Sequence record: LR756504.1
Length of the DNA stretch: 64,000 nt
Strand: one strand, 5' to 3'
Shown: in pieces, positions 1 to 64,000 of the stretch
Numbering within the stretch: the stretch's first letter is position 1
How the letters are laid out: the number at the start of each line of letters is the position of its first letter
Notes under the pieces: generated by a model
Seen by the model: only the letters and a program-made list of their open reading frames with translations
What the model was told of the DNA's origin: nothing
Database searches by the model: none
Position numbers and translations under genes: made by a program

Positions 1-418
1 CTTTAGTAGTTTTAAATGATTCACATCCTAAACAATAAATACCCGAATACTCTTTTTCATAAATATCACCATTTTTTAAACACTTTTCCCAAGCTTTTAA
101 AACGCCTACCTTATGAATTTCACTAGTAGTTCTCCAAAATGTATCTGGTTTAATATGAAATTTATGTAAAAATTCTTGCCATATTTTAGTTAAATAATCA
201 CAATGTACCTGTGTATCAATACCTTTCTCTACGGATGTTGTATATACTTTAAGTCCATTTTCATCAACACCAGTATTGAATTGTACGTCCTTATATTTTA
301 ATTTCAAATATCTAGCAATAAAATCTCCCTGTATCATTTCCAAGGAATGTCCTATATGTGGAACTGAGTTCACATATGGAAGGGTGGTAGTTATATAAAT
401 TTTAATTTCTGCTTTCAT
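1..418 (-). CDS. metG: Methionyl-tRNA synthetase, N-terminal part (runs off the window's left edge)
   Basis: Hand translation from ATG at 418: MKAEIKIYITTTLPYVNSVPHIGH (HIGH motif) ... TGVDENGLK ... FWRTT ... GDIYEKEYSGIYCLGCE, the typical MetRS motif order. Not in the ORF track. Confidence 0.93.
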   Translation of the reverse strand, partial: MKAEIKIYITTTLPYVNSVPHIGHSLEMIQGDFIARYLKLKYKDVQFNTGVDENGLKVYTTSVEKGIDTQVHCDYLTKIWQEFLHKFHIKPDTFWRTTSEIHKVGVLKAWEKCLKNGDIYEKEYSGIYCLGCESFKTTK

Positions 419-557
419 TGAATTTTATAATAGAAATGTAAAGATAGTTATAATTTTTTAAAAATGCAAAAGGAGAAGATAAATTATGGATATATAATTC
501 TACAATTTTCTACTTTATGTATTTGAAAGGTAGGATATTAAAAAAGAAGTCTATAAT

Positions 558-1418
558 ATGAGTACTAAAACAGTTAAACTAAGTGTAAATTTACACGAAG
601 AATTAAAGAAAATAGCAGAAAAGGAAGGTTTTGTTCTTCAAGATTTGATTGAAGAAAAACTTAATGAGCTTTTAGAAGAAAAAGGCGCATATCACTTTCA
701 ACCAACTGATGTACAATTTTCTCCCGAAACTCAATTATTCAATTTATCATTATCACCATCTCAATACCAAACATTAATTGTGCTTTTAAAGAGATTATGT
801 TTAAATGAGAAAGTTAATAATATCACACAGATGAATATGATATTAGATTCGGTTAAGAAACTTGAATTAGTATATAAAAAACATGAAGCAATTATCACAG
901 AATCAGCGGATAATGATTTACTAAATAATGAAGGGTTCTACAGAACAATGTTACATGTTTTAAATAATCATGCGATGTTAGAAATGGAAACTAAAAATGA
1001 AGAGGCTTTTGATGAAATTAATGCTGATGATTTACTTAAATCTTTAGAAGCACATCATTTAACAAAAAATATGTTTGAAAAAAGAACAGAAGTTGAAACT
1101 GAAAAATTATTGCAAATTTTTGATAAGAACAATTATTTAGGTAAAATGGCAGAGGAATTTTGGAAAAAATTAATGGAAGAAGATATTAAGAACGGTAAAT
1201 GTTTTTCAATTAAATTAAACGCAAATGATATAGAAGTTAGTAAATTAGAAGGAATTGTAAACACTCTCAAAGAATATACAATGCTTGATAGAGAACTTTA
1301 TTTCCTATATTTAAAAGACGATGAAATGTACTTTACTGGTGATTTCTTCAAGCTCTTAAAAAGATATGCGTTAGATATTGATATTAATGTTGTGAAAATG
1401 AGTGTTAATATTTTATAA
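558..1418 (+). CDS. Hypothetical protein with N-terminal ribbon-helix-helix-like segment
   Basis: KTVKLSVNLHEELKKIAEKEGFVLQDLIEEKL fits the RHH strand-helix-helix pattern; remainder unrecognised. Confidence 0.5.
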   Translation: MSTKTVKLSVNLHEELKKIAEKEGFVLQDLIEEKLNELLEEKGAYHFQPTDVQFSPETQLFNLSLSPSQYQTLIVLLKRLCLNEKVNNITQMNMILDSVKKLELVYKKHEAIITESADNDLLNNEGFYRTMLHVLNNHAMLEMETKNEEAFDEINADDLLKSLEAHHLTKNMFEKRTEVETEKLLQIFDKNNYLGKMAEEFWKKLMEEDIKNGKCFSIKLNANDIEVSKLEGIVNTLKEYTMLDRELYFLYLKDDEMYFTGDFFKLLKRYALDIDINVVKMSVNIL

Positions 1419-1428
1419 AAAGAGGGCT

Positions 1429-1806
1429 TTAAAGCCTTCTTTTATTTTTTAGAAATTCTACTTTTATTGCTTCTGCTAATTTTATTTCGGATTTGCTAAA
1501 ATCTGATAAATTAAACATCAAATTTATAATATGGTTGATTTCTTCGCTTTCTATTTGAATAATTTCTTTTATTGACTTATAAGTATTTACTGATATACCA
1601 TCTTTATTAATATATTCATGAAAATATGCCTCTTTACATTTTCCACTATTTATTATTTCTATCGTGAGATAATATTTTTTACCGTTATAGTAAAAATCAA
1701 TATCTTTTAAAATTCTTTTAATGCTATCACCTTCTATATGATTTATTAAAATTGGACTATCTTCTATAGCATATCTAATAGCCTCCTTCAGTAAATAATC
1801 GCTCAT
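1429..1806 (-). CDS. Hypothetical protein
   Basis: 125-aa ORF, overlaps the stop of 1803..2036 (operon-like). Confidence 0.6.
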   Translation of the reverse strand: MSDYLLKEAIRYAIEDSPILINHIEGDSIKRILKDIDFYYNGKKYYLTIEIINSGKCKEAYFHEYINKDGISVNTYKSIKEIIQIESEEINHIINLMFNLSDFSKSEIKLAEAIKVEFLKNKRRL

Positions 1807-2036
1807 ATTTCTATAGTAAAATTAATCTTGGGTTTAAAATAAATCTTTTTTCGTAAATTGGTTTCAGGTAATTTAAATTCTCTAAATGTGTATCCTGTTC
1901 TTTTAAAGTAAAAGTTTATATTTCCTGATAAAGCTTCACTTTTGTAAATTTTGAATAAATATGATACCATTTCTCTATCTGCATTAGATATGAAAATTAT
2001 TTCGTTTTTATTTAAAATTACTTTATATACCACCAT
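1803..2036 (-). CDS. Hypothetical protein
   Basis: 77-aa ORF; TAGTTTTG (-7-like element) just upstream on the minus strand. Confidence 0.55.
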   Translation of the reverse strand: MVVYKVILNKNEIIFISNADREMVSYLFKIYKSEALSGNINFYFKRTGYTFREFKLPETNLRKKIYFKPKINFTIEI

Positions 2037-2075
2037 TTGATTACAAAACTAATAAAAAAATATCTCTTATCAAAA

Positions 2076-2084
2076 TTATATATA
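2076..2084 (+). promoter_or_regulatory. Putative phage late promoter T(A/T)ATATATA
   Basis: TTATATATA ~20 nt before the GTG start at 2104; recurrent motif. Confidence 0.45.
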
Positions 2085-2103
2085 GTAAAAATACAATAAA
2101 TTT

Positions 2104-2901
2104 GTGAAAATACAGAAATTTGAAGCATTTAAACCATCTGATATTAAATCCCAAGATGTATATTTAAAAAATTATATGAATGGTGAAAAACCAGAAAGAG
2201 TTGTTAAAGATATGGGATTAAATGATACGCAAATTACTGATTTAGATGAAATTAGGGAAGATATTAAAAAAATTTCTTGGAAAGATTTAAAAGTTAAAAA
2301 GAGTGGTTCTTCATTCAGTAATTTTACAATTTATTTTCAATTACCTGAACATATAGTTGATAAACTTAAAAAAATTGGTAATGATTTTTATAAAAATGAA
2401 GTTTTGAACAAAAAAATGCAAATTGGAGTTGAAGCTAGTAATCATAATAGAACACATATTGAAGCAATACCTAGTTTTATGAGAGGACTTGGATTAGGTT
2501 TTAAAATGTATAAAGCCGTGGTTAAAAGATTGGGTTATATAACAACATTTGGTGATGCTACACCATCGGCTAAAAAAATGTGGTCTAATCTTATTCAAGA
2601 TCCATCTTTTTATGTTTTATTAACAGATAATGGTGCATTATTAATTGATAAAAGATATGATAAATATCGCTCAGAAGAATTAATAATTAATTATATTAAG
2701 GATTACTATGGTATAAATATTTATGGTAAAATTGATAAAAATGTTAGGGATAAATTTCATATGGATAATAATCCAATAAAAGTTGATCCTGAAATGGCTA
2801 AAGCATTTAATAATCTTAAATTAAATAGATTAGATATTGACGTATTCAGAAGATATGATAAAATGAAAGATGGTGTAGATTATGAAAATTTTGATTCTTA
2901 A
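2104..2901 (+). CDS. GNAT-like acetyltransferase with capsid-targeting-like leader
   Basis: IPSFMRGLGLGFKMYK matches GNAT motif A (R-G-x-G-x-G), followed by TPSAKKMW; N-terminus MKIQKFEAF. Confidence 0.6.
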   Translation: MKIQKFEAFKPSDIKSQDVYLKNYMNGEKPERVVKDMGLNDTQITDLDEIREDIKKISWKDLKVKKSGSSFSNFTIYFQLPEHIVDKLKKIGNDFYKNEVLNKKMQIGVEASNHNRTHIEAIPSFMRGLGLGFKMYKAVVKRLGYITTFGDATPSAKKMWSNLIQDPSFYVLLTDNGALLIDKRYDKYRSEELIINYIKDYYGINIYGKIDKNVRDKFHMDNNPIKVDPEMAKAFNNLKLNRLDIDVFRRYDKMKDGVDYENFDS

Positions 2902-2933
2902 AAGAAAAAGGAGCATTTAGCTCCTTTTTCTTT
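2901..2933. terminator. Bidirectional intrinsic terminator
   Basis: AAAGAAAAAGGAGC-ATTTA-GCTCCTTTTTCTTT between convergent genes. Confidence 0.8.
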
Positions 2934-3423
2934 ACTCAGTTTTTTCTATAGTTTCAATAATTTCTGCTTCATTTAAAGCATCTATAAAATTTGGATCATC
3001 TAAGATTTGAATATTTGCTTCTGATGCCAAATCAGCTGCTTCTTTTTCAGCTTTCCATTTTAATCTACTTTGAATCTGTGGTAATAATTGGTTTACAAAT
3101 TCTTCTGTATATTCAGCGTAAGCATCAATAGATGTTTCTAAACCTGCTAAAATAGGATTTCCATCAGCTTTCCAAACTAACATGTCATTTTGAGTTTCTA
3201 TTACATCTGTATTTAATGTCCAAACACCCTCAACTTCTTTAACAAGTTCGTTGCGATTCATGTAAATAGTTTCTAACATAAATTCTTTTCTAGCATTTTC
3301 TTGCTGTTGAATATAATTATCCATAAACATTTTTTGCATTTTCTTTGTTCTGTTTTCAGAATCTTTCTTTCTTTGTTTAAATGCTGCTAATTTTTGTTTA
3401 TGATTTTTACGATGTGTTCCCAT
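2932..3423 (-). CDS. Hypothetical protein
   Basis: 163-aa ORF with a basic N-terminus and acidic C-terminus. Confidence 0.65.
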   Translation of the reverse strand: MGTHRKNHKQKLAAFKQRKKDSENRTKKMQKMFMDNYIQQQENARKEFMLETIYMNRNELVKEVEGVWTLNTDVIETQNDMLVWKADGNPILAGLETSIDAYAEYTEEFVNQLLPQIQSRLKWKAEKEAADLASEANIQILDDPNFIDALNEAEIIETIEKTE

Positions 3424-3482
3424 ATTTATTTCAGTTTTAATTTAATTATTCTATTATTATTTTATTAAAAGTTTTAAAATTG

Positions 3483-4586
3483 CTATTTTATTTCTCTAAA
3501 ATCGTGTCCTGATTCTAATTGAATTAAGAAATTATAAATTAATTCAATAACATTCTTAATATCGTCTTTATGTGCTGTTTCTACTGTAGTGTGCATATAT
3601 TTTAACGGTAAAGAAATTAAAGCAGATGCCACGCCTTCGTTGGAATAAGCAAAAGCATCTGTATCTGTTCCTGTATGATAATTTCCTATATCTCTTTGAA
3701 AAGATATTTTATTTTTATCTGAAACATTTATCAACATCTCTCTGAGATTTTTCTGTACAGCAGGAGCATATGTTATCACTGGTCCTTTACCACATGAAAA
3801 ATCTCCATCTCTAGCTTTATCATACATAGGAGATTGAGTGTCATGACACACATCAGTACAAATCGCAACATCAGGCTTTATCCTCCTTGCTATCATTTCA
3901 GCACCCCTCAAACCAATTTCTTCTTGGACTGCATTTACTACATATAGTCCAAACGGAAGTTCTATACCATTTTTACGAAGTTTTCTAAGAACTTCTGCAA
4001 TCATAAAACCACCTAATTTATTATCAAGTCCTCTACCAACAACAAATGTATCGTTAAGTGTTGTCATATGGTCATCGAAAGCTGCAACAGTGCCTATATG
4101 AATTCCTAATTTCTCAACATCTTCTTTTGAATTAGCACCAATATCAATGAAGAGGTTTTTTAGTTCTGTAGGTAATTCATTATCTTCTTTACGTGTGTGT
4201 ATTGCTGGCCAGCCTATTACACCTTTAACAATACCATTTTTAGTGAAAATATTAACTCTTTTCGCTGGGGCAGTTTGAACATCGGGATAACCAATCATTT
4301 TAACACTGATATATCCATGTTCATTAACACCACTAACAACCCACGCTATTTCATCCGCATGTGCCTCTATAACCACTTTAAATTTAGCATCGGGGTTAAC
4401 TATTGCTACAGCAGTTCCGTAAACGTCTGTGATGATTTTATCAGCATATGGGCGTACATAATCGAGCCATATTTGCTGTCCAGGTGCTTCATGACCTGAT
4501 GGTGAATAATTGTTGAGATATGATTCCAAAAAATTATAACTTTCTTTTCTGAATCCAAGTGGTTTTTTGTCTTTGTCTTTCTTCAT
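3483..4586 (-). CDS. M42 family metallo-aminopeptidase
   Basis: SPSGHE, AHADEI, RGLDNKLG, QEEIGLRGA, DVCHD, GTDTDAF and LPLKYMHTTVE: full M42 ligand set. Confidence 0.92.
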   Translation of the reverse strand: MKKDKDKKPLGFRKESYNFLESYLNNYSPSGHEAPGQQIWLDYVRPYADKIITDVYGTAVAIVNPDAKFKVVIEAHADEIAWVVSGVNEHGYISVKMIGYPDVQTAPAKRVNIFTKNGIVKGVIGWPAIHTRKEDNELPTELKNLFIDIGANSKEDVEKLGIHIGTVAAFDDHMTTLNDTFVVGRGLDNKLGGFMIAEVLRKLRKNGIELPFGLYVVNAVQEEIGLRGAEMIARRIKPDVAICTDVCHDTQSPMYDKARDGDFSCGKGPVITYAPAVQKNLREMLINVSDKNKISFQRDIGNYHTGTDTDAFAYSNEGVASALISLPLKYMHTTVETAHKDDIKNVIELIYNFLIQLESGHDFREIK

Positions 4587-4732
4587 TTTTAATTTAATTT
4601 ATACAAGATCATGATATATAGCTTATATAATATATTATTATAAAGGTTTTAAATATAAAGAAATATTAAATGGAAATAATTTTATATTCTTTTATAATAA
4701 AATTGATTAAATAAATTGATGATAATATATTA

Positions 4733-5116
4733 TTAAATAGATAATTCAATATTAGATTCTCTAATAAAAGTAAATACTCTATTTAATTGGATTTGTAATG
4801 AATTATAATCTAATCCGTTTTGTGTAAAATGTTTTTCTTGATTACTTGAAATATTTCCATTTGAAATTTTATTTAATTCAAATTCTATTGACCAAGATAC
4901 ACCTTTTTTTATTTCTAATGAAATATCTATATTATAACCATTAAAATTATCTTGATTTAGAGAATATAACCATATAATATTGCGGTTAATGTCACCAGCT
5001 TCTAATTTGAATAGTTTTAATTCTGGGAATTTCTTTATCCATTTATCGTGGTAATTTTTAAGAAATTCTTCGTTTCTTGCGTTTTCGTATAGATAATCAT
5101 TGAATTTTTCAATCAT
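4733..5116 (-). CDS. Hypothetical protein with capsid-targeting-like leader
   Basis: N-terminus MIEKFNDYLYEN; divergent from the 5128-5155 palindrome. Confidence 0.65.
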   Translation of the reverse strand: MIEKFNDYLYENARNEEFLKNYHDKWIKKFPELKLFKLEAGDINRNIIWLYSLNQDNFNGYNIDISLEIKKGVSWSIEFELNKISNGNISSNQEKHFTQNGLDYNSLQIQLNRVFTFIRESNIELSI

Positions 5117-5127
5117 AAAACCGAATT

Positions 5128-5155
5128 AGGATTTTTAATATATATTAAAAATCCT
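5128..5155. promoter_or_regulatory. Perfect 28-bp palindrome containing back-to-back TAATATATA motifs (bidirectional late promoter candidate)
   Basis: AGGATTTTTAATAT|ATATTAAAAATCCT, between two divergent leader-bearing genes. Confidence 0.6.
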
Positions 5156-5165
5156 GTATTAAATA

Positions 5166-5951
5166 ATGAAATCTAAAGTTTTAAAATTAAACGAATTTGT
5201 TTTAAAATTGAATGAATTTAATCAAGAAAAGGATATTGATATACCCATGAAGAGTTTTAAAACTCAAAAAGAATTGAATCCTGCTGTATGGATTGATGAA
5301 AATACTATTGATCCAGAAATAAGAAAAGATTTATTAGAAATTGCTAATGATTTATATAATGATTTGGAATTAGATTTTCAACCTTCTGATATTATTCTTA
5401 CTGGAAGTAATTCTAATTATAACTGGTCTGAGTATAGTGACTTCGATCTTCACATATTATTAGATTTTAAAAAAGTAGATTCAAATATAGAATTAGTAAA
5501 AAAATATTTTGATAGTGTAAAGGGTATGTGGAATGTAAGACATAATATTAAAATACATGAATATGATGTTGAAATATATTTACAAGATATTAATGAACCA
5601 CATGTTTCATCTGGTATATTCTCTTTAATGAATAATAAGTGGATTGTAGAACCACATCCATTTGATCATCAAATTGATAAAGATGTAGTAAATAAAAAAT
5701 CAAAAGATATAATGAGTCAAGTTGATTACATAGAAGATAATTTACATGATATGACTTATAATGAGTCTGAAGCATTATTAAAAAAAGTATGGGAAAAAAT
5801 TAAAAAATATAGAGCAGAGGGATTAGTATCACATGATGCTGAACTATCTACAGGAAATATTATATTTAAACTTCTTAGAAGAAATGGGTATATTGAAAAA
5901 ATTGTAGATTTAAAATTACAAGCATACGATAAACAACACTCGATAAAATAA
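5166..5951 (+). CDS. Pol-beta-superfamily nucleotidyltransferase with leader
   Basis: IILTGSNSNYNWSEYSDFDLH (GS...DxD) and DVEIYLQD (third acidic residue); N-terminus KLNEFVLKLNEF. Confidence 0.8.
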   Translation: MKSKVLKLNEFVLKLNEFNQEKDIDIPMKSFKTQKELNPAVWIDENTIDPEIRKDLLEIANDLYNDLELDFQPSDIILTGSNSNYNWSEYSDFDLHILLDFKKVDSNIELVKKYFDSVKGMWNVRHNIKIHEYDVEIYLQDINEPHVSSGIFSLMNNKWIVEPHPFDHQIDKDVVNKKSKDIMSQVDYIEDNLHDMTYNESEALLKKVWEKIKKYRAEGLVSHDAELSTGNIIFKLLRRNGYIEKIVDLKLQAYDKQHSIK

Positions 5952-5983
5952 GAAAAAACTCCTATAAATTAGGAGTTTTTTCT
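5951..5983. terminator. Bidirectional intrinsic terminator
   Basis: AGAAAAAACTCCT-ATAAATT-AGGAGTTTTTTCT between convergent genes. Confidence 0.8.
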
Positions 5984-8046
5984 TTTATGAAATAAAATTT
6001 ATTACTGTTTATCATTTCATATTCAGACATGTTATTAAGGATATTTAGAATTTTATTATGATCAAAACGATCAGGTAAATTTTTAATATCTAAGTATAAC
6101 ATTTCTAATTGACTTTCTTTATCAAATTTTTTAATATCTTCGTGTGTTATATATTGAATAACTTCATTTTTGATATATTTTAGCTTATTTTCATTTGAAA
6201 GTAAGCTAAAAAATTTATAATAATCAGTATCTACATAAATATCAAGTGTTCTCACTTCTGTTTGATACATATAATATCCATAGCCTTGTCTAGTTTTAGG
6301 TTTACCGCTATTATTTAAATTGTGCCCACCTTTATTTTCTTTGAATGCTATCCCAATTTTAGGCTCATTATTTATAAATTCTTTTATAATGCCTTGAACA
6401 TTATAAAATACTGAGCCTCTGTTTATACATACTACTTTATCACCTATTTTAAAATTATTGATACTTTTAAATATATTTAAAATACTTATAGTATCATTGC
6501 TGAATAAATTGGCAATCTGCTCAATAATTTCATTATCTGATTTATTAAAATTAATATCATGTTTAATTACTTCAACATCTTTTGATGGTATTGAATAATG
6601 GCTTCTACTTGTTCTTATACGATAATCATTGGCTCTTTCGTATTCATATGTGAATATTTGATCTATAAGAGTATTCATTTGTTCAGGCCAACCATTTCGT
6701 TCTACACTTTCACGTAAAGAAGGAAGAATTTTAATTTTGTTTAAAGATAAATTCTTTAGATTTTTTAAATAATTAATATTTTTTTGTAGGAATGTTTTAA
6801 TATAATTATGTTTATCTTCGGGTTCTAAATAATCAATGATATTATCATTTAAAGATGATATATTATGAATATTTTTTATAATTATATCTCTTGAGTTTTC
6901 ATTCGCTACTACCAAAGGTATATTTATGTGTTCGATGTATTCATTTATATTATCGATGCTTATGAATCTACTTTTGTTTTCTACAAATTTATCGGAAACA
7001 AATTTTCTTATAGTGTAATGATTTTCAACTTTATATTCATTATTATTACACTCCATTTGTTTAGCGCTAATAATAGTTACAGGTGATTTAAAATGTTGAT
7101 ATAAAGCGGTTGAAGAATCTTTAATACTTAGATATGAATTGTTTGTATTGTGATTACCACTAGTTTGTGTCCAATATTGTTTATAATTTTGATCATCACC
7201 ATTACTAGATAAATATTCTATTATATCACCATTAACAACATCTTCTTTTACAAATTTCATAGTATCCATGTATGGCTTTGATACCGAATCCCATTCTACA
7301 TTTTTTGGTAAGTGTGTTCTTAGTTCAAAATCACTAATATCTTTTATACCATTTGTTATTATATGACAAGAATTACTTTGTTTATTTTTAAACCACCATC
7401 CATTTTTAATAGCATAGTCTTTAAATATTGCTTCAGCAGAATATTTATATGTGTAAATTCTATCTAAAAAGAATATTTTTTCACCATCTAAAGTAATATT
7501 TTCCCATAGAATAGCTCTACCTTGTAATTTTTTATCAGCACTCAATAAACATAATAGAGATACATTAGGATGTTTTTCGTATATTGAAAAATAATCTTTA
7601 CATTCTTTATGTCTCATACAAGAATTGTATAGAGATGCATTAGCTTCACCAGATTTATCATATTTAGATTCGTTATACCATTTTGGTATATTTTTACCTT
7701 TGAATATTTCAAAATGTGAATCTTGTTGAAATATTTTATATTTATTTACAAAGTCTTCTATTTCTTTGTCATGAAAAGTCATATTCTTTTTTTGTGATAA
7801 TGCAATGATTAATCTACCAATTTTCATTGTTTCTCTTCTTGAAGAATCGAATTCTTTGCCATCACCTTCCCATCTATTTTTTAAAAAACTTATTTTACCT
7901 TCGTCTTTTATAAAGTCAAAATAAGAAAAGTCAACATCTAATTGTTCTTTCTCTTCCGCACATTTAAGAATAAATTCAGCAATTGGATGATCGATTGATT
8001 GTAATTTATTCATTAAAGATTGACCTAAAATAATACATTTTTGCAT
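5962..8046 (-). CDS. SCM/GRAIVW/DRIY family paralogue 1 (uncharacterised), with C-terminal SH3-like segment
   Basis: SLYNSCMRH, GRAILW, FLDRIY, GWWFK, KPYMDTMKF shared with five other ORFs; FKIGDKVVC...IGIAF segment near the C-terminus. Confidence 0.85.
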   Translation of the reverse strand: MQKCIILGQSLMNKLQSIDHPIAEFILKCAEEKEQLDVDFSYFDFIKDEGKISFLKNRWEGDGKEFDSSRRETMKIGRLIIALSQKKNMTFHDKEIEDFVNKYKIFQQDSHFEIFKGKNIPKWYNESKYDKSGEANASLYNSCMRHKECKDYFSIYEKHPNVSLLCLLSADKKLQGRAILWENITLDGEKIFFLDRIYTYKYSAEAIFKDYAIKNGWWFKNKQSNSCHIITNGIKDISDFELRTHLPKNVEWDSVSKPYMDTMKFVKEDVVNGDIIEYLSSNGDDQNYKQYWTQTSGNHNTNNSYLSIKDSSTALYQHFKSPVTIISAKQMECNNNEYKVENHYTIRKFVSDKFVENKSRFISIDNINEYIEHINIPLVVANENSRDIIIKNIHNISSLNDNIIDYLEPEDKHNYIKTFLQKNINYLKNLKNLSLNKIKILPSLRESVERNGWPEQMNTLIDQIFTYEYERANDYRIRTSRSHYSIPSKDVEVIKHDINFNKSDNEIIEQIANLFSNDTISILNIFKSINNFKIGDKVVCINRGSVFYNVQGIIKEFINNEPKIGIAFKENKGGHNLNNSGKPKTRQGYGYYMYQTEVRTLDIYVDTDYYKFFSLLSNENKLKYIKNEVIQYITHEDIKKFDKESQLEMLYLDIKNLPDRFDHNKILNILNNMSEYEMINSNKFYFIKEKTPNL

Positions 8047-8156
8047 TTCAAAACTTTTAAAATATGAATGAATTCAATTGATAAAGAAAAAGAAGGCTGA
8101 AAAAATCCAACCTTCTTTTCTAAAAATTTTAATATTTAAACTGATAAAAATACAGA

Positions 8157-8465
8157 TTAAATTAAGTTAAGAAGATTAAGCTTATTAGCTGTTCCTCTTC
8201 CGTAGAATTCAACAGCAAGTTTGTTGTAAACTTCAGCAGCTGCTAATTTTGTTGGGTGTACTGAACCGTATTCAATGCCTTCAAACATTAATCTTGCACG
8301 GAACATGATTTTACCAGATGGATATTGGATTTTGTGAACACCTTTGAATCCAGTTGTTTTGTTCACTTTACCTGTATTAACTGGTTTTCCGATTTTAGAA
8401 AGACCTTCAGGATTAGGGTTTGTGTTTTTTGCTTTCTTTGAAGCAGTTGTTTTTGAATTTTTCAT
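8157..8465 (-). CDS. Stand-alone AP2 DNA-binding domain protein
   Basis: FKGVH...GKIMFRARL...KLAAAEVYNKLAVEFYG matches the AP2 pattern; basic N-terminal tail; no nuclease domain. Confidence 0.75.
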   Translation of the reverse strand: MKNSKTTASKKAKNTNPNPEGLSKIGKPVNTGKVNKTTGFKGVHKIQYPSGKIMFRARLMFEGIEYGSVHPTKLAAAEVYNKLAVEFYGRGTANKLNLLNLI

Positions 8466-8587
8466 TTTTTTGATTTTTGGTTAAATTTGATTTGTTTTAA
8501 AATACAAGCATTATAGCTTTGAAGTTTTTAAAAGTTTTAAATTTTAGAAAATATTTATTAAAATATAGTAAAAATGGCTAAAATACT

Positions 8588-9463
8588 TTATTTTATTAAA
8601 ATTTTATTTAAATCATTATCATTAAAGTAGTTTAAATCCCAATATGTAGGATGTCCTTTTATTTTACCTCTATCGGTATATTGCCAAAAAGTCCATTTTT
8701 TCCATCCGTCTGGTAAACATGGTTCTTCTGTAATATCTTTATAATTAGCTACCCATAAATAGTATTTACTACAATCACCTTTAAAATACTTATATACATA
8801 TCTGTTCCAAAAATTACAGTTTGTATAAATTATTGGTCTCACACCTGTTTCATTTTCTATGTAATCCAACATTAATTTCAAATTTTTTGCAGCAGTATAA
8901 CGATTCACTTTTCTCCAAAGTCTAATGTATTCCACATCTATAACAGGTGGTAGATCACCTTTATTAATAGTTACTATAGATAAAAAGTATTTCGCTTGAG
9001 TTATACCATTAATACAAGGATTGAAGAAATGATATGCACTTTTTATTAAATGACAATTTTTCCAATTAGTATTAAAATTAGGATCAGTTGTTAATCCTTG
9101 TGTAGCTTTTATAAATACAAATTTATATTCTTCTGGTATTAATTTCCAATTAATATAACCTTGCCATTTAGATATATCTAGTCCAAGTACATCATGCTTT
9201 AGTTGATTGTAAAATGTTGTATCATAAGCATATGATATAAAAGTACTATCTTCCGATACAATAGATTTCTCATAATAGTAATATTTTTCTATTCTATTGT
9301 AGCAAATGATACTATCATATTCAAACCCACTATCATTGTGTAAAGTGTCACATATAGTGAGAGTATCAATATGTTCTCTTATTATTTGTGCTTCCACTTT
9401 AACTTGGAAAAATACAAATAATAGCAGAAATAATATAAAATTCTTCATAATGATATATATCAT
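8588..9463 (-). CDS. GH25 muramidase (endolysin) with signal peptide; likely start at 9448
   Basis: GLDISKWQG, FIKATQG, AYHF, PPVIDVE, PIIYT, WTFWQYT, DLN; hydrophobic MKNFILFLLLFVFFQVKVEA N-terminus. Confidence 0.9.
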   Translation of the reverse strand: MIYIIMKNFILFLLLFVFFQVKVEAQIIREHIDTLTICDTLHNDSGFEYDSIICYNRIEKYYYYEKSIVSEDSTFISYAYDTTFYNQLKHDVLGLDISKWQGYINWKLIPEEYKFVFIKATQGLTTDPNFNTNWKNCHLIKSAYHFFNPCINGITQAKYFLSIVTINKGDLPPVIDVEYIRLWRKVNRYTAAKNLKLMLDYIENETGVRPIIYTNCNFWNRYVYKYFKGDCSKYYLWVANYKDITEEPCLPDGWKKWTFWQYTDRGKIKGHPTYWDLNYFNDNDLNKILIK

Positions 9464-9491
9464 TTTGTTATATCAAAGTTTTAAAAATCGG

Positions 9492-10085
9492 TTATTTCTT
9501 TGAAAAATCAGAGAATGATTTAATACCATTTGTTTTCTTGAAGTCAACTTCATTATTAGGTTTTACAGTAAAATCCGATGATTTTTTGGCTTTCATTGCT
9601 TTTAAAGCATTAAGAGCTTTACTTTTTCGTCTATTTCTTGGTAAGTTAGCATCTCTTTTTCTTATATTCTTATTATTAGCTATTGAATTAGACCAATTTG
9701 AACCTATATCACCCGACCCAACGACACCACCACTTCCAAAAGAATCACCTGCCGATGGCGTAGAAAAACCACCCGTTGACGTAGTTTGGCCTGGGATAGA
9801 GCTTGGTTGAGAACCCATAACTGGTCCCATGCCAGCTAATGATCCCATATTAACAGTACCAACACCAACATCTTCGGATATTTCTTCTTCGAATTCAGAA
9901 ATACTCATAGCATAAAGAACATACTGTTTAATGTATTCTTTATCCGAATACGAATCTTTATAATTTTTACTGTCTTCGAAGGATTCTAAATCTGAATCAG
10001 ATACAGGAATATGATAAAGATGAATTAATCTTTCTTTAATATATTGGTAATCTCTATGGCTATTGAATTCTTTGATATATTTCAT
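9492..10085 (-). CDS. Hypothetical protein with leader and Gly/Ser-rich low-complexity middle
   Basis: MKYIKEFNSH start; GSLAGMGPVMGSQPSS...GGVVGSGD; basic C-terminus. Confidence 0.7.
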   Translation of the reverse strand: MKYIKEFNSHRDYQYIKERLIHLYHIPVSDSDLESFEDSKNYKDSYSDKEYIKQYVLYAMSISEFEEEISEDVGVGTVNMGSLAGMGPVMGSQPSSIPGQTTSTGGFSTPSAGDSFGSGGVVGSGDIGSNWSNSIANNKNIRKRDANLPRNRRKSKALNALKAMKAKKSSDFTVKPNNEVDFKKTNGIKSFSDFSKK

Positions 10086-10090
10086 ACTTC

Positions 10091-10099
10091 TATATATTA
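10091..10099 (-). promoter_or_regulatory. Putative late promoter TAATATATA
   Basis: Exact motif just upstream of the minus-strand ATG at 10085. Confidence 0.5.
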
Positions 10100-10118
10100 T
10101 TTTTTTACTGCTGTTTTT

Positions 10119-10127
10119 TAATATATA
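10119..10127 (+). promoter_or_regulatory. Putative late promoter TAATATATA
   Basis: Exact motif ~22 nt before the tail-fibre-like gene at 10150. Confidence 0.55.
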
Positions 10128-10149
10128 ATAAAAATCAAAGCATTAATAA

Positions 10150-11394
10150 ATGAAGAAACTTGATAATATAGTCTTTGTATCTGGGGCTGAAGTTCAATCA
10201 CATGGTAGTGCGCCAATTGTTACAGGAAGGATTAGATTTAATTCCACAACTGATATATGGGAATATACACAAGATAATGGTGTTAATTGGTATCCTTTTG
10301 GAGCAGTAACTTCTGTTAATGGGATGGTTGGTGATATTACCATTGGTGGTTTTTCAGCGTTAACTTGTTATGTTGTTGGATATGGTGGTGATGATAATAC
10401 TGCACAAATAGGAAATATTCTTATGCCATTTGAAACTATTGGAGCTGCTATAAACGTAGCAAGACTTAATTATGGAGCATTAATAGAAGTTTTACCAGGT
10501 ACATATAATTTGGATGATACTGATTGTCCATATGGTTTGATGTATCCAGGCGCAAGCTATAGTTATTACTTCCATCCAAATACGCTTATAAATTATAACG
10601 GTACATATGGATTGTATATTGGAAATTCTACAACAGATGGTGATATTTTTGGATTTGGACAGTTTGTTATTAGTTATAGTGGTACGTTTACTGCAAATGG
10701 ATATGCATTTTATGCGCAACATACACAATCATATCCAGTTCATTCAAGACAATTTAATTTTGTTAAGTTAGTGCATGGCACATCATCATCAACTATTACG
10801 ACTTCTAAATTACTTGGTATTGGTAATTGTCCATCAACGAGTGTAGTATTTAACTTTACAGAAAGAATTCTAAGTAGACATGGTGATACTATAACTGTTG
10901 AAAGTGGTGGTCGTGTATTATTTAATGGTTATAGTACTGGATCTTTACAATCTACATCAAAAGCTAATAAAACTCTTGTTATTAATGATGCAAATCAGGT
11001 ACTTGTAAGAAATGCTGATATATTTGGTTATGGTAATGCTTCGGTGGGGGATGGTGCAAGAAATGCACCTATTGTAGTAGATATTACTTATGGTTTTAAT
11101 CTTAATAGTTATGTATTTTCAAATTTAATTATATATTTTGTTTCTTCTACTAGTGGATATAAAATGGTTAATATAAATAATGTTAATTCGGCAGATATGA
11201 CATTATTTGATAATGTTAAATTGAGAGGTAGAGTATCTTCCATATATACAATAGGTGGTAATTCATTGTATTCAGATTATAATATGAATATGCAATTTAT
11301 TAGTGTATATGGTGGTTTGGATATAGGTGGAACTGGAACATTAACAAACTCATTAAATGGTGGTGTTGGATTTTTATACAATCCAACTATATAA
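10150..11394 (+). CDS. Tail fibre/tailspike-like protein with probable parallel beta-helix
   Basis: GRIRFN...EY...W and VTSVNGMVGDITI fibre motifs, then FETIGAAI...IEVLPGTY (beta-helix cap) and G/N/S-rich beta sequence. Confidence 0.6.
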   Translation: MKKLDNIVFVSGAEVQSHGSAPIVTGRIRFNSTTDIWEYTQDNGVNWYPFGAVTSVNGMVGDITIGGFSALTCYVVGYGGDDNTAQIGNILMPFETIGAAINVARLNYGALIEVLPGTYNLDDTDCPYGLMYPGASYSYYFHPNTLINYNGTYGLYIGNSTTDGDIFGFGQFVISYSGTFTANGYAFYAQHTQSYPVHSRQFNFVKLVHGTSSSTITTSKLLGIGNCPSTSVVFNFTERILSRHGDTITVESGGRVLFNGYSTGSLQSTSKANKTLVINDANQVLVRNADIFGYGNASVGDGARNAPIVVDITYGFNLNSYVFSNLIIYFVSSTSGYKMVNINNVNSADMTLFDNVKLRGRVSSIYTIGGNSLYSDYNMNMQFISVYGGLDIGGTGTLTNSLNGGVGFLYNPTI

Positions 11395-11408
11395 AAATAA
11401 TAATTATT

Positions 11409-12014
11409 ATGTCTAAACCAATACCTACACCCTTAGTAAAAACCATAAATGGTGTGAGAAGAGTTATAATATATTATGACGGTGAAATATTTGATGAAAA
11501 AATTACTTTATCAGCTTCTTTGATTATAGGTGAAGCTCCTGTAGGATTATTTCCAGATATTCCATATAATGCTACACCTAAAGAAATATTAGCTTTTGAA
11601 GGTTTTAGTCATTATAATACTATACACGATGAAGATGCTGGAACAAATGGAACTGATTGGAAAACACTTGAAGAAATAGGAATAACTATTTATCCAAAAC
11701 CATTTTCAACAAGAATATTTGGACAAAAAAGGGTAGAGATAAATTCTACCTATGATTTTTTTATTGATCCTGTATATGACATAAATAATAATTTTACATA
11801 TGAATGGGAAATAATAAATGAAAGTGGTACAGCAACTATAAATGGTTCAAATTTGAATAAAGATGTTAATATAACATTTGGATCGTCGAATGGTGTAATA
11901 ATATTAAAATGTAAGATAGAAAATTTATCGGGTTGTTTAAGATATATTATAAAACGTATTATTATAGGTGTAGTACCAAAATCTCTTCTAATTGTCAGAA
12001 ATACATACTTTTAA
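11409..12014 (+). CDS. Putative virion protein with Ig/PKD-like C-terminal domain
   Basis: YEWEI...ATING...VNITF...LKCKI beta pattern; co-oriented directly after the fibre gene. Confidence 0.45.
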   Translation: MSKPIPTPLVKTINGVRRVIIYYDGEIFDEKITLSASLIIGEAPVGLFPDIPYNATPKEILAFEGFSHYNTIHDEDAGTNGTDWKTLEEIGITIYPKPFSTRIFGQKRVEINSTYDFFIDPVYDINNNFTYEWEIINESGTATINGSNLNKDVNITFGSSNGVIILKCKIENLSGCLRYIIKRIIIGVVPKSLLIVRNTYF

Positions 12015-12131
12015 GATAATTATACAATTATTTTTTATTTCTAACAATTTTTGTTATATTTGTTTTGTGGATAAAAAAATATACTCTTTTTTGAAACAAT
12101 CACCACAAAAAACTCAATAAAGAGAAATTTT

Positions 12132-13076
12132 ATGGAAAATATGAAAGAAATCAAAATATTCGCACTATCTCAATCAAAAGCGTTAGGTGAAAATATCGCT
12201 AAAGAATTAAATTTAAATCTTGGAAACTTGATTCTTGATAAATTTTCAGATGGTGAAATGTCTCCTGGTTTTGAAGAATCTATAAGAAGCAGAAAAATTT
12301 TTATTGTTGGTTCTACGCATAATTCAGATTCTATTGTAGAATTAGTACTTACTGTTGATGCTGCAAGAAGAGCTGGTGCGAAACAAATTAATGTTGTAAT
12401 TCCCTATTATGGTTATTCGAGACAGGATAGAAAAGATAAACATAGAGGTGCTATTGGCGCAGGTGCAATAGCGAGTGTTATCGAATCTACTGGTGCGGAC
12501 ACTTTAATGACAATTGATTTACATGCTAGTCAAATTGAAGGATTTTTTAAAATGCCTGTGGTACATATACAAGGAAAATCGGTATTTATTCCGTGTTTAA
12601 AAGGTATAATTGATGATAGTTGGGTTATATGTTCACCTGATGCAGGTGGAGTTACAAGAGCATCTGGATTTTCTCAAAAATTAAATATTCCTTTGGTTGT
12701 AATGAATAAAAGAAGAGATAAACCAAATTCAATAGCATCAATGGAATTAGTGGGTGATGTTAAAGGTAAAAAAGTAATGATTGTAGATGATATGGTGGAT
12801 ACAGGTGGATCTTTGGTTAAATGTGCTGATATACTTATACAAAAAGGTGCTATTGGTGTATCGGCATGTATTTCGCATGGAGTTCTATCGGGTAATGCTA
12901 TAGAAAAAATAAATAAATCGTGTTTAACAAATCTGTTTATATCTGATACTTTGCCGATAGAAGGTAAATTGATGGGAGATACTATAAAAGTGTTTTCATC
13001 TGCTCCTATGTTGGCTAAAGTAATTGCTGGAATAAGCAGGAAAGTAAGTGTTAAACAATTAACATCTGATATATGA
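12132..13076 (+). CDS. prs: Ribose-phosphate pyrophosphokinase (PRPP synthase)
   Basis: FSDGE, PYYGYSRQDRK, DLHASQIEGFF, SPDAGG, KRR, IVDDMVDTGGS, HGVLSG. Confidence 0.95.
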   Translation: MENMKEIKIFALSQSKALGENIAKELNLNLGNLILDKFSDGEMSPGFEESIRSRKIFIVGSTHNSDSIVELVLTVDAARRAGAKQINVVIPYYGYSRQDRKDKHRGAIGAGAIASVIESTGADTLMTIDLHASQIEGFFKMPVVHIQGKSVFIPCLKGIIDDSWVICSPDAGGVTRASGFSQKLNIPLVVMNKRRDKPNSIASMELVGDVKGKKVMIVDDMVDTGGSLVKCADILIQKGAIGVSACISHGVLSGNAIEKINKSCLTNLFISDTLPIEGKLMGDTIKVFSSAPMLAKVIAGISRKVSVKQLTSDI

Positions 13077-13306
13077 GATTAGTTGAATTTTATAAAGAGA
13101 TGTATTCAATTTTGGTTGAATACCATAATCAAGATATTGATGAAGGCGAGGCTCGTGATCAAATTGAAGAATTAAAAATAAAAGCTAATGATATGGGTTT
13201 AATTGTTATAGTAGAACCCGATATAATTAAAAATATTCATGTTTATGATTGTGATGAAACATATGAAGGTTATGATGATGAATATAGTTCAGAAGAAAAT
13301 AATTGA
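13073..13306 (+). CDS. Small acidic hypothetical protein
   Basis: ATGA overlap with the prs stop; D/E/Y-rich tail. Confidence 0.65.
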   Translation: MRLVEFYKEMYSILVEYHNQDIDEGEARDQIEELKIKANDMGLIVIVEPDIIKNIHVYDCDETYEGYDDEYSSEENN

Positions 13307-13496
13307 TATGGGAAAGTTAACTAAATACGAAAAATTAATGAGACAAGATAGAGCAAGAATGGATTTATCTATTGCTATTCAACGAGTTTTAATGGAATTT
13401 GAATCTAAGGAAGAGCCAGGTTATGAATATTCAGAATTGGATATAATAAATGTTCTAAGTAAAATAGTTTGTAATAAAACTCCTATAGGAAATTAA
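13239..13496 (+). CDS. Hypothetical protein (likely start ATG 13308)
   Basis: MGKLTKYEK begins 1 nt after the previous stop. Confidence 0.55.
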   Translation: MFMIVMKHMKVMMMNIVQKKIIDMGKLTKYEKLMRQDRARMDLSIAIQRVLMEFESKEEPGYEYSELDIINVLSKIVCNKTPIGN

Positions 13497-13529
13497 TATG
13501 TTATACTGCGTAGTATAACAATTGTTAAT

Positions 13530-13868
13530 TTGAGATTTTATGAAGTAAAATTTTTATACGGGATAAGTATGAACAAGACAACTAAATTCATTAATAAATT
13601 AATTAATGATACCAAAAGTGGTATTCTTCAATGGGTAGCTATTGAAGATAATTATCAAGCTATAATTAATAACGAGACTATTGTATTGAGATATTATAGT
13701 GATTTTGATGGTATTGATGTTGATATGTTTATTATAGATAGGTATACATTATATCCCGAATGGAATGAAATAGTTTTACTAACACATACAATAAAAAATC
13801 AAGTAAAAGATAATAAAAGTAGAATGCCATATTATGTAAAAACGTGGATAAAGGAAATTTTAAAATGA
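13530..13868 (+). CDS. Hypothetical protein
   Basis: ORF in a co-oriented run of small genes. Confidence 0.55.
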   Translation: MRFYEVKFLYGISMNKTTKFINKLINDTKSGILQWVAIEDNYQAIINNETIVLRYYSDFDGIDVDMFIIDRYTLYPEWNEIVLLTHTIKNQVKDNKSRMPYYVKTWIKEILK

Positions 13869-14209
13869 GTTTATTTGAAGATTTAAATCTTGATGACTTT
13901 TCATCATCATTACCGAATACTAATAGTTATAAACCAACATATTTACATACATTTAAACCAGAAAAATTTGGATTTAAAGCATTGGATGAAGATAATATTA
14001 AATTTTTTAGAAATATAAATGGTGAGATAAGATATTATTTGAGAAAGAAATATGTATCAGGGAGCAGTGTTGATATTTGGTTATTTAAAGTTATAAATAA
14101 AAATAATCAACTACTTCATCATGAAGAAATAGTTGATTTAGAAATAAAAAATAGAATACCAATATTTTTAAGAAGAGATGTATTAAAAGATTTCTTAGAG
14201 GACGAATAA
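13844..14209 (+). CDS. Hypothetical protein (likely start ATG 13865)
   Basis: ATGA overlap with the previous stop. Confidence 0.6.
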   Translation: MDKGNFKMSLFEDLNLDDFSSSLPNTNSYKPTYLHTFKPEKFGFKALDEDNIKFFRNINGEIRYYLRKKYVSGSSVDIWLFKVINKNNQLLHHEEIVDLEIKNRIPIFLRRDVLKDFLEDE

Positions 14210-14210
14210 T

Positions 14211-14618
14211 ATGATAACACTATTTTACATATGGGGTGCTATAAATTCTTTATTGATATTATTTACAATAAAGAATATTAATTATAGTTCAATTTTAAAT
14301 AATAAAGGCGTTGTTGATAACAATAAAGTTATTAGTATGAATAGTAAGAATTTTTATAAATTTAATTTATTTATACTATGGATTTTAATTGGAATATTTC
14401 AACATAGCATGATGATATACTTTATTTTTTATATTGTTTTAATATACTTGCTTAGAATAGTTCACAGAAAATATAATTGGATAACAAATCCTACTATTTT
14501 AAATATTAATTTGAATAAATTTATAAGAATTCTTCATTTTGTATTAATTGCGTTTCCTGTTGTAAATCATTTTTTCTTTCAAATTAATATAACTGAAAAA
14601 TTTTACACACTATTTTGA
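14211..14618 (+). CDS. Membrane protein
   Basis: Three to four hydrophobic segments. Confidence 0.65.
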   Translation: MITLFYIWGAINSLLILFTIKNINYSSILNNKGVVDNNKVISMNSKNFYKFNLFILWILIGIFQHSMMIYFIFYIVLIYLLRIVHRKYNWITNPTILNINLNKFIRILHFVLIAFPVVNHFFFQINITEKFYTLF

Positions 14619-14671
14619 GCAAGAAGCGAAAAAGATAAAAATAGTGTTGTGTAAATAAATATTCGATTTTA

Positions 14672-14703
14672 TTTGGTATTTTAACATAAATTGTATAAAT
14701 TTG
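14672..14703 (+). promoter_or_regulatory. Bacteroidota sigma-70-type promoter
   Basis: TTTG (14672) - 20 nt - TAAATTTG (14696). Confidence 0.7.
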
Positions 14704-14723
14704 TGTTTCAATTATAGAAATAC

Positions 14724-17324
14724 ATGGACTTTAAAAAAACCTTTATAGATTTAACACAATGGGTAATACCTCATGGATATGAGGAAAGTATTACACATTT
14801 ACTACCAGAAGGATGTCAGAAAGACGGTAAAGGTAATTATTCTATTACTATAGGGGAGTCTGAAACGCTTTTTACATGTCACTTAGATACAGTATCAAGT
14901 AGAGCTAAAATTACACATGTTTTTGAAGATAATTGGATTAAAACAGATGGCACAACAATATTAGGTGGTGACAATAAAGCAGGAGTATGTATTTTGATGT
15001 ATCTAATTGAACAAAATGTTCCTGGTACATATTACTTCTTTGTGGGTGAAGAGTGTGGACGTTTAGGTTCTAAATGGGCATTAGAAAATAATGGAGACTT
15101 TTTTAGGAAGTTTAAACGTGCGATAGCTTTTGATAGAAGAAATAGGGGCTCTATTATTACTCACCAAAGCTCAAGACTTTGTGCATCATCAGAATTCACA
15201 GAAGCTCTTTCTAAAGAAATGGCTAAATCGGGATTAGAATATAAAGCTGATTCAGGTGGATCATATACGGACACTTATACATTTATCGATGCAATACCAG
15301 AGTGTACTAATTTGTCGGCATCAGTTATGGGTGAACATACAACATCTGAAAAGATTGATATTGTACACTGTGAAGAAATTGCAAAAGCCGCTTCATTGGT
15401 TGATTGGGAAAAATTACCTTCTAATAGAGACTTCTCTAAAAAAGAATGGAAAAGTTATAATAACTATAGTAGTGAATGGGATAGCTATTTTGATGAATAT
15501 CGTTCTTATGATGTAAAACCTAAAGCAGAAATTAAGAAAAAATCTATTAGTGAATGTGGATTAGAATTTGATGTTTCTAATATTGATAAGTTCTTCAATT
15601 TGAAAAAAATTGTTGAAGGTGAAGAAATTTACTATAAATCAGAAGATGGTAAAAGTTATTATATTAATATTGATTATAATTTAGTTGCTGTTGAAGAAGA
15701 TATGTATCATGTATATCCATATTTCATACAGCATTATGTTAAAAAAGATAATTTACCAACTACATTTGAAGAATTATGGTATGTTATAAAAGATTTAAAA
15801 ATTTCTTTTAAACCAATTGAAGAACAAAAAAATATTCCATTCTATCAAAACAATATTTGTGAGTATTTTGATTTGGAAGAAATAATGGATAATCACAAAA
15901 ATAGATTATTTATAGACCCATTGACTTTAAGAGAGTTTCAATTTGAATTTGATGATAAATGGGTTGGTATATGGGAAGTTTTAAATAGAGAACCTTATGT
16001 GAGTCCGATATATGCCAACGATAATACTTTTAAATCATTCTCTGAACTGTGGGCTGATATTAGAGAATACGTACCATTTAGAAGAAACGGTAAAGCTGAA
16101 AATCCATTCTTTAATGGGGGGACTAAAATTAAGTCTTATAATAAGATACTTGATGTAGTAAATGTTAATAATGTTATACCATTTACACATGAAAATGTTG
16201 ATAAATATTTTGATTTAGTAAAAGTTAGTGTAAATAAAAGTACAGTTGATAATTACTATAAAAGTCCTAATGGAGAAAAAATATATTTTATTGAGATTTC
16301 ACCAAATTCAAAAGCTTATGTTTGGGAAAGGAATTCTGGATCTTCATCATTAGTTTATAATAAACAATTCTTTTCTTTTGATAGTTTTTGGAGTGAGATT
16401 AAAGATAAAGTAGAATTTAAAAAGAGAGAGGATGATTTAGATGATATACTATCTCAATTGAAAATTCCATTTAGATCAGATAATATCGAAAAATTCTTTA
16501 ATTTAAAAAGAAGAGAAAGAGATAATAGTCATACTAACGCAAATAAAAAAAGTTTATTTTTCAAATCTGAAAATGATAAATCATACTTTTTTAAAATCGA
16601 AGAAGATGGGTATGTATACATGGTAGATTTATCTGGTCAATTAAATGGTAAAACACAAGTTATTATTAATTATGTTAGATATAATTCATTCGAAAAACTT
16701 TGGGAAGATATTAAAGATAAGGTAGATTTTAAAAAAAATGAATCTAAACCAGTTTTATCAAAAGAATCTTTAAAAATACCATTTACAAATGATAATGTTT
16801 GTAGGGTTTTTAATTTTAAGGAACAACAACTAAGAAGTAGACATTATTTAACAGAAGATACCAATATACAGTATTATTTTGATATTCTTGAAAACAATAT
16901 AGTTTATTTGTGGGAAAGAATAAATGGAAAATTTAACACTATTGTTGATGGTGCGGTGTATAATTCATTTGATGATATATGGAAAGATGTTCAATTACAT
17001 GTTAAATTTAAAAAGAGAGAAGTAGTATCATTTACACAAGATAATGTATCAACGTATTTTGATTTGGTAGATAGTAAATTCAGATGTTTTTATTATCATA
17101 AAGAAACTGATAAAAATTTCTTTATACACTGTGGTAAAAATAAAAATAAGTCAGTCGTTAAATTGGTTAAATATAAAGATTTACCAGAAACAAATACAGG
17201 CGTTAAACAGGTTGATAGAATGGAAAATTTATATTTTAGCGGTGTTAATTCTATTAATTCATTTGATGAATTTTGGGAGGAAATTAAAGATAAAGTACCA
17301 TTTAAAAAAAGAGGAGCTAATTAG
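14724..17324 (+). CDS. M28/M20-like zinc peptidase fused to six ~85-95 aa repeats
   Basis: FTCHLDTV, LGGDNKAG, VGEE, AFDR, YTD, GEHT; repeats of the form PF..DN..K.F.L ... SF..LW..IKDKV.FKK. Confidence 0.8.
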   Translation: MDFKKTFIDLTQWVIPHGYEESITHLLPEGCQKDGKGNYSITIGESETLFTCHLDTVSSRAKITHVFEDNWIKTDGTTILGGDNKAGVCILMYLIEQNVPGTYYFFVGEECGRLGSKWALENNGDFFRKFKRAIAFDRRNRGSIITHQSSRLCASSEFTEALSKEMAKSGLEYKADSGGSYTDTYTFIDAIPECTNLSASVMGEHTTSEKIDIVHCEEIAKAASLVDWEKLPSNRDFSKKEWKSYNNYSSEWDSYFDEYRSYDVKPKAEIKKKSISECGLEFDVSNIDKFFNLKKIVEGEEIYYKSEDGKSYYINIDYNLVAVEEDMYHVYPYFIQHYVKKDNLPTTFEELWYVIKDLKISFKPIEEQKNIPFYQNNICEYFDLEEIMDNHKNRLFIDPLTLREFQFEFDDKWVGIWEVLNREPYVSPIYANDNTFKSFSELWADIREYVPFRRNGKAENPFFNGGTKIKSYNKILDVVNVNNVIPFTHENVDKYFDLVKVSVNKSTVDNYYKSPNGEKIYFIEISPNSKAYVWERNSGSSSLVYNKQFFSFDSFWSEIKDKVEFKKREDDLDDILSQLKIPFRSDNIEKFFNLKRRERDNSHTNANKKSLFFKSENDKSYFFKIEEDGYVYMVDLSGQLNGKTQVIINYVRYNSFEKLWEDIKDKVDFKKNESKPVLSKESLKIPFTNDNVCRVFNFKEQQLRSRHYLTEDTNIQYYFDILENNIVYLWERINGKFNTIVDGAVYNSFDDIWKDVQLHVKFKKREVVSFTQDNVSTYFDLVDSKFRCFYYHKETDKNFFIHCGKNKNKSVVKLVKYKDLPETNTGVKQVDRMENLYFSGVNSINSFDEFWEEIKDKVPFKKRGAN

Positions 17325-17335
17325 CTCCTCTTTTT
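17306..17335 (+). terminator. Intrinsic terminator overlapping the stop codon
   Basis: AAAAAGAGGAGCTAATTAGCTCCTCTTTTT. Confidence 0.75.
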
Positions 17336-17354
17336 ATTTTAGCAATTCCCTATT

Positions 17355-17363
17355 TAATATATA
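17355..17363 (+). promoter_or_regulatory. Putative late promoter TAATATATA
   Basis: Exact motif upstream of leader-bearing gene 17396. Confidence 0.55.
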
Positions 17364-17395
17364 GAATATATACAAAAAAGTACATCTTCTATATT

Positions 17396-19069
17396 ATGAA
17401 GTATTTAAAGAAATACGGTAATTTTTCTATTAATGAGGCTACTGAAAATGAGTCTATTCTTATAAAGAATAAAGGTATGTCTAAAGATGAAGAAAAAGCA
17501 TTTTTAAATGACATTTTTACATATATCAAAGGTATTGAAAATATTTCAGATATTTTAAATAATAAAGTTAGAATTAAAAATGATGATATTATAGTAGTAG
17601 ATAGAAGAGGAAAAAATGTACTTTTTAAATATAAGCAGGATAGTAATGAAAAAATTAAAGTTTACATTAAATCTGACTTATTTGAGCAAGGTAAAAAAGA
17701 AGACATATTGAATCTTTTAATTAGTAAAGGAGCGGATGTAGAAGTATCTAAACCAGAAGAAAAATATGATAAAAAAGTAGAGGTTAAAACTGAGCCTAAA
17801 ACAAATATACAAAAAATATCATGGGAAGATTTTAATAAGAAGTGGGTATCTGTTATTAATTTAATTAAAACAGATGGTGTTAAAAATGGTGTACCATTAT
17901 TAAAAATTGCTGACATGAATTCATTATATACAAGTAAGAAAGAATATGTTCTGTTTGTACAAGAGTTTTTAAATTTTAATAATAAAAGTAATTTAATACT
18001 TGATGGTAAATTTGGAAATAATACTTCATTAGAAGTTAGGAAATTTCAAATTGCTAATAATTTAGCAGATGATGGTGTAGTTGGACCTTTAACATGGGAG
18101 AAAATTATGGATTTATCGGGTAATCCGATAAAAGGGTTAAAAATTATTTCAACTTCAACACCAATAGTAAATAATGTTAACAAATTAACTTCAATTAAAG
18201 TAGGTAGTTATTTAAATTCAAAGACTGTTGCATCTTTATTTGAAAATAAAATATTTGAAGCAGTAGTATCTAAAAATGATGTGAAAGTTAAAGTTTTAGC
18301 TAACGATGGTAAAACAATAAAATTACAATTTTCAAATTTAGGTAAAATTGTAGAAGAAGTATTTAATTTAGATGTTAATGGTGCTATAATTAAAGATATA
18401 GCTAAAATGTCAAAAGTTAAAATTGCTTTAGGTATTGAAAGAGAGTCCGTAACTATTGAAAACAGAAAAGGTATTATAAAGGATGTACGCGGTAAAGATA
18501 TGTCATTAGAAACTCTAAAAAATGCAGGAAATGCTTGGTATAATAATCCTAACACAGTTTTAGCTTTAATAGTAAACAATGCTGATAATTCTAATGCAAT
18601 TCATGGTATAAATGAATTATATTTTAAAAATACAAATAGTAATTTATTTCAATTTGCTTTTGATGGAAAATATGAATCCTCTTGGTCGGATGCAACTAAA
18701 TCTATATTTACTTCTTCTATTCTTTCGCCTGTTGCACTTTTTGCAATAGCTGGTACTGGATTTAATGTTGCTTGGAATATGAGAAAGAATTATACTACAC
18801 AATTTAATTTACTTGATATTTTAACTACATATTTACAAGATGCTGAAACAGATGCTAATGTATTACATTGGTGTATAGATGGACCTGGTACAGAAGATAA
18901 TATAATAGAAATGTTAATTAATAAAAGAGCAGGAAAACCTGCTTCATATAAGCAACGAATAGCATCAGAGTATTTATCAAAATATAATGCTACTTTGGGT
19001 GATGATTTAGCAGATGATGATGTTGATTCTGAGTTAATTGGAAAAATAGTTCCAAATTATATAGCATAG
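17396..19069 (+). CDS. Leader-bearing protein with peptidoglycan-binding domain and C-terminal annexin-like repeat(s)
   Basis: MKYLKKYGNFSINE leader; LILDGKFGNNT..EVRKFQIANNLADDGVVGPLTW (PG_binding_1 pattern); DANVLHWCIDGPGTEDNIIEMLINKR...I..EY..KY...L.DDL. Confidence 0.7.
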   Translation: MKYLKKYGNFSINEATENESILIKNKGMSKDEEKAFLNDIFTYIKGIENISDILNNKVRIKNDDIIVVDRRGKNVLFKYKQDSNEKIKVYIKSDLFEQGKKEDILNLLISKGADVEVSKPEEKYDKKVEVKTEPKTNIQKISWEDFNKKWVSVINLIKTDGVKNGVPLLKIADMNSLYTSKKEYVLFVQEFLNFNNKSNLILDGKFGNNTSLEVRKFQIANNLADDGVVGPLTWEKIMDLSGNPIKGLKIISTSTPIVNNVNKLTSIKVGSYLNSKTVASLFENKIFEAVVSKNDVKVKVLANDGKTIKLQFSNLGKIVEEVFNLDVNGAIIKDIAKMSKVKIALGIERESVTIENRKGIIKDVRGKDMSLETLKNAGNAWYNNPNTVLALIVNNADNSNAIHGINELYFKNTNSNLFQFAFDGKYESSWSDATKSIFTSSILSPVALFAIAGTGFNVAWNMRKNYTTQFNLLDILTTYLQDAETDANVLHWCIDGPGTEDNIIEMLINKRAGKPASYKQRIASEYLSKYNATLGDDLADDDVDSELIGKIVPNYIA

Positions 19070-19071
19070 TG

Positions 19072-19098
19072 AAAAAACCTCTAAAATAGAGGTTTTTT
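19072..19098 (+). terminator. Intrinsic terminator
   Basis: AAAAAACCTCTA-AAA-TAGAGGTTTTTT. Confidence 0.7.
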
Positions 19099-19130
19099 TT
19101 TGTATTTCTCATATATTTTTTGTAAATTTG
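19099..19130 (+). promoter_or_regulatory. Bacteroidota-type promoter
   Basis: TTTG - 20 nt - TAAATTTG (19123). Confidence 0.65.
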
Positions 19131-19146
19131 TATTATAATTCAAAAT

Positions 19147-19830
19147 ATGAGAATCTTACTATTATTTATTTTTATTTTCTTATCAACATTATCTTTTTCA
19201 CAAACATTTAAGTATGAGAGAGCTAATATTGATATCTCATTTGATACAAGTTTTTACATTCCAGAATCTTGGAAAATTACAAAAACTAAAAATATTCAGA
19301 ATCAAGCACATTATGTGAATATTATTAAATCTTCTTTGGATAAATACCCTGTTAGTATTTTAAAAAATATTAAAAAAGTATATTTATTGAATACTCTTGC
19401 ATCTAATGGGGTGTCTATGGGCGGCACAAAATACGATGGTTTTATTTTTATTAAGGTTAAAGGTATAACAGATGTAAATATAGAGAAAACTCTCCATCAT
19501 GAGTTTTGTCATATTTTGTATTTTAAGTATGATAATTTATTCCCTACTACAGAGTGGATGAAAAATAATAAAATACAATATATTGGTAGTGGATTTAAAG
19601 CTTCTTATAATGGTAGTGATAGTAAATCTCATAAACCAGAGCTTTTTAAAGAAGGTTTTCTATATGATTATGCAACTATTTCTATAGACGAAGATATGGC
19701 ATCTTTAGCAGAAACATTGTTTTTTGATATTGATAAAATAGATATTAAAAATAATCAATTATTGAAAAATAAATATTTACTTTTAATATCTTTTTATAAA
19801 AAAATAGATTCAAATATTAATATTCATTAA
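19147..19830 (+). CDS. Secreted HEXXH zinc metallopeptidase-like protein
   Basis: Signal peptide; LHHEFCH plus downstream YA...EDMASLAE. Confidence 0.7.
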   Translation: MRILLLFIFIFLSTLSFSQTFKYERANIDISFDTSFYIPESWKITKTKNIQNQAHYVNIIKSSLDKYPVSILKNIKKVYLLNTLASNGVSMGGTKYDGFIFIKVKGITDVNIEKTLHHEFCHILYFKYDNLFPTTEWMKNNKIQYIGSGFKASYNGSDSKSHKPELFKEGFLYDYATISIDEDMASLAETLFFDIDKIDIKNNQLLKNKYLLLISFYKKIDSNINIH

Positions 19831-19853
19831 CCAATTATCATTTAGCCATTTAA

Positions 19854-22800
19854 TTAAATGAACGCTTCTAATTCGATTGAATATGTTCTTTTTACTGTAT
19901 AGTTTGCACCATATCCATTTTCACAATTTACTTCAACTAAAATAAATGGGTCCATTATCCTATCTACAGCAAAGTTCAATGGTTTCATGTCCGTTTTCAA
20001 ATGGTTGATTATTCTAACGCTTTTTAATTTAAAATTTGGATCTTTAAAATTTGGATTAGCTGCAAATGTCATAATTTTTACTGTATAAAAATATGGTTTA
20101 AATTCTTCTGAATTAGTGAAAAATTCTAAGTGAATATTATATGTTCTCGAATTATTTTCAACTGGTTGTAAATACCCTTCTATTTTAAAGTCGACTGGTG
20201 TTAACATTTCTTTAATATGGAATTTTCTACTATGTTTAACATCGTGCCATAGTTCGGTATTGTGTGAAGTGTCACCTCTACCCGTTATATCTTTTATACG
20301 TGTTCCTATAGGCATTATCTTATCTCTTAACCATTTCTTCAATCCTAATAATTTAGTGATAACTTCATCTAATGAATATGCCAGTATTATATTACCATCT
20401 TTGTCGGTTATTCTATATGTTAAATTAAATAACCTGGTTTTCTCGTATCTAAAATTTGGAAGGGATTGTATGATATAATCATTAGCTGTCCAACCAGGTA
20501 CAGTATTATCGAATATGTCAGGAATTTCTACTTTGTGTAATTTGTTAAAATTTTTAGATTTACTATCTATGTTTTTATAGTATTCATATAATTCTAAATC
20601 ATTGTATCCAAAGTAATTGATAGCATTTATAAGAGCTTTATAAGAACCTAAATAATTATAAATTTCTGGATATACTAATAGCATTTCTTTTCTTTTTTGG
20701 TTCAAAAATATCCAATCAATACCATTTTCTTTTATGTCATACTCTTTGAATATAAATACGTCCCTATGGTTTATATTATATCCAAAATTATTTAACATTA
20801 CATTAAATCTTTCATCTTCTATTTCTGTTTGTCCTTTTAAAGATATACGTGCTATTTCTTGTGGAATAACTTCTATATTAATTTCTATTGCTACAACTTT
20901 TGTTTTAAATGGTGGAATTATATTTTTAGTTGTGGTTAATGTTGTTTCAGTTTTAATATCTTTATTTAAAGGTCTAAATCTCATTAAAGCAACATTAACT
21001 AAAGTTATCTCTCCTTCGAATCCTGAATTTTTAAATACTGCTTGATTCAATTTACTTGTAATATCTTTACCCGTAATTCTAACTCTTTGTCCAACTTTAA
21101 ATCCTGCTTGAATAAAATTTATTGTAGGTTCAGTGACATATAATTCTTGTCTATCATTATTGAATTCACAAACATCTTTCCATACTTCTTGAAATGAATT
21201 ATTTATTATTTTTCTTGTTGTAATAGTTTGATTGATATTTTCTAATCTCTGTATTAATAAAGTTCTTCTATTTACACCTTCATCTAATGATTTATATCCC
21301 ATGAATACTTGAAGTGGGACTGGTAAAGGATTTAAATCTTGTTCAGAATCTATAAGTTTAAGATTAAATGTGAGATCATTGAATATTGTTTGTTGATATT
21401 TTAAATCAGTTATTTTACTAATATCTCTGTTTGGGCTGTCATTTAAATAAACATTATTATCAGTATCAATTAAAGGTGTTATTCCTTTATATTGATAAAT
21501 TCCTTCGTCTGTTATTTTTAGTTGTTCTCCCGAAAAATCATAAAAGAATACTGATATATCATCATCCTCCAACCAAGTCATTTTGAATTGAACAGGTGCT
21601 TCACCATCAAATCTTTCTCTTGGGTATCTTAAAAATTCTCTTGTACTTAATGTGACAGTATTTACAACAGGTACATCCAATAATCTTGTAAATTCTATAT
21701 TATCCATAGCAACATAACCATTAGATAATCCTGATGCAAAAACAATTTTAATATTTGTAGATGGTATGTCTATATCTATATTAAACGTTCCGAAACTAGT
21801 TTGTATATTTTGGTATAATAGTGTAAATGTCGTTGGTCCATATACTTTATATATTGAAACTGAACCAGGTACATAAGTACCTGATGTGCTACCAAAGTAA
21901 CCACTAGTACCATTATTATATGTAGTATATTTGAAATTATATTTTCCGTGTGATGCTGCAAATATAGGTGTGCTAATACCTAAATTTTCAAAGAATTCAA
22001 CTTTCTCATTGAATACTTGATAAACATCATTGTAAACCCACCAAGCAGAACTATTACTTCCGAATGTTGGATTATCAATTAAATTTACACCTATACCAGA
22101 TGATGAATTATCATAAGTGTTCCAAACAAAACTACTTCTAGTTTCTATATAACTATTAGTATCAGTATTATCCCAAAATGGTCCTTGATAACTTAAACCA
22201 AGTGTTATAGGTTCAACTAAAATAATATTATATTCTTGGTTATTTAATGGATAAATAGAACCATTTATAGCAGTAACCATTCCTGTACCAAAACCAATTT
22301 CTTGGAAGTCTGCACCAGATACTAAATTAACTTCATTTCCAGCTAAAATGATACCACTGTTACCAGGCCTCCAATTAGTAATGATATAAAGTTCACTACC
22401 TGGCGTTGGATTTTTACCTACCCATACAGTATAATTAAAATTTGTTTTTTCCCTGAGTGTAGATAATCTTAAAATATTATTATTTAAATCAATAAAGGAT
22501 GTTCCACTTGTGCTATCTTGAAAATGATCAATTATTATTTCTTGGTCGATTAATGTAGCTTCCCACTCGTCTTTCCATGCCGCTATAGTAGTAGGTATTG
22601 ATCCTTGATATGTAATTGAGTAAGGTTGTCTATTAATTGTTATAGTTAATATTGTTCCAATTTCTTTAAATTCAATATCTGAGTGTAAAATTTTATGATT
22701 ATTAAGTGTTCCATTAACCTCATAGTCAATATGAACATTTGGATATTTTGATTGAAGTACTATTGTATCATATTTTGGATTTCCTTGTACATAACTTTCT

Positions 22801-25800
22801 TCACTTTTTTCAAGCCATGTTAAAATACCAAGTGATTCCAATACTTCAAAGTATCTTCTTCCAACTTCAGTATTATCTGGAAATGTTTTATCTTGTGTTA
22901 ATGTAAATTTAGTTGTTCCCCAATTGAATAAAGTTTCTTCTATATCAACAATATTGTCCTCTGTCGGAGATAAAATTGTTGTCACGTTATCAAAAGTAAC
23001 TGGATAATCAATGCCATTTATTTTCATTAAGAATCCGAATTCATTATCAATATCTTTAATTATTATTTTTCTTTCCCAAAGTTGCGAAATGCTTCTTGGT
23101 TTATTATATTTACCATAAGTGTGATTATATTCTGTTATAAGAGTTTCAACAGTATTTAATAAATCTACTGTTTTGTAATCATTTATTGGTGTTATTACTT
23201 CATATGTAGGTGGTACATTAGTGCCTGCTGTACCATTAGTGGCAGCCATAGCTAAAAATTCGTTAACAGCTATTGTATTATCTTTAAAGAAAGTTATATC
23301 AATATAATCATCATTAGATGTATTTGATTCTACTAAATAATTTCTAGCAAAACAAAGCTCAGTTAAATCTTGATATAAATCAATTCCATATCCAGCAAGT
23401 CCTTGTGTAAAATTAGAAATAAATCTAGATATTAATATATCAGTTGTGGCATTTACATCACCATTTTGTACAAAAGATACAACATTGTCATTTAAGTAAC
23501 AATCTGCTATTATGTTTTCTTTGAATTCTAATATATTAGTAGGATTGGATTCATCATTTGAATCAACCCATACTATTTTTTTATCATCGGGTAGTACATA
23601 CCAATTAGCTGCTTCATTGGGATATGTTCCTGTGAAATATACTATATGAAAATTGCCTTGTGATTTTCTATAGTGTACATAACCATTAAATAAACTATTA
23701 TCAATAACTACCCATTCGTCACCAACCACACCATATTTAGGTTTATTATCAGTTAATATACCATTGTGTAATATAAATTGTTTAGGTGTTGTTGTATTTA
23801 TAATATTTGTTAATTCAAATTTATAATTAGTTTTTTCCCATATCCAAACTTCTTTATCTACTGATATAGCAGCAATACCAACCACAGTATCTCTTATAGC
23901 TTTTGCTAAATTAAAAGCACCTTCTTCTAAAGTATTACCCCTCAACCAATCAACGCCTTCTTTTAAATTATATGATGATGTAGAATTTATTAAAATAGAA
24001 AATGTTATTGATTTTATAAGTTTATAATCAATTAATTCTATTCTATATCCACTTTCATCGTTAGTTTGTGGTGTTAATATGTTTTTAGCTTGATCTACTA
24101 GTATACATTTAAATTGGAAGTTCAAATTATTTTCAGTAATTAAGTTTTCAAAATAAAATCCTAAATCTGGTTTTAATAAATTTGGAGTATAATCTTTATT
24201 AGATAATTTCTCCCATACTAAAATATCTCTATTATTTAAAAAAGCATTTTCAGAAGATTTTGGAAGAAAATCAACTGGCGTAGAAGAAATTAAAACTCTA
24301 TTTGTTTTAAATTTAACATCAATTTTAAATCCGTATTTAACATCAGGAATTAGAACATTTATATCAACGCAGTTTATTTTTATAATTTTTGATATAATGT
24401 CATTACTAATGTCATCATTAATATAATTAACTGTATAAACACCATCATTTTTTTGTGAATTGATGATTGTTAATTTTTTCTTATCATATAATAGTGCTTT
24501 ATATTCTTGTTCGTTCCATTCAGAATTATACAATTGTGTATCAAATAATTTTATTAAATTAATACATTTTACTATACCTTGTGGTATTTTTTTAATTGCA
24601 TTGAGTAAATTTCTAAATTCTCCAAAATTATAATCTTGTCCTAAACTTCCCGCAGTACCATATTGACTACTATAAGTAGAGTTTGGCGTATCCGTTATTA
24701 CCATAATAGCATCTTTTCTATTACCAACGACTGTATAAGTTTTTAAGCCTGATGTTGTGAAAGATGAAAAATCTGCTATTGGTTGTTGCGAAAGATAAAA
24801 ACCATTTGTATCCAATTCAACTGAATAAACATCCTGAAAATATATTTCAGATCCTAGTGGAATCTTTATTTGAATATCATTTCCTTCTATCCATTTAGTA
24901 TAAAAATTAGCATCAGTATTAACAGCTTTTATGTTTGTTATTAAAATATCATCTGCCCATTTTTTTTCAAAATCAACACCATGTTCATTGAATATTTGCA
25001 TTTTATCCAATATTAAATCTTCTGATGTTAATTTTATAGGCTCTACTTTTTCTAAAACATATAAACCTACTGTTTTAAATGTGTCGGAGCTATTTGGATT
25101 GAATATCATATCACCTTCCCATCTATTCACACCATCATTATTAATAAACTCGAAATTTAAATTATCACCCTCTTTATTAAAAAACATTAAATTAGGAGTT
25201 ACATCAGATTCATATTTTTTACCAAATACCGAATTATGTACAGATATTATACAATTTTTAGTTAATTTTATAGTATTAATACCATTTGTAACAGAACATT
25301 CAATTAAAGAACGTACTTTAAAATTTTCAATTAATAAAGTATTACCATTACTACCAGCCGATTTACCATTAACTTTCCATGTATATCCTTGAGCAGGAAA
25401 TGTTGTATTTATATTGAAAGTAATGTTAGTATTATAATTAGTATAATCTGGTCCTATTATTTCAGTTGGAAATTCGAAAACATTAAAATTAATTGAATTG
25501 AAATATTTCAAGTTCCATGATGTACCAGAATCTTCAAAAACGCTTACTGATACAGTTCTTGCACCAGATCTGTAGAAAACTGTGGAAACTGGGTCACTAA
25601 AGCCTATAATTTCAAACAGTTTTTGATCTGATGTGCCTACATATCCTTCATCGAAGTTCCATATCCATTTTTCTGTACCATTTAGTATTAAGGGTGCTGT
25701 TGAAGCTGAACCATCTTCGTAAGTGAAAAATACCTCTTCTTTAATATTTACGTGATTTATATCGAAAGGCTCATTATTTTTATTTATGGTTAGTATATTA

Positions 25801-25805
25801 ATCAC
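19854..25805 (-). CDS. Giant virion structural protein, baseplate-wedge-like
   Basis: 1983 aa, beta-rich with an N-terminal PKD-like segment (WIWNFDEG, YTWKVNG); C-terminal YLGSYKALINAINYFGY..L..YEYY resembles myophage baseplate wedge proteins; late motif upstream. Confidence 0.55.
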   Translation of the reverse strand: MINILTINKNNEPFDINHVNIKEEVFFTYEDGSASTAPLILNGTEKWIWNFDEGYVGTSDQKLFEIIGFSDPVSTVFYRSGARTVSVSVFEDSGTSWNLKYFNSINFNVFEFPTEIIGPDYTNYNTNITFNINTTFPAQGYTWKVNGKSAGSNGNTLLIENFKVRSLIECSVTNGINTIKLTKNCIISVHNSVFGKKYESDVTPNLMFFNKEGDNLNFEFINNDGVNRWEGDMIFNPNSSDTFKTVGLYVLEKVEPIKLTSEDLILDKMQIFNEHGVDFEKKWADDILITNIKAVNTDANFYTKWIEGNDIQIKIPLGSEIYFQDVYSVELDTNGFYLSQQPIADFSSFTTSGLKTYTVVGNRKDAIMVITDTPNSTYSSQYGTAGSLGQDYNFGEFRNLLNAIKKIPQGIVKCINLIKLFDTQLYNSEWNEQEYKALLYDKKKLTIINSQKNDGVYTVNYINDDISNDIISKIIKINCVDINVLIPDVKYGFKIDVKFKTNRVLISSTPVDFLPKSSENAFLNNRDILVWEKLSNKDYTPNLLKPDLGFYFENLITENNLNFQFKCILVDQAKNILTPQTNDESGYRIELIDYKLIKSITFSILINSTSSYNLKEGVDWLRGNTLEEGAFNLAKAIRDTVVGIAAISVDKEVWIWEKTNYKFELTNIINTTTPKQFILHNGILTDNKPKYGVVGDEWVVIDNSLFNGYVHYRKSQGNFHIVYFTGTYPNEAANWYVLPDDKKIVWVDSNDESNPTNILEFKENIIADCYLNDNVVSFVQNGDVNATTDILISRFISNFTQGLAGYGIDLYQDLTELCFARNYLVESNTSNDDYIDITFFKDNTIAVNEFLAMAATNGTAGTNVPPTYEVITPINDYKTVDLLNTVETLITEYNHTYGKYNKPRSISQLWERKIIIKDIDNEFGFLMKINGIDYPVTFDNVTTILSPTEDNIVDIEETLFNWGTTKFTLTQDKTFPDNTEVGRRYFEVLESLGILTWLEKSEESYVQGNPKYDTIVLQSKYPNVHIDYEVNGTLNNHKILHSDIEFKEIGTILTITINRQPYSITYQGSIPTTIAAWKDEWEATLIDQEIIIDHFQDSTSGTSFIDLNNNILRLSTLREKTNFNYTVWVGKNPTPGSELYIITNWRPGNSGIILAGNEVNLVSGADFQEIGFGTGMVTAINGSIYPLNNQEYNIILVEPITLGLSYQGPFWDNTDTNSYIETRSSFVWNTYDNSSSGIGVNLIDNPTFGSNSSAWWVYNDVYQVFNEKVEFFENLGISTPIFAASHGKYNFKYTTYNNGTSGYFGSTSGTYVPGSVSIYKVYGPTTFTLLYQNIQTSFGTFNIDIDIPSTNIKIVFASGLSNGYVAMDNIEFTRLLDVPVVNTVTLSTREFLRYPRERFDGEAPVQFKMTWLEDDDISVFFYDFSGEQLKITDEGIYQYKGITPLIDTDNNVYLNDSPNRDISKITDLKYQQTIFNDLTFNLKLIDSEQDLNPLPVPLQVFMGYKSLDEGVNRRTLLIQRLENINQTITTRKIINNSFQEVWKDVCEFNNDRQELYVTEPTINFIQAGFKVGQRVRITGKDITSKLNQAVFKNSGFEGEITLVNVALMRFRPLNKDIKTETTLTTTKNIIPPFKTKVVAIEINIEVIPQEIARISLKGQTEIEDERFNVMLNNFGYNINHRDVFIFKEYDIKENGIDWIFLNQKRKEMLLVYPEIYNYLGSYKALINAINYFGYNDLELYEYYKNIDSKSKNFNKLHKVEIPDIFDNTVPGWTANDYIIQSLPNFRYEKTRLFNLTYRITDKDGNIILAYSLDEVITKLLGLKKWLRDKIMPIGTRIKDITGRGDTSHNTELWHDVKHSRKFHIKEMLTPVDFKIEGYLQPVENNSRTYNIHLEFFTNSEEFKPYFYTVKIMTFAANPNFKDPNFKLKSVRIINHLKTDMKPLNFAVDRIMDPFILVEVNCENGYGANYTVKRTYSIELEAFI

Positions 25806-25824
25806 AAACTTCTACACTTTTTGT

Positions 25825-25833
25825 TATATATTA
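25825..25833 (-). promoter_or_regulatory. Putative late promoter TAATATATA
   Basis: Exact motif ~20 nt upstream of the GTG start at 25805. Confidence 0.55.
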
Positions 25834-25864
25834 AAATAATATATTCTTTACTTATTGAAAAATG

Positions 25865-25896
25865 TTTGGATTTTTACATTTTTATTCATATATTTG
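25865..25896 (+). promoter_or_regulatory. Bacteroidota-type promoter
   Basis: TTTG - 20 nt - TATATTTG (25889). Confidence 0.7.
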
Positions 25897-25933
25897 TAAG
25901 AATTCAACATTTTAAACAATAATCTCTTTTAAA

Positions 25934-27895
25934 ATGCCTAAACAAATAATACTCAGTGATGAATTGGTATCGGTTTTAAAATCTATCGATCATAGATTCT
26001 CTACAATACTTATTGATTCACATGAAAATAAGGAAGAAGTGGTTGATAATTCTTATATAGCTTTTTCTAAGGAAGAAGGTGAAGTATCATATTTACCAGT
26101 AAAGCGAGAAAATTCTAAAAATGGAAAAGAGTTAACTGAAAGTGATAAATGGCTAACTGGTAGACAGTCCATGTCTATTGGAAAATGGGTAAGAGCAATT
26201 TTACAAATTAAAGGTGTCCAATATAAAGAGTTTGAATTGGAAGAATTTGTAAATCAATATAAATATCAACAATTTGATTTTAATTTTATTTTAGTTAAAG
26301 GTCAAGATATTGTTAAATGGTACAAAGAAAAAAATTACGATAATCGGTATGGTAGTGGTAGTCTTTTTAATAGTTGTATGAGAGCCGTAAGCTCGGACTA
26401 TTTCAAAATTTATAGAGATAACGAAAATGTTTCCATGTTGTGTCTAATAAATAAAGAAACAAAGAAACTTATTGGTAGAGCTATTGTATGGGATAAAACT
26501 TCTATCAATGGCGAAGATTCGGTATTTTTAGATAGAATATACACAACAAAATCTCTATTTGAATCAGCAGTTAAAAATTATTGTAAAAGTAGAGGTTGGT
26601 ATTTTAAAAATAATCAAGGTAGTGGAAATGTATCTATTAGTAATGGTAAAAAAACTATAGAAAATCCAAATATTATATTTCATCTAAATGAAAAAATAAA
26701 TTGGGAAAATTGTCCTAAAATGCCATATATTGATACAATGTCATTTTTTGGATATATTTCTAATAATGATAAATGTTTACCAGTTCTTACTTCATATAAT
26801 AAATGTAATTTTAAATTTAATTTTAAAGGTACTGATGGAAATATTTATGATAATGTAAATTATGATAGTAGAAGAGACTTACTTAATAGGAGATTGACTG
26901 TTGGTGATTTAATTTTAATTAAATATGATAATGGATATGCTTGGATTGACGATACTGATTATGGAAGAGTATATCAAGAGAATTTTATATTTAATATTAA
27001 ATTGATCAAAGGTAGTGATGAATTGATAACTGTTAAAGGCGTAAAGAAAAATTTAAAATCTAAATTTAATCATAGTGATACTAATATAATATCACATATT
27101 GGTGATGTAGTCCCAACAGAATATCATGTATATTTATTTGATTTATTTAAAGATGATTTAATTTTTGAAGTAGATAATACTTATCAATATTTAAAACAAT
27201 ATACTCAATTTAAATTATATTCTATATGTTCAGAACATTTTAAAATGGTTCTTGATGAAGCACCACAGACAGTAATTTCGAGTGATATTACACAACTATC
27301 TAAAGAGCTATTAAATATAATTTTAGAAAAAAATCCAGAAATTATATTTAATATTGATATTCAAAAATTTATTAGAACTCAACATTTATTTGAAGAGACG
27401 GTTATTCAAAAATATATTATAAAATATCCCGATTTGTCTTTAATCGAAGGTAAAATAGCTATAAAGGTATCTAAAAAAATAATTGAAAAAATATGCAAGT
27501 CTAATATGTATAAAGTCACTAAAAATGAAATAGAAAATAAGTATGGTGTATCGAAATGTTTTTTAACAGATAGTGGTGATGATGATATTTATATTCAAGC
27601 TGAACCATATTGGTTTACTTGTTTATCACTTAAAACTAAAGTAAAACGTTTGCGAGAATTAAGTAAAATAGAAAAACTTATAAAATTTATAACTAAAGAT
27701 AAATCTATACCATATGATTATGGTGAAGTTATTGGTGTAAATGATGGATATAGAAGAGATTCCATTCGAGTTAAATTTAAAAATGGTGATGTTTATTGTT
27801 CAGTTAAAGAATTAACAATTTTAGAAAGAGATTTAAAAGAAAACTTCTATCAATATTTAAATACGCAATCACACTATGATATGTTTAGATTTTAG
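25934..27895 (+). CDS. SCM/GRAIVW/DRIY family paralogue 2
   Basis: SLFNSCMR, GRAIVW, FLDRIY, GWYFK, PYIDTM; leaderless. Confidence 0.85.
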   Translation: MPKQIILSDELVSVLKSIDHRFSTILIDSHENKEEVVDNSYIAFSKEEGEVSYLPVKRENSKNGKELTESDKWLTGRQSMSIGKWVRAILQIKGVQYKEFELEEFVNQYKYQQFDFNFILVKGQDIVKWYKEKNYDNRYGSGSLFNSCMRAVSSDYFKIYRDNENVSMLCLINKETKKLIGRAIVWDKTSINGEDSVFLDRIYTTKSLFESAVKNYCKSRGWYFKNNQGSGNVSISNGKKTIENPNIIFHLNEKINWENCPKMPYIDTMSFFGYISNNDKCLPVLTSYNKCNFKFNFKGTDGNIYDNVNYDSRRDLLNRRLTVGDLILIKYDNGYAWIDDTDYGRVYQENFIFNIKLIKGSDELITVKGVKKNLKSKFNHSDTNIISHIGDVVPTEYHVYLFDLFKDDLIFEVDNTYQYLKQYTQFKLYSICSEHFKMVLDEAPQTVISSDITQLSKELLNIILEKNPEIIFNIDIQKFIRTQHLFEETVIQKYIIKYPDLSLIEGKIAIKVSKKIIEKICKSNMYKVTKNEIENKYGVSKCFLTDSGDDDIYIQAEPYWFTCLSLKTKVKRLRELSKIEKLIKFITKDKSIPYDYGEVIGVNDGYRRDSIRVKFKNGDVYCSVKELTILERDLKENFYQYLNTQSHYDMFRF

Positions 27896-27916
27896 ATAAT
27901 TTTAAAAGGTTTATTT

Positions 27917-28222
27917 ATGGTAAAAATTGAAAATAGTAAAATTGACTTCATAAGAGGTAAAAAATATGTATTCAAAATGTTTATGTATTACCTTAATTTT
28001 AGAATGAAAGAAAAAATGCCAAATAGAGTTATTGCTATGGTGGAAGTTGGAATATCCATTGGACCAAGACTTAACAACATAGTTTATTTTTCAGCAACTA
28101 CTGAATTTATAAGAGTAGATGGTGTTTATAAATTGAAAATTGATACAAAGTTAGAAAAAATATTAAACGAAAGATTCACAATCAAAGAATTATTTAAAAA
28201 AGTCGAAGAAAACTTAAACTAA
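27917..28222 (+). CDS. Hypothetical protein
   Basis: 101-aa co-oriented ORF. Confidence 0.55.
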   Translation: MVKIENSKIDFIRGKKYVFKMFMYYLNFRMKEKMPNRVIAMVEVGISIGPRLNNIVYFSATTEFIRVDGVYKLKIDTKLEKILNERFTIKELFKKVEENLN

Positions 28223-28234
28223 TGAAATAAGAGT

Positions 28235-29377
28235 TTGTATAATAACAAAATTAAACAAAACTCAATGATTATAAATCTTAAAAATCCCACAGACTTATCT
28301 GGTATATATTTTGTATATAAAGGCTCTATTAACTTAGAAAAAAAAGGTTGGTACGGCATTAGTCATTTTATGGAGCATATGTTTTGCAAAAATTTTGATG
28401 ATTTACAAAATGTCTTACAAGAAAATGGTATATCGTGGAATGCTTATACAGATAATAATGAGATAGTTTTTTATTTTACAGGATTAGAGAAATATTTAGC
28501 ACCTTTTAGAAGCATTTTAATAGAGAGGTTATCATATTTTACTCCTACACCAGAAGATTGTGAAAAAGAAAAGAAAATTGTTCTCGAAGAATATATGGAT
28601 GGTTTTACTGAACAGTATTCGTCACATAGCGAAAATTTCTTTAGAAGATATTATGGATCTTATAGCCCTATTGGATTAAAAGAGGATATTGAAAATTTTA
28701 CATATCAAGATTGCTTAGACTTCTTTAAACTACAGTATCAAGAGCCTGATTGTATCGTTAATATTTCAAAAACATTTGAGCTTACGGATGCTAATATTGG
28801 TTTTAAGGATAGAGGTGGATTACTTTTATCTGATTGGAAATTTTCAAAAGATATTATTTTAGAACCAGGTAATTTCCCAGGAGATAAAACTGGTATTATA
28901 TGGAATAAGCCATTACCAGTAGGAACGGAAGATTATCCTGTTATAATGTTTATCAATAGCATGTTAATTAGTGGTTTGAATTCACCACTATATCAAGAAA
29001 TTAGAGAGAAAAGAGGACTTGTATACTATTTACATTGTCATTCATCGAAATTAGGGACTCTTCCTTATTTGAATATTTCTACAATGACAAGTGATAAAAA
29101 TGTAAATGAATTAGAATCTGTTTTAGCAGAAGTGCTTTCAAATAAAGAAAAATATCTAACTCCGCAAAGACTTGAGTTAGTTAGAAAGAGTAGTCTTATA
29201 TTGAGAGAGAAAAAAGATATAAATAGATATACAGACATATCAGATATTATTAATCCTGATATAGCTAAATTGAATGAAAAAATTGAAACTTTAACATTGG
29301 ATGAAATATATCAAGTGTATGATAAACATTTTTCATTGGATGGATTTATTAAAAATAGAGATAAAGAACTTATATGA
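28235..29377 (+). CDS. M16 (insulinase/pitrilysin) family peptidase
   Basis: Inverted zinc motif GISHFMEHM, NAYT, EKKIVLEEY, LYQEIREKRGLVY. Confidence 0.9.
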   Translation: MYNNKIKQNSMIINLKNPTDLSGIYFVYKGSINLEKKGWYGISHFMEHMFCKNFDDLQNVLQENGISWNAYTDNNEIVFYFTGLEKYLAPFRSILIERLSYFTPTPEDCEKEKKIVLEEYMDGFTEQYSSHSENFFRRYYGSYSPIGLKEDIENFTYQDCLDFFKLQYQEPDCIVNISKTFELTDANIGFKDRGGLLLSDWKFSKDIILEPGNFPGDKTGIIWNKPLPVGTEDYPVIMFINSMLISGLNSPLYQEIREKRGLVYYLHCHSSKLGTLPYLNISTMTSDKNVNELESVLAEVLSNKEKYLTPQRLELVRKSSLILREKKDINRYTDISDIINPDIAKLNEKIETLTLDEIYQVYDKHFSLDGFIKNRDKELI

Positions 29378-29643
29378 TAACACAAATAATATTATTTTCT
29401 ATATTCTTTAATTTGGGCGCAGGATACTGGCTATTTAATAGGCTTGGAATCATTCATTCGAATCGTAATATGATAAGTTTAATAATAGTATTCTTTTTAT
29501 TAAATGTTATAATAAGTCTATTTTTATTAATTATGTATGGTGTAATATTATATGTGTGTATACAAAGGCAATTTGATATAGATGAATTATTAGATCATAT
29601 TAAAGAGAAAGTACACGAAGAACGAGATAAAAATTCAAAATAA
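29374..29643 (+). CDS. Small membrane protein
   Basis: Two long hydrophobic segments; ATGA overlap with the previous stop. Confidence 0.65.
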   Translation: MITQIILFSIFFNLGAGYWLFNRLGIIHSNRNMISLIIVFFLLNVIISLFLLIMYGVILYVCIQRQFDIDELLDHIKEKVHEERDKNSK

Positions 29644-29746
29644 TTTTGTTATAAGGAACTGATATTCAGTTCCTTATTTTTTACTTTATTACCATGATAC
29701 AAACTTTATTTATTTTTTTTCTATAATAAGAAAATAATGTTTAAAA

Positions 29747-30106
29747 ATGGCAAAAAATGTGTTAACACAAGGACAAGGACATATATCAAATGTTCAATAT
29801 AGTTCTTCTTATGGTTCAATAACTAACAACTCAACAGCATCGAATACTTTCGGTCATGGTTATGGATATGTTGGTTCATGGACTAATCCACTAGAAATTC
29901 TTGAAGACAAGTCAATAAATTTAGAAAAACTTGATGAAATGTCTTCTGAAAGAAGAAAGTCAATTCTTTCTATTATATCATATTTAGCAGTATCTACAGA
30001 TTCTAATGTTAGAAAATTACTTTTAAATACCTTAGAATCTTACAACATATTAGAAGATAGAGACGTAGTTTCAAGAAAGGCAAAAATAGAATCAGTTGTA
30101 AAATGA
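29747..30106 (+). CDS. Hypothetical protein
   Basis: G/S/Y-rich N-terminal half; ends RKAKIESVVK. Confidence 0.6.
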   Translation: MAKNVLTQGQGHISNVQYSSSYGSITNNSTASNTFGHGYGYVGSWTNPLEILEDKSINLEKLDEMSSERRKSILSIISYLAVSTDSNVRKLLLNTLESYNILEDRDVVSRKAKIESVVK

Positions 30107-30309
30107 TAGAAAAATATTATTTAAATATTAGTAAAGTTGACGAAATTCAATCAAATATTACAAAGGAATGGATACTTAGGTTATATGAAAATATGATAAC
30201 CTATCGCTATGAAAATAGAATTAATGAAAGTAATGCATATTTTAATACTCTTTATTATAGTGGATATTTAGAGAATATAAGAGAAGAAAAAATTAAAGCA
30301 GTTCTTTAA
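30103..30309 (+). CDS. Hypothetical protein
   Basis: ATGA overlap; ends REEKIKAVL. Confidence 0.6.
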   Translation: MIEKYYLNISKVDEIQSNITKEWILRLYENMITYRYENRINESNAYFNTLYYSGYLENIREEKIKAVL

Positions 30310-30341
30310 TTTTTTCAATGTTTAACTAAAATGTAAAAATT

Positions 30342-31106
30342 ATGAGAAAATGTACAATTTTATTTTTATTAACAATCTTATTATTAGGAGCACAAACAAA
30401 ATCTCCTGTAGTTGTTGATAAAAATGTAATGTCGATGAATCCTAACAATGTTGTTTGTGAAGAAATCGGTAAAAAAATTGAAGAAGTACAAAAAATAAAC
30501 GTTATAAAGCCTATAACTAAAGTAAAAAAGAAAGGTAAAAAAGCTGTAAAAAGGAAACCAACCTTTCATAAATTTGAATCTAATTATTGTAAGCTTACTA
30601 CAAAAGATTTATCAATTAATTATGAAATGATTGAAGTTAATGTTTTGAATAGTTTTGATATTTTATACGACTCGCTTCCATTAGATTCAAATAAATTAAA
30701 TTTTTTAATTGAAATAACAATGGCAGAATCAAGATTGGGTTATTATACCAATCATTTTAAACAGGGTGGTACAAAAGGTAAAGGCCCTTGGCAAATCGAT
30801 AGATGTGCATTTAATGCTACAAAAGATGTTATAAATCATCCTCACCTTAAACCTTATTTAGATAGAATAAAACAAAAAACTGGTATAGATTGGAGAACTC
30901 AAGTTCAGTGGGAACACTGTAATTATGTTTTCTTTGGTGCAATAACAGCACAATTATTATTAATAATAAAGAGATTAGATATTCATGATAGTATCCATTC
31001 TAGGTCTAAGCAATGGAAAGTTCATTATAATACTTATTTAGGTAAAGGTAGACCACAAGATTATTTAAATAGAGTATCTGAGGTAAGAACTAAACTTAGT
31101 ATATAA
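30342..31106 (+). CDS. Secreted lysozyme-fold (transglycosylase-like) protein
   Basis: Signal peptide; TMAESRLG (candidate catalytic Glu), GPWQI, WKVHYNTYLGKG. Confidence 0.55.
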   Translation: MRKCTILFLLTILLLGAQTKSPVVVDKNVMSMNPNNVVCEEIGKKIEEVQKINVIKPITKVKKKGKKAVKRKPTFHKFESNYCKLTTKDLSINYEMIEVNVLNSFDILYDSLPLDSNKLNFLIEITMAESRLGYYTNHFKQGGTKGKGPWQIDRCAFNATKDVINHPHLKPYLDRIKQKTGIDWRTQVQWEHCNYVFFGAITAQLLLIIKRLDIHDSIHSRSKQWKVHYNTYLGKGRPQDYLNRVSEVRTKLSI

Positions 31107-31165
31107 GTTAACAATTATAAAACTTTAACTATCTCCATTACTATAAGTAGTGGAGATTTTATTTT

Positions 31166-31738
31166 ATGGCATATTCATATACAGCAAAGAAAATAATACA
31201 AAAAAAACTTAAAGAGGTTTTGAGAAAGCATAGATTTATGTCTTTATATGATGGTGGAAAATATAAATTAAATCCTGCCAATATAGATCCTAAAATTTAT
31301 ACTTCAATTAAAGAATTATCAAGAAGATATGATATTATTATAGGTGGTAGTACTGTTCTTAAATTTTATAATCTTATTGATAGAAAAATTAAAGATATTG
31401 ATATTATAGTTTCATCGGAAATATTAGAAATTATATCACATGATTTTGAAGTAAGTGAATCGGATGATAATTATTCATGTAGTAAATTTATTTTTAATGG
31501 TATTACTGTTGATATATTTGTTGATGATGAAGAAAAAGATTATATTGATAAATATGATATGAAACTTGATACATTACAATCCATTATTAATGCTAAATTA
31601 GCATATGGTAGAGAAAAGGACTATAAAGATTTTGAATATATTATTAAATGTATTGATCCATCATATAATACTCTTAAAACATTAAGTATTTTTATAAGTC
31701 CATATACAGGACAAACTACATCAAGAATAAGATTTTAA
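31166..31738 (+). CDS. Minimal nucleotidyltransferase-like protein
   Basis: IIIGGS...KDIDIIV, VDIF, KLAYGREKDYKDF. Confidence 0.65.
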   Translation: MAYSYTAKKIIQKKLKEVLRKHRFMSLYDGGKYKLNPANIDPKIYTSIKELSRRYDIIIGGSTVLKFYNLIDRKIKDIDIIVSSEILEIISHDFEVSESDDNYSCSKFIFNGITVDIFVDDEEKDYIDKYDMKLDTLQSIINAKLAYGREKDYKDFEYIIKCIDPSYNTLKTLSIFISPYTGQTTSRIRF

Positions 31739-31808
31739 TTTTTTGAATAACATTAAACTATATTTTTATTCAGTCTATAATATAAACACTGAATAAAAAA
31801 TAAAGCTA

Positions 31809-33296
31809 ATGGTACTTGACTTTGAATACAAAGCTGGAAAGCTAATAATTTCTGAAATTAATGAACAAGGTAATGTGGTGTTCAATCATTATAATTGGAA
31901 AAATCCAAGGAAATTTGTTCCTACAACATTTGATGATAAAGATAAACATCCAAAATATCAAACGTGGGATAAAAAGGCTGTTAAATTAGTTCCAACAAAT
32001 AATCCGAATCGTTTTTCAATATATGAATTTGTAGATGCTCTCGAAAAAGAAGAACAAGATAGATTATTTGCGCCACAATATCCTAAAATGTTTTTTATAG
32101 ATATTGAGACCGAAATCCTTCCTACAGGATTTGTTGATCCTAAAGATGCTACAACCAGAGTACTAACAGTTGCAATTGTAAATGATGATAATGTATTGAT
32201 ATTAGGATTGAAACCTCTAACACAACAAGAGTTAGAGAAAGTAAAGGATGATATTGAAAACCATTTTAAAGATTTCAATTTAAAAATAAAATTGAAATAT
32301 AAATATTTTGGTGGATATGATAATCCAGAAAAGGAAATGATGAAATATTTATTTCATGATTTGATTCCAAAGATGCCTGTTATTACAGGATGGAATTTCG
32401 TAGATTACGACTGGACATTTTTAATTAATCGTTGTAGAAGATTGGGTATTGATCCATCGGTATCCAGTCCTACTAAAAGATTGGAGAAAGTATTTGGTAC
32501 ACCATATGAAGTTCCTGCTCATAGATTGGTAATTGACTATATGGAAATTTGGAAGAAGCCTTGGAATCAGTTCGTAAAAGTTAAAGAAAGTAATAGCTTA
32601 GATTGGGTAGGTAGACACTTATTCAAAAATATATCTAAACATCATTACGAAGGTTCTTTACAGGATATGTATGAAAACAATTTTGTAGAGTATGCTTTTT
32701 ATAATGCTGTTGATACTATACTTGTTAGAATGATTCACGAAAAGACTAGATTGTTGGATATTATAATTTCAATGGCCAATCTTTCTAAAATTAGATTATG
32801 TGATTTTGCATATAAAAATCTTAATGCAACTTTGGTTTCCACTGAAGGATTTTTAAGAGGTAAATTTAGAGAAGAAAAGAACATAGTTCTTTGTAAAGAT
32901 TTTGAAGATGATGCTGCTGAAACTATTGCAGGGGGTTATGTAAAAAGCCCAGAAAAAGGACTACAAGAGTGGATAGCAACATATGACTTTGCTTCACTAT
33001 ATCCGCGAACTCAGATGGAGTTGAATATTGCGCCTGAAACATTTAGAGGATTTCAATTAAAAGATGATTTGGGTTATGCTGAATTTGATGGTGTAATTAA
33101 TAAAATTGAAGAAACTGATATTGTTTGTGTTAATGGTGCGGTATTTAGTAATGAGAAATCTGTTACTGTAGGGTTTTTGGAAGATGTGTATGCACAGAGA
33201 AAGCATTATAAGGGATTAATGGATAATGCGAAAAATGATTTAAAAGAGGTAGAAAAAGAGCTTAAGAAATTAGAAGATGAATTGAATAATTTGTAA
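31809..33296 (+). CDS. Family B DNA polymerase, N-terminal piece (3'-5' exonuclease plus motif A) of a split enzyme
   Basis: DIETE, TGWNFVDYDW, YNAVDT and DFASLYP are present; the ORF stops after RKHYK plus a coiled helix, lacking KxxxNSxYG and DTDS. Confidence 0.88.
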   Translation: MVLDFEYKAGKLIISEINEQGNVVFNHYNWKNPRKFVPTTFDDKDKHPKYQTWDKKAVKLVPTNNPNRFSIYEFVDALEKEEQDRLFAPQYPKMFFIDIETEILPTGFVDPKDATTRVLTVAIVNDDNVLILGLKPLTQQELEKVKDDIENHFKDFNLKIKLKYKYFGGYDNPEKEMMKYLFHDLIPKMPVITGWNFVDYDWTFLINRCRRLGIDPSVSSPTKRLEKVFGTPYEVPAHRLVIDYMEIWKKPWNQFVKVKESNSLDWVGRHLFKNISKHHYEGSLQDMYENNFVEYAFYNAVDTILVRMIHEKTRLLDIIISMANLSKIRLCDFAYKNLNATLVSTEGFLRGKFREEKNIVLCKDFEDDAAETIAGGYVKSPEKGLQEWIATYDFASLYPRTQMELNIAPETFRGFQLKDDLGYAEFDGVINKIEETDIVCVNGAVFSNEKSVTVGFLEDVYAQRKHYKGLMDNAKNDLKEVEKELKKLEDELNNL

Positions 33297-33301
33297 TAAA
33301 G

Positions 33302-33323
33302 AACGGGGTTTTAAACCCCGTTT
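33302..33323 (+). terminator. Intrinsic terminator
   Basis: AACGGGGTTTTAAACCCCGTTT hairpin followed by a T-run. Confidence 0.75.
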
Positions 33324-33328
33324 ATTTT

Positions 33329-33337
33329 TTATATATA
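33329..33337 (+). promoter_or_regulatory. Putative late promoter TTATATATA
   Basis: ~20 nt before the leader-bearing gene 33358. Confidence 0.5.
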
Positions 33338-33357
33338 CACCAAAAGAAATTAATAAA

Positions 33358-33708
33358 ATGAAATTTTTAAAGAAATTTAACTCTTTCGTTAATGAAAGCA
33401 AAACCTTTACTGCTGGTTTATACCCACACTTTGAAACAGATGATATAATTTATATTGAAAAAGTTCACGAAAATGGCGATGTAGAAGCTTTTGAATTGTT
33501 AGCTACTTTGGATGATATAGTAAAATGGTTTGTAGATAAACACGGTAGAGATACTTTTGAAGATCAATTTAATCCAGAAGAAGGACATACCACCAAAGAT
33601 TGGGATATGTCAGATGAAGAAATTGAAGAGGTTGTTAAAAATAATGATCAATATCTTAAAGAATTCTGTGAAGATAAAATAGCTGAGTGGGTAAAAGTTT
33701 CTGAGTAA
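33358..33708 (+). CDS. Acidic hypothetical protein with capsid-targeting-like leader
   Basis: MKFLKKFNSFVNES. Confidence 0.7.
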   Translation: MKFLKKFNSFVNESKTFTAGLYPHFETDDIIYIEKVHENGDVEAFELLATLDDIVKWFVDKHGRDTFEDQFNPEEGHTTKDWDMSDEEIEEVVKNNDQYLKEFCEDKIAEWVKVSE

Positions 33709-33711
33709 TTT

Positions 33712-35964
33712 ATGATTGATAAATTGTTAAATGTTCTTATCGGATTATTACAAGAAAAAGAGTTGATATTAAGTCCTACATTATTTTCTAAATTAGAATT
33801 GATGAATGATAAAGTTGCAGATTTTATTTTAAAATGTGCTTCAGAAAATGAAGATACTGATATGTCATATTTTGATATAACTAAAGATGATGGTATGGTA
33901 TCATTTTTAAAAAATAGATGGGATGAAGAAGTCACAGATAAATTTAATTCCAATAGAAGAGAAAAAATGAAAATTAGCCGCCTTGTAATGGTACTATCAT
34001 CTAAGATGAATGTTCAATTTACGAACACTGAAATAGAACATTTCATCAACAAATATAAAGCATCACAAAAAGTAAGAGAAGATGAAGAAACCATAAAGCT
34101 TGTGAAAGGACAAGATATAGTATTCTATTATAATGAAGATAATTATCAACCAGGTGGTGGTGAATATTGTTCTTTATATAGATCGTGTATGAGATATGAT
34201 GATTGTTCAAATTTTTTTAAAGTTTATACTGATAATTCTAATGCTTCATTGTGTGTTTTATTATCAAATGATAAGAAAGTTGAAGCAAGAGCTATTGTGT
34301 GGAATAACATAGTAGTCAATGGTAAAATTGGCANNNNNNNNNNNNNNNNNNNNNNCATAAATGATGGTGCTGAACAAGCAATGAAAAATTATGCGGAAGA
34401 AAAAGGTTGGTGGTTTAGAGTAAAGCAAAGTAATGATTATAATGAAATATTTAATGGTGTGGAATCTCTCTATGATCCTAAATTGAGAGTATTATTACCA
34501 ATTAATATAAGATGGGGTGGTAGTAATATTAGAAAACCTTATATGGATTCTATGAGATTTTTAAAATATACTATTCAAAATAATGAATTAGTATATTGTC
34601 TTGAAAATTATTCTAATAATAATGATTATATGGAAATGTGGGATAGTCAAATTGGTGGTTATAGTAATAATAATAGTAGATATATTAATCCGTACAAGGC
34701 TATATTAAAAATATCACAACTTTCTAATATATCGTTAGATAAAATAAAAAGAATAGATATTAAAGATGGTGTCGAAGAATATAGTGTTGGTGATGATGTA
34801 TATGTTAAAATTGATATTAGTAATGATTCTATAAGAAATATTATAGTGGGTGATCCCAGTTTAGTAGCTATAGCAGGTGAAGTTAAAGAATTTGTTAATG
34901 GAAGAACATTAGTAGTTGATTTACATAATGAAATATCAGAGTATGTTAAAGATAATACTGAAGAAGTATTTTATGAAACTATCAGTAAAAAAACAATTTC
35001 AGAATTAATAAGTTCGAGTGATATCATTAAAGTTAAAGTAGTATTAAAAAAATTAGTATCTGAATATTTCACATTTTTTAAAAAACATTTTAATCTTAAT
35101 GATTATGTTATTGTAACTAAAGAATTATCAAATTATATGGATAAACATAGTCTACCAAATGGTGCTAAAAAATTAGTTGGTAGAATTTATAAATTGATAG
35201 AAACAGATAGAGAACATATAGCAAATATAGAATTAAGAGATGTTAAATGGGTTAAAATTGTTGGTGATTATACTGATTATAAAAGCTTGATAATACCAGA
35301 AATTGCTTTAGAACCTATTAATATTATGACTTTAGATAATAAAAATTTAAAAAGTATTGATTATATAGTATCATTAATTGATAACGATAATATTAAACCA
35401 ATATTGTATAATTTGATATGTGAAGTACTTTTATCGAAATATATTAAAAACTCTATTGTTATAAAAACACCAGAAATAGGGGATAGAATTATTATAACAA
35501 GAGATAATAAAAATTTAAGAAGTGTTAACAATGGTTGTATTGGAATAATTAACGATACTGATAATGGTTATTTTGGTGTTGTATTTAATGAGCCTGTAAG
35601 AAATGGTAGCTCTTTACATAGTGTATGTGAGCAAGGTTGGGGTAAAATTATAGAACGTGATATATTTGAAGTGGTAAATAAAAATTTCAAAATGGAAGAA
35701 TTTACATTACTTATTAATCATAGTGACTCATTTTTAAAAGTTCTTTCAAACAATGTTACTGATTTTGACGTTAAAAGATTAATTAGTATTTTTGATATAT
35801 CTGATGATATTTTCTTCGAGAATGTAGATTTTACAGAGGTTGCATCTGCTATTTTATATGATGACAATAAGATGAAAGAGCTATTGAAAGAAATTTCAGA
35901 AGATAATATTTATTTTTATGATATAGAACATGGTGAAATTATTTATAAAAAACAAACATTTTAA
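33712..35964 (+). CDS. SCM/GRAIVW/DRIY family paralogue 3 (22-N gap over the DRIY motif)
   Basis: SLYRSCMR, ARAIVW, GWWFR, KPYMDSM; N-terminal extension ending LLQE; C-terminal SH3-like IGDRIII...FGVVF. Confidence 0.8.
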   Translation: MIDKLLNVLIGLLQEKELILSPTLFSKLELMNDKVADFILKCASENEDTDMSYFDITKDDGMVSFLKNRWDEEVTDKFNSNRREKMKISRLVMVLSSKMNVQFTNTEIEHFINKYKASQKVREDEETIKLVKGQDIVFYYNEDNYQPGGGEYCSLYRSCMRYDDCSNFFKVYTDNSNASLCVLLSNDKKVEARAIVWNNIVVNGKIGXXXXXXXXINDGAEQAMKNYAEEKGWWFRVKQSNDYNEIFNGVESLYDPKLRVLLPINIRWGGSNIRKPYMDSMRFLKYTIQNNELVYCLENYSNNNDYMEMWDSQIGGYSNNNSRYINPYKAILKISQLSNISLDKIKRIDIKDGVEEYSVGDDVYVKIDISNDSIRNIIVGDPSLVAIAGEVKEFVNGRTLVVDLHNEISEYVKDNTEEVFYETISKKTISELISSSDIIKVKVVLKKLVSEYFTFFKKHFNLNDYVIVTKELSNYMDKHSLPNGAKKLVGRIYKLIETDREHIANIELRDVKWVKIVGDYTDYKSLIIPEIALEPINIMTLDNKNLKSIDYIVSLIDNDNIKPILYNLICEVLLSKYIKNSIVIKTPEIGDRIIITRDNKNLRSVNNGCIGIINDTDNGYFGVVFNEPVRNGSSLHSVCEQGWGKIIERDIFEVVNKNFKMEEFTLLINHSDSFLKVLSNNVTDFDVKRLISIFDISDDIFFENVDFTEVASAILYDDNKMKELLKEISEDNIYFYDIEHGEIIYKKQTF

Positions 35965-36041
35965 AACTTTTTAGATAAATTTTCATACAATATTTGTAGA
36001 AACGATATAATATCGTTATATTTATATAAAGTGTATATATT

Positions 36042-36239
36042 ATGAGAAATTTAATGTTTTTAGTTATTGTATTGGTTTCAATACTAATGTCATGTGATTT
36101 AGAATCATTTGAATATGCGCAGATAAAAAGTATACCATCAGATACTATTAAGAAAAATCCAGTAAAATATAAACAATCCTCCAATAATGATTATTACAGA
36201 TATATAAAAAGTTTTCATAAAAAATGTCCATTAGCATAA
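36042..36239 (+). CDS. Small lipoprotein
   Basis: Hydrophobic signal ending LMSC. Confidence 0.6.
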   Translation: MRNLMFLVIVLVSILMSCDLESFEYAQIKSIPSDTIKKNPVKYKQSSNNDYYRYIKSFHKKCPLA

Positions 36240-36277
36240 AATTCAATACTTATATAAGATATACAATAACATAAAAC

Positions 36278-36841
36278 ATGAGAAAATTATACGATAAAAA
36301 CGACTTTATTCGAGTTGTTAGAGAATTAAAAAAAATAAGACGAGATTTTGATACAGTTAATCAACGATGTCAACAAGAACTTGGTAGATTGGGATTTTAT
36401 TATGTGGAGTTTATAAATCCATCATTTATGTCGGAAGTTAGTGAACATTCTATATCAGTTGTTAATTCTGATGAATATGGTACATTATTAATATATGGTA
36501 TGAATCCACAGACAGTAGTATTATCCACAAAGGTGAGATTATATTGCATTGGTGTTGATATACCTGAATTTCATAGGAAGAAAACTGATGATGAAATAAA
36601 AGAGCAAGTAGAAAAAGAAACTATGAAATCTAAAAGTTTTGATTTTGATGAAATGCCAAAGTCCCTTGGAATGGATGTAACAGCTAATAGAAAAACAAAA
36701 TCAAAAATTAGTTCTAAATCTATGATGGATACATATTTTGGCACAATTGTAAATGTTAGATATGATGATGAAAATCAAGCAGATGTAAATCAACAAGAAC
36801 AACCACCAGTGGAAGATGGTAGTGATTTAAATGATTTTTAA
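36278..36841 (+). CDS. Hypothetical protein
   Basis: 187-aa ORF with an acidic tail. Confidence 0.65.
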   Translation: MRKLYDKNDFIRVVRELKKIRRDFDTVNQRCQQELGRLGFYYVEFINPSFMSEVSEHSISVVNSDEYGTLLIYGMNPQTVVLSTKVRLYCIGVDIPEFHRKKTDDEIKEQVEKETMKSKSFDFDEMPKSLGMDVTANRKTKSKISSKSMMDTYFGTIVNVRYDDENQADVNQQEQPPVEDGSDLNDF

Positions 36842-36856
36842 AATAATTCATTTAAA

Positions 36857-36888
36857 TTTGTATTTTTAGTATATAATTACTATCTTTG
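36857..36888 (+). promoter_or_regulatory. Bacteroidota-type promoter
   Basis: TTTG - 20 nt - TATCTTTG (36881). Confidence 0.75.
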
Positions 36889-36904
36889 TGTAGTAATTAT
36901 ATAC

Positions 36905-38056
36905 ATGATAGAAAAATTTCATATACCATCTTACGAAGAAGCTGTTGATTTAGTTAATAGAACTGGCTCATTAACTTTCTACGAATCTGTTCAATATGTT
37001 GATGGATATAAAATTTCTATTTTCAATTATAGACTTGCTTCTTATAATGACTTCGTAGAAAATAACGCGTATGAAATGAGAGGTTTGGTATATGTATTCA
37101 ATTTAGATGGAACTTTTTATAAGTCTTTTAGATTATTGCATAAATTTTTCAATTTAAATCAAGTTGCCGAAACACAATTTGAATTGGTTAAAGATTTAAA
37201 AATTGATAATGTTACTAATAAAGAAGATGGTTCTGTTATAAGTTTCATACAGTTACCAAACGGTAAAATATTGGCTAAATCTAAAATGTCGGTATTAGAT
37301 AACACACAATCTTTGATGGCGCAAGAAATATATGATACTAATCCTAATATAAAAGCAGTAGTTGATTACACATTGATTAATAATTTAGTTGCCGTGTTTG
37401 AATTAGTATCACCATTTAATAGAGTCGTACTAAAATATGAACAAACTGAATTGATTTTAATACGATTGAGAGATAACACAAATGGCTTTTATTTACCTTT
37501 AAATACTTTAGGTGAATTATTAAATGATGTAAAAACACCAAAAGTAGAGGCATATACTACTTGGGATGAAATATTAGCATTTGTTGATGTATCAGAAGAT
37601 ATAGAGGGTGTCGTAATAGAATGTGGGGGTGATTTAGTAAAGTATAAAAGTAAATGGTATTGCGATAGACATCATCTATTAACTGATTATATACATAGAC
37701 CTGATTTTCTAATTGAAAAAGTATTAGATGAACAGATAGATGATGTATTAGGTCAAATAGATGAAAAGGATGTGGAAGTAAGAGCTTTAATAGATTCTGT
37801 CATAAAAAGAGTTAATGTTTTTTTAATGGAGACACTTAAAGACATAAATTCTAAAGTAGAAGAATTTGAAACATTTTATAAAAAGGATGTTAAGGCATTT
37901 TCTATAGCTAATAAAAAAACTAAATATTTTGGAATGTATATGGCAGTGATAAATAACCAAGAAGAGCCATTTAATATAGTTTCTCGATATTTGAAAAAGA
38001 AGACTTATTATTTAGGTAAAGCTAAAGAATTTGTTGAAACAGGTAAACTAAAATAA
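36905..38056 (+). CDS. T4 Rnl1-like RNA ligase
   Basis: EMRGLV, LHKFFNLN, KEDGS (adenylated Lys), FELVSP.N.VV, EGVV, KYKSKWY. Confidence 0.88.
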   Translation: MIEKFHIPSYEEAVDLVNRTGSLTFYESVQYVDGYKISIFNYRLASYNDFVENNAYEMRGLVYVFNLDGTFYKSFRLLHKFFNLNQVAETQFELVKDLKIDNVTNKEDGSVISFIQLPNGKILAKSKMSVLDNTQSLMAQEIYDTNPNIKAVVDYTLINNLVAVFELVSPFNRVVLKYEQTELILIRLRDNTNGFYLPLNTLGELLNDVKTPKVEAYTTWDEILAFVDVSEDIEGVVIECGGDLVKYKSKWYCDRHHLLTDYIHRPDFLIEKVLDEQIDDVLGQIDEKDVEVRALIDSVIKRVNVFLMETLKDINSKVEEFETFYKKDVKAFSIANKKTKYFGMYMAVINNQEEPFNIVSRYLKKKTYYLGKAKEFVETGKLK

Positions 38057-38062
38057 TCACAT

Positions 38063-38296
38063 ATGATATTTGTGTGTGATAAAAAAAGACATTTAGTGTG
38101 CTTACCTTATTCAATAGAAAATCTACATAAGATGGCTATATCACTTAATATAAACCCAGTTTGGTTTCATAAAACAGAGGGTTTAGAGCATTATGATATA
38201 CCATTAAAAAGAATGGATGATATTATGTCACAGTGTGTTATAGTAAGTTCAAAAGATATAGTAAAAATAATTAAAGGAGAAATCACGCATATTTGA
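38063..38296 (+). CDS. DUF4031-like small protein
   Basis: HL......LH..A..L.I...WFH....HYDI pattern. Confidence 0.55.
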   Translation: MIFVCDKKRHLVCLPYSIENLHKMAISLNINPVWFHKTEGLEHYDIPLKRMDDIMSQCVIVSSKDIVKIIKGEITHI

Positions 38297-38365
38297 AAAT
38301 AATTTTACAATTTTAAAACTTTCTAATTTTAAACCTTTATAATGAAAATCTAAATATAAAAAACT

Positions 38366-38920
38366 ATGAAAAAACTATTATTCTTATTAATGGTGACGTT
38401 GTTCGCTGTGGTAAATTCATTCGCAAATACTTTAGTAGATTCGACCGTTGCTACAAAATATAGCAAAAAGAAAATCGATTTGAAACACATTAAAAAAGCA
38501 GTTAAAGTTATTGATAAGACTTTCAATAAAGAGGTGTCTGGTAGTGATTTTGTTTTATTGGATGATGGTACATTAATAAATTTAGTTTTTAAAAAATATG
38601 TTGGTTCTAAAGAAGTTAAATCTAAAGTGTTAACAGGTAAGGTATCAATAGATTATATTATTGGTAATGATATTGTTAGAGAGACGTATTATATTAATAA
38701 AGATGGTATTGTAATAAAAGCTGTTTCTGAATCATACGAATATAAAAGTAAAGATAAATATGATTTAACAAGCACGGTGGAAGTATACTTTATTAATTAT
38801 AAAAATCCTATGTTTGTTCTTAATGGTGAAAAAATAACCACTACACAAGATGTTATTGATTCAATAATGGGTGAAATGAGAAGTAGTTTATATGGTATTA
38901 CTAAATACTTTAATAAATAA
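38366..38920 (+). CDS. Secreted hypothetical protein
   Basis: MKKLLFLLMVTLFAVVNSFA signal peptide. Confidence 0.7.
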   Translation: MKKLLFLLMVTLFAVVNSFANTLVDSTVATKYSKKKIDLKHIKKAVKVIDKTFNKEVSGSDFVLLDDGTLINLVFKKYVGSKEVKSKVLTGKVSIDYIIGNDIVRETYYINKDGIVIKAVSESYEYKSKDKYDLTSTVEVYFINYKNPMFVLNGEKITTTQDVIDSIMGEMRSSLYGITKYFNK

Positions 38921-38953
38921 TTAGTAATATTTTCAAAAAAAGTTAATTAATAT

Positions 38954-38985
38954 TTTGTTTTTTGTGAAAAAAAACATTAATTTTG
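38954..38985 (+). promoter_or_regulatory. Bacteroidota-type promoter
   Basis: TTTG - 20 nt - TAATTTTG (38978). Confidence 0.65.
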
Positions 38986-39020
38986 TTTAAATAATTATAA
39001 TAGAAAAAAACATAAAAATT

Positions 39021-40622
39021 ATGAGCAAACAAGACATGAATAAAAAGCATCTAAAGAAAGATTATTCTGATTTTTTGAAAGAAAGTCAAACACCAGCGGA
39101 TTTACCTGCTACAGAAAAAGATGCTCTAATAAAACTCGATCATGCACCAGCTGGTAAAGTTAGGGTGAGATTTGCACCATCGCCAACAGGTGGATTACAT
39201 ATTGGTGGATTGAGAACTGCTATTTATAATTATTTGTTTGCTAAAAAACATGGCGGTGATTTCCTTTTAAGGATTGAAGATACCGATAGAACCCGCTTTG
39301 TTGACACGGCAGAAGATTACATTAAGGATGCCTTGGCGTGGGTAGGTATTACACCAGATGAATCTCCTTGGGTTGGTGGACCACATGCACCATACAGACA
39401 ATCTGAAAGAGATTACAAGCCTTTCATTGAAGAACTTATTGCTAAAGGTGGTGCATATTATGCATTTGATAGTTCGGAAGAACTTACTGCTGCGCGTGGT
39501 GATAGGCAAGATTGGTCTTATAATAGACAAACGAGAATGAATATGAAAAATTCATTCACAATGTCAGAAGAAGAAGTTGAAGCTAAAATCAAAGAAGGTA
39601 ATTATGTTGTAAGATTTAATACACCTGAAAATAAAACTGTCAGTTTTACTGATATTGTTAGAGGTAATGTATCTTTTAACTCTAACCAAACAGATGATAA
39701 AGTACTTATTAAATCTGATGGTATTCCAACATACCATTTTGCTAATATTTGTGATGACCATAACATGGAAATCACCCATGTAATTAGAGGTGAAGAATGG
39801 TTACCGTCTACACCACTTCACATTATGTTGTATGATGCTTTTGGTTGGACACCTCCGAAATTTGCACATTTACCGCTATTACTTAATCCTGATGGAAAAG
39901 GTAAATTAAGTAAGAGAAAAGCAAATGAATATGGTATTCCAGTATTCCCTCTTGATTGGGAACAAACTGATGATAAGGGTGATAAAAATGTAAATATGGG
40001 TTTCAAAGGTAAAGGATATGAATCTGATGCTATTGTAAATTTCCTATGTTTACTTGGTTGGTCTCCTGGTGATAATAGAGAGATGTTGTCAATGGATGAA
40101 CTAGTGGATGCATTCTCACTTGAAGGAATTCAAAAGGCTGGTGCTAAATTTGATATTAAGAAAGCAGATTGGTTCAATCAACAGTACTTGAAAAAAGCTA
40201 AAACTGATGATGTATTTAAATCATCTGGAATTTCTGACGAAGAAAAAGATAAATACACACCTGAACAACTCGATAAAATTGCCGAGCTTGCAAAAGAACG
40301 TTCTGTATTTAGAACTGATTTTAAAGCGGTTGTTGATATTTTCTTCAGTGTGCCAGCAATTGATGCAACTAAAATAGAGCCAGAATTTAAAACAGTGTTC
40401 TCTAAATTTGTTGATGAATCTGAAGGTATTGAATGGAGAGGTGATGTTATTAAACAAAAAATATTTGACATCTGTAATGAAGTTGAAATTAAGATGGGTA
40501 AAGTAATGCCTTCTCTTAGAATGGCATTAACAGGTGGTATCCCTGGTCCAGATTTAATGACTACTTCTGAAATTCTTGGAAAAGAAGAAACTATTAGTAG
40601 ATTAAAAACAGCATTAGCATAA
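39021..40622 (+). CDS. gltX: Glutamyl-tRNA synthetase with N-terminal extension
   Basis: RVRFAPSPTGGLHIGG, LRIEDTD, YRQSER, PTYH, THVIRGEEW, KLSKR, LRMALTG. Confidence 0.96.
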   Translation: MSKQDMNKKHLKKDYSDFLKESQTPADLPATEKDALIKLDHAPAGKVRVRFAPSPTGGLHIGGLRTAIYNYLFAKKHGGDFLLRIEDTDRTRFVDTAEDYIKDALAWVGITPDESPWVGGPHAPYRQSERDYKPFIEELIAKGGAYYAFDSSEELTAARGDRQDWSYNRQTRMNMKNSFTMSEEEVEAKIKEGNYVVRFNTPENKTVSFTDIVRGNVSFNSNQTDDKVLIKSDGIPTYHFANICDDHNMEITHVIRGEEWLPSTPLHIMLYDAFGWTPPKFAHLPLLLNPDGKGKLSKRKANEYGIPVFPLDWEQTDDKGDKNVNMGFKGKGYESDAIVNFLCLLGWSPGDNREMLSMDELVDAFSLEGIQKAGAKFDIKKADWFNQQYLKKAKTDDVFKSSGISDEEKDKYTPEQLDKIAELAKERSVFRTDFKAVVDIFFSVPAIDATKIEPEFKTVFSKFVDESEGIEWRGDVIKQKIFDICNEVEIKMGKVMPSLRMALTGGIPGPDLMTTSEILGKEETISRLKTALA

Positions 40623-40656
40623 ATAAAAATGGGGAGTAAAGCTCCCCATTTTTATT
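40622..40656 (+). terminator. Intrinsic terminator
   Basis: AATAAAAATGGGGAG-TAAAG-CTCCCCATTTTTATT. Confidence 0.8.
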
Positions 40657-40685
40657 AAACTTTTTATAAATGAAAAATTTAAGTC

Positions 40686-41288
40686 ATGGGAGATAAAGAA
40701 ACTACAAAAGAAAATCCATTATTGTATGGTGAAGAAAAACTTGTAAATACTGTAACTGGTGCAGGTGATTATATTTCGGCATATACAGAAGAACGTATGT
40801 TTGATATTGAAGATGTTAAATTGAGAACTTTATTACCAGGTATGTTATATTCCTATGCTAAGAGAGTTGTTGATACTGACATATTAGAAAAAGAATTGGC
40901 AGAAGCAAATAACAAACACTTGAGATTATATGCAGATTTTGATAATTTTCGTAAAAGAACTGCAAAAGAAAAAACTGAAATATTAACAAATGCTGGGGAA
41001 AGTGTAATCAAATCAATTTTACCAACATTAGATAACTTCGAAAGAGCTATTTTAGTAACTGATGACGAAGGTGTTAAATTGGTTTATAATGGACTTGTAA
41101 AAGTATTAGAAGCCAAGGGTGTAAAGATTATGGATTGTATGGGAGCAGATTTTACACCAGAATTACATGAGGCAATTACACAAATACCAACGGAAGGTAT
41201 GAAAGGTAAAATAGTAGATATCTTAGAGAAAGGATATTTATTAAATGATAAAGTTATTCGCTACGCAAAAGTTGTAGTAGGTTCTTAA
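40686..41288 (+). CDS. grpE: GrpE nucleotide exchange factor
   Basis: LRLYADFDNFRKR, LPTLDNFERA, F.PELHEAI, KGYLLNDKVIRYAKVVV. Confidence 0.93.
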   Translation: MGDKETTKENPLLYGEEKLVNTVTGAGDYISAYTEERMFDIEDVKLRTLLPGMLYSYAKRVVDTDILEKELAEANNKHLRLYADFDNFRKRTAKEKTEILTNAGESVIKSILPTLDNFERAILVTDDEGVKLVYNGLVKVLEAKGVKIMDCMGADFTPELHEAITQIPTEGMKGKIVDILEKGYLLNDKVIRYAKVVVGS

Positions 41289-41303
41289 ATTTAAGAATAA
41301 AAA

Positions 41304-41335
41304 CTTGTTTTTATCTTATAAATTTTGTAATTTTG
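41304..41335 (+). promoter_or_regulatory. Bacteroidota-type promoter
   Basis: CTTG - 20 nt - TAATTTTG (41328). Confidence 0.6.
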
Positions 41336-41351
41336 TATAAATATTCAATAT

Positions 41352-42560
41352 ATGTCTAATAACAATAAATTAGTTATAGTTCCTAAAAGAACAAATTATA
41401 GCGTTTATCCTCCAATAACCGCACCAGAAATACCTATTACATTGAATGTGAACCTATTGAAAGACGTACACTCTGTTCAAACGAGTTCATATAAATGTGA
41501 TAGAATGATGCAGTATATTATAGGCTTTTTGAAAAAAAAGAAAAATGTTCATGTTCAAGAGGATGCATATGGTAATATTTATGCAACTAAAGGAAATGCT
41601 GATTTATATCCAGCAATTGTTTCTCACACAGATACAGTTCATAGTATTCATGAACATTTTCAGGTTATGCAGGATGAAAATATTATTTGGGCATTTTCAA
41701 ATGATAAACGAACTCAAGTAGGTGTTGGTGGTGATGACAAAGTGGGTGTGTTCATGTGTCTTTCTATGCTTGAATTACTTCCAAAAGTTAAAATTGCTTT
41801 TTTTAAAGACGAAGAAGTTGGTTGTATTGGTTCAGGTAGAGCTAATATGCAATTTTTTGATGATTGTGGATTTGTTTTGCAATGCGATAGAAAAGGTTCT
41901 GACGACTTCATTTATAATGCGGGTACAGAATTGTATGGTGCTAATTTTGAAAAAGCTGTTGCACCATATTTAGAAAAACATGGGTATAGAGAAACTACGG
42001 GGTTAATGACAGATGTTTTAGAATTGAAGGGAAAAGGATTAGCTGTAGCATGTGCTAATATGTCATGTGGTTATTACTCGCCTCATTCTGATAATGAAGT
42101 TCTTGATTTAAATGCAGTGCAAAAATGCTATAATTTAGTATCCGAATTGATGTTAGATTTCATAGATACTCGTTTTCCACACGATAAAAACAATAAGCAT
42201 AGTAAGGGGGGCTATTCGTACTCATATAGTGGGTACGGGTATGGGCGCGATAATGATGATGATTTTGACAACTACGACTATGGAAGAAGCTCGTATTTTA
42301 GAAATGATAACAGAGAAAATATCGAAGATGACGAAACGGATTTTGATGATATTTATAACAATGGTGGCTTATCTATTAGTGAAGATGATATTTTAGAAAA
42401 TTGGGGACTTACTAAAAAAGAGAATGATTATTATGCAGTAAATGATAAATGTAAGGAGTGTAAAGAAATTCTAGAAGAAGACATTGATGGTATAAAACTT
42501 TGTCCATGTTGTAATTCGTACAAACATATACCAAAAATGTATTTAAGAGATACAATTTAA
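41352..42560 (+). CDS. M28/M20-like zinc peptidase with acidic linker and C-terminal zinc ribbon
   Basis: SHTDTVH, GGDDKVG, DEEVGC.GS, QCDR, TDV, GYY.PH; CKEC...CPCC. Confidence 0.8.
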   Translation: MSNNNKLVIVPKRTNYSVYPPITAPEIPITLNVNLLKDVHSVQTSSYKCDRMMQYIIGFLKKKKNVHVQEDAYGNIYATKGNADLYPAIVSHTDTVHSIHEHFQVMQDENIIWAFSNDKRTQVGVGGDDKVGVFMCLSMLELLPKVKIAFFKDEEVGCIGSGRANMQFFDDCGFVLQCDRKGSDDFIYNAGTELYGANFEKAVAPYLEKHGYRETTGLMTDVLELKGKGLAVACANMSCGYYSPHSDNEVLDLNAVQKCYNLVSELMLDFIDTRFPHDKNNKHSKGGYSYSYSGYGYGRDNDDDFDNYDYGRSSYFRNDNRENIEDDETDFDDIYNNGGLSISEDDILENWGLTKKENDYYAVNDKCKECKEILEEDIDGIKLCPCCNSYKHIPKMYLRDTI

Positions 42561-42565
42561 TTTTT

Positions 42566-42592
42566 AGGGGAGATTTTTTCTCCCCTTTTTTT
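42566..42592 (+). terminator. Intrinsic terminator
   Basis: AGGGGAGA-TTTTT-TCTCCCCT plus T-run. Confidence 0.75.
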
Positions 42593-42612
42593 ATTAAAAA
42601 AGTGCTTCAAAA

Positions 42613-42665
42613 TTTGTATTTTCTACTTTTTTTCTATAACTTTGTAAAATAGATTTTAATATATA
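42613..42665 (+). promoter_or_regulatory. Tandem host-type promoter and late motif
   Basis: TTTG - 20 nt - TAACTTTG (42637), followed by TAATATATA (42657). Confidence 0.6.
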
Positions 42666-42682
42666 AACAAACATAAAAATCA

Positions 42683-44842
42683 ATGGATTTCAAAAAAACT
42701 TTCTTGAAATTTACCCAATGGACTATTCCACACGGATATGAGGAAACTATTACTCACCTTTTACCAAATGGGTTGGAAAAGGATGAAGTTGGTAATTATA
42801 GAATCGTTATTGGCGAAAGTGAAACATTATTTACTTGCCACTTGGATACAGTATCTACTCGTATGAAAATTAATCATATCATACAAGGTGATATCATTAG
42901 AACTGATGGCACAACAATATTAGGTGGTGACAATAAAGCAGGAGTATGTATTTTGATGTATCTAATTGAACAAAATGTTCCTGGTACATATTACTTCTTT
43001 GTGGGTGAAGAAACTGGTTGTATTGGTTCAAGATGGGCTTTAAAAAATGAGCCTGACTATTTTAGAAAGTTTAAGAGAGCTATTGCATTCGACAGGAAAA
43101 AATCGGGTTCAATTATTACAAAACAAAGAGGTAGTATTTGTGCAAGTATAGATTTTGCCGAAGCTCTTTCGAAAGATTATGGTAAAAATGGATTACAATA
43201 TCGTCCTGATGATACAGGGGTTTATACCGACACAGCCGTATTCATGGGTATAATTCCAGAATGTACAAATATTTCAGCAGCAGTTTGGGGTGAACATACT
43301 AGGGATGAATATGTAAATATCAAATTAATTGAACAAATTGCACATGCATCTGCTAAAATTAATTGGGAGAAATTGCCAACAAAACGTACACCAAGAGACG
43401 AAGAAAAAGAGAAAAAGAAAATTACTACTTATGGTAATAATTATGATGAATATGGCAGTGGTCACACACATTATAATAGTAGAAATAAAAGCACGTCTTA
43501 TCAACATAATAATACTTGGCAAAATACAACCAAAAAAGATGATGATGGTATTCCTGTCGATGGTGCTGATTTAACTTTTAATGTTGATAATGTTCCATCT
43601 TTCTTTGAATTAACTAAAATTCAAAGTCATGGTGATACTGATGATAAATCTGAATATTTTGCGGATAAAGAAGGTACAATTTGGATGATCACTATTAATA
43701 GTGATACTGTATCTATTGCAAAAGAATTGCAGAATGGTATGCCAGATATTGTATATCATGAATCATTGAAGTCAAATATTCCAAAAAATTTCAATGAATT
43801 ATGGGAAAGAATTAAAGATGTTGTGTCACTAAAAAGAAAAAAGAAAAAGAAGAAAACTCAAAATGCCGTTATTAAAGAGACTAAGCGTACAGTGACTTTA
43901 ATAGTTCCGCCGTCTGTTTCATTCATTAAGATTCAAGATATTATTAATGATGATAGTAGAATTAAAGCCGTTGAATTAGTAAGAAATGGTAGTGCTGTTA
44001 GCGGAGATAAAAAATATTTTGATATAGCTTTAGTATTTGATAGTAGCAAACCATATGAAGTTGTATCCAATATAGTGGATAGCACTATAGAAAAGTTTAA
44101 AAAACAACTTGGTGCTATTGTTAGTACTAAAGCTGGTACAGTTGTTGGTAAATTTGATAATAGTGGTACTCAAATGAATATGTTTGGTAAACCACTTACT
44201 ATTGATAATATAGTTAAAGTTTTTGATCTTAAAAAAGCAGAAGTTGGTGAAGAAGGTTCTCTAATATTTAAGGAGCGATTTGAAGATAAAGATGGTACTA
44301 TTTATAATATTGAAATTGATGGAAATATTGTAAGCGTATTCTTGATAAGTAGCTCTAATACTAAAGGACAATATAAACTTTTATTTCATGGTGCTGTAAA
44401 ATCGTGGGATGAATTATATGATTCTATTAAAGATAAAGTTGGATTTTCTAAAAAGGATAGTGAACCATTATATAATGAGAAAAATTTTGATAAAGCCTTC
44501 GAACTTGTAAATATTAATTCTGATAGTAAACCAGGTGTTTCTCTTAAAGATTCTTATAGAGATGTTAAGGGTAATGTGTGGACATTTACAATACAAGCTG
44601 ATGGTGATACTACAATTTTCTTAAATAGAAGCAGTATCGCTAGTAGTGGACAAGGATACTTTGTTATCAGAATTAATGGTATTAAATCTTATGATGATTT
44701 TGTTAAGAAAATAAAAGAAAGTGATAGAAGTGTAGATTCATTTGATAAGACGGTATTATTTAATCTTATTGATACTTATAAATTCAAAAAATCTTCTGTA
44801 ATTGATGATGAAGAGGAAGAAGAGGATGACGACGATGAATAA
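42683..44842 (+). CDS. M28/M20-like peptidase paralogue with three ~90-aa repeats and acidic tail
   Basis: N-terminal ~240 aa closely similar to 14724 (MDFKKTF, FTCHLDTV, LGGDNKAG, AFDR, GEHT); three repeats; ends DDEEEEEDDDDE. Confidence 0.82.
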   Translation: MDFKKTFLKFTQWTIPHGYEETITHLLPNGLEKDEVGNYRIVIGESETLFTCHLDTVSTRMKINHIIQGDIIRTDGTTILGGDNKAGVCILMYLIEQNVPGTYYFFVGEETGCIGSRWALKNEPDYFRKFKRAIAFDRKKSGSIITKQRGSICASIDFAEALSKDYGKNGLQYRPDDTGVYTDTAVFMGIIPECTNISAAVWGEHTRDEYVNIKLIEQIAHASAKINWEKLPTKRTPRDEEKEKKKITTYGNNYDEYGSGHTHYNSRNKSTSYQHNNTWQNTTKKDDDGIPVDGADLTFNVDNVPSFFELTKIQSHGDTDDKSEYFADKEGTIWMITINSDTVSIAKELQNGMPDIVYHESLKSNIPKNFNELWERIKDVVSLKRKKKKKKTQNAVIKETKRTVTLIVPPSVSFIKIQDIINDDSRIKAVELVRNGSAVSGDKKYFDIALVFDSSKPYEVVSNIVDSTIEKFKKQLGAIVSTKAGTVVGKFDNSGTQMNMFGKPLTIDNIVKVFDLKKAEVGEEGSLIFKERFEDKDGTIYNIEIDGNIVSVFLISSSNTKGQYKLLFHGAVKSWDELYDSIKDKVGFSKKDSEPLYNEKNFDKAFELVNINSDSKPGVSLKDSYRDVKGNVWTFTIQADGDTTIFLNRSSIASSGQGYFVIRINGIKSYDDFVKKIKESDRSVDSFDKTVLFNLIDTYKFKKSSVIDDEEEEEDDDDE

Positions 44843-44854
44843 AAACTAAAAAGC

Positions 44855-44896
44855 ATAAAAAAAGGGATATATAGAAATATGTATCCCTTTTTTTAT
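44855..44896 (+). terminator. Intrinsic terminator
   Basis: AAAAAAAGGGATA...TATCCCTTTTTTT. Confidence 0.75.
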
Positions 44897-44978
44897 TAAG
44901 TGATGAATAAAAATAGACATTAATATTAAACCAAAGCATATTTATGCATATAATAAATATGAAAAAATAATTTAAAAA

Positions 44979-45284
44979 ATGGAAGTAATAAACAAAAATA
45001 ATTTTGATGAGAAGATTGCGACAGGTGTCGTAGTTGTAGATTTTGCTGCTTCGTGGTGTGGGCCTTGTCTAACGATGCTTCCTATTTTGGAAGAGTTGAA
45101 TAATGATTCAAATGGGCAATATGTTATTCATAAAATAGACGTAGATGCTGATAGAGACATTACAACTAAATATGGTATCAGAAGTATACCAACTATGTTA
45201 TTCTTTAAGGACGGGCATCTAATAACTAAAAAAATTGGTGCTGTATCTAAAACAGAATTATTAAATACTATAAATGGATTATAA
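44979..45284 (+). CDS. trxA: Thioredoxin
   Basis: VVDF.ASWCGPC, IDVD, IRSIPT.LFFKDG. Confidence 0.95.
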   Translation: MEVINKNNFDEKIATGVVVVDFAASWCGPCLTMLPILEELNNDSNGQYVIHKIDVDADRDITTKYGIRSIPTMLFFKDGHLITKKIGAVSKTELLNTINGL

Positions 45285-45288
45285 ACAG

Positions 45289-45316
45289 AAAAAGGGAGCT
45301 ATTAGCTCCCTTTTTT
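45289..45316. terminator. Bidirectional intrinsic terminator
   Basis: AAAAAGGGAGCTA-T-TAGCTCCCTTTTT between convergent genes. Confidence 0.75.
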
Positions 45317-45317
45317 A

Positions 45318-45779
45318 TTATTCGTTAACTTTTGATGAACTACCTTCCCTTTTAAAAATTTCATCTCTTAGGATAGCCGCCATTTCGTATTCTTCTGTTA
45401 TAACTTTCTCATCCATAATAAACTTCAATGCTCTTTTAGGAATTTCGGTTACGTTATTTTGTACGTAATTCGTAATAAATTTTGAAATATTAAAATCGGG
45501 ACTCATTGGAGCAACTACTAAATTTTTAGTTTTAGTTACATTAATCACAAGAAATACATCATCGACATAATCATTTGCAATTTTGAATGTATTTATAGGT
45601 CTAAGAGAGCCGTCTTGTAATTGGGTAACTATTTGTCCTACTTCTTCAACTTTTTCTAGAGTTGTAACTTCTAAAAGAACGTTATCACTGATTTCTTCCT
45701 CGTTTTCATTTAGTTTTTTACCTAAATTATAACGAATAAAAATCTTTTTATTTAAATCATCATTGCTGAATTCCATCAT
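45318..45779 (-). CDS. Hypothetical protein with C-terminal UVR-like motif
   Basis: ITEEYEMAAILRDEI fits the UvrB/UvrC (UVR) motif E.YE.AA.LRD.I. Confidence 0.6.
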   Translation of the reverse strand: MMEFSNDDLNKKIFIRYNLGKKLNENEEEISDNVLLEVTTLEKVEEVGQIVTQLQDGSLRPINTFKIANDYVDDVFLVINVTKTKNLVVAPMSPDFNISKFITNYVQNNVTEIPKRALKFIMDEKVITEEYEMAAILRDEIFKREGSSSKVNE

Positions 45780-45798
45780 GGCGTTACGTAAATAATTT

Positions 45799-45807
45799 TA
45801 ATATATA
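45799..45807 (+). promoter_or_regulatory. Putative late promoter TAATATATA
   Basis: Upstream of leader-bearing gene 45845. Confidence 0.5.
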
Positions 45808-45844
45808 CAAATATAATATAAAAAAGTTTTAAATCCAAGTAATA

Positions 45845-46279
45845 ATGATTAAGAATTTTAACAATTTTATTCAAGAATCTAAAAGCCCTACTAAAATACT
45901 ACAATCATTAACGGATTTAGTACAAAAAAGATTTAAAAATATTGACGAAAATTCACATATTTTCTGTAATATTCTTCATAAGTACTTTAATTTTGATAAA
46001 TTTCTATTTGTCTCTAAATTAGAATTTTCTGATAATGTTAAGGATATTAGACATGTATACGTTTATTTAAATGGTAGATATTTAGATGGTGATGGTTTTC
46101 ATACAAAAACTGATATAATGGATAAATTTAAGATTAGTAATGAAACTTTTAATGATTTAGCTTTTATTTCCGATTTGGGTAAACTTCATGAATATTCTAA
46201 AATTGTTATTACAACTTTATCAGAAAAGCAAACAAAAGAAATAGAACATTTAGTTAAGCAATTTAGTCAGATGTTATAA
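45845..46279 (+). CDS. Hypothetical protein with capsid-targeting-like leader
   Basis: MIKNFNNFIQES; HVYV...YLDGDG. Confidence 0.65.
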   Translation: MIKNFNNFIQESKSPTKILQSLTDLVQKRFKNIDENSHIFCNILHKYFNFDKFLFVSKLEFSDNVKDIRHVYVYLNGRYLDGDGFHTKTDIMDKFKISNETFNDLAFISDLGKLHEYSKIVITTLSEKQTKEIEHLVKQFSQML

Positions 46280-46317
46280 TAAACATTATAGAAATATTAG
46301 CTATAATAACTGTAAAA

Positions 46318-47160
46318 ATGTTATTTAAATCTATGAATAAAGCTGATAAGTACTATATTGAAAATCTGAATAAAATTCTTACAGAAGGTTGTAAAGATGA
46401 AAACCCAAGACCTAAATATAAAGATGGTGTTTCCGCACACTCTTATTTTATAACACAAGTATTTGAAGAGTATGATATTAGTAAAGGTGAGTTTCCGATA
46501 ACCACTTTAAGAAATACTGCCACTAAAATGGGTATACAAGAAATATTATGGATATATCAAGATCAAAATTCATCACTTGAATCTGCTCATAATAGAGGAA
46601 TTATGTGGTGGGATGAATGGAATATTGGTGATGGAACTATAGGACAAAGATATGGTGCTACTGTTGGTAAGTGGAAATTAATGGATAATTTATTATATGG
46701 ATTAGAACATGATCCATTTAGTAGAAGACATGTAATTAATTTATTACAAGAAGGTGATTTAAAAGAAACTAAAGGTTTATATCCGTGTGCGTTTGAAACT
46801 ATATGGTCTGTTAGAAAAGTGAATGATATTTTATATTTAGATATGACATTAAATCAAAGATCGAATGATTATATTATGGCTGGATATATTAACAAGATTC
46901 AATATGTAGCTTTACAGATGATGGTAGCTTCCCATTTAGGATATAATATTGGTAAGTTTTGTCATTTTGTACAAAATCTTCATATTTATGATAGACATAT
47001 TGATGCAGCTAAAGAAATATTAAATAGAACACCATTAAATATTATTCCTATGCTTGAATTGACATCTAAGAAATTCTATGATATTACACTAAGTGATTTT
47101 ATAATAACAAACACTACAGGTATAAAAAAATTAACATCTACATTGGAGATTGCTATATAA
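46318..47160 (+). CDS. thyA: Thymidylate synthase
   Basis: SRRH, LYPC (catalytic Cys), QRSND, N...Y, HIYDRH. Confidence 0.9.
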   Translation: MLFKSMNKADKYYIENLNKILTEGCKDENPRPKYKDGVSAHSYFITQVFEEYDISKGEFPITTLRNTATKMGIQEILWIYQDQNSSLESAHNRGIMWWDEWNIGDGTIGQRYGATVGKWKLMDNLLYGLEHDPFSRRHVINLLQEGDLKETKGLYPCAFETIWSVRKVNDILYLDMTLNQRSNDYIMAGYINKIQYVALQMMVASHLGYNIGKFCHFVQNLHIYDRHIDAAKEILNRTPLNIIPMLELTSKKFYDITLSDFIITNTTGIKKLTSTLEIAI

Positions 47161-47163
47161 AAT

Positions 47164-47559
47164 ATGAATAAAATACAAAAAGAATTTATAGCTTATATTG
47201 AAATGTTATGTACGACATATCTTAGATGTGATAAGATAGATAAACTTGATAGTGATGAAAGTTTTACTAATGAATTGTTTATAATATCTGCTGCAAGTGT
47301 CAGTGTTATATTGTCGGATTCGATTTCTTTTACTTGGGTATCTATGTCATCTGAAGTTAATACTACTGAAGTTATAAATAATGATGGTAGACCTTATACA
47401 ACAGGTTTTATTTTATTTGATAAATTTAAACTTCATATAATGGTTGATCCAAAAATGAGATTTACATATCTTAGATTTTGGATAACTCGTGATGTAGAAT
47501 TAACATATACAAAAGATAGTTATAAAATGCCAGAAAGATTTGAAGTATTATTTTTCTAA
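47164..47559 (+). CDS. Hypothetical protein
   Basis: 131-aa ORF starting 3 nt after thyA. Confidence 0.6.
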   Translation: MNKIQKEFIAYIEMLCTTYLRCDKIDKLDSDESFTNELFIISAASVSVILSDSISFTWVSMSSEVNTTEVINNDGRPYTTGFILFDKFKLHIMVDPKMRFTYLRFWITRDVELTYTKDSYKMPERFEVLFF

Positions 47560-47561
47560 AT

Positions 47562-47593
47562 AAAAAAGGGGATTATAACAATCCCCTTTTTTT
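47562..47593. terminator. Bidirectional intrinsic terminator
   Basis: AAAAAAGGGGATT-ATAAC-AATCCCCTTTTTT; overlaps the stop of 47573. Confidence 0.75.
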
Positions 47594-48319
47594 ATATGCT
47601 TCTCTTTCGTTCCAAGATAATTGATTTCTCCCACGTTCATCAGCATAAAGGATTCTAACTAAATCTGATTGCCAATAATCTTTAGTGTCAATATCAATTA
47701 TAGTTAAATATCCTTCAAATGCAGCAGCAGTATCAATTGCCCAAACATTGTGTAGATTTACAGGTTCATATGTTCCTTTTATTATATTTGATGTAGGTGT
47801 ATGTCCAATATATATTTCATCAAATCCTCTAATTGCTCTATTTATTTGTTTACAATATTTAGGAAATGACATATTCCAAATAAAATTGTCTAACGTGTGA
47901 TGTTCTAATGATAAATCTTCTACTATTCCAGCATGTACAAATAGTTTGTTATCATCTGTTAAATAATATCCTTTAGCATTATTTTTCATAAAGTCATAAT
48001 GCTCTTTAGGAATAATTTTATTTGGGTATGACATTAATGCCTCTTCACCACCATGCATTAACCAACATGATAATTCATTAAATTCTAATTTTTCTTCGTA
48101 GTATCTAATAAACCAATCATCATGATTACCCATTAACAATTGGAGATTTTTTATAGACATTAATAAATCAATTGACTCTTTCGTTTCTGACCAACCGTCT
48201 ACAATATCGCCGCCATATATAAGCAAATCATTATCATAGTCAAAATTAACTTTGTCTAAACATTGCTTTAAAGCTCTGTAACTACCATGCGCATCAGTCG
48301 TAAAAAATCTCCTTCTCAT
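47573..48319 (-). CDS. Calcineurin-like metallophosphoesterase (lambda-phosphatase-like)
   Basis: DAHG, GDIVDG, GNHD, HAG, GHTP, DT.A. Confidence 0.88.
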   Translation of the reverse strand: MRRRFFTTDAHGSYRALKQCLDKVNFDYDNDLLIYGGDIVDGWSETKESIDLLMSIKNLQLLMGNHDDWFIRYYEEKLEFNELSCWLMHGGEEALMSYPNKIIPKEHYDFMKNNAKGYYLTDDNKLFVHAGIVEDLSLEHHTLDNFIWNMSFPKYCKQINRAIRGFDEIYIGHTPTSNIIKGTYEPVNLHNVWAIDTAAAFEGYLTIIDIDTKDYWQSDLVRILYADERGRNQLSWNEREAYKKRGLL

Positions 48320-48887
48320 TATTTTTAATTAGTTTTTTATTTAAAGCCTTTAAGCTTGTTATTTTATCAATAAATTCTTCTCTTGCAGGATCTAATTTAT
48401 TGATTCTATTTTCATACCAATGTTTTAATCTATAAAATTCGTCAATTTTTGTAACCTTACATTGTCCATAAATTTGTATTATTGCACCATTAATACAAGA
48501 TTTACCAAAAATGCTCCTCCATACAATATTATCCATTTCGTATGTATTACCATGAGATGCTTTATTAAATTTAGAATCAATATATTGTGATTGTGATAAT
48601 TTCAATTTAAATGAAATTATTGCTAAATCGTATTCAACTGTTCTATAGTCTTCTACGCTTAATTTATCAAAAGTTTTATTCGGTGGACAAATTTCGTGTT
48701 CATTTTTAGATGTAAAAGCTAATGCTGAAATTCCTATATTAATACCAAATATGAAATCTGTTATAAGTGCGAATTCTATATCAGATATTGGTTTGGGAAT
48801 ATCCAAATAATAATCATCATCTGATTTTGATTTATATAGCAAATTTTTGTATAATTCGACACATATGCCTATATCATTATATCTCAT
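48294..48887 (-). CDS. Hypothetical protein
   Basis: 197-aa ORF; TATATTTG element just upstream. Confidence 0.6.
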   Translation of the reverse strand: MRYNDIGICVELYKNLLYKSKSDDDYYLDIPKPISDIEFALITDFIFGINIGISALAFTSKNEHEICPPNKTFDKLSVEDYRTVEYDLAIISFKLKLSQSQYIDSKFNKASHGNTYEMDNIVWRSIFGKSCINGAIIQIYGQCKVTKIDEFYRLKHWYENRINKLDPAREEFIDKITSLKALNKKLIKNNEKEIFYD

Positions 48888-48925
48888 AAACCAAATATAA
48901 TTAAAAATTTAACCAAATACTATTT

Positions 48926-48934
48926 TAATATATA
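48926..48934 (+). promoter_or_regulatory. Putative late promoter TAATATATA
   Basis: ~19 nt before the GTG start at 48954. Confidence 0.55.
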
Positions 48935-48953
48935 ACGAAAACAATTTGTTTTT

Positions 48954-50984
48954 GTGATATATTTAAAGAGATTTTTACAATATGATGCAATATTAGAAAG
49001 CTTATTACTTGAAAAAGTACTATATTTTGGTGAAAAAATGAGAGATGTACTTAAAAATATGAAGCATCCATATGCAAAGTATATGGTAAATATGGATCAT
49101 GGTGATAATTTAGAAGATACTGATAATTCTTATATTGAATATAGTCCTAAATTGGGTATGGTTTCTTGGCTTCCTGCTAATAGAGAAATAGATTTCCAAA
49201 CTAAACAAGAATTACCTGAAACTGAAAAGTGGGCCACTAAAAAAAGACAAGATGTTTCTATAGGTAAAATTGTTTCTGCTATATTGAAAAAATCACCATA
49301 TGTCAATATATCTGAATCTGAATCTGAATTAGAAAAGTTTATTAACGAATATAAAGCTATACAAAATACAGGTAGTTTTAAATTAGTTAAAGGTTATGAT
49401 GTAAAGAAATATTATTTTGAAGGTAATTATGATCATGAGTCGGATGAAAGTTCACATTCTTCATTGTTNNNNNNNNNNNNNNNNNNNNNNNGTTGTCAAG
49501 AGTATTTTAGTGTCTATATTAAAAATCCTAATGTATCATTATGTATTTTATTGACAGATGATGATAAGATACAGGGTAGAGCTATAGTATGGTATAATTC
49601 TACTATAGATGGTAAACCAGAAGTTTATATGGATAGAATATATGCGGTTAGTGATTCTATCACCGATAAATTTAAATCATATGCACATTCTAACGGTTGG
49701 TATTGTAAAACAAAACAAGGATCAGAATATTATGTTGTGAGCAATGGTAAGTTGGTAATAGAACATCCTAATATAAAAGTTATATTACCTGATGGTGATT
49801 GGGAAACTTGGGAAAAACCATATATGGACTCATTGAGATATTTTTCATATGATGTTATTGATGGTAAATATATTCCAGTTTTATTTAATTATTTCATGCA
49901 AAATGCTTCAAACTGGAAACAAAAATGGGACGAAACAAATGGATTTTTTATTTCCAATAGATATTATGTTGATACACTTAAAGAAGTTAGAGATTTATCA
50001 TCCAATACAGGATTAGATTTTAATAATTTATTATTAGCAAATCCTACTAAAATAAATGGAAATCCTGAGATATGGAAAGTAGATGATAAAAATGTTTTAG
50101 TTATGAATTACTATTCAACTATTATATCAAGTGTGATAAGAAATGAAAGCGAAGAAGATATAATGAAATTAAAACCATTTATTTCGAATTATGAAACGCA
50201 CGAACTTGTTAGAAAAATTGGTTCAAAAGTTTTATGTGAAGAATATCGCTCTGATATAATGATGGATATGCTAGAAAATACTAATGTTTATATTAAGGGA
50301 ATTGATAGTTCTGAAATAAGAAACTTCATTCAAAAGATATTAGGTGTGCAAATAATGTCTAAAGAAATTAATGAAAATTTTTCTAAGGTTAGAGAATTTA
50401 TAATTGTGTTAAGGCCTATAACATTTGGTATAATTTTAAATGATAATTTTGAATTAAATATTAATATAGATGGTGATATTAATGCTTTGGAAAATGAATA
50501 TTACACAAAGCTTAAAGATGATGAAAAAAGTAAACGCTATTTAATTTCTATTATTGAAAATGAATATAATATTGGTGGAGAAAGTGCAGTTATAAAAATG
50601 TGTAAAGAATATATTAGAACAGTTGTTTTACAAGATAAAGATGTAATTGAAATGTATAACGAATATATAGCAAATAGTCGTCAAGTAAAAATGAATTTTA
50701 TAGGAAAATATTTCAATGAATTTGTACAAAGTGTTAATACTACATATTTGCTTAACATAATAAAAGAAAATACGGAAAAAATCAGAGAATTTGCTATAAA
50801 AAATATTTTAACTAATAATCCATCTTTTGCAATTAATGAAATATTAGAATCTAATACAGAATTCGGAAAAAATACTAGAATTTCATATGTTCAAAAATGG
50901 CTTAGATTAAATTTTCCTAATGTAGAAGTCAAAGCTGAAATTCGTGGTGATAAATTTTGTTATATTGTGGACAAATTTCCTTAA
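48954..50984 (+). CDS. SCM/GRAIVW/DRIY family paralogue 4 (23-N gap over the SCM motif)
   Basis: GRAIVW, YMDRIY, GWYCK, KPYMDSL; leader MIYLKRFLQYDAILESLLLE. Confidence 0.82.
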   Translation: MIYLKRFLQYDAILESLLLEKVLYFGEKMRDVLKNMKHPYAKYMVNMDHGDNLEDTDNSYIEYSPKLGMVSWLPANREIDFQTKQELPETEKWATKKRQDVSIGKIVSAILKKSPYVNISESESELEKFINEYKAIQNTGSFKLVKGYDVKKYYFEGNYDHESDESSHSSLXXXXXXXXXCQEYFSVYIKNPNVSLCILLTDDDKIQGRAIVWYNSTIDGKPEVYMDRIYAVSDSITDKFKSYAHSNGWYCKTKQGSEYYVVSNGKLVIEHPNIKVILPDGDWETWEKPYMDSLRYFSYDVIDGKYIPVLFNYFMQNASNWKQKWDETNGFFISNRYYVDTLKEVRDLSSNTGLDFNNLLLANPTKINGNPEIWKVDDKNVLVMNYYSTIISSVIRNESEEDIMKLKPFISNYETHELVRKIGSKVLCEEYRSDIMMDMLENTNVYIKGIDSSEIRNFIQKILGVQIMSKEINENFSKVREFIIVLRPITFGIILNDNFELNINIDGDINALENEYYTKLKDDEKSKRYLISIIENEYNIGGESAVIKMCKEYIRTVVLQDKDVIEMYNEYIANSRQVKMNFIGKYFNEFVQSVNTTYLLNIIKENTEKIREFAIKNILTNNPSFAINEILESNTEFGKNTRISYVQKWLRLNFPNVEVKAEIRGDKFCYIVDKFP

Positions 50985-51037
50985 ATTGTGAATTTATTCA
51001 ATTTATCTTACATAAGATGTATTTTTTTTAATGATAT

Positions 51038-51069
51038 GTTGTAGACTTAAATAAATATTAGTATATTTG
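51038..51069 (+). promoter_or_regulatory. Bacteroidota-type promoter
   Basis: GTTG - 20 nt - TATATTTG (51062); implies the real start is ATG 51088. Confidence 0.55.
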
Positions 51070-53004
51070 GTATATAATATAAAAAATATGCCTAATACAA
51101 AACAAAAATCTACAAAAGCTATTATATTAAGTGATAAAATGCTTGATAAATTATCTAAGATTAATCATTTCATTTCCAAGAATTTAATTAATTTACATAA
51201 AAAGAGAGAAGCTTTAGATATAAAGTTTAGTTATATAGATATTTCTACAGAAGATGGAATGGTTAGTTATTTAAGTACTAATAAAGAAGTTGACTTTAGA
51301 ACGGGTAAAGAAATATCAGATAATGAGAAATGGATAATAAAAAGTAGGACAAATGTCCGTGTAGGTGCGGTAATTCGTTCAGTATTAGAAGCTAAGAATA
51401 TTAAATTTACTGATTCCGATATTGAAGATTTTTCGAATAAATTTAGATCATCCGAATCTAAATTTAGATTCGAATTAGTTAAAGGTGATGATATTAAGAA
51501 ATGGTATAATTTTATTAATTATGCTAAAGATATAAATGATAGTAGTTTAAATGGTAGCTGCATGAGACACAATCTTTGTGGAACTTTTTTATCAGTTTAT
51601 ACTAAAAATAAGAATGTTTCTATGCTTGTCTGTATCGACAAAAATGAAAAACTTCTTTCAAGAGCTATCGTATGGCATAATTCTATTATAGGTAAGGTAA
51701 AAAATCAAACTTATGTTGATAGAATTTATTGTTATGATGATAGATTTCTTTCAACTGTAAAAGATTATATTCATTCTAAAAGTTGGTGGTGTAAAGAAAG
51801 ACAGAGTAGTGATAGCTTTATATTAAATAATGGTAAGACTACTTTGAGTAATCCTAATATTAAAGCTAATATACCGTTGTTGAATTGGTGTTCTTTAAAG
51901 AAGCCTTATATGGATACTATGAAGTATCTTAAAGAAGATTTAGTTAATGGTGAATTGATGTTATACTTAGGAAACAAAGATGGTAAAAGTGTGGAATATT
52001 GGACAGCCGTTAATGGTGGCTATAATGAAAATCGTGGATATGATTCTATATTAAAACGATTGGGTATTCTCTCTAAACATTTCAAAGTTAAAGTTGATAA
52101 TATTAAATTTAAAGATGATGTTTTCTTTTTGAAAAATAAAAAATATAATTTAGTTAAATATAATGGACAACTTTCAAAGTTTGTTAAGGATAATATTAAT
52201 TGTTTGTCTGAAATTGATTTTTCTAAATTTGTACCAATAAACACAATTATTCAACAACATACAGATTTAATAGATAAAATTTATCGGAAAAGAATTGATA
52301 AATATATCTTACAAAATTTAAGCGTAAGACAATTAAAACCTAATAATTTTTATAAATTGCTTACTGATATTTTATCAGAAGGACAAAATATAGATAAACT
52401 TGTAAATATTTTAGAAAGAAGAATCAAAGAGAGAAATACACAAAAATATAGTTTTATACGAGATATTCCTTCTCTTTATTCATATCGTTATGATACATTA
52501 GATTATCCACTTTTAGGTATAAATAAAAGTGATAACAAAAATGTTAAAATGAATAAAATAATAAAATATATCAAAAAACAAAATTTTGCGCATGTTTGTG
52601 CAATACAATTTTTAGATAAAATTATTTGTATCGATGATATAATCAGTATGATGGATAAGAATGCATTGAAAACTTTGAAATCGCAGGCAATGGATTACAT
52701 TTTTTGTAGTGGTATTACTATGGGTGTGTTAAAAGTTATTTTTAATACAGATAATACAAATAACCTATTTAAAAAAGTTAAGAATATCATTAATATAAAA
52801 TGTATTGATGTTGATGTTTTAGATACTAAGTCGATTGCTAAATTAGTTAATAAAATGGGTGCTAAATTAATTAGTTATGGAAATAAAGATAATCTTATGA
52901 ACAAATATATTTTAAAAGAAATTGTTGATAAAAAAGTTAAAGATAAGAAAAAAATTGTGAAGAAGGTTATAAAAAAATCTGTAATGAAGAAAGTCCTGAA
53001 ATAA
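51067..53004 (+). CDS. SCM/GRAIVW/DRIY family paralogue 5 (likely start 51088)
   Basis: SLNGSCMRH, SRAIVW, YVDRIY, SWWCK, KPYMDTMKY; very basic C-terminal tail. Confidence 0.85.
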   Translation: MVYNIKNMPNTKQKSTKAIILSDKMLDKLSKINHFISKNLINLHKKREALDIKFSYIDISTEDGMVSYLSTNKEVDFRTGKEISDNEKWIIKSRTNVRVGAVIRSVLEAKNIKFTDSDIEDFSNKFRSSESKFRFELVKGDDIKKWYNFINYAKDINDSSLNGSCMRHNLCGTFLSVYTKNKNVSMLVCIDKNEKLLSRAIVWHNSIIGKVKNQTYVDRIYCYDDRFLSTVKDYIHSKSWWCKERQSSDSFILNNGKTTLSNPNIKANIPLLNWCSLKKPYMDTMKYLKEDLVNGELMLYLGNKDGKSVEYWTAVNGGYNENRGYDSILKRLGILSKHFKVKVDNIKFKDDVFFLKNKKYNLVKYNGQLSKFVKDNINCLSEIDFSKFVPINTIIQQHTDLIDKIYRKRIDKYILQNLSVRQLKPNNFYKLLTDILSEGQNIDKLVNILERRIKERNTQKYSFIRDIPSLYSYRYDTLDYPLLGINKSDNKNVKMNKIIKYIKKQNFAHVCAIQFLDKIICIDDIISMMDKNALKTLKSQAMDYIFCSGITMGVLKVIFNTDNTNNLFKKVKNIINIKCIDVDVLDTKSIAKLVNKMGAKLISYGNKDNLMNKYILKEIVDKKVKDKKKIVKKVIKKSVMKKVLK

Positions 53005-53014
53005 TCCAGGACTT
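52991..53014. terminator. Hairpin at convergent gene ends
   Basis: AAGTCCTG-AAATAATC-CAGGACTT. Confidence 0.55.
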
Positions 53015-53063
53015 TCACAGCACTTAGGCGGCTGATTAACCCAACTTTGGCGAAGTCGTATTT

Positions 53064-53462
53064 TTAAAGCTTTGACCATTCATAAAATTCTTTTGGAAAT
53101 ATTACGTTATCTGGATATTCATAACTCATGAATAATACAGCAATATCCCCTATTTCGAATTCATCAGAACCTATTTTAGTTACAAAAAATGTTAAATCTT
53201 TTTCTTTTTTAACAAATTCAATAAAAGATTCAATTTGTTCTTTTATATAAGATATAGATATTTTTTTATCTATTGTTCTAGTTGCAAAAGCATAGCATTG
53301 TCCTTGAAAACCAGTAGCTTGACCATATATAGCACCAAATTTTTGGAAACAATATTTTGCAAGCCCTCTACAGTGCTTCCCCTCTAAGTTAGTGCTAAAC
53401 ACTATTACTTCATCTGTTTTTAAATTATGAATTGCATCAGGTGTAAATTCCATCATGTACAT
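53064..53462 (-). CDS. Macrodomain-like phage protein (degenerate)
   Basis: FTPD.I..L...E..VF..NL.G.H..G.A....FGA..GQ..G.QGQ.YA..T ... F.VTKIG ... NV.FP..F pattern. Confidence 0.6.
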   Translation of the reverse strand: MYMMEFTPDAIHNLKTDEVIVFSTNLEGKHCRGLAKYCFQKFGAIYGQATGFQGQCYAFATRTIDKKISISYIKEQIESFIEFVKKEKDLTFFVTKIGSDEFEIGDIAVLFMSYEYPDNVIFPKEFYEWSKL

Positions 53463-53581
53463 ATATAGCTAAAAGTATTACTTTGTTTTATTATATAGTA
53501 AAAAATGTGCTTAATTTTTAATATTTAGTGGAAATAAAAGGTATTTTATGACAGATATATAAAGAAAATAAATTATATTTT

Positions 53582-54121
53582 ATGGCATATACAAATAATT
53601 TCATAAAAGCAATGCCTTATATTTTCCTTCACGAAGGAAATAAATTTACAAATATAGCAAATGACGCTGGTGGGCCTACACTATATGGTGTATCTCTTAG
53701 ATTTTTACAATCCATACACGAAGATATTAATCATGATGGTGTGGTAGATGTGTTAGATATTAAATCTTTAACTCAAGATGAAGCAAAAGATATTTATTTT
53801 CATAATTTTTGGAGAATAGCATATGATTCTTTTCAAGAAAGAGTGGCCATTAAAGTATTTGATGTTGCTGTAAATGCGGGAAGTCAAAGAGCACATATTT
53901 TATTACAAAGAGCATTAAATGCGCTTGGATCAAAAATTACAGTGGATGGTATGTTGGGTAAACAAACAATTTCCGAAATAGCAAAATATACAGATAATCA
54001 AATTTTACAACAATATTGTGCTGCCCAAAAAGCCTTTTATCAAAGTTTAGTTACAAGTAATCCTTCACAACAAAAATTTTTGAATGGGTGGATTAATAGA
54101 AGTCAATGGATACCCGCTTAA
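53582..54121 (+). CDS. GH108 family peptidoglycan hydrolase
   Basis: HEG...N...DAGGPT.YG, FDVAVNAG, VDG.LG..T, F..GW.NR. Confidence 0.9.
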   Translation: MAYTNNFIKAMPYIFLHEGNKFTNIANDAGGPTLYGVSLRFLQSIHEDINHDGVVDVLDIKSLTQDEAKDIYFHNFWRIAYDSFQERVAIKVFDVAVNAGSQRAHILLQRALNALGSKITVDGMLGKQTISEIAKYTDNQILQQYCAAQKAFYQSLVTSNPSQQKFLNGWINRSQWIPA

Positions 54122-54135
54122 TTAAAAAATATTAG

Positions 54136-54216
54136 TTATATGTTTTATTAATAGATGGTGTGATAGGTAGTGCTACTTTGACTTTATTAGATAAATATAA
54201 TCATCTTTTAAAATAA
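54136..54216 (+). pseudogene. Start-less relic resembling the GH108 PG-binding segment
   Basis: Open frame LYVLLIDGVIGSATLTLLDKYNHLLK between stops, similar to TVDGMLGKQTISEIAKY in the upstream gene. Confidence 0.4.
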
Positions 54217-54277
54217 TTTTTTTTAATTTTGAAACTTTTGAATTCAATTTTATATATGTCATATAAGTATACTAAAA

Positions 54278-54892
54278 ATGGAATCGAAATTTAAATTATT
54301 TAAAAACAAAACAACTAATCTTATACTAGTAGTATTCGAGATATTTTTAATTTTTAGAACTTTTAGAATAAATTTAGGAATTACACCATACGATTTTCAA
54401 TTAATTCCACTTTTAATTACATTAATATGTATGTGTGTATGGAATAAACATAAAATTAATATGAATAATATTTATCCTATAAAACCTGTTGATGATAATC
54501 AAACTTTCTATTTATCAACATTGATGATCATATCATTTTTATTATTGATAGTAATTAGTACTCCAATATTTCCGCAAATAATAACACATACACAGATGTT
54601 TTTTTCATCTGTAATTATAGCACCCATAGTAGAAGAAATAATATTTAGACATTATATGATAGGGAGATTAACTGATGTCTACGGTAATAATACTAAAGGT
54701 GTATTTATATCGATATTAATATCTTCTCTTATATTTTCTATTGGGCATGCGTATCAAGGATTATTTGGAGTGCTTGCTGCTTTGCTTAAAGGATTTTTAT
54801 TTGCGAGTTTATATTTAATTTATAAAAGAAATATTTTAGTACCAACTTTCGCACACGGCTTACATAATTTTATAGTATCAATTGTATCTTAA
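54278..54892 (+). CDS. CPBP (CAAX/Abi) intramembrane metalloprotease
   Basis: APIVEEIIFR, FSIGH, HGLHN; multiple TM segments. Confidence 0.9.
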   Translation: MESKFKLFKNKTTNLILVVFEIFLIFRTFRINLGITPYDFQLIPLLITLICMCVWNKHKINMNNIYPIKPVDDNQTFYLSTLMIISFLLLIVISTPIFPQIITHTQMFFSSVIIAPIVEEIIFRHYMIGRLTDVYGNNTKGVFISILISSLIFSIGHAYQGLFGVLAALLKGFLFASLYLIYKRNILVPTFAHGLHNFIVSIVS

Positions 54893-55233
54893 TGATAAAG
54901 TTGATTCTTTCAATCTTTTTATTAACTATTGGTCAAATACTGGTATGGTTTCAACTATATGGTTCGGATAAATTGAATTTTCTTAAAGGATATAAGACAC
55001 TGTTCTTGTATTTTATGGCATTACCAATAGCATTCTTTTATATGAAGGCTACAAAAAATGGTATTGAGTATTTCGGATCTAATTGGCCTATTAGAATATT
55101 AACTTTTGCTGTAGGTAATTTAGTGTTCTTTTGTTTGAGCTATTTTTTTATGGGTGAGAATTTATCGTTAAAATCATTTATATGTTTAACAGTGACATTA
55201 ACTATAATACTTATTCAAATTTTTTGGAAATAG
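54892..55233 (+). CDS. Small four-helix membrane protein (DMT/SMR-like)
   Basis: Four hydrophobic helices; GENLS...I.L.L..I.I near the C-terminus. Confidence 0.55.
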   Translation: MIKLILSIFLLTIGQILVWFQLYGSDKLNFLKGYKTLFLYFMALPIAFFYMKATKNGIEYFGSNWPIRILTFAVGNLVFFCLSYFFMGENLSLKSFICLTVTLTIILIQIFWK

Positions 55234-55234
55234 T

Positions 55235-55585
55235 TTACTCAGGAAGATTTTTAATTCTATTCTTTCTCACATGGTTAATTTTTAACCAATTTTTATATGA
55301 ATTCATATAAACAATACTCATATCCTTTGGATTATGTGCCATTATTTTACAATTATAAAATAGCATATCCATTTTATTTTCATTGTATGTTTTCTTTTTT
55401 CTATAAATTATTACATCGGGTATCCTCAATGTATAATTATTGTTTTCGACTAAATTTTGATAAAGTTCAGCATTAGTCACTCTTAAAAAAATCAAATTAT
55501 TTTCACCATCAACTTCTTTTTGAAGGAAGCCATTTATTTCTGTTATTTCTTCTTTGTTTACATAAATTTCTCTCATAAATTTCAA
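55235..55585 (-). CDS. Hypothetical protein
   Basis: 116-aa ORF; ends RKNRIKNLPE. Confidence 0.6.
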   Translation of the reverse strand: MKFMREIYVNKEEITEINGFLQKEVDGENNLIFLRVTNAELYQNLVENNNYTLRIPDVIIYRKKKTYNENKMDMLFYNCKIMAHNPKDMSIVYMNSYKNWLKINHVRKNRIKNLPE

Positions 55586-55633
55586 TTTTTTACGATGATT
55601 ATTCTATTCAGAATCATCAAAGTGATATTGATT

Positions 55634-56230
55634 TTATTTCTGTTTAATTCTAATATTAACTGTGTGTGGTGCGGTTTCATTGCCACCAAAATATGGATAC
55701 AAAATAGTTCTTATTGCATGTTGCTCATTACAACCACGTTGATGTTCTACAACAACTAAATTACCATTGTAGTTAAAATTATAAGAATCACCAACAACAT
55801 AAATACTATAACTACCTTCTTCTCCAAATTCAGCATATCCCATATGAATAGGTTTATCGTTTTCGAAAACTATTTTACCGTTTTTATGAATATATGCTAA
55901 AATTTCTATTTTATTTTCTTTTATTGACCATCTCCATCCAAATCTTGCGCTATTTTCTTCTACTGTTGAATTACAATCAGTAAATCCATAGAGTTTATTA
56001 ATATCATCTTGATTTTTATTGTGTAAATCATAAATAGCAGTTTCATCAAAAACAGCTACAAAATCCAAGTGGTCTTTTGATAGTGTATTTACCTTAAAAC
56101 CATCAGAAAAGTGATTACCAGCGCCTATAGTATAGGTTTTCCACTCGTTTATACCTAAAAGACTTTCTAAATCTTTTACACATGATGTAGAAATAATCAT
56201 TATAAATAGTAATAATAGCTTTAATTTCAT
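55634..56230 (-). CDS. Lipoprotein with beta-sandwich domain; paralogue of 58095..58595
   Basis: Signal ending STSC; DINKLYGF, SARFGWR, IEILAY, LYPYFGGN..APH. Confidence 0.75.
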   Translation of the reverse strand: MKLKLLLLFIMIISTSCVKDLESLLGINEWKTYTIGAGNHFSDGFKVNTLSKDHLDFVAVFDETAIYDLHNKNQDDINKLYGFTDCNSTVEENSARFGWRWSIKENKIEILAYIHKNGKIVFENDKPIHMGYAEFGEEGSYSIYVVGDSYNFNYNGNLVVVEHQRGCNEQHAIRTILYPYFGGNETAPHTVNIRIKQK

Positions 56231-56248
56231 ATCGTAGATTTATTTCTA

Positions 56249-56280
56249 CAAATATAGGAAATTAAATCCACACTATCAAA
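56249..56280 (-). promoter_or_regulatory. Bacteroidota-type promoter
   Basis: Minus strand TTTG - 20 nt - TATATTTG. Confidence 0.7.
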
Positions 56281-56320
56281 TATTTAATGAGGTTTTATTT
56301 TGGAAGTATAATAAAAGTAA

Positions 56321-56393
56321 TGGTTTCGCCCCCTGTATGATATAAATATCGGATGCTTCTTGTCGGCAAGAACCGTTAAGGCGAGCCACCCCC
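56321..56393 (-). ncRNA. Candidate small structured RNA downstream of tmRNA
   Basis: GC-rich island GGGGGTGGCTCGCC...GGGGGCGAAACCA with a closing stem and two hairpins; strand uncertain. Confidence 0.35.
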
Positions 56394-56446
56394 ATTAATT
56401 TAAAATTACATCCACCACTTTGATTTCTCAGGAAATGATGGGAATA

Positions 56447-56803
56447 TGGTGGAGATGCTCGATTACGACATCGAGGTCTTGTTCTGCTAACATTAAATCT
56501 ACTACAAGTTTATCTCACTTTAGAGTTTTCGATAATAAATTGGATAGTGAGCCAACTGGTAAATTATCTATGTTCTTTTTACAGAAGAGCCAAACTGTTT
56601 TTTGTGCCTTTTTACGACAGTTTTGAAATGGTATTAAGCAGCTACTGCCATTTCAACTGGAGCGAACAACTCATTAAGAATTGATTGCTCAAACGAATTA
56701 ACGTTGTCATTTAACTTTTTGTTAGTTGAATTAACGTGTTCATAACAATTACACGACTTGCAAATTTAACACGAGTACAGCCAATCTATACGTTTTCACC
56801 CCC
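56447..56803 (-). ncRNA. ssrA: tmRNA
   Basis: Acceptor stem GGGGGTG/CATCTCC with G3.U70, A73 and encoded CCA; resume context TAAAT|GAC; tag ORF 56708-56634 DNVNSFEQSILNELFAPVEMAVAA*; helix GAAATGG/CCATTTC encloses the stop. Confidence 0.9.
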
Positions 56804-56815
56804 ATGTATTTATTG

Positions 56816-56888
56816 TAGCAGGAGCAAGACTCGAACTTGCGACCTCAAGGTTATGAGCCTTGCGAGATACCATCTTCTCCATCCTGCG
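56816..56888 (-). tRNA. tRNA-fMet (CAT), initiator type; CCA not encoded
   Basis: Cloverleaf CGCAGGA...TCCTGCTA, anticodon loop CT-CAT-AA, C1:T72 mismatch, A11-T24; only two G-C pairs at the base of the anticodon stem. Confidence 0.92.
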
Positions 56889-56985
56889 ATGTATTATAAT
56901 AAACGATTATTTGTTTAAAATGTTATTTATATATTTGTAAAAATTTGTCATTTTTTCCCACTTTTCTACATACTATTTAATATTG

Positions 56986-57060
56986 TCACCCTGACAGGAC
57001 TCGAACCTGCATTGTCGGGGTTAGAATCCCAACAGTCTAACCAAATTGACGTACAGAGTG
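56986..57060 (-). tRNA. tRNA, most likely Arg (TCT), with atypical anticodon arm; CCA not encoded
   Basis: Acceptor CACTCTG/CAGGGTG-A, T arm GCAGG-TTCGAGT-CCTGT; anticodon region TTGGG-ATTCTAA-CCCCG. Confidence 0.75.
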
Positions 57061-57066
57061 TTATTA

Positions 57067-57279
57067 TTAATCTAATTTATAAATGCCAACATTTGTATCA
57101 TATACAACTCTTTTTATTATTACGGGATGCCTTTTCATTTGTGTACTATCAATAATAGCATAACTATCATTAAAAGTAATTACATACCAAACAAAATCGG
57201 AAATTTTGGATCCTCTATCCTTTTCCCATTTAGCTTTTTTATTTTCAGCAAAATTTATAGCTTGTTCTAAATCCATCAC
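57067..57279 (-). CDS. Hypothetical protein
   Basis: 70-aa ORF abutting the upstream gene. Confidence 0.55.
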   Translation of the reverse strand: MMDLEQAINFAENKKAKWEKDRGSKISDFVWYVITFNDSYAIIDSTQMKRHPVIIKRVVYDTNVGIYKLD

Positions 57280-57698
57280 TATTCATTATTTATAATGTTA
57301 TTAGTTTTATCAATAGTAGCTTTTAAATCTTCGTTTTCGTAATCTTTATGTATATACATTAGTTCTAATGATGCATCTTGTAGTGTTTTGAATTGCTCTC
57401 TAATATAATCTTTTATGAAATTATTATTATATTTAGTAATTTCAATTAAAAGTCTATATTCTTTAGTATATTCTACAACAACATCAGTCCATTTGTTATC
57501 TTTTACGAAGTTATCATTTTTCCCCCAATTCCATAGAACATATAACTTATCGTCATTTGAAATTGTATCCAATGCTTCTTTTATATTATCAATTGTATAT
57601 GACGAGAATTGTTCAAAATCGCATAAAGTTGTGACTTTATTAATTTTTTCGATTTTAGCGTTTATTTCATCGGAACGTTTTTTATCCTCTTCTGTCAT
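57279..57698 (-). CDS. Hypothetical protein
   Basis: 139-aa ORF in a minus-strand operon. Confidence 0.6.
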   Translation of the reverse strand: MTEEDKKRSDEINAKIEKINKVTTLCDFEQFSSYTIDNIKEALDTISNDDKLYVLWNWGKNDNFVKDNKWTDVVVEYTKEYRLLIEITKYNNNFIKDYIREQFKTLQDASLELMYIHKDYENEDLKATIDKTNNIINNE

Positions 57699-57703
57699 AA
57701 CAA

Positions 57704-58048
57704 TTAATTTATTTTTGTCAATACTTTTTTCACTTTCATTTTTATAAAACTATATAAAAATTTACTATTCATTGTAGTAATTTTTAGCTCCTCTTTTAAC
57801 ATGTCTTTCCACCATTGAACATCACAATCAGAAATTTCGTCTGAATATATTTTAAAATTGGAAGCAGTTTCAAGTATTTCTAATGAAAATACGTCAGTTT
57901 TATATCTATCTTCCATTTTTTCATCTCCGTATTTAGTGACATTAGTTTCCCAATCAACTTCTACTAAATATTCATAATTTGTAAAAGAATGTCCAACACG
58001 TTTGAAAATCTTTCTTATTTTCATAAAGTTTTTCTTTATTTTATACAA
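57704..58048 (-). CDS. Hypothetical protein (likely start ATG 58024)
   Basis: The annotated TTG start lies inside the TATCTTTG promoter element. Confidence 0.55.
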   Translation of the reverse strand: MYKIKKNFMKIRKIFKRVGHSFTNYEYLVEVDWETNVTKYGDEKMEDRYKTDVFSLEILETASNFKIYSDEISDCDVQWWKDMLKEELKITTMNSKFLYSFIKMKVKKVLTKIN

Positions 58049-58077
58049 AGATAGATAAACTTATCTCTAAAAACAAG
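58046..58077 (-). promoter_or_regulatory. Bacteroidota-type promoter
   Basis: Minus strand CTTG - 20 nt - TATCTTTG. Confidence 0.6.
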
Positions 58078-58094
58078 AAAAATGTTTAATATTT

Positions 58095-58595
58095 TTAAAG
58101 TTCTTTCAGGTAAATATCCATTTTATGTGGTGATTTTCGATTTCCACCAAAGTATGGATATAACTTATATTTGAAATTCCAGCTTTTTTGCTCTTTTTTA
58201 ATCATTATAACTTTTTTGTTTGATTCAAAAATAAAAGTGAAATAATCTTTTTCAACACTTATACTACATTTGAATAATTCATCAGGTTTGACTTTACCTA
58301 TGGATACTTCTGTTATTCTTACACTTTTATCATAACAATATGCTAATAATTCAATATTTTCACCATCTGTACATCTCCAACCAACTCTTGCTGATTGTAT
58401 ATGATGAAAATATGAAGTTGAAAAACCATAAAGCTTATTAATATCCCATTTATCAACACCATCTATAAAATATATACAATTCTTATCGAATTTACACTCA
58501 AATTCTATTTTTTCCTTGTATGTAAATCCAATATGAGGTAAAAATCCATATAATTTTGAACTATGTGTATTATTTTTAATTGTAAAGATTTCCAT
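58095..58595 (-). CDS. Signal-less paralogue of lipoprotein 55634..56230
   Basis: DINKLYGF, SARVGWR, IELLAY, LYPYFGGN..SPH. Confidence 0.75.
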   Translation of the reverse strand: MEIFTIKNNTHSSKLYGFLPHIGFTYKEKIEFECKFDKNCIYFIDGVDKWDINKLYGFSTSYFHHIQSARVGWRCTDGENIELLAYCYDKSVRITEVSIGKVKPDELFKCSISVEKDYFTFIFESNKKVIMIKKEQKSWNFKYKLYPYFGGNRKSPHKMDIYLKEL

Positions 58596-58613
58596 TTGCT
58601 CTTTAATTTCTTT

Positions 58614-58622
58614 TATATATTA
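58614..58622 (-). promoter_or_regulatory. Putative late promoter TAATATATA
   Basis: ~18 nt upstream of the ATG at 58595. Confidence 0.5.
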
Positions 58623-58644
58623 GAAATATGTAGTAGAGTAAATA

Positions 58645-59112
58645 TTAAGATAAAAATTTTAATAGTGGTTTTTGTTGTTCTTCTATTAAATCAACTGCCT
58701 CATTTTTAGAAAAGAACCCTGCTTCTGATATTTCTAATTTATCAAGGAAATATCTTAGAATCATATTATTGTATAATTTGAAATCTAATTCATTTCTATT
58801 AATTATTAATACGTAATATTTCAATTCTTTATTTTTAGCACCTTTACTATAGTTTAAAACGCCATTAATAGAATTTTCTAATTTATGTGGATGTATTTTT
58901 ATATTAGCTTCTTCTTCTAATTCTGTTATAGCAGTTTCTAAATCCGACATATCTGTTTCGTTGTGTCCTTTAGGAATTGACCATTTATATGGTTTGTCTT
59001 TAAATTTTGTTGGATGTACTAATAATATTTTATTCTCCATGATGAGAACTATACCACTAAGAAAATGTTTGGTGTTATTTTTATTAAAAGTATCAAATTT
59101 ATCAAAATACAT
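58645..59112 (-). CDS. Nudix hydrolase
   Basis: WSIPKGHNE...LETAITELEEEANI Nudix box; N-terminus MYFDKFDTF. Confidence 0.85.
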   Translation of the reverse strand: MYFDKFDTFNKNNTKHFLSGIVLIMENKILLVHPTKFKDKPYKWSIPKGHNETDMSDLETAITELEEEANIKIHPHKLENSINGVLNYSKGAKNKELKYYVLIINRNELDFKLYNNMILRYFLDKLEISEAGFFSKNEAVDLIEEQQKPLLKFLS

Positions 59113-59136
59113 ATTTTTTAATTATTTTTGTTAAAA

Positions 59137-60708
59137 TTATACAGGTTTATATGTACCGTCTGTGGAAGACCATTGTTGTTTAGTATTATTTGTCATTTTA
59201 GAGGATAGATAATATTTAGGATTCTTACTATCTTTAATTTTTAATTTATATGTTCCTGGATTATTTAATGGTTCAACACAATCGGCTGGTACAAAGTAAT
59301 CAGAAATTTCACTCTCTGTAAAATAATACCCTCTCATCGTACCTTTAAATAGAGTATCATTACTATCTCTAACTGTAAATACTTTACCAATATATTTAAT
59401 CATATCCGCCCAACCATACTTTGCTATATCAGCAGTTATTTTTATTTTTTCACCTGGTTGAAGTAATCTATATTCAGAATTCTTAAATTCATTATTTGAT
59501 GAACCTGTAGTATTGTTAAAATATTTTAAAGTATCTAAGTATGGTTTGGATATCCTACTCCATCCAACATTAGGCAACTCAAATTTTAACACATCATTAT
59601 ATGTAATGCTTCCATTTGAAATTGTACTATCTTTATGTGATTGAACTACTTTAAACCACCAATTTTTTCTTTTAGCAAATGTTTTAAATAATTCTACTTC
59701 TGCTTCAGAATTATAGTAAATTCTATCCATGAAATTTATTTTCTTACCATCTTCCATTTCAACACCATTCCATACAATAGCTCTACCCATTAATTTACCA
59801 TCATCATTTAATAATATTAATAATGATACATTAGGATTATCTGTATAAACAGTAAAGTAATTATCACACTTATCATGTTTCATGCAACTTTTATTTAATG
59901 GTGATTCCTCGAAACCTGATGTTTGATAACTCGAATAATTATACCATTTTTTAATATCTTGTCCTTGTACTATTTGAAAGTTTTTAAAGATAGTAACTTC
60001 CAATTGAATAGATTTAAAAGTATTACCAAATTTTTCAATTTCTACATCCGCAAAAGATTGTCCTTCTTTTTGCATCAAAGCTCTTACTAGTTTACCTATC
60101 GATGTTGTTTGTCTATATCTATTTTTCCAAAATTCTTCATTCTCGACATTTTTTTCTCTATTAGCTGGTAGGAAACTTACCATACCTGGTTCACCTTCAA
60201 TATTCAAATATAAATGTTGAAGAGATTCTTTATTATTTTCTAAACTTAAAATAAATTGTGCTATTTTATCATCCTTGGGAAATTTTTCTAAAATCTCAAT
60301 AATTTTAGAGCTTAAAAATTCCTTATTTCCTATAGATAGTGGATTTTCTATTTGTTCTGGTGTCAAAGCCAATAATTTTTCGGTTGGTTTAATAGTATGA
60401 GCCTGTCCTCTTCTTTCACCTTTCTTAATTGTTATTAATTTCTTTAAATACAACCAACTTATATGTCTTGCATAACTGTTAGTATTTTCTTTTTGTTTAG
60501 TTATTGGATTAACACCAACTAATTTTGTAAGCGTCATACCTTCTGGGTTAGCTTGAAGGAGTTTAATATAATGTGAAATCTTTTCCCAATTTCTGAATTT
60601 TAAACCTGATACTTCACCCTTATCAATTCTATTAAAGTAATGATCATCTCTCATTTCTTCTTTTTCTTCATTTAGAAAATCATCGAAAAATAGCATTGGA
60701 TGTAACAT
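59137..60708 (-). CDS. SCM/GRAIVW/DRIY family paralogue 6 with leader, N-terminal winged-helix and inserted SH3-like domain
   Basis: MLFFDDFLNE leader; SPLNKSCMKH, GRAIVW, FMDRIY, NWWFK, KPYLDTLKY. Confidence 0.85.
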   Translation of the reverse strand: MLHPMLFFDDFLNEEKEEMRDDHYFNRIDKGEVSGLKFRNWEKISHYIKLLQANPEGMTLTKLVGVNPITKQKENTNSYARHISWLYLKKLITIKKGERRGQAHTIKPTEKLLALTPEQIENPLSIGNKEFLSSKIIEILEKFPKDDKIAQFILSLENNKESLQHLYLNIEGEPGMVSFLPANREKNVENEEFWKNRYRQTTSIGKLVRALMQKEGQSFADVEIEKFGNTFKSIQLEVTIFKNFQIVQGQDIKKWYNYSSYQTSGFEESPLNKSCMKHDKCDNYFTVYTDNPNVSLLILLNDDGKLMGRAIVWNGVEMEDGKKINFMDRIYYNSEAEVELFKTFAKRKNWWFKVVQSHKDSTISNGSITYNDVLKFELPNVGWSRISKPYLDTLKYFNNTTGSSNNEFKNSEYRLLQPGEKIKITADIAKYGWADMIKYIGKVFTVRDSNDTLFKGTMRGYYFTESEISDYFVPADCVEPLNNPGTYKLKIKDSKNPKYYLSSKMTNNTKQQWSSTDGTYKPV

Positions 60709-60714
60709 TTTTAC

Positions 60715-60723
60715 TATATATAA
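60715..60723 (-). promoter_or_regulatory. Putative late promoter TTATATATA
   Basis: Just upstream of 60708; nearly symmetric, so it could also serve the divergent GIY-YIG gene. Confidence 0.45.
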
Positions 60724-60739
60724 AAAAATAACACGTATA

Positions 60740-61474
60740 ATGATTCAATATATTTACACATTGACAGATCCGATTGATTTAAAAATTAAATATATTGGTA
60801 AAACTAATAATATAAAAAGAAGATTAAAACAACATATGTTACCATCATGTTTAAAATTTAAAAACTATAAAAATAACTGGCTTAAAAAATTAAAAAGTAA
60901 CGGAACTAAACCAATAATTGAAATATTAGATGAAGGAAACGATGTTAATATTGATACTCTCGAACAGTACTGGATTTCACAATTTAAGGCATGGGGGTTC
61001 AATCTTAAAAACATGACAGATGGTGGTAATAGTGGTGTTGATTGGACTGGTAAAAAGCATAAAGAAGTATCTAAAATGAAACTTAAAATGTGCAATTTAA
61101 AAAAAGTAATATATCAATATGATATAAATACAAATGATATTTTAGATAAATTTTTATCAACACACGATATTAAAAAAATACTTGGATTTGATAGAAAAAG
61201 TGTAAGTAATTGCTGTAAAGGTATTAAATATAGTAATGTTGTTGGTGGATATTACTTTAGATATGAAAATGAATATTTTCCATTAATTAAAAGTAGAGTG
61301 AAACGTGAGGTTGTACAATATGATTTGGATGGTAATATTATTGGTGAATTTGAATCAATAAATTCGGCTTCTCAAAATATTTATAATCAAGATAAAATTC
61401 GTAGGTTTTGTAATAGGGAATACAAAAGTTTAGAAAGTTTATACGGATTTGTGTGGAAATACAAATCCGTATAA
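60740..61474 (+). mobile_element. Free-standing GIY-YIG homing endonuclease with NUMOD-type DNA-binding repeats
   Basis: YIYTL......YIGKT.N...R...H, E..WI, NMTDGG; two YQYD..G/N..I..F.S...A repeats. Confidence 0.85.
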
Positions 61475-61480
61475 ACAGGT

Positions 61481-63061
61481 TTAATATACTAATTCGGCTC
61501 TTTGACGAATTGTTTCAATACTATCATCTACTAATAAAACACCATTTTCAAAAATAGTTACCAATTCACATTTAGCTTCATTATAACCTTCTTCAGCAGA
61601 TGTAATTGTGTAATAACCACCATCAGAAGTTTTGACTAATTTCATCATACCTTTTTTAGATTTTTTGAAACTAACTTTGATGTTACCATCTTTATCAATT
61701 TCTTTTGGTGATTTAACAATGTCAACTTCTTTACCATTAATAATTGCAAAACATGTTTTAATTGCAAAGTTTTGTAAATCTCTATCAATTCCTGCTTGTA
61801 AAAGCTTTCCACCCATACCAAGAACTAAATTTTCTGATGCTATACCATTTTCCATTAATGCTTGGTACATAGCTTTGATAGAATCATAATTAACGCCGTC
61901 ACCTTGAATAACTCTTACTTGTGGTGGTAATACTTTAAAGCCTTTCTCATTTACAGTATATCCAAATTTATCAAATAGAATTTTAAATACTGCTTTTAGA
62001 GTCATTACAGGATCACCACTATCAGGTCTAATTACTAAAGTACCTTCTCTTGCTAAAATAATATCACGTAAGTCTGTTCCCCAATATTGCATACATGCCC
62101 TTAAAATGTCAAATGAATCAGAAACACACGCAACTAATCCCTTTGGTTTAGATAGTAATACACGTTTAAATACCTCAAGCTCTCCATCTTCTCCCTCCAT
62201 TGTACAAATAGAATGTTCTGTAGCATCAATAGATTTTCCCCACATTGTTTTAGTATTATAAAATTTCATTAGCATATCAGAACCAGCAACGTTGTCAGAT
62301 CCCATGAAATTGACTAAATGTGATGCCCCGCCTATACTTGCTGATTCAACACTTGATGCGCCCCTGAATCCAAAATCATTTAAAATAAATTGTACCATTG
62401 TTGGAATCATTGCTGGATTAGCACCAGTCTTGATGAGATATTCAACTACAACTTTTTTAACTTCTCTTGATAATGTTGCTACAGTGATTGGATACCAAAT
62501 TTCAAGAAATAATGATTCAATAAATCCTGTTACCCAAGGGAATTCATCATCAGTACTTTCAATTAAAGCAAGAACATTTTTAACAGGTACTACAGCACCT
62601 TCAGGTACAGATTTTATTCTTATTGGGAATTTCCCATCATGCTTTTTAATCATTTTTAACCATTGTTCTTTAGAGAAAGAACCGTCTTTACCAAAAACAC
62701 CATTTTCACCATTCAACTTCTCTTCAGCCTCTTCTACCATATATTCGGATAAAACACTACCAACTAAATATTTTTTCAAAATATATTGAATACCAAACAT
62801 TACAGTCTCTTGAAATTTACCACCTCTAGATTCTAAATACGAAATCATTTTAGTTAAACCTGGTGTATAAAACTTCGGATGTGAATATTTATATGCATCA
62901 GTTAATAAAATTAAATTCGGCTCAATAGATTGTAATGCACGTTCTAATGCTTTGATTACAGCATCTTTTGTCATAACATTATTAATGGCTTTATTAGAAA
63001 ATCTTAGTAATAGTCTTCTAGTTTCTCTATTTAAAGTAATTGTATCTGTATTTGTTTCCAT
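61481..63061 (-). CDS. nadV: Nicotinamide phosphoribosyltransferase
   Basis: TDAYKYSH, DFGFRG, ATEHS, VSDSFD, IRPDSGDP, IQGDG, GMGG.LLQ, RD. Confidence 0.93.
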   Translation of the reverse strand: METNTDTITLNRETRRLLLRFSNKAINNVMTKDAVIKALERALQSIEPNLILLTDAYKYSHPKFYTPGLTKMISYLESRGGKFQETVMFGIQYILKKYLVGSVLSEYMVEEAEEKLNGENGVFGKDGSFSKEQWLKMIKKHDGKFPIRIKSVPEGAVVPVKNVLALIESTDDEFPWVTGFIESLFLEIWYPITVATLSREVKKVVVEYLIKTGANPAMIPTMVQFILNDFGFRGASSVESASIGGASHLVNFMGSDNVAGSDMLMKFYNTKTMWGKSIDATEHSICTMEGEDGELEVFKRVLLSKPKGLVACVSDSFDILRACMQYWGTDLRDIILAREGTLVIRPDSGDPVMTLKAVFKILFDKFGYTVNEKGFKVLPPQVRVIQGDGVNYDSIKAMYQALMENGIASENLVLGMGGKLLQAGIDRDLQNFAIKTCFAIINGKEVDIVKSPKEIDKDGNIKVSFKKSKKGMMKLVKTSDGGYYTITSAEEGYNEAKCELVTIFENGVLLVDDSIETIRQRAELVY

Positions 63062-63078
63062 AATATTAAATTTATTTT

Positions 63079-64000
63079 TTATGCTTGTTGTTTTTGAATA
63101 TATTGAAAATGTGGATGATTCATGAATATGTTAAGACACTTTCTATGTTCTCTTACTACACCTTCTTCTAAATTGAGTTCTGAAAATTTAAACCATTTTA
63201 CTTTAGCTAAATCATCACTTGCTTTAGCATGACTATTAATTACTTTATCATGCCATCCTGAACCAATATGTACAGAATAAATAGTAGTCATGATACTATG
63301 TTCAGTACCAATATATCTCCAATCATTTACTCTTACTTGATCAATGATATTAAATAATGATGGTGATGCACTAATACAAGTTTCTTCACAAAGTTCTCTT
63401 GATGCAGTATCTCTACCAAATTCATCAGTAGGATCTATAAATCCACCAGGAATTCTCCATAAGTTCTTACCTACTTCATATGATTTTTGACCAAGAAGAA
63501 CTTCTAATTCACCATCTAAAAATCTAGTTGCAATAACATCTACTGTAGCGAACGCTGTAGGGTAAAAATTATTGTATTGTGCATATATAATACCTTTTCT
63601 AAAATCATCAGAATTGATATATTCATTTGCTGTTATTTCTCTTAATTCTGTGGCATTATGATTTTCTTTTTGTGGAATAATTATAGATTTATATTTACCA
63701 CCATGTCTTAAATACGTATTAATACACGAGTCTCTACTACCATATAGAACTACATTTTTATCGGGTATTAATTCATTGATTATACCTTCTAAACTTATTA
63801 CCCAATCTTCATTAGATTTGTGATCATAAAGTGGGTAAATTTCTATCGATGGATATAAAGATTTAACCATCATTTCTCTATTCTTATAATCCAATGCGTT
63901 TTTTCTTGACATAACAGGCGTTACTCCCAAGAAAATAATAACTCTTTTGTGATTTTTTATTACTGTATCTACAAGAAATCTTTGACCTTCATGAAGGGTA
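63079..64000 (-). CDS. nadM: Bifunctional NMN adenylyltransferase / ADP-ribose pyrophosphatase (NadM-Nudix); 5' end beyond the window
   Basis: The frame stays open from 63999: TLHEGQRFLVDTVIKNHKRVIIFLGVTP; YGSRD, NATELR, TVD, PGGF.D, RELCEET, DDLA...W. Confidence 0.88.
   Translation of the reverse strand, partial: TLHEGQRFLVDTVIKNHKRVIIFLGVTPVMSRKNALDYKNREMMVKSLYPSIEIYPLYDHKSNEDWVISLEGIINELIPDKNVVLYGSRDSCINTYLRHGGKYKSIIIPQKENHNATELREITANEYINSDDFRKGIIYAQYNNFYPTAFATVDVIATRFLDGELEVLLGQKSYEVGKNLWRIPGGFIDPTDEFGRDTASRELCEETCISASPSLFNIIDQVRVNDWRYIGTEHSIMTTIYSVHIGSGWHDKVINSHAKASDDLAKVKWFKFSELNLEEGVVREHRKCLNIFMNHPHFQYIQKQQA

What the first reader, a model, noticed from the sequence alone, without database searches (positions are those of the whole stretch)
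17993..19030. Annexin-like repeat fused to a peptidoglycan-binding domain in a putative head-packaged protein
Seen: DANVLHWCIDGPGTEDNIIEMLINKR...I..EY..KY...L.DDL aligns by eye to the annexin repeat (DA..L..A..G.GTDE..LI.IL..R...I...Y...Y...L..DL). A degenerate copy (NAWYNNPNTVLALI...INELYFKNTNSNL) precedes a hydrophobic segment (SSILSPVALFAIAGTG). A PG_binding_1 motif and a leader are upstream. Established: annexins are Ca2+-dependent phospholipid binders, mostly eukaryotic. Inference: an ejected protein bridging peptidoglycan and inner membrane during DNA entry.
Basis: partly seen in the sequence, partly recalled or inferred. Interest (0 to 1): 0.7.

Follow-up and report, generated by a model that had tools for sequence, protein, structure and literature searches.

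The report
Phage protein with annexin membrane-binding repeats
A 636-kb uncultured "huge" phage encodes a 557-residue protein that joins a peptidoglycan-binding domain to a real two-repeat annexin module. Annexin is a calcium-dependent membrane-binding fold best known from eukaryotes. The protein also starts with a short leader like the one phage T4 uses to load proteins into its capsid.

Summary
ORF 17396-19069 (+) encodes 557 aa.

- **PG-binding domain:** residues 185-237 match PG_binding_1 (E 2e-9, above Pfam's cut-off).
- **Annexin repeat 2:** residues 482-557 are a genuine annexin repeat. The protein alone scores below Pfam's cut-off (15.5 vs 25 bits). A profile of its nine-member family hits only annexins in the PDB (annexin VI, E 3.8e-39). 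Two independent AlphaFold models superpose on single annexin repeats (rmsd 1.8-2.4 Å over 69-72 residues, Z 9-9.5).
- **Calcium site:** the GxGT loop and the acidic cap (E546) are conserved.
- **Annexin repeat 1:** the "degenerate copy" (368-481) is supported by the model only, not by sequence statistics.
- **Hydrophobic segment:** it is a roughly 40-residue insertion in the D-E loop of repeat 1. It occurs only in the three closest relatives.
- **N-terminus:** there is no Sec signal. The start (MKYLKKYGNFSINE) resembles the T4 capsid-targeting sequence with an I-x-E cleavage motif. At least 13 genes of this phage share it. The phage has T4-type portal, capsid and maturation-protease genes.

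Delivery from the virion and a tethering role between peptidoglycan and membrane are plausible inferences, not shown. No catalytic domain was found. I found no published phage annexin. I rate this a new variant of a known kind.

The parts
17396..19069 (+). Whole gene, 557 aa (P0001). The architecture is leader, unknown N-terminal domain, K/E/P-rich linker, PG_binding_1, small beta-rich domain, then two annexin repeats.
   Evidence: ORF list and translation. Full-length relatives P0002 (60% identity) and P0003 (73%). Same gene order in L001 and, more loosely, in L005.
17396..17437 (+). N-terminal leader MKYLKKYGNFSINE. It is like a capsid-targeting sequence: aromatic residues three apart, then I-N-E and a putative cleavage before A15. 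It is not a Sec signal.
   Evidence: The motif occurs at 13 of 325 N-termini, at 0 of 1552 internal Met, and twice elsewhere in 87,929 residues. It is kept in relatives from other contigs. No hydrophobic core. T4 CTS sequence and L/I-x-E rule from PMC8442874 and PMC9026906.
17438..17947 (+). N-terminal domain of unknown function (about residues 15-125), a K/E/P-rich linker, and the helices leading into the PG-binding domain.
   Evidence: No Pfam, PHROG or NCBIfam family. Low model confidence. No usable Atlas match. Conserved only in P0002; replaced by other sequence in P0028 and P0054.
17948..18106 (+). PG_binding_1 peptidoglycan-binding domain (residues 185-237).
   Evidence: Pfam PF01471, E 2e-9, 38 bits against a cut-off of 23. 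The PHROG 'endolysin' and NCBIfam peptidoglycan-hydrolase matches cover this stretch only.
18158..18490 (+). Small beta-rich domain of unknown function (about residues 255-365). It is shared with P0028, P0054 and P0042.
   Evidence: pLDDT 70-85 over about residues 270-345 in the full-length model. No family match. Atlas structural matches all have TM below 0.5.
18497..18838 (+). Annexin-like repeat 1 (residues 368-481). It is degenerate: there is no GxGT, and W381-Y382 sit in the position of the A-B loop.
   Evidence: The model helices follow the A-E pattern of repeat 2. Two-repeat superpositions: annexin VI Z 11.0 with 134 residues aligned, alpha-14 giardin Z 10.6. The profile alignment to annexin VI extends back into its helix E. 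No sequence significance on its own.
18668..18793 (+). Hydrophobic insertion (residues 425-466) between helices D and E of repeat 1.
   Evidence: Present in P0001-P0003 and absent from the other six family members. Kyte-Doolittle maximum 1.58 at 437-455. pLDDT below 50.
18839..19066 (+). Canonical annexin repeat 2 (residues 482-557). It has G496-P-G-T499 (18881-18892) and the acidic cap E546 (19031-19033).
   Evidence: PDB searches by sequence and by profile return only annexins. Exhaustive profile search: 27 of 29 non-self hits carry Pfam Annexin. Structural matches: annexin VI rmsd 1.8 Å over 69 residues at 25% identity, annexin I domain 1 rmsd 2.4 Å over 70 of 73 residues. E546 aligns with the SEL glutamate of annexin A5.
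17310..17340 (+). Perfect 9-bp hairpin followed by a T run, at the end of the upstream gene. It looks like a terminator.
   Evidence: Read directly from the sequence. The consensus scan did not list it.
19071..19109 (+). Terminator-like hairpin (13 pairs) and T run, starting two bases after the stop codon. With the upstream hairpin it suggests the gene is its own transcription unit.
   Evidence: Terminator scan.

Best explanation
The gene encodes a non-enzymatic, two-handed envelope-binding protein of a huge Bacteroidetes-type phage.

Shown by computation: a PG_binding_1 domain, and a C-terminal module of two annexin repeats. The second repeat is canonical and keeps the type II calcium-site residues (GPGT plus E546).

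Inferred:
1. The N-terminal 14 residues act like the T4 capsid-targeting sequence. They would load the protein into the prohead, where the phage's gp21-like protease would remove them after I-N-E.
2. The mature protein would leave the virion at infection and reach the periplasm. It cannot get there on its own, because it has no signal peptide.
3. There, the PG-binding domain would hold the cell wall. The annexin module would dock on acidic phospholipids at calcium levels typical of the periplasm rather than the cytoplasm. Docking would be helped by the exposed W-Y loop and, in this subfamily, by a hydrophobic loop on the same membrane-facing side.
4. The result would be a tether between wall and membrane that stabilises or positions the entry site.
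For: Domains:
- PG_binding_1, E 2e-9.
- Annexin by single sequence against the PDB, E 4.4e-6, all hits annexins.
- Annexin by family profile, E 3.8e-39.
- Exhaustive search of 1.8 billion proteins: 27 of 29 non-self hits are Pfam annexins.
- Relative P0025 passes Pfam's annexin cut-off with 28.7 bits and itself finds plant annexins.

Fold:
- Domain model pLDDT 74, pTM 0.73.
- All top-50 Foldseek rows are annexins, giardins or annexin A2 fusions.
- VIA Z 9-11.5 for annexins against 6.6 or less for unrelated helical repeats.
- An independent full-length model gives rmsd 1.8 Å over 69 residues to annexin VI.

Calcium site: G496, G498 and T499 are invariant in the family. E546 is kept in 7 of 9 members and aligns with the annexin A5 cap glutamate.

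Conserved core across relatives: leader, PG_binding_1, two repeats.

Packaging:
- The leader is specific to N-termini.
- It recurs in another phage contig as KTFEEFIKE and KTFEQFIFE; the T4 sequence is KTYQEFIAE.
- Targeting determinants in T4 are residues 4 and 7 and processing determinants are 8 and 10, cut after L/I-x-E (PMC9026906).
- T4-type Gp23 (E 3e-22), portal (E 1.5e-66) and head maturation protease (phrog_207 E 1.7e-32; Peptidase_S77 24.7 bits) lie in the same genome.

Route to the periplasm: the neighbouring 227-aa peptidase has a classical signal peptide, so this phage uses Sec signals when it exports proteins. This protein has none.

Precedent: single annexin domains occur in cargo of phage-tail-like injection systems, where they are proposed to help breach membranes (PMC3482391, PMC8213781).
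Against: - Nothing shows that the protein is in virions, is cleaved, binds calcium or lipid, or binds peptidoglycan.
- The leader could serve another purpose, for example translation initiation in an AT-rich genome or targeting to another assembly.
- The protease match to Peptidase_S77 is below Pfam's cut-off, and its specificity is unknown.
- In the leader of this protein one extra residue separates the second aromatic residue from I-N-E.
- T4 internal proteins are small and enter the cytoplasm with the DNA. Here a 543-residue protein would have to stop in the periplasm.
- The spacing between GxGT and the acidic cap is 46 residues, not the canonical 38.
- Repeat 1 is annexin-like only in a predicted model.
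- The gene lies beside giant fibre-like genes and peptidases, not in the head module about 54 kb away.
Confidence: 0.4

Rival explanations
1. Tail- or baseplate-associated virion protein. It would be carried on the tail rather than in the head, and would grip the cell wall and membrane as the tail penetrates. It would act like the non-catalytic part of a tail-associated lysin.
For: The gene sits next to giant genes (1983 aa here, 1979 aa in L001, 2572 aa and DUF5907/PTL_trimer proteins in L005), and this order is conserved. PG-binding domains of this type occur in virion-associated lysins of jumbo phages (tblastn hits annotated as transglycosylase or tail fiber in phiKZ-like phages).
Against: No recognisable tail or baseplate domain. 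The N-terminal leader shared with many unrelated small proteins fits head loading better. The giant neighbours have no assigned function.
Confidence: 0.2
2. Lysis-phase accessory protein. It would be made in the cytoplasm and reach the wall only after holin lesions form. It would then bind peptidoglycan and membrane to help take the envelope apart or to position an endolysin.
For: It lacks a signal peptide, as canonical endolysins do. The best PHROG and NCBIfam rows are endolysins and peptidoglycan hydrolases.
Against: Those matches cover only the PG-binding domain. No catalytic domain is found by Pfam, PHROGs, NCBIfam or fold search. No holin, endolysin or spanin was recognised among the neighbours that were scanned. 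This reading does not explain the conserved leader.
Confidence: 0.15
3. Cytoplasmic membrane-repair or superinfection factor. The annexin module would be recruited to the inner leaflet by calcium influx at membrane lesions, as in eukaryotic wound repair. This would keep the host alive through a long infection.
For: There is no export signal. Annexins are established membrane-repair proteins in eukaryotes (general knowledge; review PMC12249911, listed).
Against: The conserved PG_binding_1 domain has no target in the cytoplasm. This reading does not explain the leader.
Confidence: 0.07
4. Chance resemblance: a helical, low-complexity AT-rich sequence that merely looks like an annexin.
For: The protein alone is below Pfam's gathering score (15.5 against 25 bits), and the match is not listed at E of 1 or less when the whole protein is scanned. 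Foldseek E-values are modest, 8.5e-3 at best.
Against: Every significant PDB hit by sequence and by profile is an annexin. An exhaustive search gave 27 of 29 Pfam annexins. Two independent models match single annexin repeats at rmsd 1.8-2.4 Å. The signature residues are invariant across nine family members.
Confidence: 0.02

Closest known systems
Bacterial annexins (Kodavali et al. 2014, PMC3894181), for example the single-domain annexin of Cytophaga hutchinsonii and the short paired annexins of Flavobacteria
   Same: Prokaryote-side annexin repeats with one, two or a few repeats rather than the eukaryotic four. They are commonest in Bacteroidetes, the predicted host phylum of this phage (PMC7162821). 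They are often fused to other domains.
   Different: This one is encoded by a phage; that survey found no annexins in viruses. The fusion partner here is PG_binding_1, which that paper's text does not mention (0 occurrences of 'peptidoglycan'). Repeat 1 has lost the calcium loop and carries a hydrophobic insertion. No close relative was found in 185,579 species-representative genomes by pattern scan.
Annexin domains in cargo of phage-tail-like injection systems (PVC/eCIS toxins; PMC3482391, PMC8213781)
   Same: An annexin repeat as a non-catalytic accessory on a protein delivered by phage-derived machinery. The proposed role is to help at the target membrane.
   Different: Those proteins have one annexin domain, always followed by an enzymatic toxin domain, and are thought to act on eukaryotic cells. 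This protein has no catalytic domain, has a PG-binding domain, and would act on a bacterial envelope.
T4 internal proteins and Alt (proteins loaded by a capsid-targeting sequence)
   Same: A short N-terminal leader with two aromatic residues three apart, then an aliphatic-x-Glu site. The leader is shared by many otherwise unrelated proteins. The genome has T4-type portal, protease and capsid genes.
   Different: The leader is 13-15 residues, not 10. The protein is much larger than IPI-III. Its domains point to the periplasm, not the cytoplasm. Packaging and cleavage are untested.
T7 ejected core proteins gp14/gp15/gp16 (general knowledge, not tested here)
   Same: The concept is the same: capsid-internal proteins that leave through the tail and act in the wall and membrane layers during DNA entry. 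One of them carries a peptidoglycan-directed domain.
   Different: There is no sequence or fold relationship. T7 gp16 has a lytic transglycosylase, whereas this protein has only a binding domain.
PG_binding_1-containing phage endolysins (for example the phiKZ gp144 type)
   Same: The same N-terminal type of peptidoglycan-binding three-helix domain.
   Different: No catalytic domain here. The C-terminal half is an annexin module instead.

Membership tests
Annexin (Pfam PF00191) | The protein itself scores above Pfam's gathering threshold of 25 bits | tested here: not met
   15.5 bits, E 0.019, on residues 470-557 alone. Not listed at E of 1 or less for the full protein.
Annexin (Pfam PF00191) | Significant homology to annexins at the level of the protein's own family | tested here: met
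   The profile of nine relatives against the PDB gives E 3.8e-39 for annexin VI and 3.9e-24 for annexin A5, and only annexins are listed. In an exhaustive search 27 of 29 hits carry PF00191. Relative P0025 scores 28.7 bits against the 25-bit cut-off.
Annexin (Pfam PF00191) | A repeat of about 70 residues with five helices (A-E) | tested here: met
   This rests on predicted models only. Helices 483-495, 501-511, 516-530, 534-540 and 545-551. Annexin I domain 1: rmsd 2.4 Å over 70 of 73 residues, Z 9.0. Alpha-11 giardin: rmsd 2.3 Å over 72 residues. Annexin VI: rmsd 1.8 Å over 69 residues.
Annexin (Pfam PF00191) | Type II calcium-site signature: GxGT in the A-B loop and an acidic cap residue about 38 residues downstream | tested here: met
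   G496-P-G-T499 is invariant in the family. E546 aligns with the SEL glutamate of annexin A5 and is kept in 7 of 9 members. The spacing is 46 rather than 38 residues because of two loop insertions. Repeat 1 lacks the signature.
Annexin (Pfam PF00191) | A four-repeat core disc (eukaryotic annexins) | tested here: not met
   Only two repeats, and one copy of the module in the 636-kb genome. A self-pairing prediction gave no verdict. Bacterial annexins also depart from four repeats (PMC3894181).
Annexin (Pfam PF00191) | Calcium-dependent binding to acidic phospholipids | not testable with these tools
   Needs liposome co-sedimentation with and without calcium.
PG_binding_1 (Pfam PF01471) | Match above the curated threshold | tested here: met
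   38 bits against 23, E 2e-9, residues 185-237, profile positions 5-57 of 57.
PG_binding_1 (Pfam PF01471) | Binding to peptidoglycan | not testable with these tools
   Needs a sacculus pull-down.
T4-type proteins loaded by a capsid-targeting sequence | An N-terminal leader with aromatic residues three apart, followed by L/I-x-E | tested here: met
   Y7..F10 then I12-N13-E14. Relatives carry KTFEQFIFE and similar; the T4 sequence is KTYQEFIAE. The determinants are described in PMC9026906. One extra residue lies between F10 and I12 in this protein.
T4-type proteins loaded by a capsid-targeting sequence | The same leader on several unrelated proteins of the phage | tested here: met
   13 of 325 genes in the 288-kb record, against 0 of 1552 internal Met. 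Most have no known domain.
T4-type proteins loaded by a capsid-targeting sequence | A gp21-type prohead protease and a T4-type head in the genome | tested here: met
   phrog_207 head maturation protease, E 1.7e-32. Peptidase_S77 at 24.7 bits, below the 27-bit cut-off. Gp23, E 3e-22. Portal_T4, E 1.5e-66.
T4-type proteins loaded by a capsid-targeting sequence | Presence in capsids and removal of the leader | not testable with these tools
   The phage is uncultured. The only sequencing run found is the source soil DNA, with no RNA or proteome.
Endolysin / virion-associated lysin | A peptidoglycan-cleaving catalytic domain | tested here: not met
   Pfam, PHROGs and NCBIfam match only the binding domain. 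Fold searches found only the annexin part, and the other domains were barely tested.
Sec-exported periplasmic protein | An N-terminal signal peptide with a hydrophobic core | tested here: not met
   The maximum 12-residue hydropathy in residues 1-36 is 0.01. By contrast the next gene starts MRILLLFIFIFLSTLSFSQ.

The most novel reading that the evidence does not exclude
This is the first annexin described in a virus of bacteria. It would be the founding member of a small family restricted to huge phages. Its members would be loaded into the capsid by a T4-like targeting leader, ejected at infection, and would use a calcium-switched annexin module plus a peptidoglycan-binding domain to clamp wall and membrane together at the DNA entry site. 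That would make annexin-type membrane binding part of a phage ejection apparatus. It would also mark about 4% of this phage's genes, those with the same leader, as a large capsid-borne cargo set.
Probability: 0.3. Interest if true: 0.78.

Novelty: new variant of a known kind. Interest (0 to 1): 0.6.

Why it matters
- **Annexin distribution.** Annexins are a textbook eukaryotic membrane-binding family with a thin, debated prokaryotic record. A 2014 survey found none in viruses (PMC3894181). A phage annexin fused to a cell-wall-binding domain extends the family to a new host type and a new architecture. It also gives a compact two-repeat protein in which calcium-dependent and calcium-independent membrane contacts could be separated by mutation.
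- **Huge-phage biology.** These phages are uncultured. The shared N-terminal leader offers a sequence-only way to nominate capsid cargo.
- **Entry mechanism.** If the tether idea is right, it shows how very large phages secure the envelope during a long DNA transfer.

Tried and rejected
- **Full-length structure.** The model from a three-sequence alignment was poor (mean pLDDT 46.9). It is usable only for the middle domain and repeat 2.
- **N-terminal and middle domains.** ESM Atlas searches gave no usable lead. Pfam rows for these parts are all weak and below cut-off. They stay unassigned.
- **Repeat 1 by sequence.** hhalign of repeat 1 against repeat 2 gave probability 0.4%. A profile search of the PDB found no annexin. 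So repeat 1 cannot be called an annexin repeat by sequence.
- **Self-pairing.** A prediction of whether two copies of the two-repeat module pair into a four-repeat disc gave no verdict. It is not evidence either way.
- **More relatives.** Pattern scans of IMG/VR and of the species-representative genomes found none. These scans need near-exact peptide motifs, so a blank is weak evidence.
- **Functions of leader-bearing proteins.** Pfam on ten of them gave almost nothing: one AAA_25 match and one weak OmpA-like match. Their functions neither support nor contradict packaging.
- **Head-module ORFs.** Those inspected do not carry the leader.
- **Sequencing runs.** Only the probable source soil DNA run holds the gene and no RNA run does. 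I did not lay reads.
- **Origin of the repeat.** The nearest non-family hits mix a bacterial metagenomic annexin with animal annexins. I did not build a tree, because one 70-residue repeat would not resolve a donor.
- **Membrane-spanning reading of the hydrophobic segment.** I rejected it. The segment sits inside repeat 1 between helices D and E, so a full crossing would split the repeat across the membrane. It is also absent from six of nine relatives.
Full report
**Where the window comes from.** The window is identical to part of LR756504.1, an unannotated 636,363-bp "uncultured phage" genome. Window position 14000 equals record position 238060. This matches one of the four largest complete genomes in Al-Shayeb et al. 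2020 (634, 636, 642 and 735 kb). That paper places them in the Mahaphage clade and predicts that they replicate in Bacteroidetes (PMC7162821). G+C is about 26%. The only public run holding the gene is a soil metagenome, probably the source sample.

**The observation.** The finding's coordinates fall inside one ORF, 17396-19069 (+), 557 aa (P0001).
- Pfam finds PG_binding_1 at residues 185-237 (E 2e-9, 38 bits against a cut-off of 23).
- Pfam's Annexin model is not listed at E of 1 or less for the whole protein. On residues 470-557 alone it gives E 0.019 and 15.5 bits, below the 25-bit cut-off, covering model positions 2-54 of 66.
- phmmer of residues 380-557 against every PDB sequence returned 22 hits, all annexins. 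The best was annexin A5 at E 4.4e-6.

The by-eye alignment was therefore correct, and chance does not explain it.

**The family.** A word-indexed search found only two full-length relatives, P0002 (548 aa, 60% identity) and P0003 (383 aa, 73%).

I then ran an exhaustive HMMER search of 1.84 billion representatives with the C-terminal profile. It found 31 proteins.
- Six of them belong to the family. P0025, P0026, P0028 and P0030 have the same plan: leader, PG_binding_1, two repeats. P0027 is a C-terminal fragment and P0042 has no PG_binding_1 region.
- Of the 29 hits other than P0002 and P0003, 27 carry Pfam Annexin.
- P0025 passes Pfam's own annexin cut-off with 28.7 bits. Its C-terminus alone finds plant annexins at E about 3e-7 in a 5.8-billion-protein database.
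- That search also found P0054 (525 aa), which lies on a 551-kb contig, another huge phage.

A profile of nine family C-termini (alignment A6) hits the PDB at E 3.8e-39 (annexin VI) and 3.9e-24 (annexin A5). Every row shown is an annexin or an annexin fusion, and per-repeat E-values reach about 1e-5 to 1e-6. Invariant family columns are D486, A487, G496, G498, T499, K510, R511, Y518, K519, Y526, Y530 and D541. These form the classic DA..G.GT..KR pattern.

**Structure.**
- The full-length model from three sequences was poor (pLDDT 46.9). Its C-terminal repeat still superposes on annexin VI at rmsd 1.8 Å over 69 residues with 25% identity (Z 9.2), and on alpha-11 giardin at Z 9.5.
- The domain model of residues 365-557, from nine sequences, has mean pLDDT 74.4 and pTM 0.73. 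Values are 77-95 outside the insertion.
- All top-50 Foldseek rows are annexins, giardins or annexin A2 fusion constructs (probability 0.90-1.00, E from 8.5e-3).
- VIA-align against 48,161 representative chains puts annexin-type folds in the first nine places:

| Match | Z | rmsd (Å) | Residues aligned | Covers |
|---|---|---|---|---|
| Annexin A2 fusion | 11.5 | 4.9 | 116 | both repeats |
| Annexin VI | 11.0 | 5.0 | 134 | both repeats |
| Alpha-14 giardin | 10.6 | 5.2 | 126 | both repeats |
| Alpha-11 giardin | 9.3 | 2.3 | 72 | repeat 2 |
| Annexin I domain 1 | 9.0 | 2.4 | 70 of 73 | repeat 2 |
| Astrotactin-2 | 8.5 | 3.1 | 74 | repeat 2 |

Unrelated helical repeats score 6.6 or less in the same search. 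All of this rests on predicted models.

**Calcium site.** In repeat 2 the A-B loop reads D495-G-P-G-T499. E546, in the motif DSELIGK, aligns with the glutamate of KSELTGK in annexin A5. From my knowledge of annexin A5, that glutamate is the bidentate cap (E72) of the type II site. It is kept in 7 of 9 family members. The spacing from GxGT is 46 residues instead of 38, because of short insertions in the B-C and C-D regions. The site looks intact, but binding is untested.

**Repeat 1 and the hydrophobic segment.** Residues 368-481 show the same helix pattern as repeat 2: A 371-375, B 385-394, C 399-413, D 417-422 and E 468-479. They are included in the two-repeat superpositions. The profile alignment to annexin VI also runs back into the helix at 468-479, as helix E of a preceding repeat.

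By sequence alone, repeat 1 has no significant similarity to repeat 2 (hhalign probability 0.4%) or to any annexin in the PDB. "Degenerate annexin repeat" is therefore a structural inference. In place of GxGT its A-B loop carries W381-Y382; W followed by Y or F is kept in 6 of 9 members.

Its hydropathy is borderline (1.58 at residues 437-455) and its model confidence is low.

In annexins the A-B and D-E loops lie on the convex, membrane-facing side (established knowledge, not computed here). An interfacial or re-entrant loop is therefore more likely than a spanning helix, which would split the repeat across the membrane.

**The rest of the protein.** I found no catalytic domain. The PHROG "endolysin" and NCBIfam "peptidoglycan hydrolase" rows cover only the binding domain. 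Residues 15-125 and 255-365 have no assignable family or fold. The first of these is replaced by different sequence in P0028 and P0054. The conserved core of the family is therefore leader, PG_binding_1 and two annexin repeats.

**The leader.** There is no Sec-type hydrophobic core. The next gene, by contrast, starts with a classical signal peptide.

The N-terminus MKYLKKYGNFSINE belongs to a motif (MK, aromatic, two residues, aromatic, aliphatic-N-E) found at the start of 13 of 325 genes in the 288-kb record held for this phage. It occurs at none of 1552 internal methionines and only twice elsewhere in 87,929 residues. Relatives on other contigs keep it, and other genes on the P0025 contig carry it too, for example KTFEEFIKE and, in P0025 itself, KTFEQFIFE.

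The T4 capsid-targeting sequence is MKTYQEFIAE (PMC8442874). In T4, targeting depends mainly on residues 4 and 7, processing depends on residues 8 and 10, and gp21 cuts after L/I-x-E (PMC9026906). Those four positions correspond in kind to the aromatic, aromatic, aliphatic and Glu positions of the phage motif.

The phage also has a T4-type head module at 183-191 kb of the record:
- Gp23, E 3e-22
- a head maturation protease (phrog_207, E 1.7e-32; Peptidase_S77 at 24.7 bits, just under the cut-off)
- Portal_T4, E 1.5e-66

This makes capsid loading a reasoned hypothesis. It is not evidence of packaging.

**Context.**
- Terminator-like hairpins flank the gene on both sides.
- The order 866/877-aa peptidase-repeat protein, this gene, 227-aa secreted zinc peptidase, roughly 1980-aa giant protein is conserved in L001.
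- A looser order (giant protein, this gene, M16 peptidase, family B polymerase) is shared with the 551-kb contig (window genes).
- The gene is single-copy in the genome.

**Mechanism.** My best reading is a non-enzymatic tether delivered with the virion. The leader would load it into the prohead and be cut off. The mature protein would leave at infection. The PG-binding domain would hold the wall. The annexin module would dock on acidic lipids where calcium is high enough, which in bacteria means outside the cytoplasm. Docking would be aided by the W-Y loop and the hydrophobic insertion.

| Status | Content |
|---|---|
| Shown by computation | domain identities, fold, conserved site residues, leader statistics, head-gene repertoire |
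| Inferred | packaging, cleavage, ejection, location, calcium and lipid binding, tethering |

I give the whole chain about 0.4. The domain composition alone I put above 0.9. Rivals are a tail-borne version of the same role (0.2), a lysis-phase accessory (0.15), a cytoplasmic repair factor (0.07) and chance (0.02).

**Comparison and novelty.**
- The closest known proteins are bacterial annexins, which are commonest in Bacteroidetes. The survey that described them found none in viruses (PMC3894181).
- The nearest functional precedent is the single annexin domain on cargo of phage-tail-like injection systems, proposed to help breach membranes (PMC3482391, PMC8213781).
- My literature searches found no phage annexin and no PG_binding_1-annexin fusion. 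The huge-phage paper does not mention annexin in its main text. These searches cover open-access text only.
- I rate it a new variant of a known kind. The fold is known. The new elements are the host type, the fusion, a two-repeat module with one calcium-free repeat, and the apparent capsid-loading leader.

Noticed in passing
window 33358-33708 (+). Looser matches at 9492-10085 (-), 45845-46279 (+) and 4733-5116 (-). Outside the window: G000:C1 5326-5562, 43966-44352, 53163-54776, 59586-60446, 67706-68341, 80299-80772, 247060-247722, 257007-257291, 257338-257736.: A family of N-terminal leaders (for example MKFLKKFNSFVNES, MKNIKKFIDFINES) sits on at least 13 otherwise unrelated, mostly unannotated genes. 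The leaders resemble the T4 capsid-targeting sequence and end in aliphatic-N-E. This may mark a large set of capsid cargo proteins in this phage clade.
   Followed up: partly
G000:C1:59586-60446 (-), locus L011 (outside the window): Another leader-bearing protein (286 aa, starts MKYLKKYQDYGKINEA) has a weak OmpA-family match (E 0.0038, below the cut-off). It may be a second wall-binding protein with the same leader.
   Followed up: no
window 19147-19830 (+): A 227-aa protein with a classical signal peptide and an HExxH zinc-peptidase core (Peptidase_Mx1 E 3.3e-6; LIC13305-family lipoprotein E 6.8e-12). It lies 77 nt downstream of the annexin gene and is conserved next to it in L001. This is an exported phage metallopeptidase of unknown target.
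   Followed up: partly
window 14724-17324 (+) and 42683-44842 (+): Two paralogous proteins (40% identity over 610 residues). Each has an N-terminal PepT/M20-like peptidase domain (phrog_4191, E 2e-61) followed by several roughly 95-residue repeats of unknown function that end in a ...W..IKDKV.FKK motif.
   Followed up: partly
window 19854-25805 (-): A 1983-aa ORF with no Pfam family and only one weak PHROG row. It converges on the annexin gene cluster. A 1979-aa counterpart sits at the same place in L001. It may be a fibre or another virion protein.
   Followed up: no
window 28235-29377 (+), 31809-33296 (+), 12132-13076 (+): An M16 (insulinase-type) peptidase, a family B DNA polymerase and a ribose-phosphate pyrophosphokinase. 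The M16 peptidase and the polymerase keep their order relative to the annexin gene in the 551-kb contig L005.
   Followed up: no
L005:15763-16995 (-): The related 551-kb phage contig carries a TnpB/Cas12f-like gene (OrfB_IS605, Cas12f1-like_TNB) a few kb from its annexin-gene counterpart. The window has no equivalent at that place.
   Followed up: no
LR756504.1 185558-187636 (-), locus L004: The head maturation protease domain (phrog_207) is the N-terminal part of an open frame of about 770 residues, far longer than T4 gp21. It may be fused to a scaffold-like region.
   Followed up: no

What the first reader, a model, noticed from the sequence alone, without database searches (positions are those of the whole stretch)
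25865..60723. The paralogue family splits into host-promoter/leaderless and late-promoter/leader-bearing members
Seen: paralogues 2 (25934) and 5 (51088) start directly at the core (IILS..L) and sit behind TAnnTTTG promoters. Paralogues 4 (48954) and 6 (59137) sit behind T(A/T)ATATATA, and paralogue 3 is the second gene behind one. All three carry N-terminal extensions with a (L/I)xE site (LLQE, ILE/LLLE, FLNE); in 3 and 4 it ends right where the core begins. Paralogue 1 has no clear promoter. Inference: the same activity is deployed twice, synthesised early and packaged in the head for injection.
Basis: partly seen in the sequence, partly recalled or inferred. Interest (0 to 1): 0.75.

Follow-up and report, generated by a model that had tools for sequence, protein, structure and literature searches.

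The report
Megaphage gene family: early or head-packaged
[quoted passage not shown] That peptide also sits on dozens of unrelated late proteins.

Summary
The window lies in LR756504.1, a 636-kb uncultured "Mahaphage" with a predicted Bacteroidetes host. The family has 14 copies in that genome, six of them in the window.

- **Leaderless copies.** P2, P5 and one more copy sit behind TT(T)G-N19-20-TAnnTTTG.
- **Leader-bearing copies.** P4, P6 and four more copies sit directly behind T[AT]ATATATA. P3 is the second gene of such an operon.
- **Replication.** In three other megaphages, 11 of 11 copies behind T[AT]ATATATA have a leader and 4 of 4 behind TAnnTTTG have none. Pooled counts are 17:1 against 0:7 (Fisher p = 1.7e-5). 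Sister paralogues differ in state, so promoter and leader switched together repeatedly.
- **The promoter motif is real.** 68 of 82 copies are intergenic, against 7% intergenic DNA. It precedes the portal and both tail sheaths, with variants before protease and capsid genes.
- **The leader is general.** The consensus M-K-x-[IL]-K-x-F-x-x-F-[LIV]-x-E resembles the T4 capsid-targeting sequence MKTYQEFIAE. It occurs on about 27 otherwise unrelated proteins.
- **The protease fits.** A gp21-like protease carries 13 [LIV]-x-E sites (12 [LIV]AE, one LEE) at a 14-residue period.

Packaging, cleavage and timing remain inferred. The core fold is partly GNAT-like and its activity is unknown. Both N gaps keep the reading frame. 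I did not read the masked letters.

The parts
5962..8046 (-). Paralogue 1 (694 aa). It is leaderless (MQKCIILG...) and has no recognisable promoter. A terminator-like hairpin lies upstream.
25865..25896 (+). Bacteroidetes-type promoter of paralogue 2. The -33 element TTTG is at 25865-68, followed by N20 and the -7 element TATATTTG at 25889-96.
   Evidence: The strict composite (TTTG-N18-21-TAnnTTTG) is found upstream of 16 genes in sense against 4 in antisense orientation.
25934..27895 (+). Paralogue 2 (653 aa), leaderless (MPKQIILS...). The AF2 model of the core (residues 1-277) has pLDDT 91.5, and residues 113-277 are GNAT-like.
33303..33337 (+). Terminator-like hairpin (33303-33321) followed by the phage promoter motif TTATATATA (33329-33337).
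33358..33708 (+). First gene of the operon (116 aa). It carries the generic leader MKFLKKFNSFVNE|S.
33712..35964 (+). Paralogue 3 (750 aa), the second gene of the operon. Its leader is MIDKLLNVLIGLLQE|K (residues 1-15, 33712-33756). The N gap at 34334-34355 lies inside the conserved FLDRIYT motif and the frame is kept.
48926..48934 (+). Phage promoter motif TAATATATA, 19 nt before the GTG start of paralogue 4.
48954..50984 (+). Paralogue 4 (676 aa, GTG start). Its leader is MIYLKRFLQYDAILE|SLLLE|K (residues 1-21, 48954-49016). The N gap at 49469-49491 lies inside the conserved NSCMRH motif and the frame is kept.
   Evidence: The database homologue P0015 starts MRYLKKFLQYDTVLESLLL, which supports this start.
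51038..51069 (+). Host-type promoter of paralogue 5. It reads (g)TTG, N20, then TATATTTG at 51062-69, 18 nt before ATG 51088.
51088..53004 (+). Paralogue 5 (638 aa from ATG 51088). It starts MPNTKQKSTKAIILS and has no leader motif. The TTG at 51067 lies inside the promoter, so it is unlikely to be the start.
   Evidence: P0001, 638 aa
60715..60723 (-). Phage promoter motif TTATATATA, 6 nt before ATG 60708. This spacing suggests a leaderless mRNA.
59137..60708 (-). Paralogue 6 (523 aa). Its parts are the leader MLHPMLFFDDFLNE|E (residues 1-14), a winged-helix domain (residues about 32-123), the core (residues 128-398) and a short C-terminal part.
17396..19069 (+). An unrelated gene behind T[AT]ATATATA with the same leader (MKYLKKYGNFSINE|A). 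It has a peptidoglycan-binding domain.
45845..46279 (+). An unrelated gene behind T[AT]ATATATA with the leader MIKNFNNFIQE|S.
4733..5116 (-). An unrelated gene behind T[AT]ATATATA with the leader MIEKFNDYLYE|N.
25825..25833 (-). TAATATATA of the divergent 1983-aa gene (19854-25805). It shares the intergenic region with the host-type promoter of paralogue 2.

Best explanation
**What the family is.** It is a lineage-specific expansion with 14 copies in this 636-kb Mahaphage, six of them in the window. Each copy has a phage-only core of about 275 aa followed by a variable C-terminal part. The core is an N-terminal alpha/beta subdomain plus a GNAT-like subdomain, with invariant S-C-M-R, G-R-A..W, D-R-x-Y and P-Y-x-D motifs.

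**Two delivery formats.**
- Format A has a host sigma-A-type promoter (TTTG-N19-20-TAnnTTTG) and no leader. The host polymerase would transcribe these copies, presumably early, and the protein would act in the cytoplasm.
- Format B has the phage's own virion-gene promoter, (T/A)(A/T)ATATATA, and an N-terminal propeptide. The propeptide is either MKYLKxF..Phi-x-E..LxLE|K or ..GLLQE|K.

**How format B would work.** By analogy with the T4 capsid-targeting sequence, the propeptide docks the protein on the prohead core. The gp21-like prohead protease then removes it by cutting after (L/I/V/F)-x-E. The mature protein would start K-x-(I/L)(I/V)L, at almost the same residue where the leaderless copies start. 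It would be stored in the head and enter the next host with the DNA.

**Generality.** The same promoter-plus-leader 5' module sits on at least 27 unrelated proteins in the 288 kb examined. It has been gained or lost repeatedly within the family, so it behaves as a portable packaging cassette.

**Shown and inferred.** Shown: the motifs, their statistics, the association, the protease and its repeats, and the fold. Inferred: timing, packaging, cleavage, injection and enzymatic activity.
For: **The promoter is real and drives virion genes.**
- 68 of 82 T[AT]ATATATA copies are intergenic, against 7% intergenic DNA.
- The distance to the start codon is bimodal, at 4-6 nt or 17-25 nt.
- The motif precedes the portal and two tail-sheath genes. 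An AAATATATA variant lies 21 nt before the protease and capsid genes.

**The leader is general and selected at the protein level.**
- The leader pattern occurs in 20 of 61 motif-driven genes against 9 of 268 others, Fisher p = 3.6e-10. Only 1.8% of internal 18-aa windows match it.
- Synonymous codons vary inside leaders at least as much as genome-wide.
- With the leader removed, the proteins are unrelated: only 5 of 351 pairs give a BLAST hit.

**The family association replicates.**
- The 14 copies in the genome follow the split.
- In three other megaphages, 11 of 11 copies behind the phage motif have a leader and 4 of 4 behind TAnnTTTG have none.
- Pooled counts are 17:1 against 0:7, p = 1.7e-5.
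- The states are interspersed on the tree. P2 is sister to P7, P1 to P3, and L024 to L028.

**The head machinery is T4-like.**
- The protease matches phrog_207 at 2e-32, and T4 gp21 hits it at E = 0.002.
- Its C-terminal part has 13 [LIV]-x-E sites (12 [LIV]AE, one LEE) at an exact 14-residue period.
- The capsid protein N-terminus reads DKWSPILEK, against T4 gp23 NKWKPLLEG.
- The T4 internal proteins start MKTYQEFIAE|A and MKTFKEF, against MKNIKKFIDFINE|S here.

**Structure.** In the AF2 model of a leader-bearing member, residues 1-16 have pLDDT below 50 while the core is above 90.

**Literature.** The T4 capsid-targeting sequence is a 10-20-aa N-terminal propeptide removed by gp21 (PMC7411985, PMC5694885, PMC3012670). 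The predicted host is Bacteroidetes (PMC7162821).
Against: - There is no proteomic or RNA evidence. The only public run holding this DNA is the source metagenome.
- The promoter is not exclusive to virion genes. It also precedes a NadR-like gene, a peptidase paralogue, and an operon containing thymidylate synthase. 'Late' is therefore an inference.
- (L/I/V)-x-E is common in this lysine- and glutamate-rich proteome, at 1.8 sites per 100 aa.
- The LLLE element before the core is conserved in distant homologues and may be structural.
- One copy (L012) has the phage motif 63 nt upstream but looks leaderless from its ATG. Another (L014) has a 170-aa extension and no nearby motif.
- No homologue of T4 gp55 or gp23 was found by direct sequence search.
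Confidence: 0.6

Rival explanations
1. The leader is a real N-terminal targeting or assembly tag on late proteins, but it does not direct packaging followed by cleavage and injection. It could direct proteins to an assembly site, a membrane or a compartment. It could also be a retained scaffold-binding helix, or a tag that controls stability.
For: - The leader is modular, selected at the protein level, and restricted to genes behind the phage promoter.
- The cargo includes cytoplasmic-type enzymes, namely a SAM methyltransferase and a RecA-like ATPase. These are not classic ejection proteins.
Against: - The leader closely resembles the T4 capsid-targeting sequence, and nearly all leaders end in Phi-x-E.
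- The gp21-like protease carries periodic [LIV]AE repeats.
- The predicted mature N-terminus coincides with the start of the leaderless paralogues.
Confidence: 0.2
2. The conserved 5' end acts at the nucleotide level. It would be part of the promoter or translation-initiation region of leaderless or short-leader mRNAs, or a recombination linker. The peptide would then be a by-product.
For: - Many of these genes start 4-6 nt after the motif, so their mRNAs are probably leaderless.
- The first codons are extremely AT-rich.
- Conserved regulatory cassettes mediate gene shuffling in T4-type phages (PMC2839356).
Against: - Synonymous codons in the leaders vary more than the genome average: TTC 37% against 22%, AAG 27% against 14%, AAC 23% against 12%.
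- The same peptide occurs with both spacing classes, and also on operon-internal genes without a promoter.
- The peptide is conserved in megaphages whose family proteins match P2 at only about 30% identity.
Confidence: 0.08
3. There is no functional split. The N-terminal extensions are ordinary variable ends, or mis-called starts, of a diverging paralogue family. The promoter association would then be inherited by descent or arise by chance.
For: - Start codons are predicted, not mapped.
- Paralogues and their upstream regions can be co-inherited.
- TAnnTTTG alone is barely enriched, at 46 sense against 35 antisense.
Against: - States alternate between sister paralogues and recur in four genomes.
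- The leader is shared with unrelated proteins.
- Database homologues begin at the same positions.
- The composite host-type motif is enriched: 16 sense against 4 antisense in the strict form, 25 against 8 in the looser form.
Confidence: 0.05

Closest known systems
Phage T4 internal proteins (IPI, IPII, IPIII, Alt) with the capsid-targeting sequence, removed by the prohead protease gp21
   Same: - A short N-terminal propeptide is shared by otherwise unrelated proteins. T4 has MKTYQEFIAE|A and MKTFKEF; this phage has MK-x-[IL]-K-x-F-x-x-F-[LI]-x-E|S.
- It ends in (L/I)-x-E.
- The genes are driven by an AT-rich promoter with only a -10-like element.
- A gp21-like protease is encoded next to the portal and capsid genes.
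   Different: - There is no sequence homology of the cargo to the T4 internal proteins.
- The leader is 11-21 aa long and often has two parts, the generic leader plus L-x-L-E just before the domain.
- It is far more widespread, on at least 27 genes in 45% of the genome.
- The same protein family also exists in leaderless, host-promoter versions.
- Nothing has been shown experimentally.
Paralogous head ejection / inner-body protein families of giant phages (SPN3US families A and B; phiKZ gp93-95, gp162, gp163), processed by gp245 or gp175
   Same: - These are expanded paralogue families of head proteins in very large myoviruses.
- N-terminal propeptides are removed by a gp21-related protease at x-E motifs.
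- Copy number varies between related phages (PMC5694885, PMC7411985).
   Different: - The cleavage motif there is A/S/G-x-E, whereas here it is apparently L/I/V/F-x-E, as in T4.
- No relation to Pfam PF12699 is known for this family.
- A split of one family into packaged and early-expressed members has not been described there.
Bacteroidetes primary-sigma promoters (-33 TTTG, -7 TAnnTTTG)
   Same: P2 and L006 have TTTG-N19-20-TATATTTG. The same composite precedes RNA ligase, GluRS and peptidase genes in the genome. The predicted host phylum is Bacteroidetes (PMC7162821).
   Different: P5 has only TTG at -33. The consensus itself is quoted from my own knowledge, and no transcription start was mapped.
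GCN5-related N-acetyltransferase (GNAT) fold superfamily
   Same: Residues 113-277 of the core align to many GNAT structures. VIA-align gives Z 5-6.8 over 110-120 aligned residues. The leading Foldseek PDB hits are almost all GNATs, and Atlas rows 5-10 are GNAT or arginyltransferase clusters.
   Different: - The scores are only middling.
- There is no sequence match to any Pfam, NCBIfam or PHROG acetyltransferase family.
- The beta4-alpha3 loop (FLDRIYT..) lacks the glycine-rich acetyl-CoA motif.
- The family has its own invariant S-C-M-R, D-R-x-Y and P-Y-x-D residues and an extra N-terminal subdomain of about 110 aa.

Membership tests
T4-type capsid-targeting-sequence (CTS) cargo proteins | A short N-terminal peptide shared by otherwise unrelated proteins | tested here: met
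   - The leader pattern is on 29 of 329 ORFs, and manual curation gives 27 clear cases. The proteins are unrelated once the leader is removed, with 5 of 351 pairs giving a hit.
- It resembles T4 MKTYQEFIAE.
T4-type capsid-targeting-sequence (CTS) cargo proteins | The peptide ends in the gp21 cleavage motif (L/I)-x-E | tested here: met
   Leaders end in FLNE, FINE, FVNE, SINE, FIQE, FLQE, LFE, ILE, LLQE or LLLE. This is sequence evidence only. The T4 consensus is from my own knowledge and agrees with gp23 LTE65|A and IP IAE10|A.
T4-type capsid-targeting-sequence (CTS) cargo proteins | A gp21-family prohead protease is encoded in the genome | tested here: met
   The match to phrog_207 (head maturation protease) is 2e-32. 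T4 gp21 hits the same ORF at E = 0.002 with 27% identity. The protease has a scaffold-like tail with 13 periodic [LIV]-x-E sites, 12 of them [LIV]AE.
T4-type capsid-targeting-sequence (CTS) cargo proteins | Expressed with the virion (late) genes | tested here: inconclusive
   The promoter motif is shared with the portal, sheath, protease and capsid genes. It also precedes some metabolic genes, and no RNA data exist.
T4-type capsid-targeting-sequence (CTS) cargo proteins | The protein is present in the mature head with the peptide removed, and is ejected into the host | not testable with these tools
   The phage is uncultivated. This needs virion mass spectrometry.
GNAT acyltransferase superfamily | GNAT alpha/beta fold | tested here: inconclusive
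   VIA-align Z is 5-6.8 with rmsd about 4 A over 110-120 residues. Foldseek E is about 4e-3 to 2e-2, with TM 0.35-0.45 normalised by target length. The hits consistently cover residues 113-277.
GNAT acyltransferase superfamily | Acetyl-CoA pyrophosphate-binding loop (Q/R-x-x-G-x-G/A) between beta4 and alpha3 | tested here: not met
   The consensus in that loop is FMDRIYTxxD, and no conserved glycine appears in 46 sequences. The motif definition is from my own knowledge.
Bacteroidetes sigma-A promoter | -33 TTTG and -7 TAnnTTTG separated by about 19-21 nt, upstream of the gene | tested here: met
   - The spacer is N20 in P2, N19 in L006, and TTG-N20 in P5.
- Genome-wide, the strict composite is found upstream of 16 genes in sense against 4 in antisense orientation.
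phiKZ/SPN3US ejection-protein paralogue families | Homology to PF12699 or to SPN3US family B proteins | not tested
   No Pfam domain is recorded for any homologue and there was no PHROG hit. No direct comparison with phiKZ or SPN3US proteins was run.

The most novel reading that the evidence does not exclude
These largest-known phages may use a universal, portable 5' cassette made of the virion-gene promoter and a T4-like capsid-targeting, cleavable leader. With it, any gene could become a head-packaged, injected effector.

- About one ORF in ten carries the leader, which would mean dozens of different enzymes delivered with the DNA.
- The GNAT-like family would be a host-takeover or anti-defence enzyme set. 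It would be kept in both pre-loaded and early-transcribed versions, with copies repeatedly toggling between the two.
Probability: 0.3. Interest if true: 0.85.

Novelty: new variant of a known kind. Interest (0 to 1): 0.7.

Why it matters
- **Reading injected proteins from sequence.** Megaphages of more than 600 kb are uncultivated and most of their genes are unexplained. A recognisable packaging-and-cleavage leader would let the injected-protein repertoire be read directly from the sequence. It would mark roughly 9% of ORFs here, including a peptidoglycan-binding protein, a methyltransferase and an ATPase.
- **Reach of T4-type head assembly.** If confirmed, T4-type head morphogenesis (capsid-targeting sequence, gp21-like protease, periodic scaffold cleavage) would extend to the Mahaphage clade.
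- **An evolutionary pattern.** One protein family repeatedly switches between 'transcribed early from a host promoter' and 'pre-loaded in the capsid'. That gives a concrete, testable case for how phages schedule takeover or anti-defence functions.
- **A practical handle.** The leader could serve for loading foreign proteins into capsids of related cultivable phages, as is done with the T4 capsid-targeting sequence.

Tried and rejected
- **Family searches.** PHROGs, NCBIfam, PADLOC and a PDB sequence search gave no hit for the family. No precomputed Pfam domain is recorded on any homologue.
- **Direct T4 searches.** T4 gp23 and the late sigma factor gp55 found nothing in the 636-kb record. This is not evidence of absence.
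- **Apparent non-coding gap.** I suspected a 1.4-kb non-coding stretch between the portal and protease genes. Rfam and tandem-repeat scans were empty. The stretch is simply a 612-aa ORF on the opposite strand that my greedy gene caller had dropped.
- **Split polymerase idea.** I considered that the operon holding P3 is an insertion splitting the DNA polymerase. The 495-aa PolB matches a family of N-terminal polymerase subunits, and the ORF after P3 is not a polymerase. The idea is not supported.
- **Nucleotide-level explanation of the leader.** Rejected on synonymous-codon variation.
- **RNA evidence.** Only the source DNA metagenome holds this sequence, so I did not run read laying.
- **TAnnTTTG alone.** It is not a reliable marker in this 27% G+C genome (46 sense against 35 antisense). 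Only the composite with the -33 element is.
- **Complex prediction.** I ran none.

Full report
**Origin of the window and the N gaps**

The window lies in LR756504.1, an unannotated 636,363-bp "uncultured phage" record. Paralogue 2 matches it at 100% identity. This is one of the four largest complete genomes of the Mahaphage clade, and the predicted host is Bacteroidetes (PMC7162821).

I tested the two N runs first.
- The run at 34334-34355 lies in paralogue 3. The run at 49469-49491 lies in paralogue 4.
- With the lengths as written, the reading frame is the same on both sides of each run.
- The 8 and 9 X residues fill exactly the ungapped columns that the other paralogues occupy in two conserved motifs.
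- Continuity is therefore plausible, but not proven.
I masked them before any analysis and did not read, fill or look them up.

**The observation**

The window holds six paralogues. P1 lies outside the finding's coordinates, at 5962-8046 on the - strand. All six share a core of about 275 aa at 25-32% identity, followed by unrelated C-terminal parts.

- **P2.** TTTG at 25865-68, N20, then TATATTTG at 25889-96. The protein starts MPKQIILS.
- **P5.** TTG, N20, then TATATTTG at 51062-69, 18 nt before ATG 51088.
- **P4.** TAATATATA at 48926-34, 19 nt before GTG 48954.
- **P6.** TTATATATA at 60715-23 on the - strand, 6 nt before the ATG.
- **P3.** A hairpin plus TTATATATA at 33329-37 precede gene 33358-33708. 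P3 starts 3 nt after that gene's stop.
- **P1.** Neither motif is present within 130 nt upstream.

The leaders are MIDKLLNVLIGLLQE|K (P3), MIYLKRFLQYDAILE|SLLLE|K (P4) and MLHPMLFFDDFLNE|E (P6).

Two corrections apply.
- P5 has nine non-leader residues before the core.
- The 127-aa extension of P6 is a short leader plus a winged-helix domain. It matches TrmB, MarR and ArsR-type Atlas models at TM 0.5-0.66.

**Are the promoter motifs real?**

- In the 288.6 kb, T[AT]ATATATA occurs 82 times, and 68 copies are fully intergenic although only 7% of the DNA is intergenic.
- Sixty-four ORFs have the motif within 100 nt upstream on the same strand.
- The distance to the start codon is bimodal, at 4-6 nt or 17-25 nt. 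The short class implies leaderless mRNAs.
- Genes behind the motif include the portal, two tail-sheath proteins and the 1983-aa and 4864-aa giants.
- The prohead protease and major capsid genes carry the variant AAATATATA 21 nt before their ATGs.
- This is therefore the phage's own virion-gene promoter class.
- "Late" is an inference, because the same motif also precedes a NadR-like gene and an operon with thymidylate synthase.
- TAnnTTTG alone is barely enriched, at 46 sense against 35 antisense. The strict composite TTTG-N18-21-TAnnTTTG is, at 16 against 4 (25 against 8 with TTG-N18-22), and it precedes RNA ligase, GluRS and peptidase genes.

**The split holds far beyond the window**

The record contains 14 family copies. 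The eight copies outside the window behave as follows.
- P7 (MKYLKRFDFLFEGLILE|K), P8 (MNILSFLYGLLQE|K), L007 and L015 lie directly behind T[AT]ATATATA.
- L008 has a leader but is internal to an operon.
- L006 is leaderless, behind TTTG-N19-TATATTTG.
- L012 is ambiguous. It has the phage motif 63 nt upstream of a leaderless ATG.
- L014 has a 170-aa extension and no nearby motif.

Three other megaphages (LR756501, LR745206, LR756502) carry family proteins that match paralogue 2 at only about 30% identity.
- All 11 copies behind T[AT]ATATATA carry a leader, for example MKINNYIDFISE|SNISIILE|AN and MVKKYFEFINE|NFELILE|SD.
- All 4 copies behind TAnnTTTG are leaderless.
- Pooled counts are 17:1 against 0:7, Fisher p = 1.7e-5.

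The copies are not independent, because they are related. The tree helps here.
- The 14 copies of this genome form one clade with 99/98 support.
- Within that clade the two states are interspersed. P2 is sister to P7, P1 is sister to P3, and in another genome L024 is sister to L028.
- Promoter type and leader have therefore switched together several times.

**The leader is a genome-wide signal**

- Among genes behind T[AT]ATATATA, about 27 begin with a variant of M-K-x-[IL]-K-[KS]-F-x-x-F-[LIV]-x-E. Examples are MKYLKKYNTFLNE, MSFIKKFNDFLNE, MKNIKKFIDFINE, MKFLKKFNSFVNE, MKHLKRFKTFINE and MSIKKFNEFLQE.
- A simple pattern for the leader matches 20 of 61 motif-driven genes against 9 of 268 others, p = 3.6e-10. 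It matches only 1.8% of internal 18-aa windows.
- Several of the nine exceptions look like downstream genes of operons.
- Synonymous codons vary inside the leaders at least as much as elsewhere, so selection acts on the peptide.
- With the leader removed, the proteins are unrelated: 5 of 351 pairs give a hit.
- Recognisable cargo includes a protein with a peptidoglycan-binding domain (17396-19069), a class I SAM methyltransferase and a RecA-like ATPase. Most of the cargo is unknown.

**Link to T4-type head maturation**

- The genome has a head module of portal, protease and major capsid protein. The protease matches phrog_207 at 2e-32, and T4 gp21 hits it at E = 0.002.
- After the catalytic domain, the protease ORF has a scaffold-like stretch with 13 [LIV]-x-E sites (12 [LIV]AE, one LEE) at an exact 14-residue period (residues 342-510). 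From residue 396 the repeat units read like EYIAENLDKNIAYS. That region has 6.9 [LIV].E sites per 100 aa, against 1.8 in the proteome.
- Such a layout is what one expects of a core that is digested into small peptides by an (L/I/V)-x-E-specific enzyme.
- The capsid protein starts ..DKWSPILEK.., against T4 gp23 ..NKWKPLLEG...
- The T4 internal proteins start MKTYQEFIAE|A and MKTFKEF... This has the same M-K-x-aromatic-K/Q-x-F...Phi-x-E layout as the megaphage leader.
- In T4 this 10-20-aa capsid-targeting sequence docks IPI-III and Alt on the prohead core. gp21 removes it, and the proteins are injected with the DNA (PMC7411985, PMC5694885, PMC3012670).
- Cleavage after LLQE, LILE or LLLE would leave K-E-L-I-L-S-type N-termini. 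That is where the leaderless copies begin: (M)PKQIILS, (M)SKKIILG, (M)EKRIILS.
- In the AF2 model of a leader-bearing member, residues 1-16 have pLDDT below 50 while the core is above 90. This is weak evidence that the leader is not part of the fold.

**What the family does**

- The core belongs to a very large family with no annotation in any library searched; the named relatives and nearest Atlas clusters are all phage. It has 4341 representative clusters at E <= 1e-3 and no Pfam, PHROG, NCBIfam, PADLOC or PDB sequence match.
- Homologues occur in Cellulophaga phages and Thermus phage TSP4, annotated as hypothetical proteins.
- The AF2 model has pLDDT 91.5. It shows an N-terminal alpha/beta subdomain and a C-terminal subdomain at residues 113-277.
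- The C-terminal subdomain consistently, but only moderately, matches GNAT acyltransferases. VIA-align gives Z 5-6.8, Foldseek gives E of about 4e-3, and Atlas returns GNAT and arginyltransferase clusters.
- The glycine-rich acetyl-CoA loop is missing. The family has its own invariant S-C-M-R, G-R-A..W, D-R-x-Y and P-Y-x-D residues.
- I therefore call it GNAT-like and probably enzymatic, with substrate unknown.
- The variable C-terminal parts, and the winged-helix domain of P6, argue that the copies are specialised rather than redundant.

**Verdict**

Packaging, cleavage, injection and timing are untested.
- The main rival keeps the leader as a real tag but gives it another purpose (about 0.2). 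Nucleotide-level and chance explanations are disfavoured.
- Literature searches on capsid-targeting sequences, huge phages and megaphages returned no description of such a leader in these phages.
- I rate it a new variant of a known kind: T4-type capsid-targeting cargo, and giant-phage ejection-protein paralogue families. The new features are repeated toggling of one family between early-transcribed and pre-packaged formats, and the unusually wide use of the leader.

Noticed in passing
whole window and G000; e.g. window 60709-60723 (-), 9492-10085 (-): T[AT]ATATATA lies either 4-6 nt (18 genes) or 17-25 nt before the start codon. The short class implies leaderless mRNAs from this promoter.
   Followed up: partly
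G000 outside the window: L018:9797-12091 (+), window coordinates about -38718..-36424 (-): The prohead protease ORF (764 aa) is fused to a scaffold-like tail of roughly ten 14-residue repeats (EYIAENLDKNIAYS), each with a [LIV]AE site. An acidic C-terminal region follows. The real start is probably M53 (MKPVLIIEN..).
   Followed up: partly
G000 outside the window: L018:12154-13845 (+): The major capsid protein (phrog_138) has an N-terminus, ..DKWSPILEK.., like T4 gp23 ..NKWKPLLEG... The only [LIVF]-x-E sites in its first 150 residues are ILE18 and IHE42, which are candidate maturation sites.
   Followed up: partly
window 14724-17324 (+), 42683-44842 (+), 41352-42560 (+), 3483-4586 (-); also G000 at window coordinates -17831..-16635: A second paralogue family has a peptidase-like N-terminal domain (MDFKKTF..TQW.IPHGYEE), some with long repeated C-terminal modules. 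Member 14724 has a host-type promoter. Member 42683 has both TAACTTTG and TAATATATA upstream.
   Followed up: no
window 31809-33296 (+): The family B DNA polymerase is only the N-terminal half (495 aa). It matches positions 110-505 of the 856-position phrog_262 profile, and the 502-position family phrog_2062. The polymerase is therefore probably split into subunits, as in some giant phages.
   Followed up: partly
window 12132-13076 (+), 39021-40622 (+), 36905-38056 (+), 46318-47160 (+), 61481-63061 (-), 63079-63999 (-): Auxiliary metabolism genes are present. From the translations they look like a PRPP synthetase, a glutamyl-tRNA synthetase, an RNA ligase, a nicotinamide phosphoribosyltransferase and a NadR/Nudix protein. 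Thymidylate synthase has a PHROG hit. Several sit behind the composite host-type promoter.
   Followed up: partly
window 60740-61474 (+); G000 L018:8185-10023 (-), L018:2626-4578 (-), L019:12847-14688 (+): Several homing-endonuclease-like genes (HNH or GIY-YIG) are scattered through the genome. One lies on the opposite strand between the portal and protease genes, and one lies next to paralogue 6.
   Followed up: partly
window 53582-54121 (+) and 17396-19069 (+): There are two cell-wall-related proteins. A 179-aa endolysin-like protein matches phrog_315 at 2e-38 and has no leader. A 557-aa protein with a peptidoglycan-binding domain carries the packaging-type leader.
   Followed up: no
LR756504.1 420174-422187 (-) (loci L014, L015): Two adjacent family copies lie here. 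One has a 170-aa N-terminal extension ending ..FLFSIMEQK-EIVLG, with no nearby promoter motif. Related database proteins (P0022-P0024) share this long, low-complexity extension.
   Followed up: no

Follow-up and report, generated by a model that had tools for sequence, protein, structure and literature searches.

The gene described here encodes a glutamyl-tRNA synthetase (GluRS) and lies in the 64,000-nucleotide window, the whole stretch of DNA under analysis, whose G+C content is 26%. The window is identical to part of the analysed record, which covers 288,572 bp of LR756504.1, an uncultured megaphage of 636,363 bp. GluRS scores 450.7 bits against TIGR00464 gltX_bact (cutoff 289.95) over residues 46-530, and contains the class I signatures HIGG, of the HIGH type, at residue 60 and KLSKR at residue 295. 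The core of the enzyme is modelled by AF2 at pLDDT above 90. The original prediction placed an extension with a leader-like motif before R-V-R-F-A-P-S-P, and it is indeed present: 47 residues precede this segment and contain Y-S-D-F-L-K-E-S at residues 15-22. The features of the locus are the following:

38978-38985, + strand: TAATTTTG, Bacteroidota host-type TAnnTTTG element, 36-43 nt 5' of the GluRS ATG
39021-40622, + strand: GluRS gene, 533 aa, TIGR00464 gltX_bact, with HIGH-type motif and KLSKR
39021-39161, + strand: N-terminal extension, residues 1-47, upstream of R48-V-R-F-A-P-S-P; cellular GluRS are without it
39036-39038, + strand: M6, second in-frame ATG, kept in the relative P0001
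39063-39086, + strand: leader-like motif Y15-S-D-F-L-K-E21-S22, 3.7 bits on the leader profile of the genome
after E21, + strand: putative gp21-type cleavage site, L19-K20-E21 followed by S22, by its (L/I)-x-E sequence pattern
40686-41288, + strand: GrpE homologue, directly downstream of GluRS; the order GluRS-GrpE-peptidase is kept in relatives

The order GluRS, GrpE, a peptidase-like protein of ~400 aa and a peptidase of ~720 aa (39021-44842, + strand) is kept in the related loci L009, L094 and L096, independently of the GluRS extension. Two paralogous large proteins of the window (14724-17324 and 42683-44842, both + strand) have a peptidase domain at the N-terminus (phrog_4191, ~1e-61 each), and their long C-terminal parts are uncharacterised. 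ARAGORN calls a tRNA at 56985-57060 (- strand) whose anticodon has four bases, 'tcta', and to which no amino acid can be assigned; it adjoins a tRNA-Met (56815-56888, - strand). The call may represent a tRNA with an 8-nt anticodon loop or of the frameshift-suppressor type, a tRNA with an intron, or a spurious prediction.

The extension is translated and moderately constrained, less so than the enzyme. In the relative P0001, encoded at locus L094 and 94% identical, its frame is intact across two whole-codon indels, and all the core motif residues are identical. The extension and its counterpart in L094 differ by nine synonymous and seven non-synonymous codons in 45, compared with 121 synonymous and 22 non-synonymous in the 487 codons of the core, and hence the extension changes faster than the core. 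The preserved frame and the synonymous excess indicate that the extension is coding. Translation could in principle start downstream, for example at the GTG of V49, which would make the extension a 5' untranslated region; a GTG does occur at codon 49, and many GluRS begin shortly before R-F-A-P-S-P. This is very improbable, given the whole-codon indels and synonymous excess, the colinear match to a module that is clearly translated in ~80 homologues, and the promoter element placed upstream of the ATG at 39021. The mis-called start was rejected on the codon evidence from L094.

The motif occupies residues 15-21, compared with residues 7-13 in usual leaders. Counted from M6, nine residues precede it, so that it starts at residue 10 and ends at residue 16 instead of 21, nearer to the usual leader geometry. 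On the leader profile of the genome the match is weak (3.7 bits, E=1.2). The background of the loose motif is ~1 per 1000 positions, which gives ~4% for one chance match in 45 residues; a lone match is therefore unremarkable and the weight rests on the comparative evidence. The AF2 model of the extension has pLDDT 41-76 and is partly helical, with two low-confidence helices (residues 3-21 and 30-41). A predicted complex of the protease-scaffold residues 53-520, described below, with GluRS residues 1-60 scored 0.00, which counts neither way.

Leader-like N-termini are frequent in this genome. The 288-kb record has 324 ORFs without mutual overlap, and in these the pattern F..F[LIV].E occurs 18 times; 14 of the occurrences begin in the first 20 residues, where 1.3 would be expected. 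A profile built from the ORFs with the motif has its top 18 matches all at N-termini and finds further members, again always N-terminal. Leader-like starts are present in ~38 ORFs (~12%, or about an eighth). Their consensus reads M-K-x-[IL]-K-x-F-x-x-F-[LIV]-x-E or, more fully, M-K-x-[IL]-K-K-F-N-x-F-[LIV]-N-E-[SNK]; for the class as a whole the first aromatic position may be written as Phi (M-K-x-[IL]-K-x-Phi-x-x-F-[LIV]-x-E). The leaders end in Glu at residue 12-17, and almost all of the proteins that bear them have no match in PHROGs. In the window the class is represented by:

33358-33708, + strand: 116-aa ORFan with canonical leader MKFLKKFNSFVNES, 24.8 bits, ATATATA 27 nt upstream, no PHROG
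45845-46279, + strand: 144-aa ORFan with canonical leader MIKNFNNFIQES, 22.6 bits
59137-60708, - strand: 523-aa member of a large paralog family, leader ending in FFDDFLNEE, 20.2 bits, ATATATA 13 nt upstream
17396-19069, + strand: 557-aa ORF with leader-like start MKYLKKYGNFSINEA, ATATATA upstream, endolysin-like domain
9492-10085 and 4733-5116 (as also 17396-19069): looser leader-like starts

The endolysin-like domain of the 17396-19069 product spans residues 125-241 (phrog_2649, E=7e-10). Its presence on a leader-like ORF fits a cargo delivered by the virion, and the product is a candidate virion-delivered cell-wall hydrolase. The nicotinamide phosphoribosyltransferase encoded at 61481-63061 (- strand) has ~46 residues before the start of the PHROG model, and no leader motif within them.

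The leader behaves as a module. In a paralog family of six, three members have a leader that ends in F-[LI]-x-E and the other three have their Met exactly at the next residue; at one such junction, FIKE followed by ALKDE in one paralog corresponds to M-ALRDE in another. The presence and absence of the leader behave likewise in a second paralog family, of eight members. The window also contains a paralog family of 470-770 aa (5962-8046, - strand; 25934-27895; 33712-35964; 49038-50984; 51088-53004; 59137-60708, - strand) with further members outside it, in which some proteins bear the leader and others do not; another family comprises six proteins of 520-575 aa encoded beyond the window. These leader-bearing families recall the paralogous inner-body proteins of the phiKZ-like phages.

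The leaders are tied to a late-type promoter. The word ATATATA is the top enriched upstream word of the 288-kb record, with spacings of 10-14 or 25-34 nt to the start codon, and is found within 45 nt upstream of 27 of the 38 leader-like ORFs versus 50 of the 286 others (p=4e-11). The TAnnTTTG element shows the reverse distribution (1/38 versus 46/286). The two preferred spacings of ATATATA are seen, for instance, upstream of 33358, 59137 (- strand) and 17396, where the word marks structural and leader genes. It also stands 5' of the genes for the gp23-like capsid, the gp20-like portal and head closure, and a gp55-like late sigma factor is encoded 31.3-31.7 kb upstream of the window. The GluRS gene does not share this promoter type: no ATATATA was found upstream of it, and TAnnTTTG stands there instead, as the original prediction had noted. 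The relative L094 has TAACTTTG at the equivalent position, and an RNA ligase gene and a peptidase gene are, like GluRS, preceded by TAnnTTTG.

With the shorter of the two spacings (10-14 nt), the mRNAs would have hardly any 5' leader. For this reason, and given the AT-rich codons of the leaders, the conserved N-termini could be AU-rich translation enhancers, acting at the mRNA level on late transcripts with short or no 5' leaders. The codons make this highly improbable. Seven different codons are used for the aliphatic position (Leu, Ile or Val), with no additional AT bias, which points to selection on the peptide; TTC accounts for 37% in the leaders versus 22% genome-wide, aromatic and aliphatic residues interchange at the leader positions, and leaderless paralogs occur. 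The enhancer reading was rejected on the codon usage at the conserved positions.

The head module of the phage is T4-like. A 764-aa ORF (LR756504.1 185342-187636, - strand), located 36.4-38.7 kb upstream of the window and directly upstream of the capsid gene, encodes a prohead protease of the gp21 family (phrog_207, 6e-35). The gp23-like capsid protein (phrog_138, 1e-19) and the gp20-like portal (phrog_213, 8e-61) are encoded next to it. The C-terminal half of the protease ORF consists of 13 tandem 14-residue repeats, x-Y-S-E-Y-I-A-E-x-L-D-K-x-I, followed by an acidic stretch. This region reads as a fusion of the protease with a scaffold rich in potential (I/L/V)-A-E sites, and the same fusion is found in near-complete genomes of IMG/VR (476, 243 and 130 kb), each of which also has a gene for an extended GluRS. 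A profile of the repeats gave no significant score to the leaders or to GluRS (1.1 bits, rank 11 of 323), and the leaders are therefore not claimed to mimic the repeats beyond the pattern Phi-x-x-Phi-[LIV]-x-E. The T4 leaders and the repeat profile likewise give no significant score when compared.

In T4, the capsid-targeting sequence (CTS) is a propeptide of 10-20 residues through which the internal proteins, and Alt as well, reach the scaffolding core; gp21 removes it by a cut after Glu. The T4 record bears out the leader cited for IPII and IPIII in the original prediction: ipII and ipIII both begin M-K-T-Y-Q-E-F-I-A-E-A. The gp23 precursor has F-G-S-F-L-T-E65 before the Ala at its maturation site. 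All three show the (L/I)-x-E pattern that L19-K20-E21 forms in the GluRS of the megaphage. The CTS of IPI-III and Alt and the megaphage leaders share the core Phi-x-x-F-[IL]-x-E, are short and N-terminal, and are cut, putatively in the megaphage, after Glu; in both cases they are borne by diverse, fast-evolving proteins. Counterparts of the gp21 protease, gp23 capsid, gp20 portal and gp55 late sigma factor are all encoded by the megaphage. Some leaders of related loci come close to the T4 sequence (MKTYNQFINES, MKKFQEFLNEA). The leader profile of the genome gives no significant score to the T4 ipII and ipIII leaders, and the resemblance is therefore one of pattern.

The two systems also differ. 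The candidate cargo of the megaphage is a housekeeping aminoacyl-tRNA synthetase (aaRS), and its motif starts at residue 15, is off-consensus and lies behind an early or host-type promoter. In addition, the megaphage protease carries the 14-residue-repeat scaffold, and the leader class comprises ~12% of the ORFs as opposed to a handful in T4. In the giant phages phiKZ, 201phi2-1 and SPN3US, a gp21-related protease processes many internal head proteins, cutting on the C-terminal side of Glu; the propeptides, often found on paralog families, are thought to target the proteins to the prohead. Cleavage in these phages occurs at A/S/G-x-E, the propeptides are mostly longer than 100 residues, and no aaRS is among the reported cargo. 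The megaphage leaders, with (L/I/V)-x-E and 13-17 residues, are of the T4 style, unlike the phiKZ type. By analogy with T4, the leader class probably consists of targeting and cleavage propeptides.

Leader-like extensions recur among the GluRS of phages. Within the nearest 120 homologues, a clade of 85 sequences (support 96), on phage-like contigs of up to 630 kb, has an N-terminal module of ~53 residues in 79 of its 85 members. The module opens with M-K-Y-I-K-x-R-x-x-F-[LI]-x-E, in which the Glu is invariant and position 7, Phe in ordinary leaders, is a conserved Arg, and continues into a conserved acidic helical part (mean net charge -4.2). On the genome-wide leader profile, which was built from unrelated proteins, its first 13 residues reach 8-19 bits. 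Cleavage would leave ~40 conserved acidic residues on the enzyme, so that the module is not simply a propeptide to be discarded. In the AF2 model of a representative, the first ~15 residues are floppy (pLDDT 46-62), whereas residues 20-45 form helices at 74-81. The low confidence over the leader part, here and in the GluRS of the megaphage, suggests that this part is probably flexible. The GluRS genes of this clade are likewise preceded by TAnnTTTG, and only some of them by ATATATA. A second viral lineage has extensions of 22-23 residues that begin MKILKNYNDFTLNEN, and a third, which includes the 735-kb LR756501, has 27-29 residues beginning MKNMNLINLTEF..F..MMKES. At least three other phage GluRS lineages thus have leader-like extensions. 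The neighbouring genes follow the same trend: leader-type ORFs make up 34 of 371 in the loci with an extended GluRS and 6 of 469 in AT-rich viral loci with a short one (odds ratio 7.8), in a comparison of loci that are not phylogenetically independent.

The GluRS of LR756504.1 falls outside the 85-member clade, in a separate clade of five (support 99). The extension occurs there only in this enzyme and in P0001; P0003 and P0004 are of the short type, and the 34 extra residues of P0002 are unrelated to it. It is absent from the syntenic locus L009 (P0003, 79% identity) and from L011 (73%), with no trace left in the DNA of L009, and the megaphages LR745206 and LR756502 have a short GluRS. The match between the extension and the module of the large clade is weak (9.4 bits; 1 of 1000 shuffles scores as high) and consists of two colinear blocks, K-x-x-x-F-L-K-E-S and K-x-x-L-x-K-L-D, with the middle block of the module missing. 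No cultured phage of INPHARED has an extended GluRS. When the 53-residue module was run as a profile over 1.84 billion representatives, the sole matches were five short fragments of GluRS; full-length members are presumably hidden behind the 50%-identity representatives.

Cellular enzymes lack such N-termini. The original prediction had named an extension in cellular Bacteroidota GluRS as the observation that would speak against it. The comparison of host and phage enzymes finds the leader extension in none of the best 80 matches among 185,579 species genomes, all of them of the Bacteroidota type, so that this objection falls away. The catalytic and anticodon-binding core of these enzymes (TIGR00464) is 45-53% identical, with an equal domain order, and 73 of the 80 have fewer than ten residues before the first strand; the other seven are upstream-ATG artefacts without the leader motif. 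Eukaryotic aaRS bear appended N-terminal domains, such as Lys-rich tRNA-binding helices and GST-like domains. The phage extension is likewise an N-terminal addition to a canonical synthetase. In contrast to those appendages, it is short, acidic after the leader and confined to phage enzymes, and it begins with a motif common to unrelated late phage proteins.

Apart from the mis-called start and the mRNA-level signal, both unlikely, the main rivals to a functional leader are a relic of one and an appendage specific to GluRS. As a relic, the extension would go back to a leader-bearing ancestor or to N-terminal recombination, and would persist as a tolerated flexible tail on an early cytoplasmic enzyme that has lost its packaging role. 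This is rather unlikely. It would agree with the poor profile score, the displacement of the motif from the N-terminus, the deleted middle block of the 53-residue module, the host-type promoter, the loss of the extension in close syntenic relatives with nothing replacing it, and a ratio of non-synonymous to synonymous changes above that of the core. On the other hand, the non-synonymous changes (7 of the 16 changed codons) are below the neutral expectation, the frame was kept through the indels, P0001 has all the core motif residues, and several deep GluRS lineages retain leader-like N-termini.

An appendage specific to GluRS would be a small helical element with a regulatory role in the enzyme, or one that interacts with a partner from the phage or the host, and its likeness to the leaders would be superficial; this is unlikely. 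The module profile retrieves only GluRS fragments, residues 20-45 of the large-clade proteins are conserved and modelled as helices, position 7 has the conserved Arg instead of Phe, and the promoters are mostly of the host type, all of which would suit such an element. The scores of the first 13 residues on a profile made from other proteins are difficult to reconcile with it, as are the leader-like starts of two more lineages with different extensions and the use of leaders by neighbouring genes where GluRS is extended. The acidic character of the part after the leader also counts against it and makes a tRNA-binding helix unlikely.

The preferred reading, which is tentative and carries less than even confidence as a whole, is that the 47-residue extension derives from, or belongs to, the megaphage leader class, that the leaders are CTS-like and that some of the GluRS is packaged. 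Its parts differ in strength. The extension is fairly probably related to the leader class, because leader-like N-termini recur among phage GluRS, co-occur with leaders on the neighbouring genes and are absent from the cellular enzymes. The packaging of GluRS by this phage is plausible, short of probable; it is the weaker claim in view of an off-consensus, displaced motif, an early promoter, near relatives without the extension and a module most of which would survive cleavage. The parallel with other leaders drawn in the original prediction holds in so far as a CTS-like N-terminal family exists, and is weakened for GluRS itself by its low profile score, displaced motif and promoter.

According to the preferred reading, the leaders would bring late proteins into a prohead core built by the gp21-type protease fused to its repeat scaffold. 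Subsequently, the protease would remove them after (L/I/V)-x-E, and the copy on the GluRS of this phage would be one that is still recognised. The bulk of the GluRS would be made early from the host-type promoter and stay in the cytoplasm, and some of it may be loaded into the capsid, trimmed between FLKE and S, and delivered alongside the DNA. The host-type promoter counts against packaging and is not decisive, because a stable early enzyme could be captured during prohead formation. The original prediction supposed that an injected aaRS would pre-empt the shut-off of host translation, which is speculative. A conceivable purpose is the restart of translation in cells where GluRS or the charging of tRNA-Glu has been stopped by dormancy or by abortive-infection toxins. 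The broader proposition, that a widespread group of megaphages with T4-like heads and their relatives of 130-480 kb equip dozens of proteins with short T4-like leaders, repeatedly including their own GluRS, and so pack and inject an active aaRS, is doubtful at present.

The CTS principle and the propeptides of giant phages are already known. What appears from the sequences to be new is the T4-style system of short leaders in megaphages, the protease-scaffold fusion with YSEYIAE repeats and the aaRS as a recurrent carrier of a leader; a literature search found no report of the megaphage leader family, of the YSEYIAE fusion or of a phage aaRS packaged in virions. Should GluRS turn out to stay outside the capsid, the leader family and the fusion of protease and scaffold would still be concrete, testable features. 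If the leaders do direct proteins to the capsid, they would provide a sequence rule from which the injected proteome of uncultured megaphages could be read straight from their genomes, and the CTS and gp21 system of T4 would extend to a distant group of Bacteroidota-associated phages. An aaRS inside the capsid would add a new class to the known cargo of virions, by which phages would bring with them part of the translation apparatus, and it may be relevant to the infection of dormant or toxin-arrested cells.
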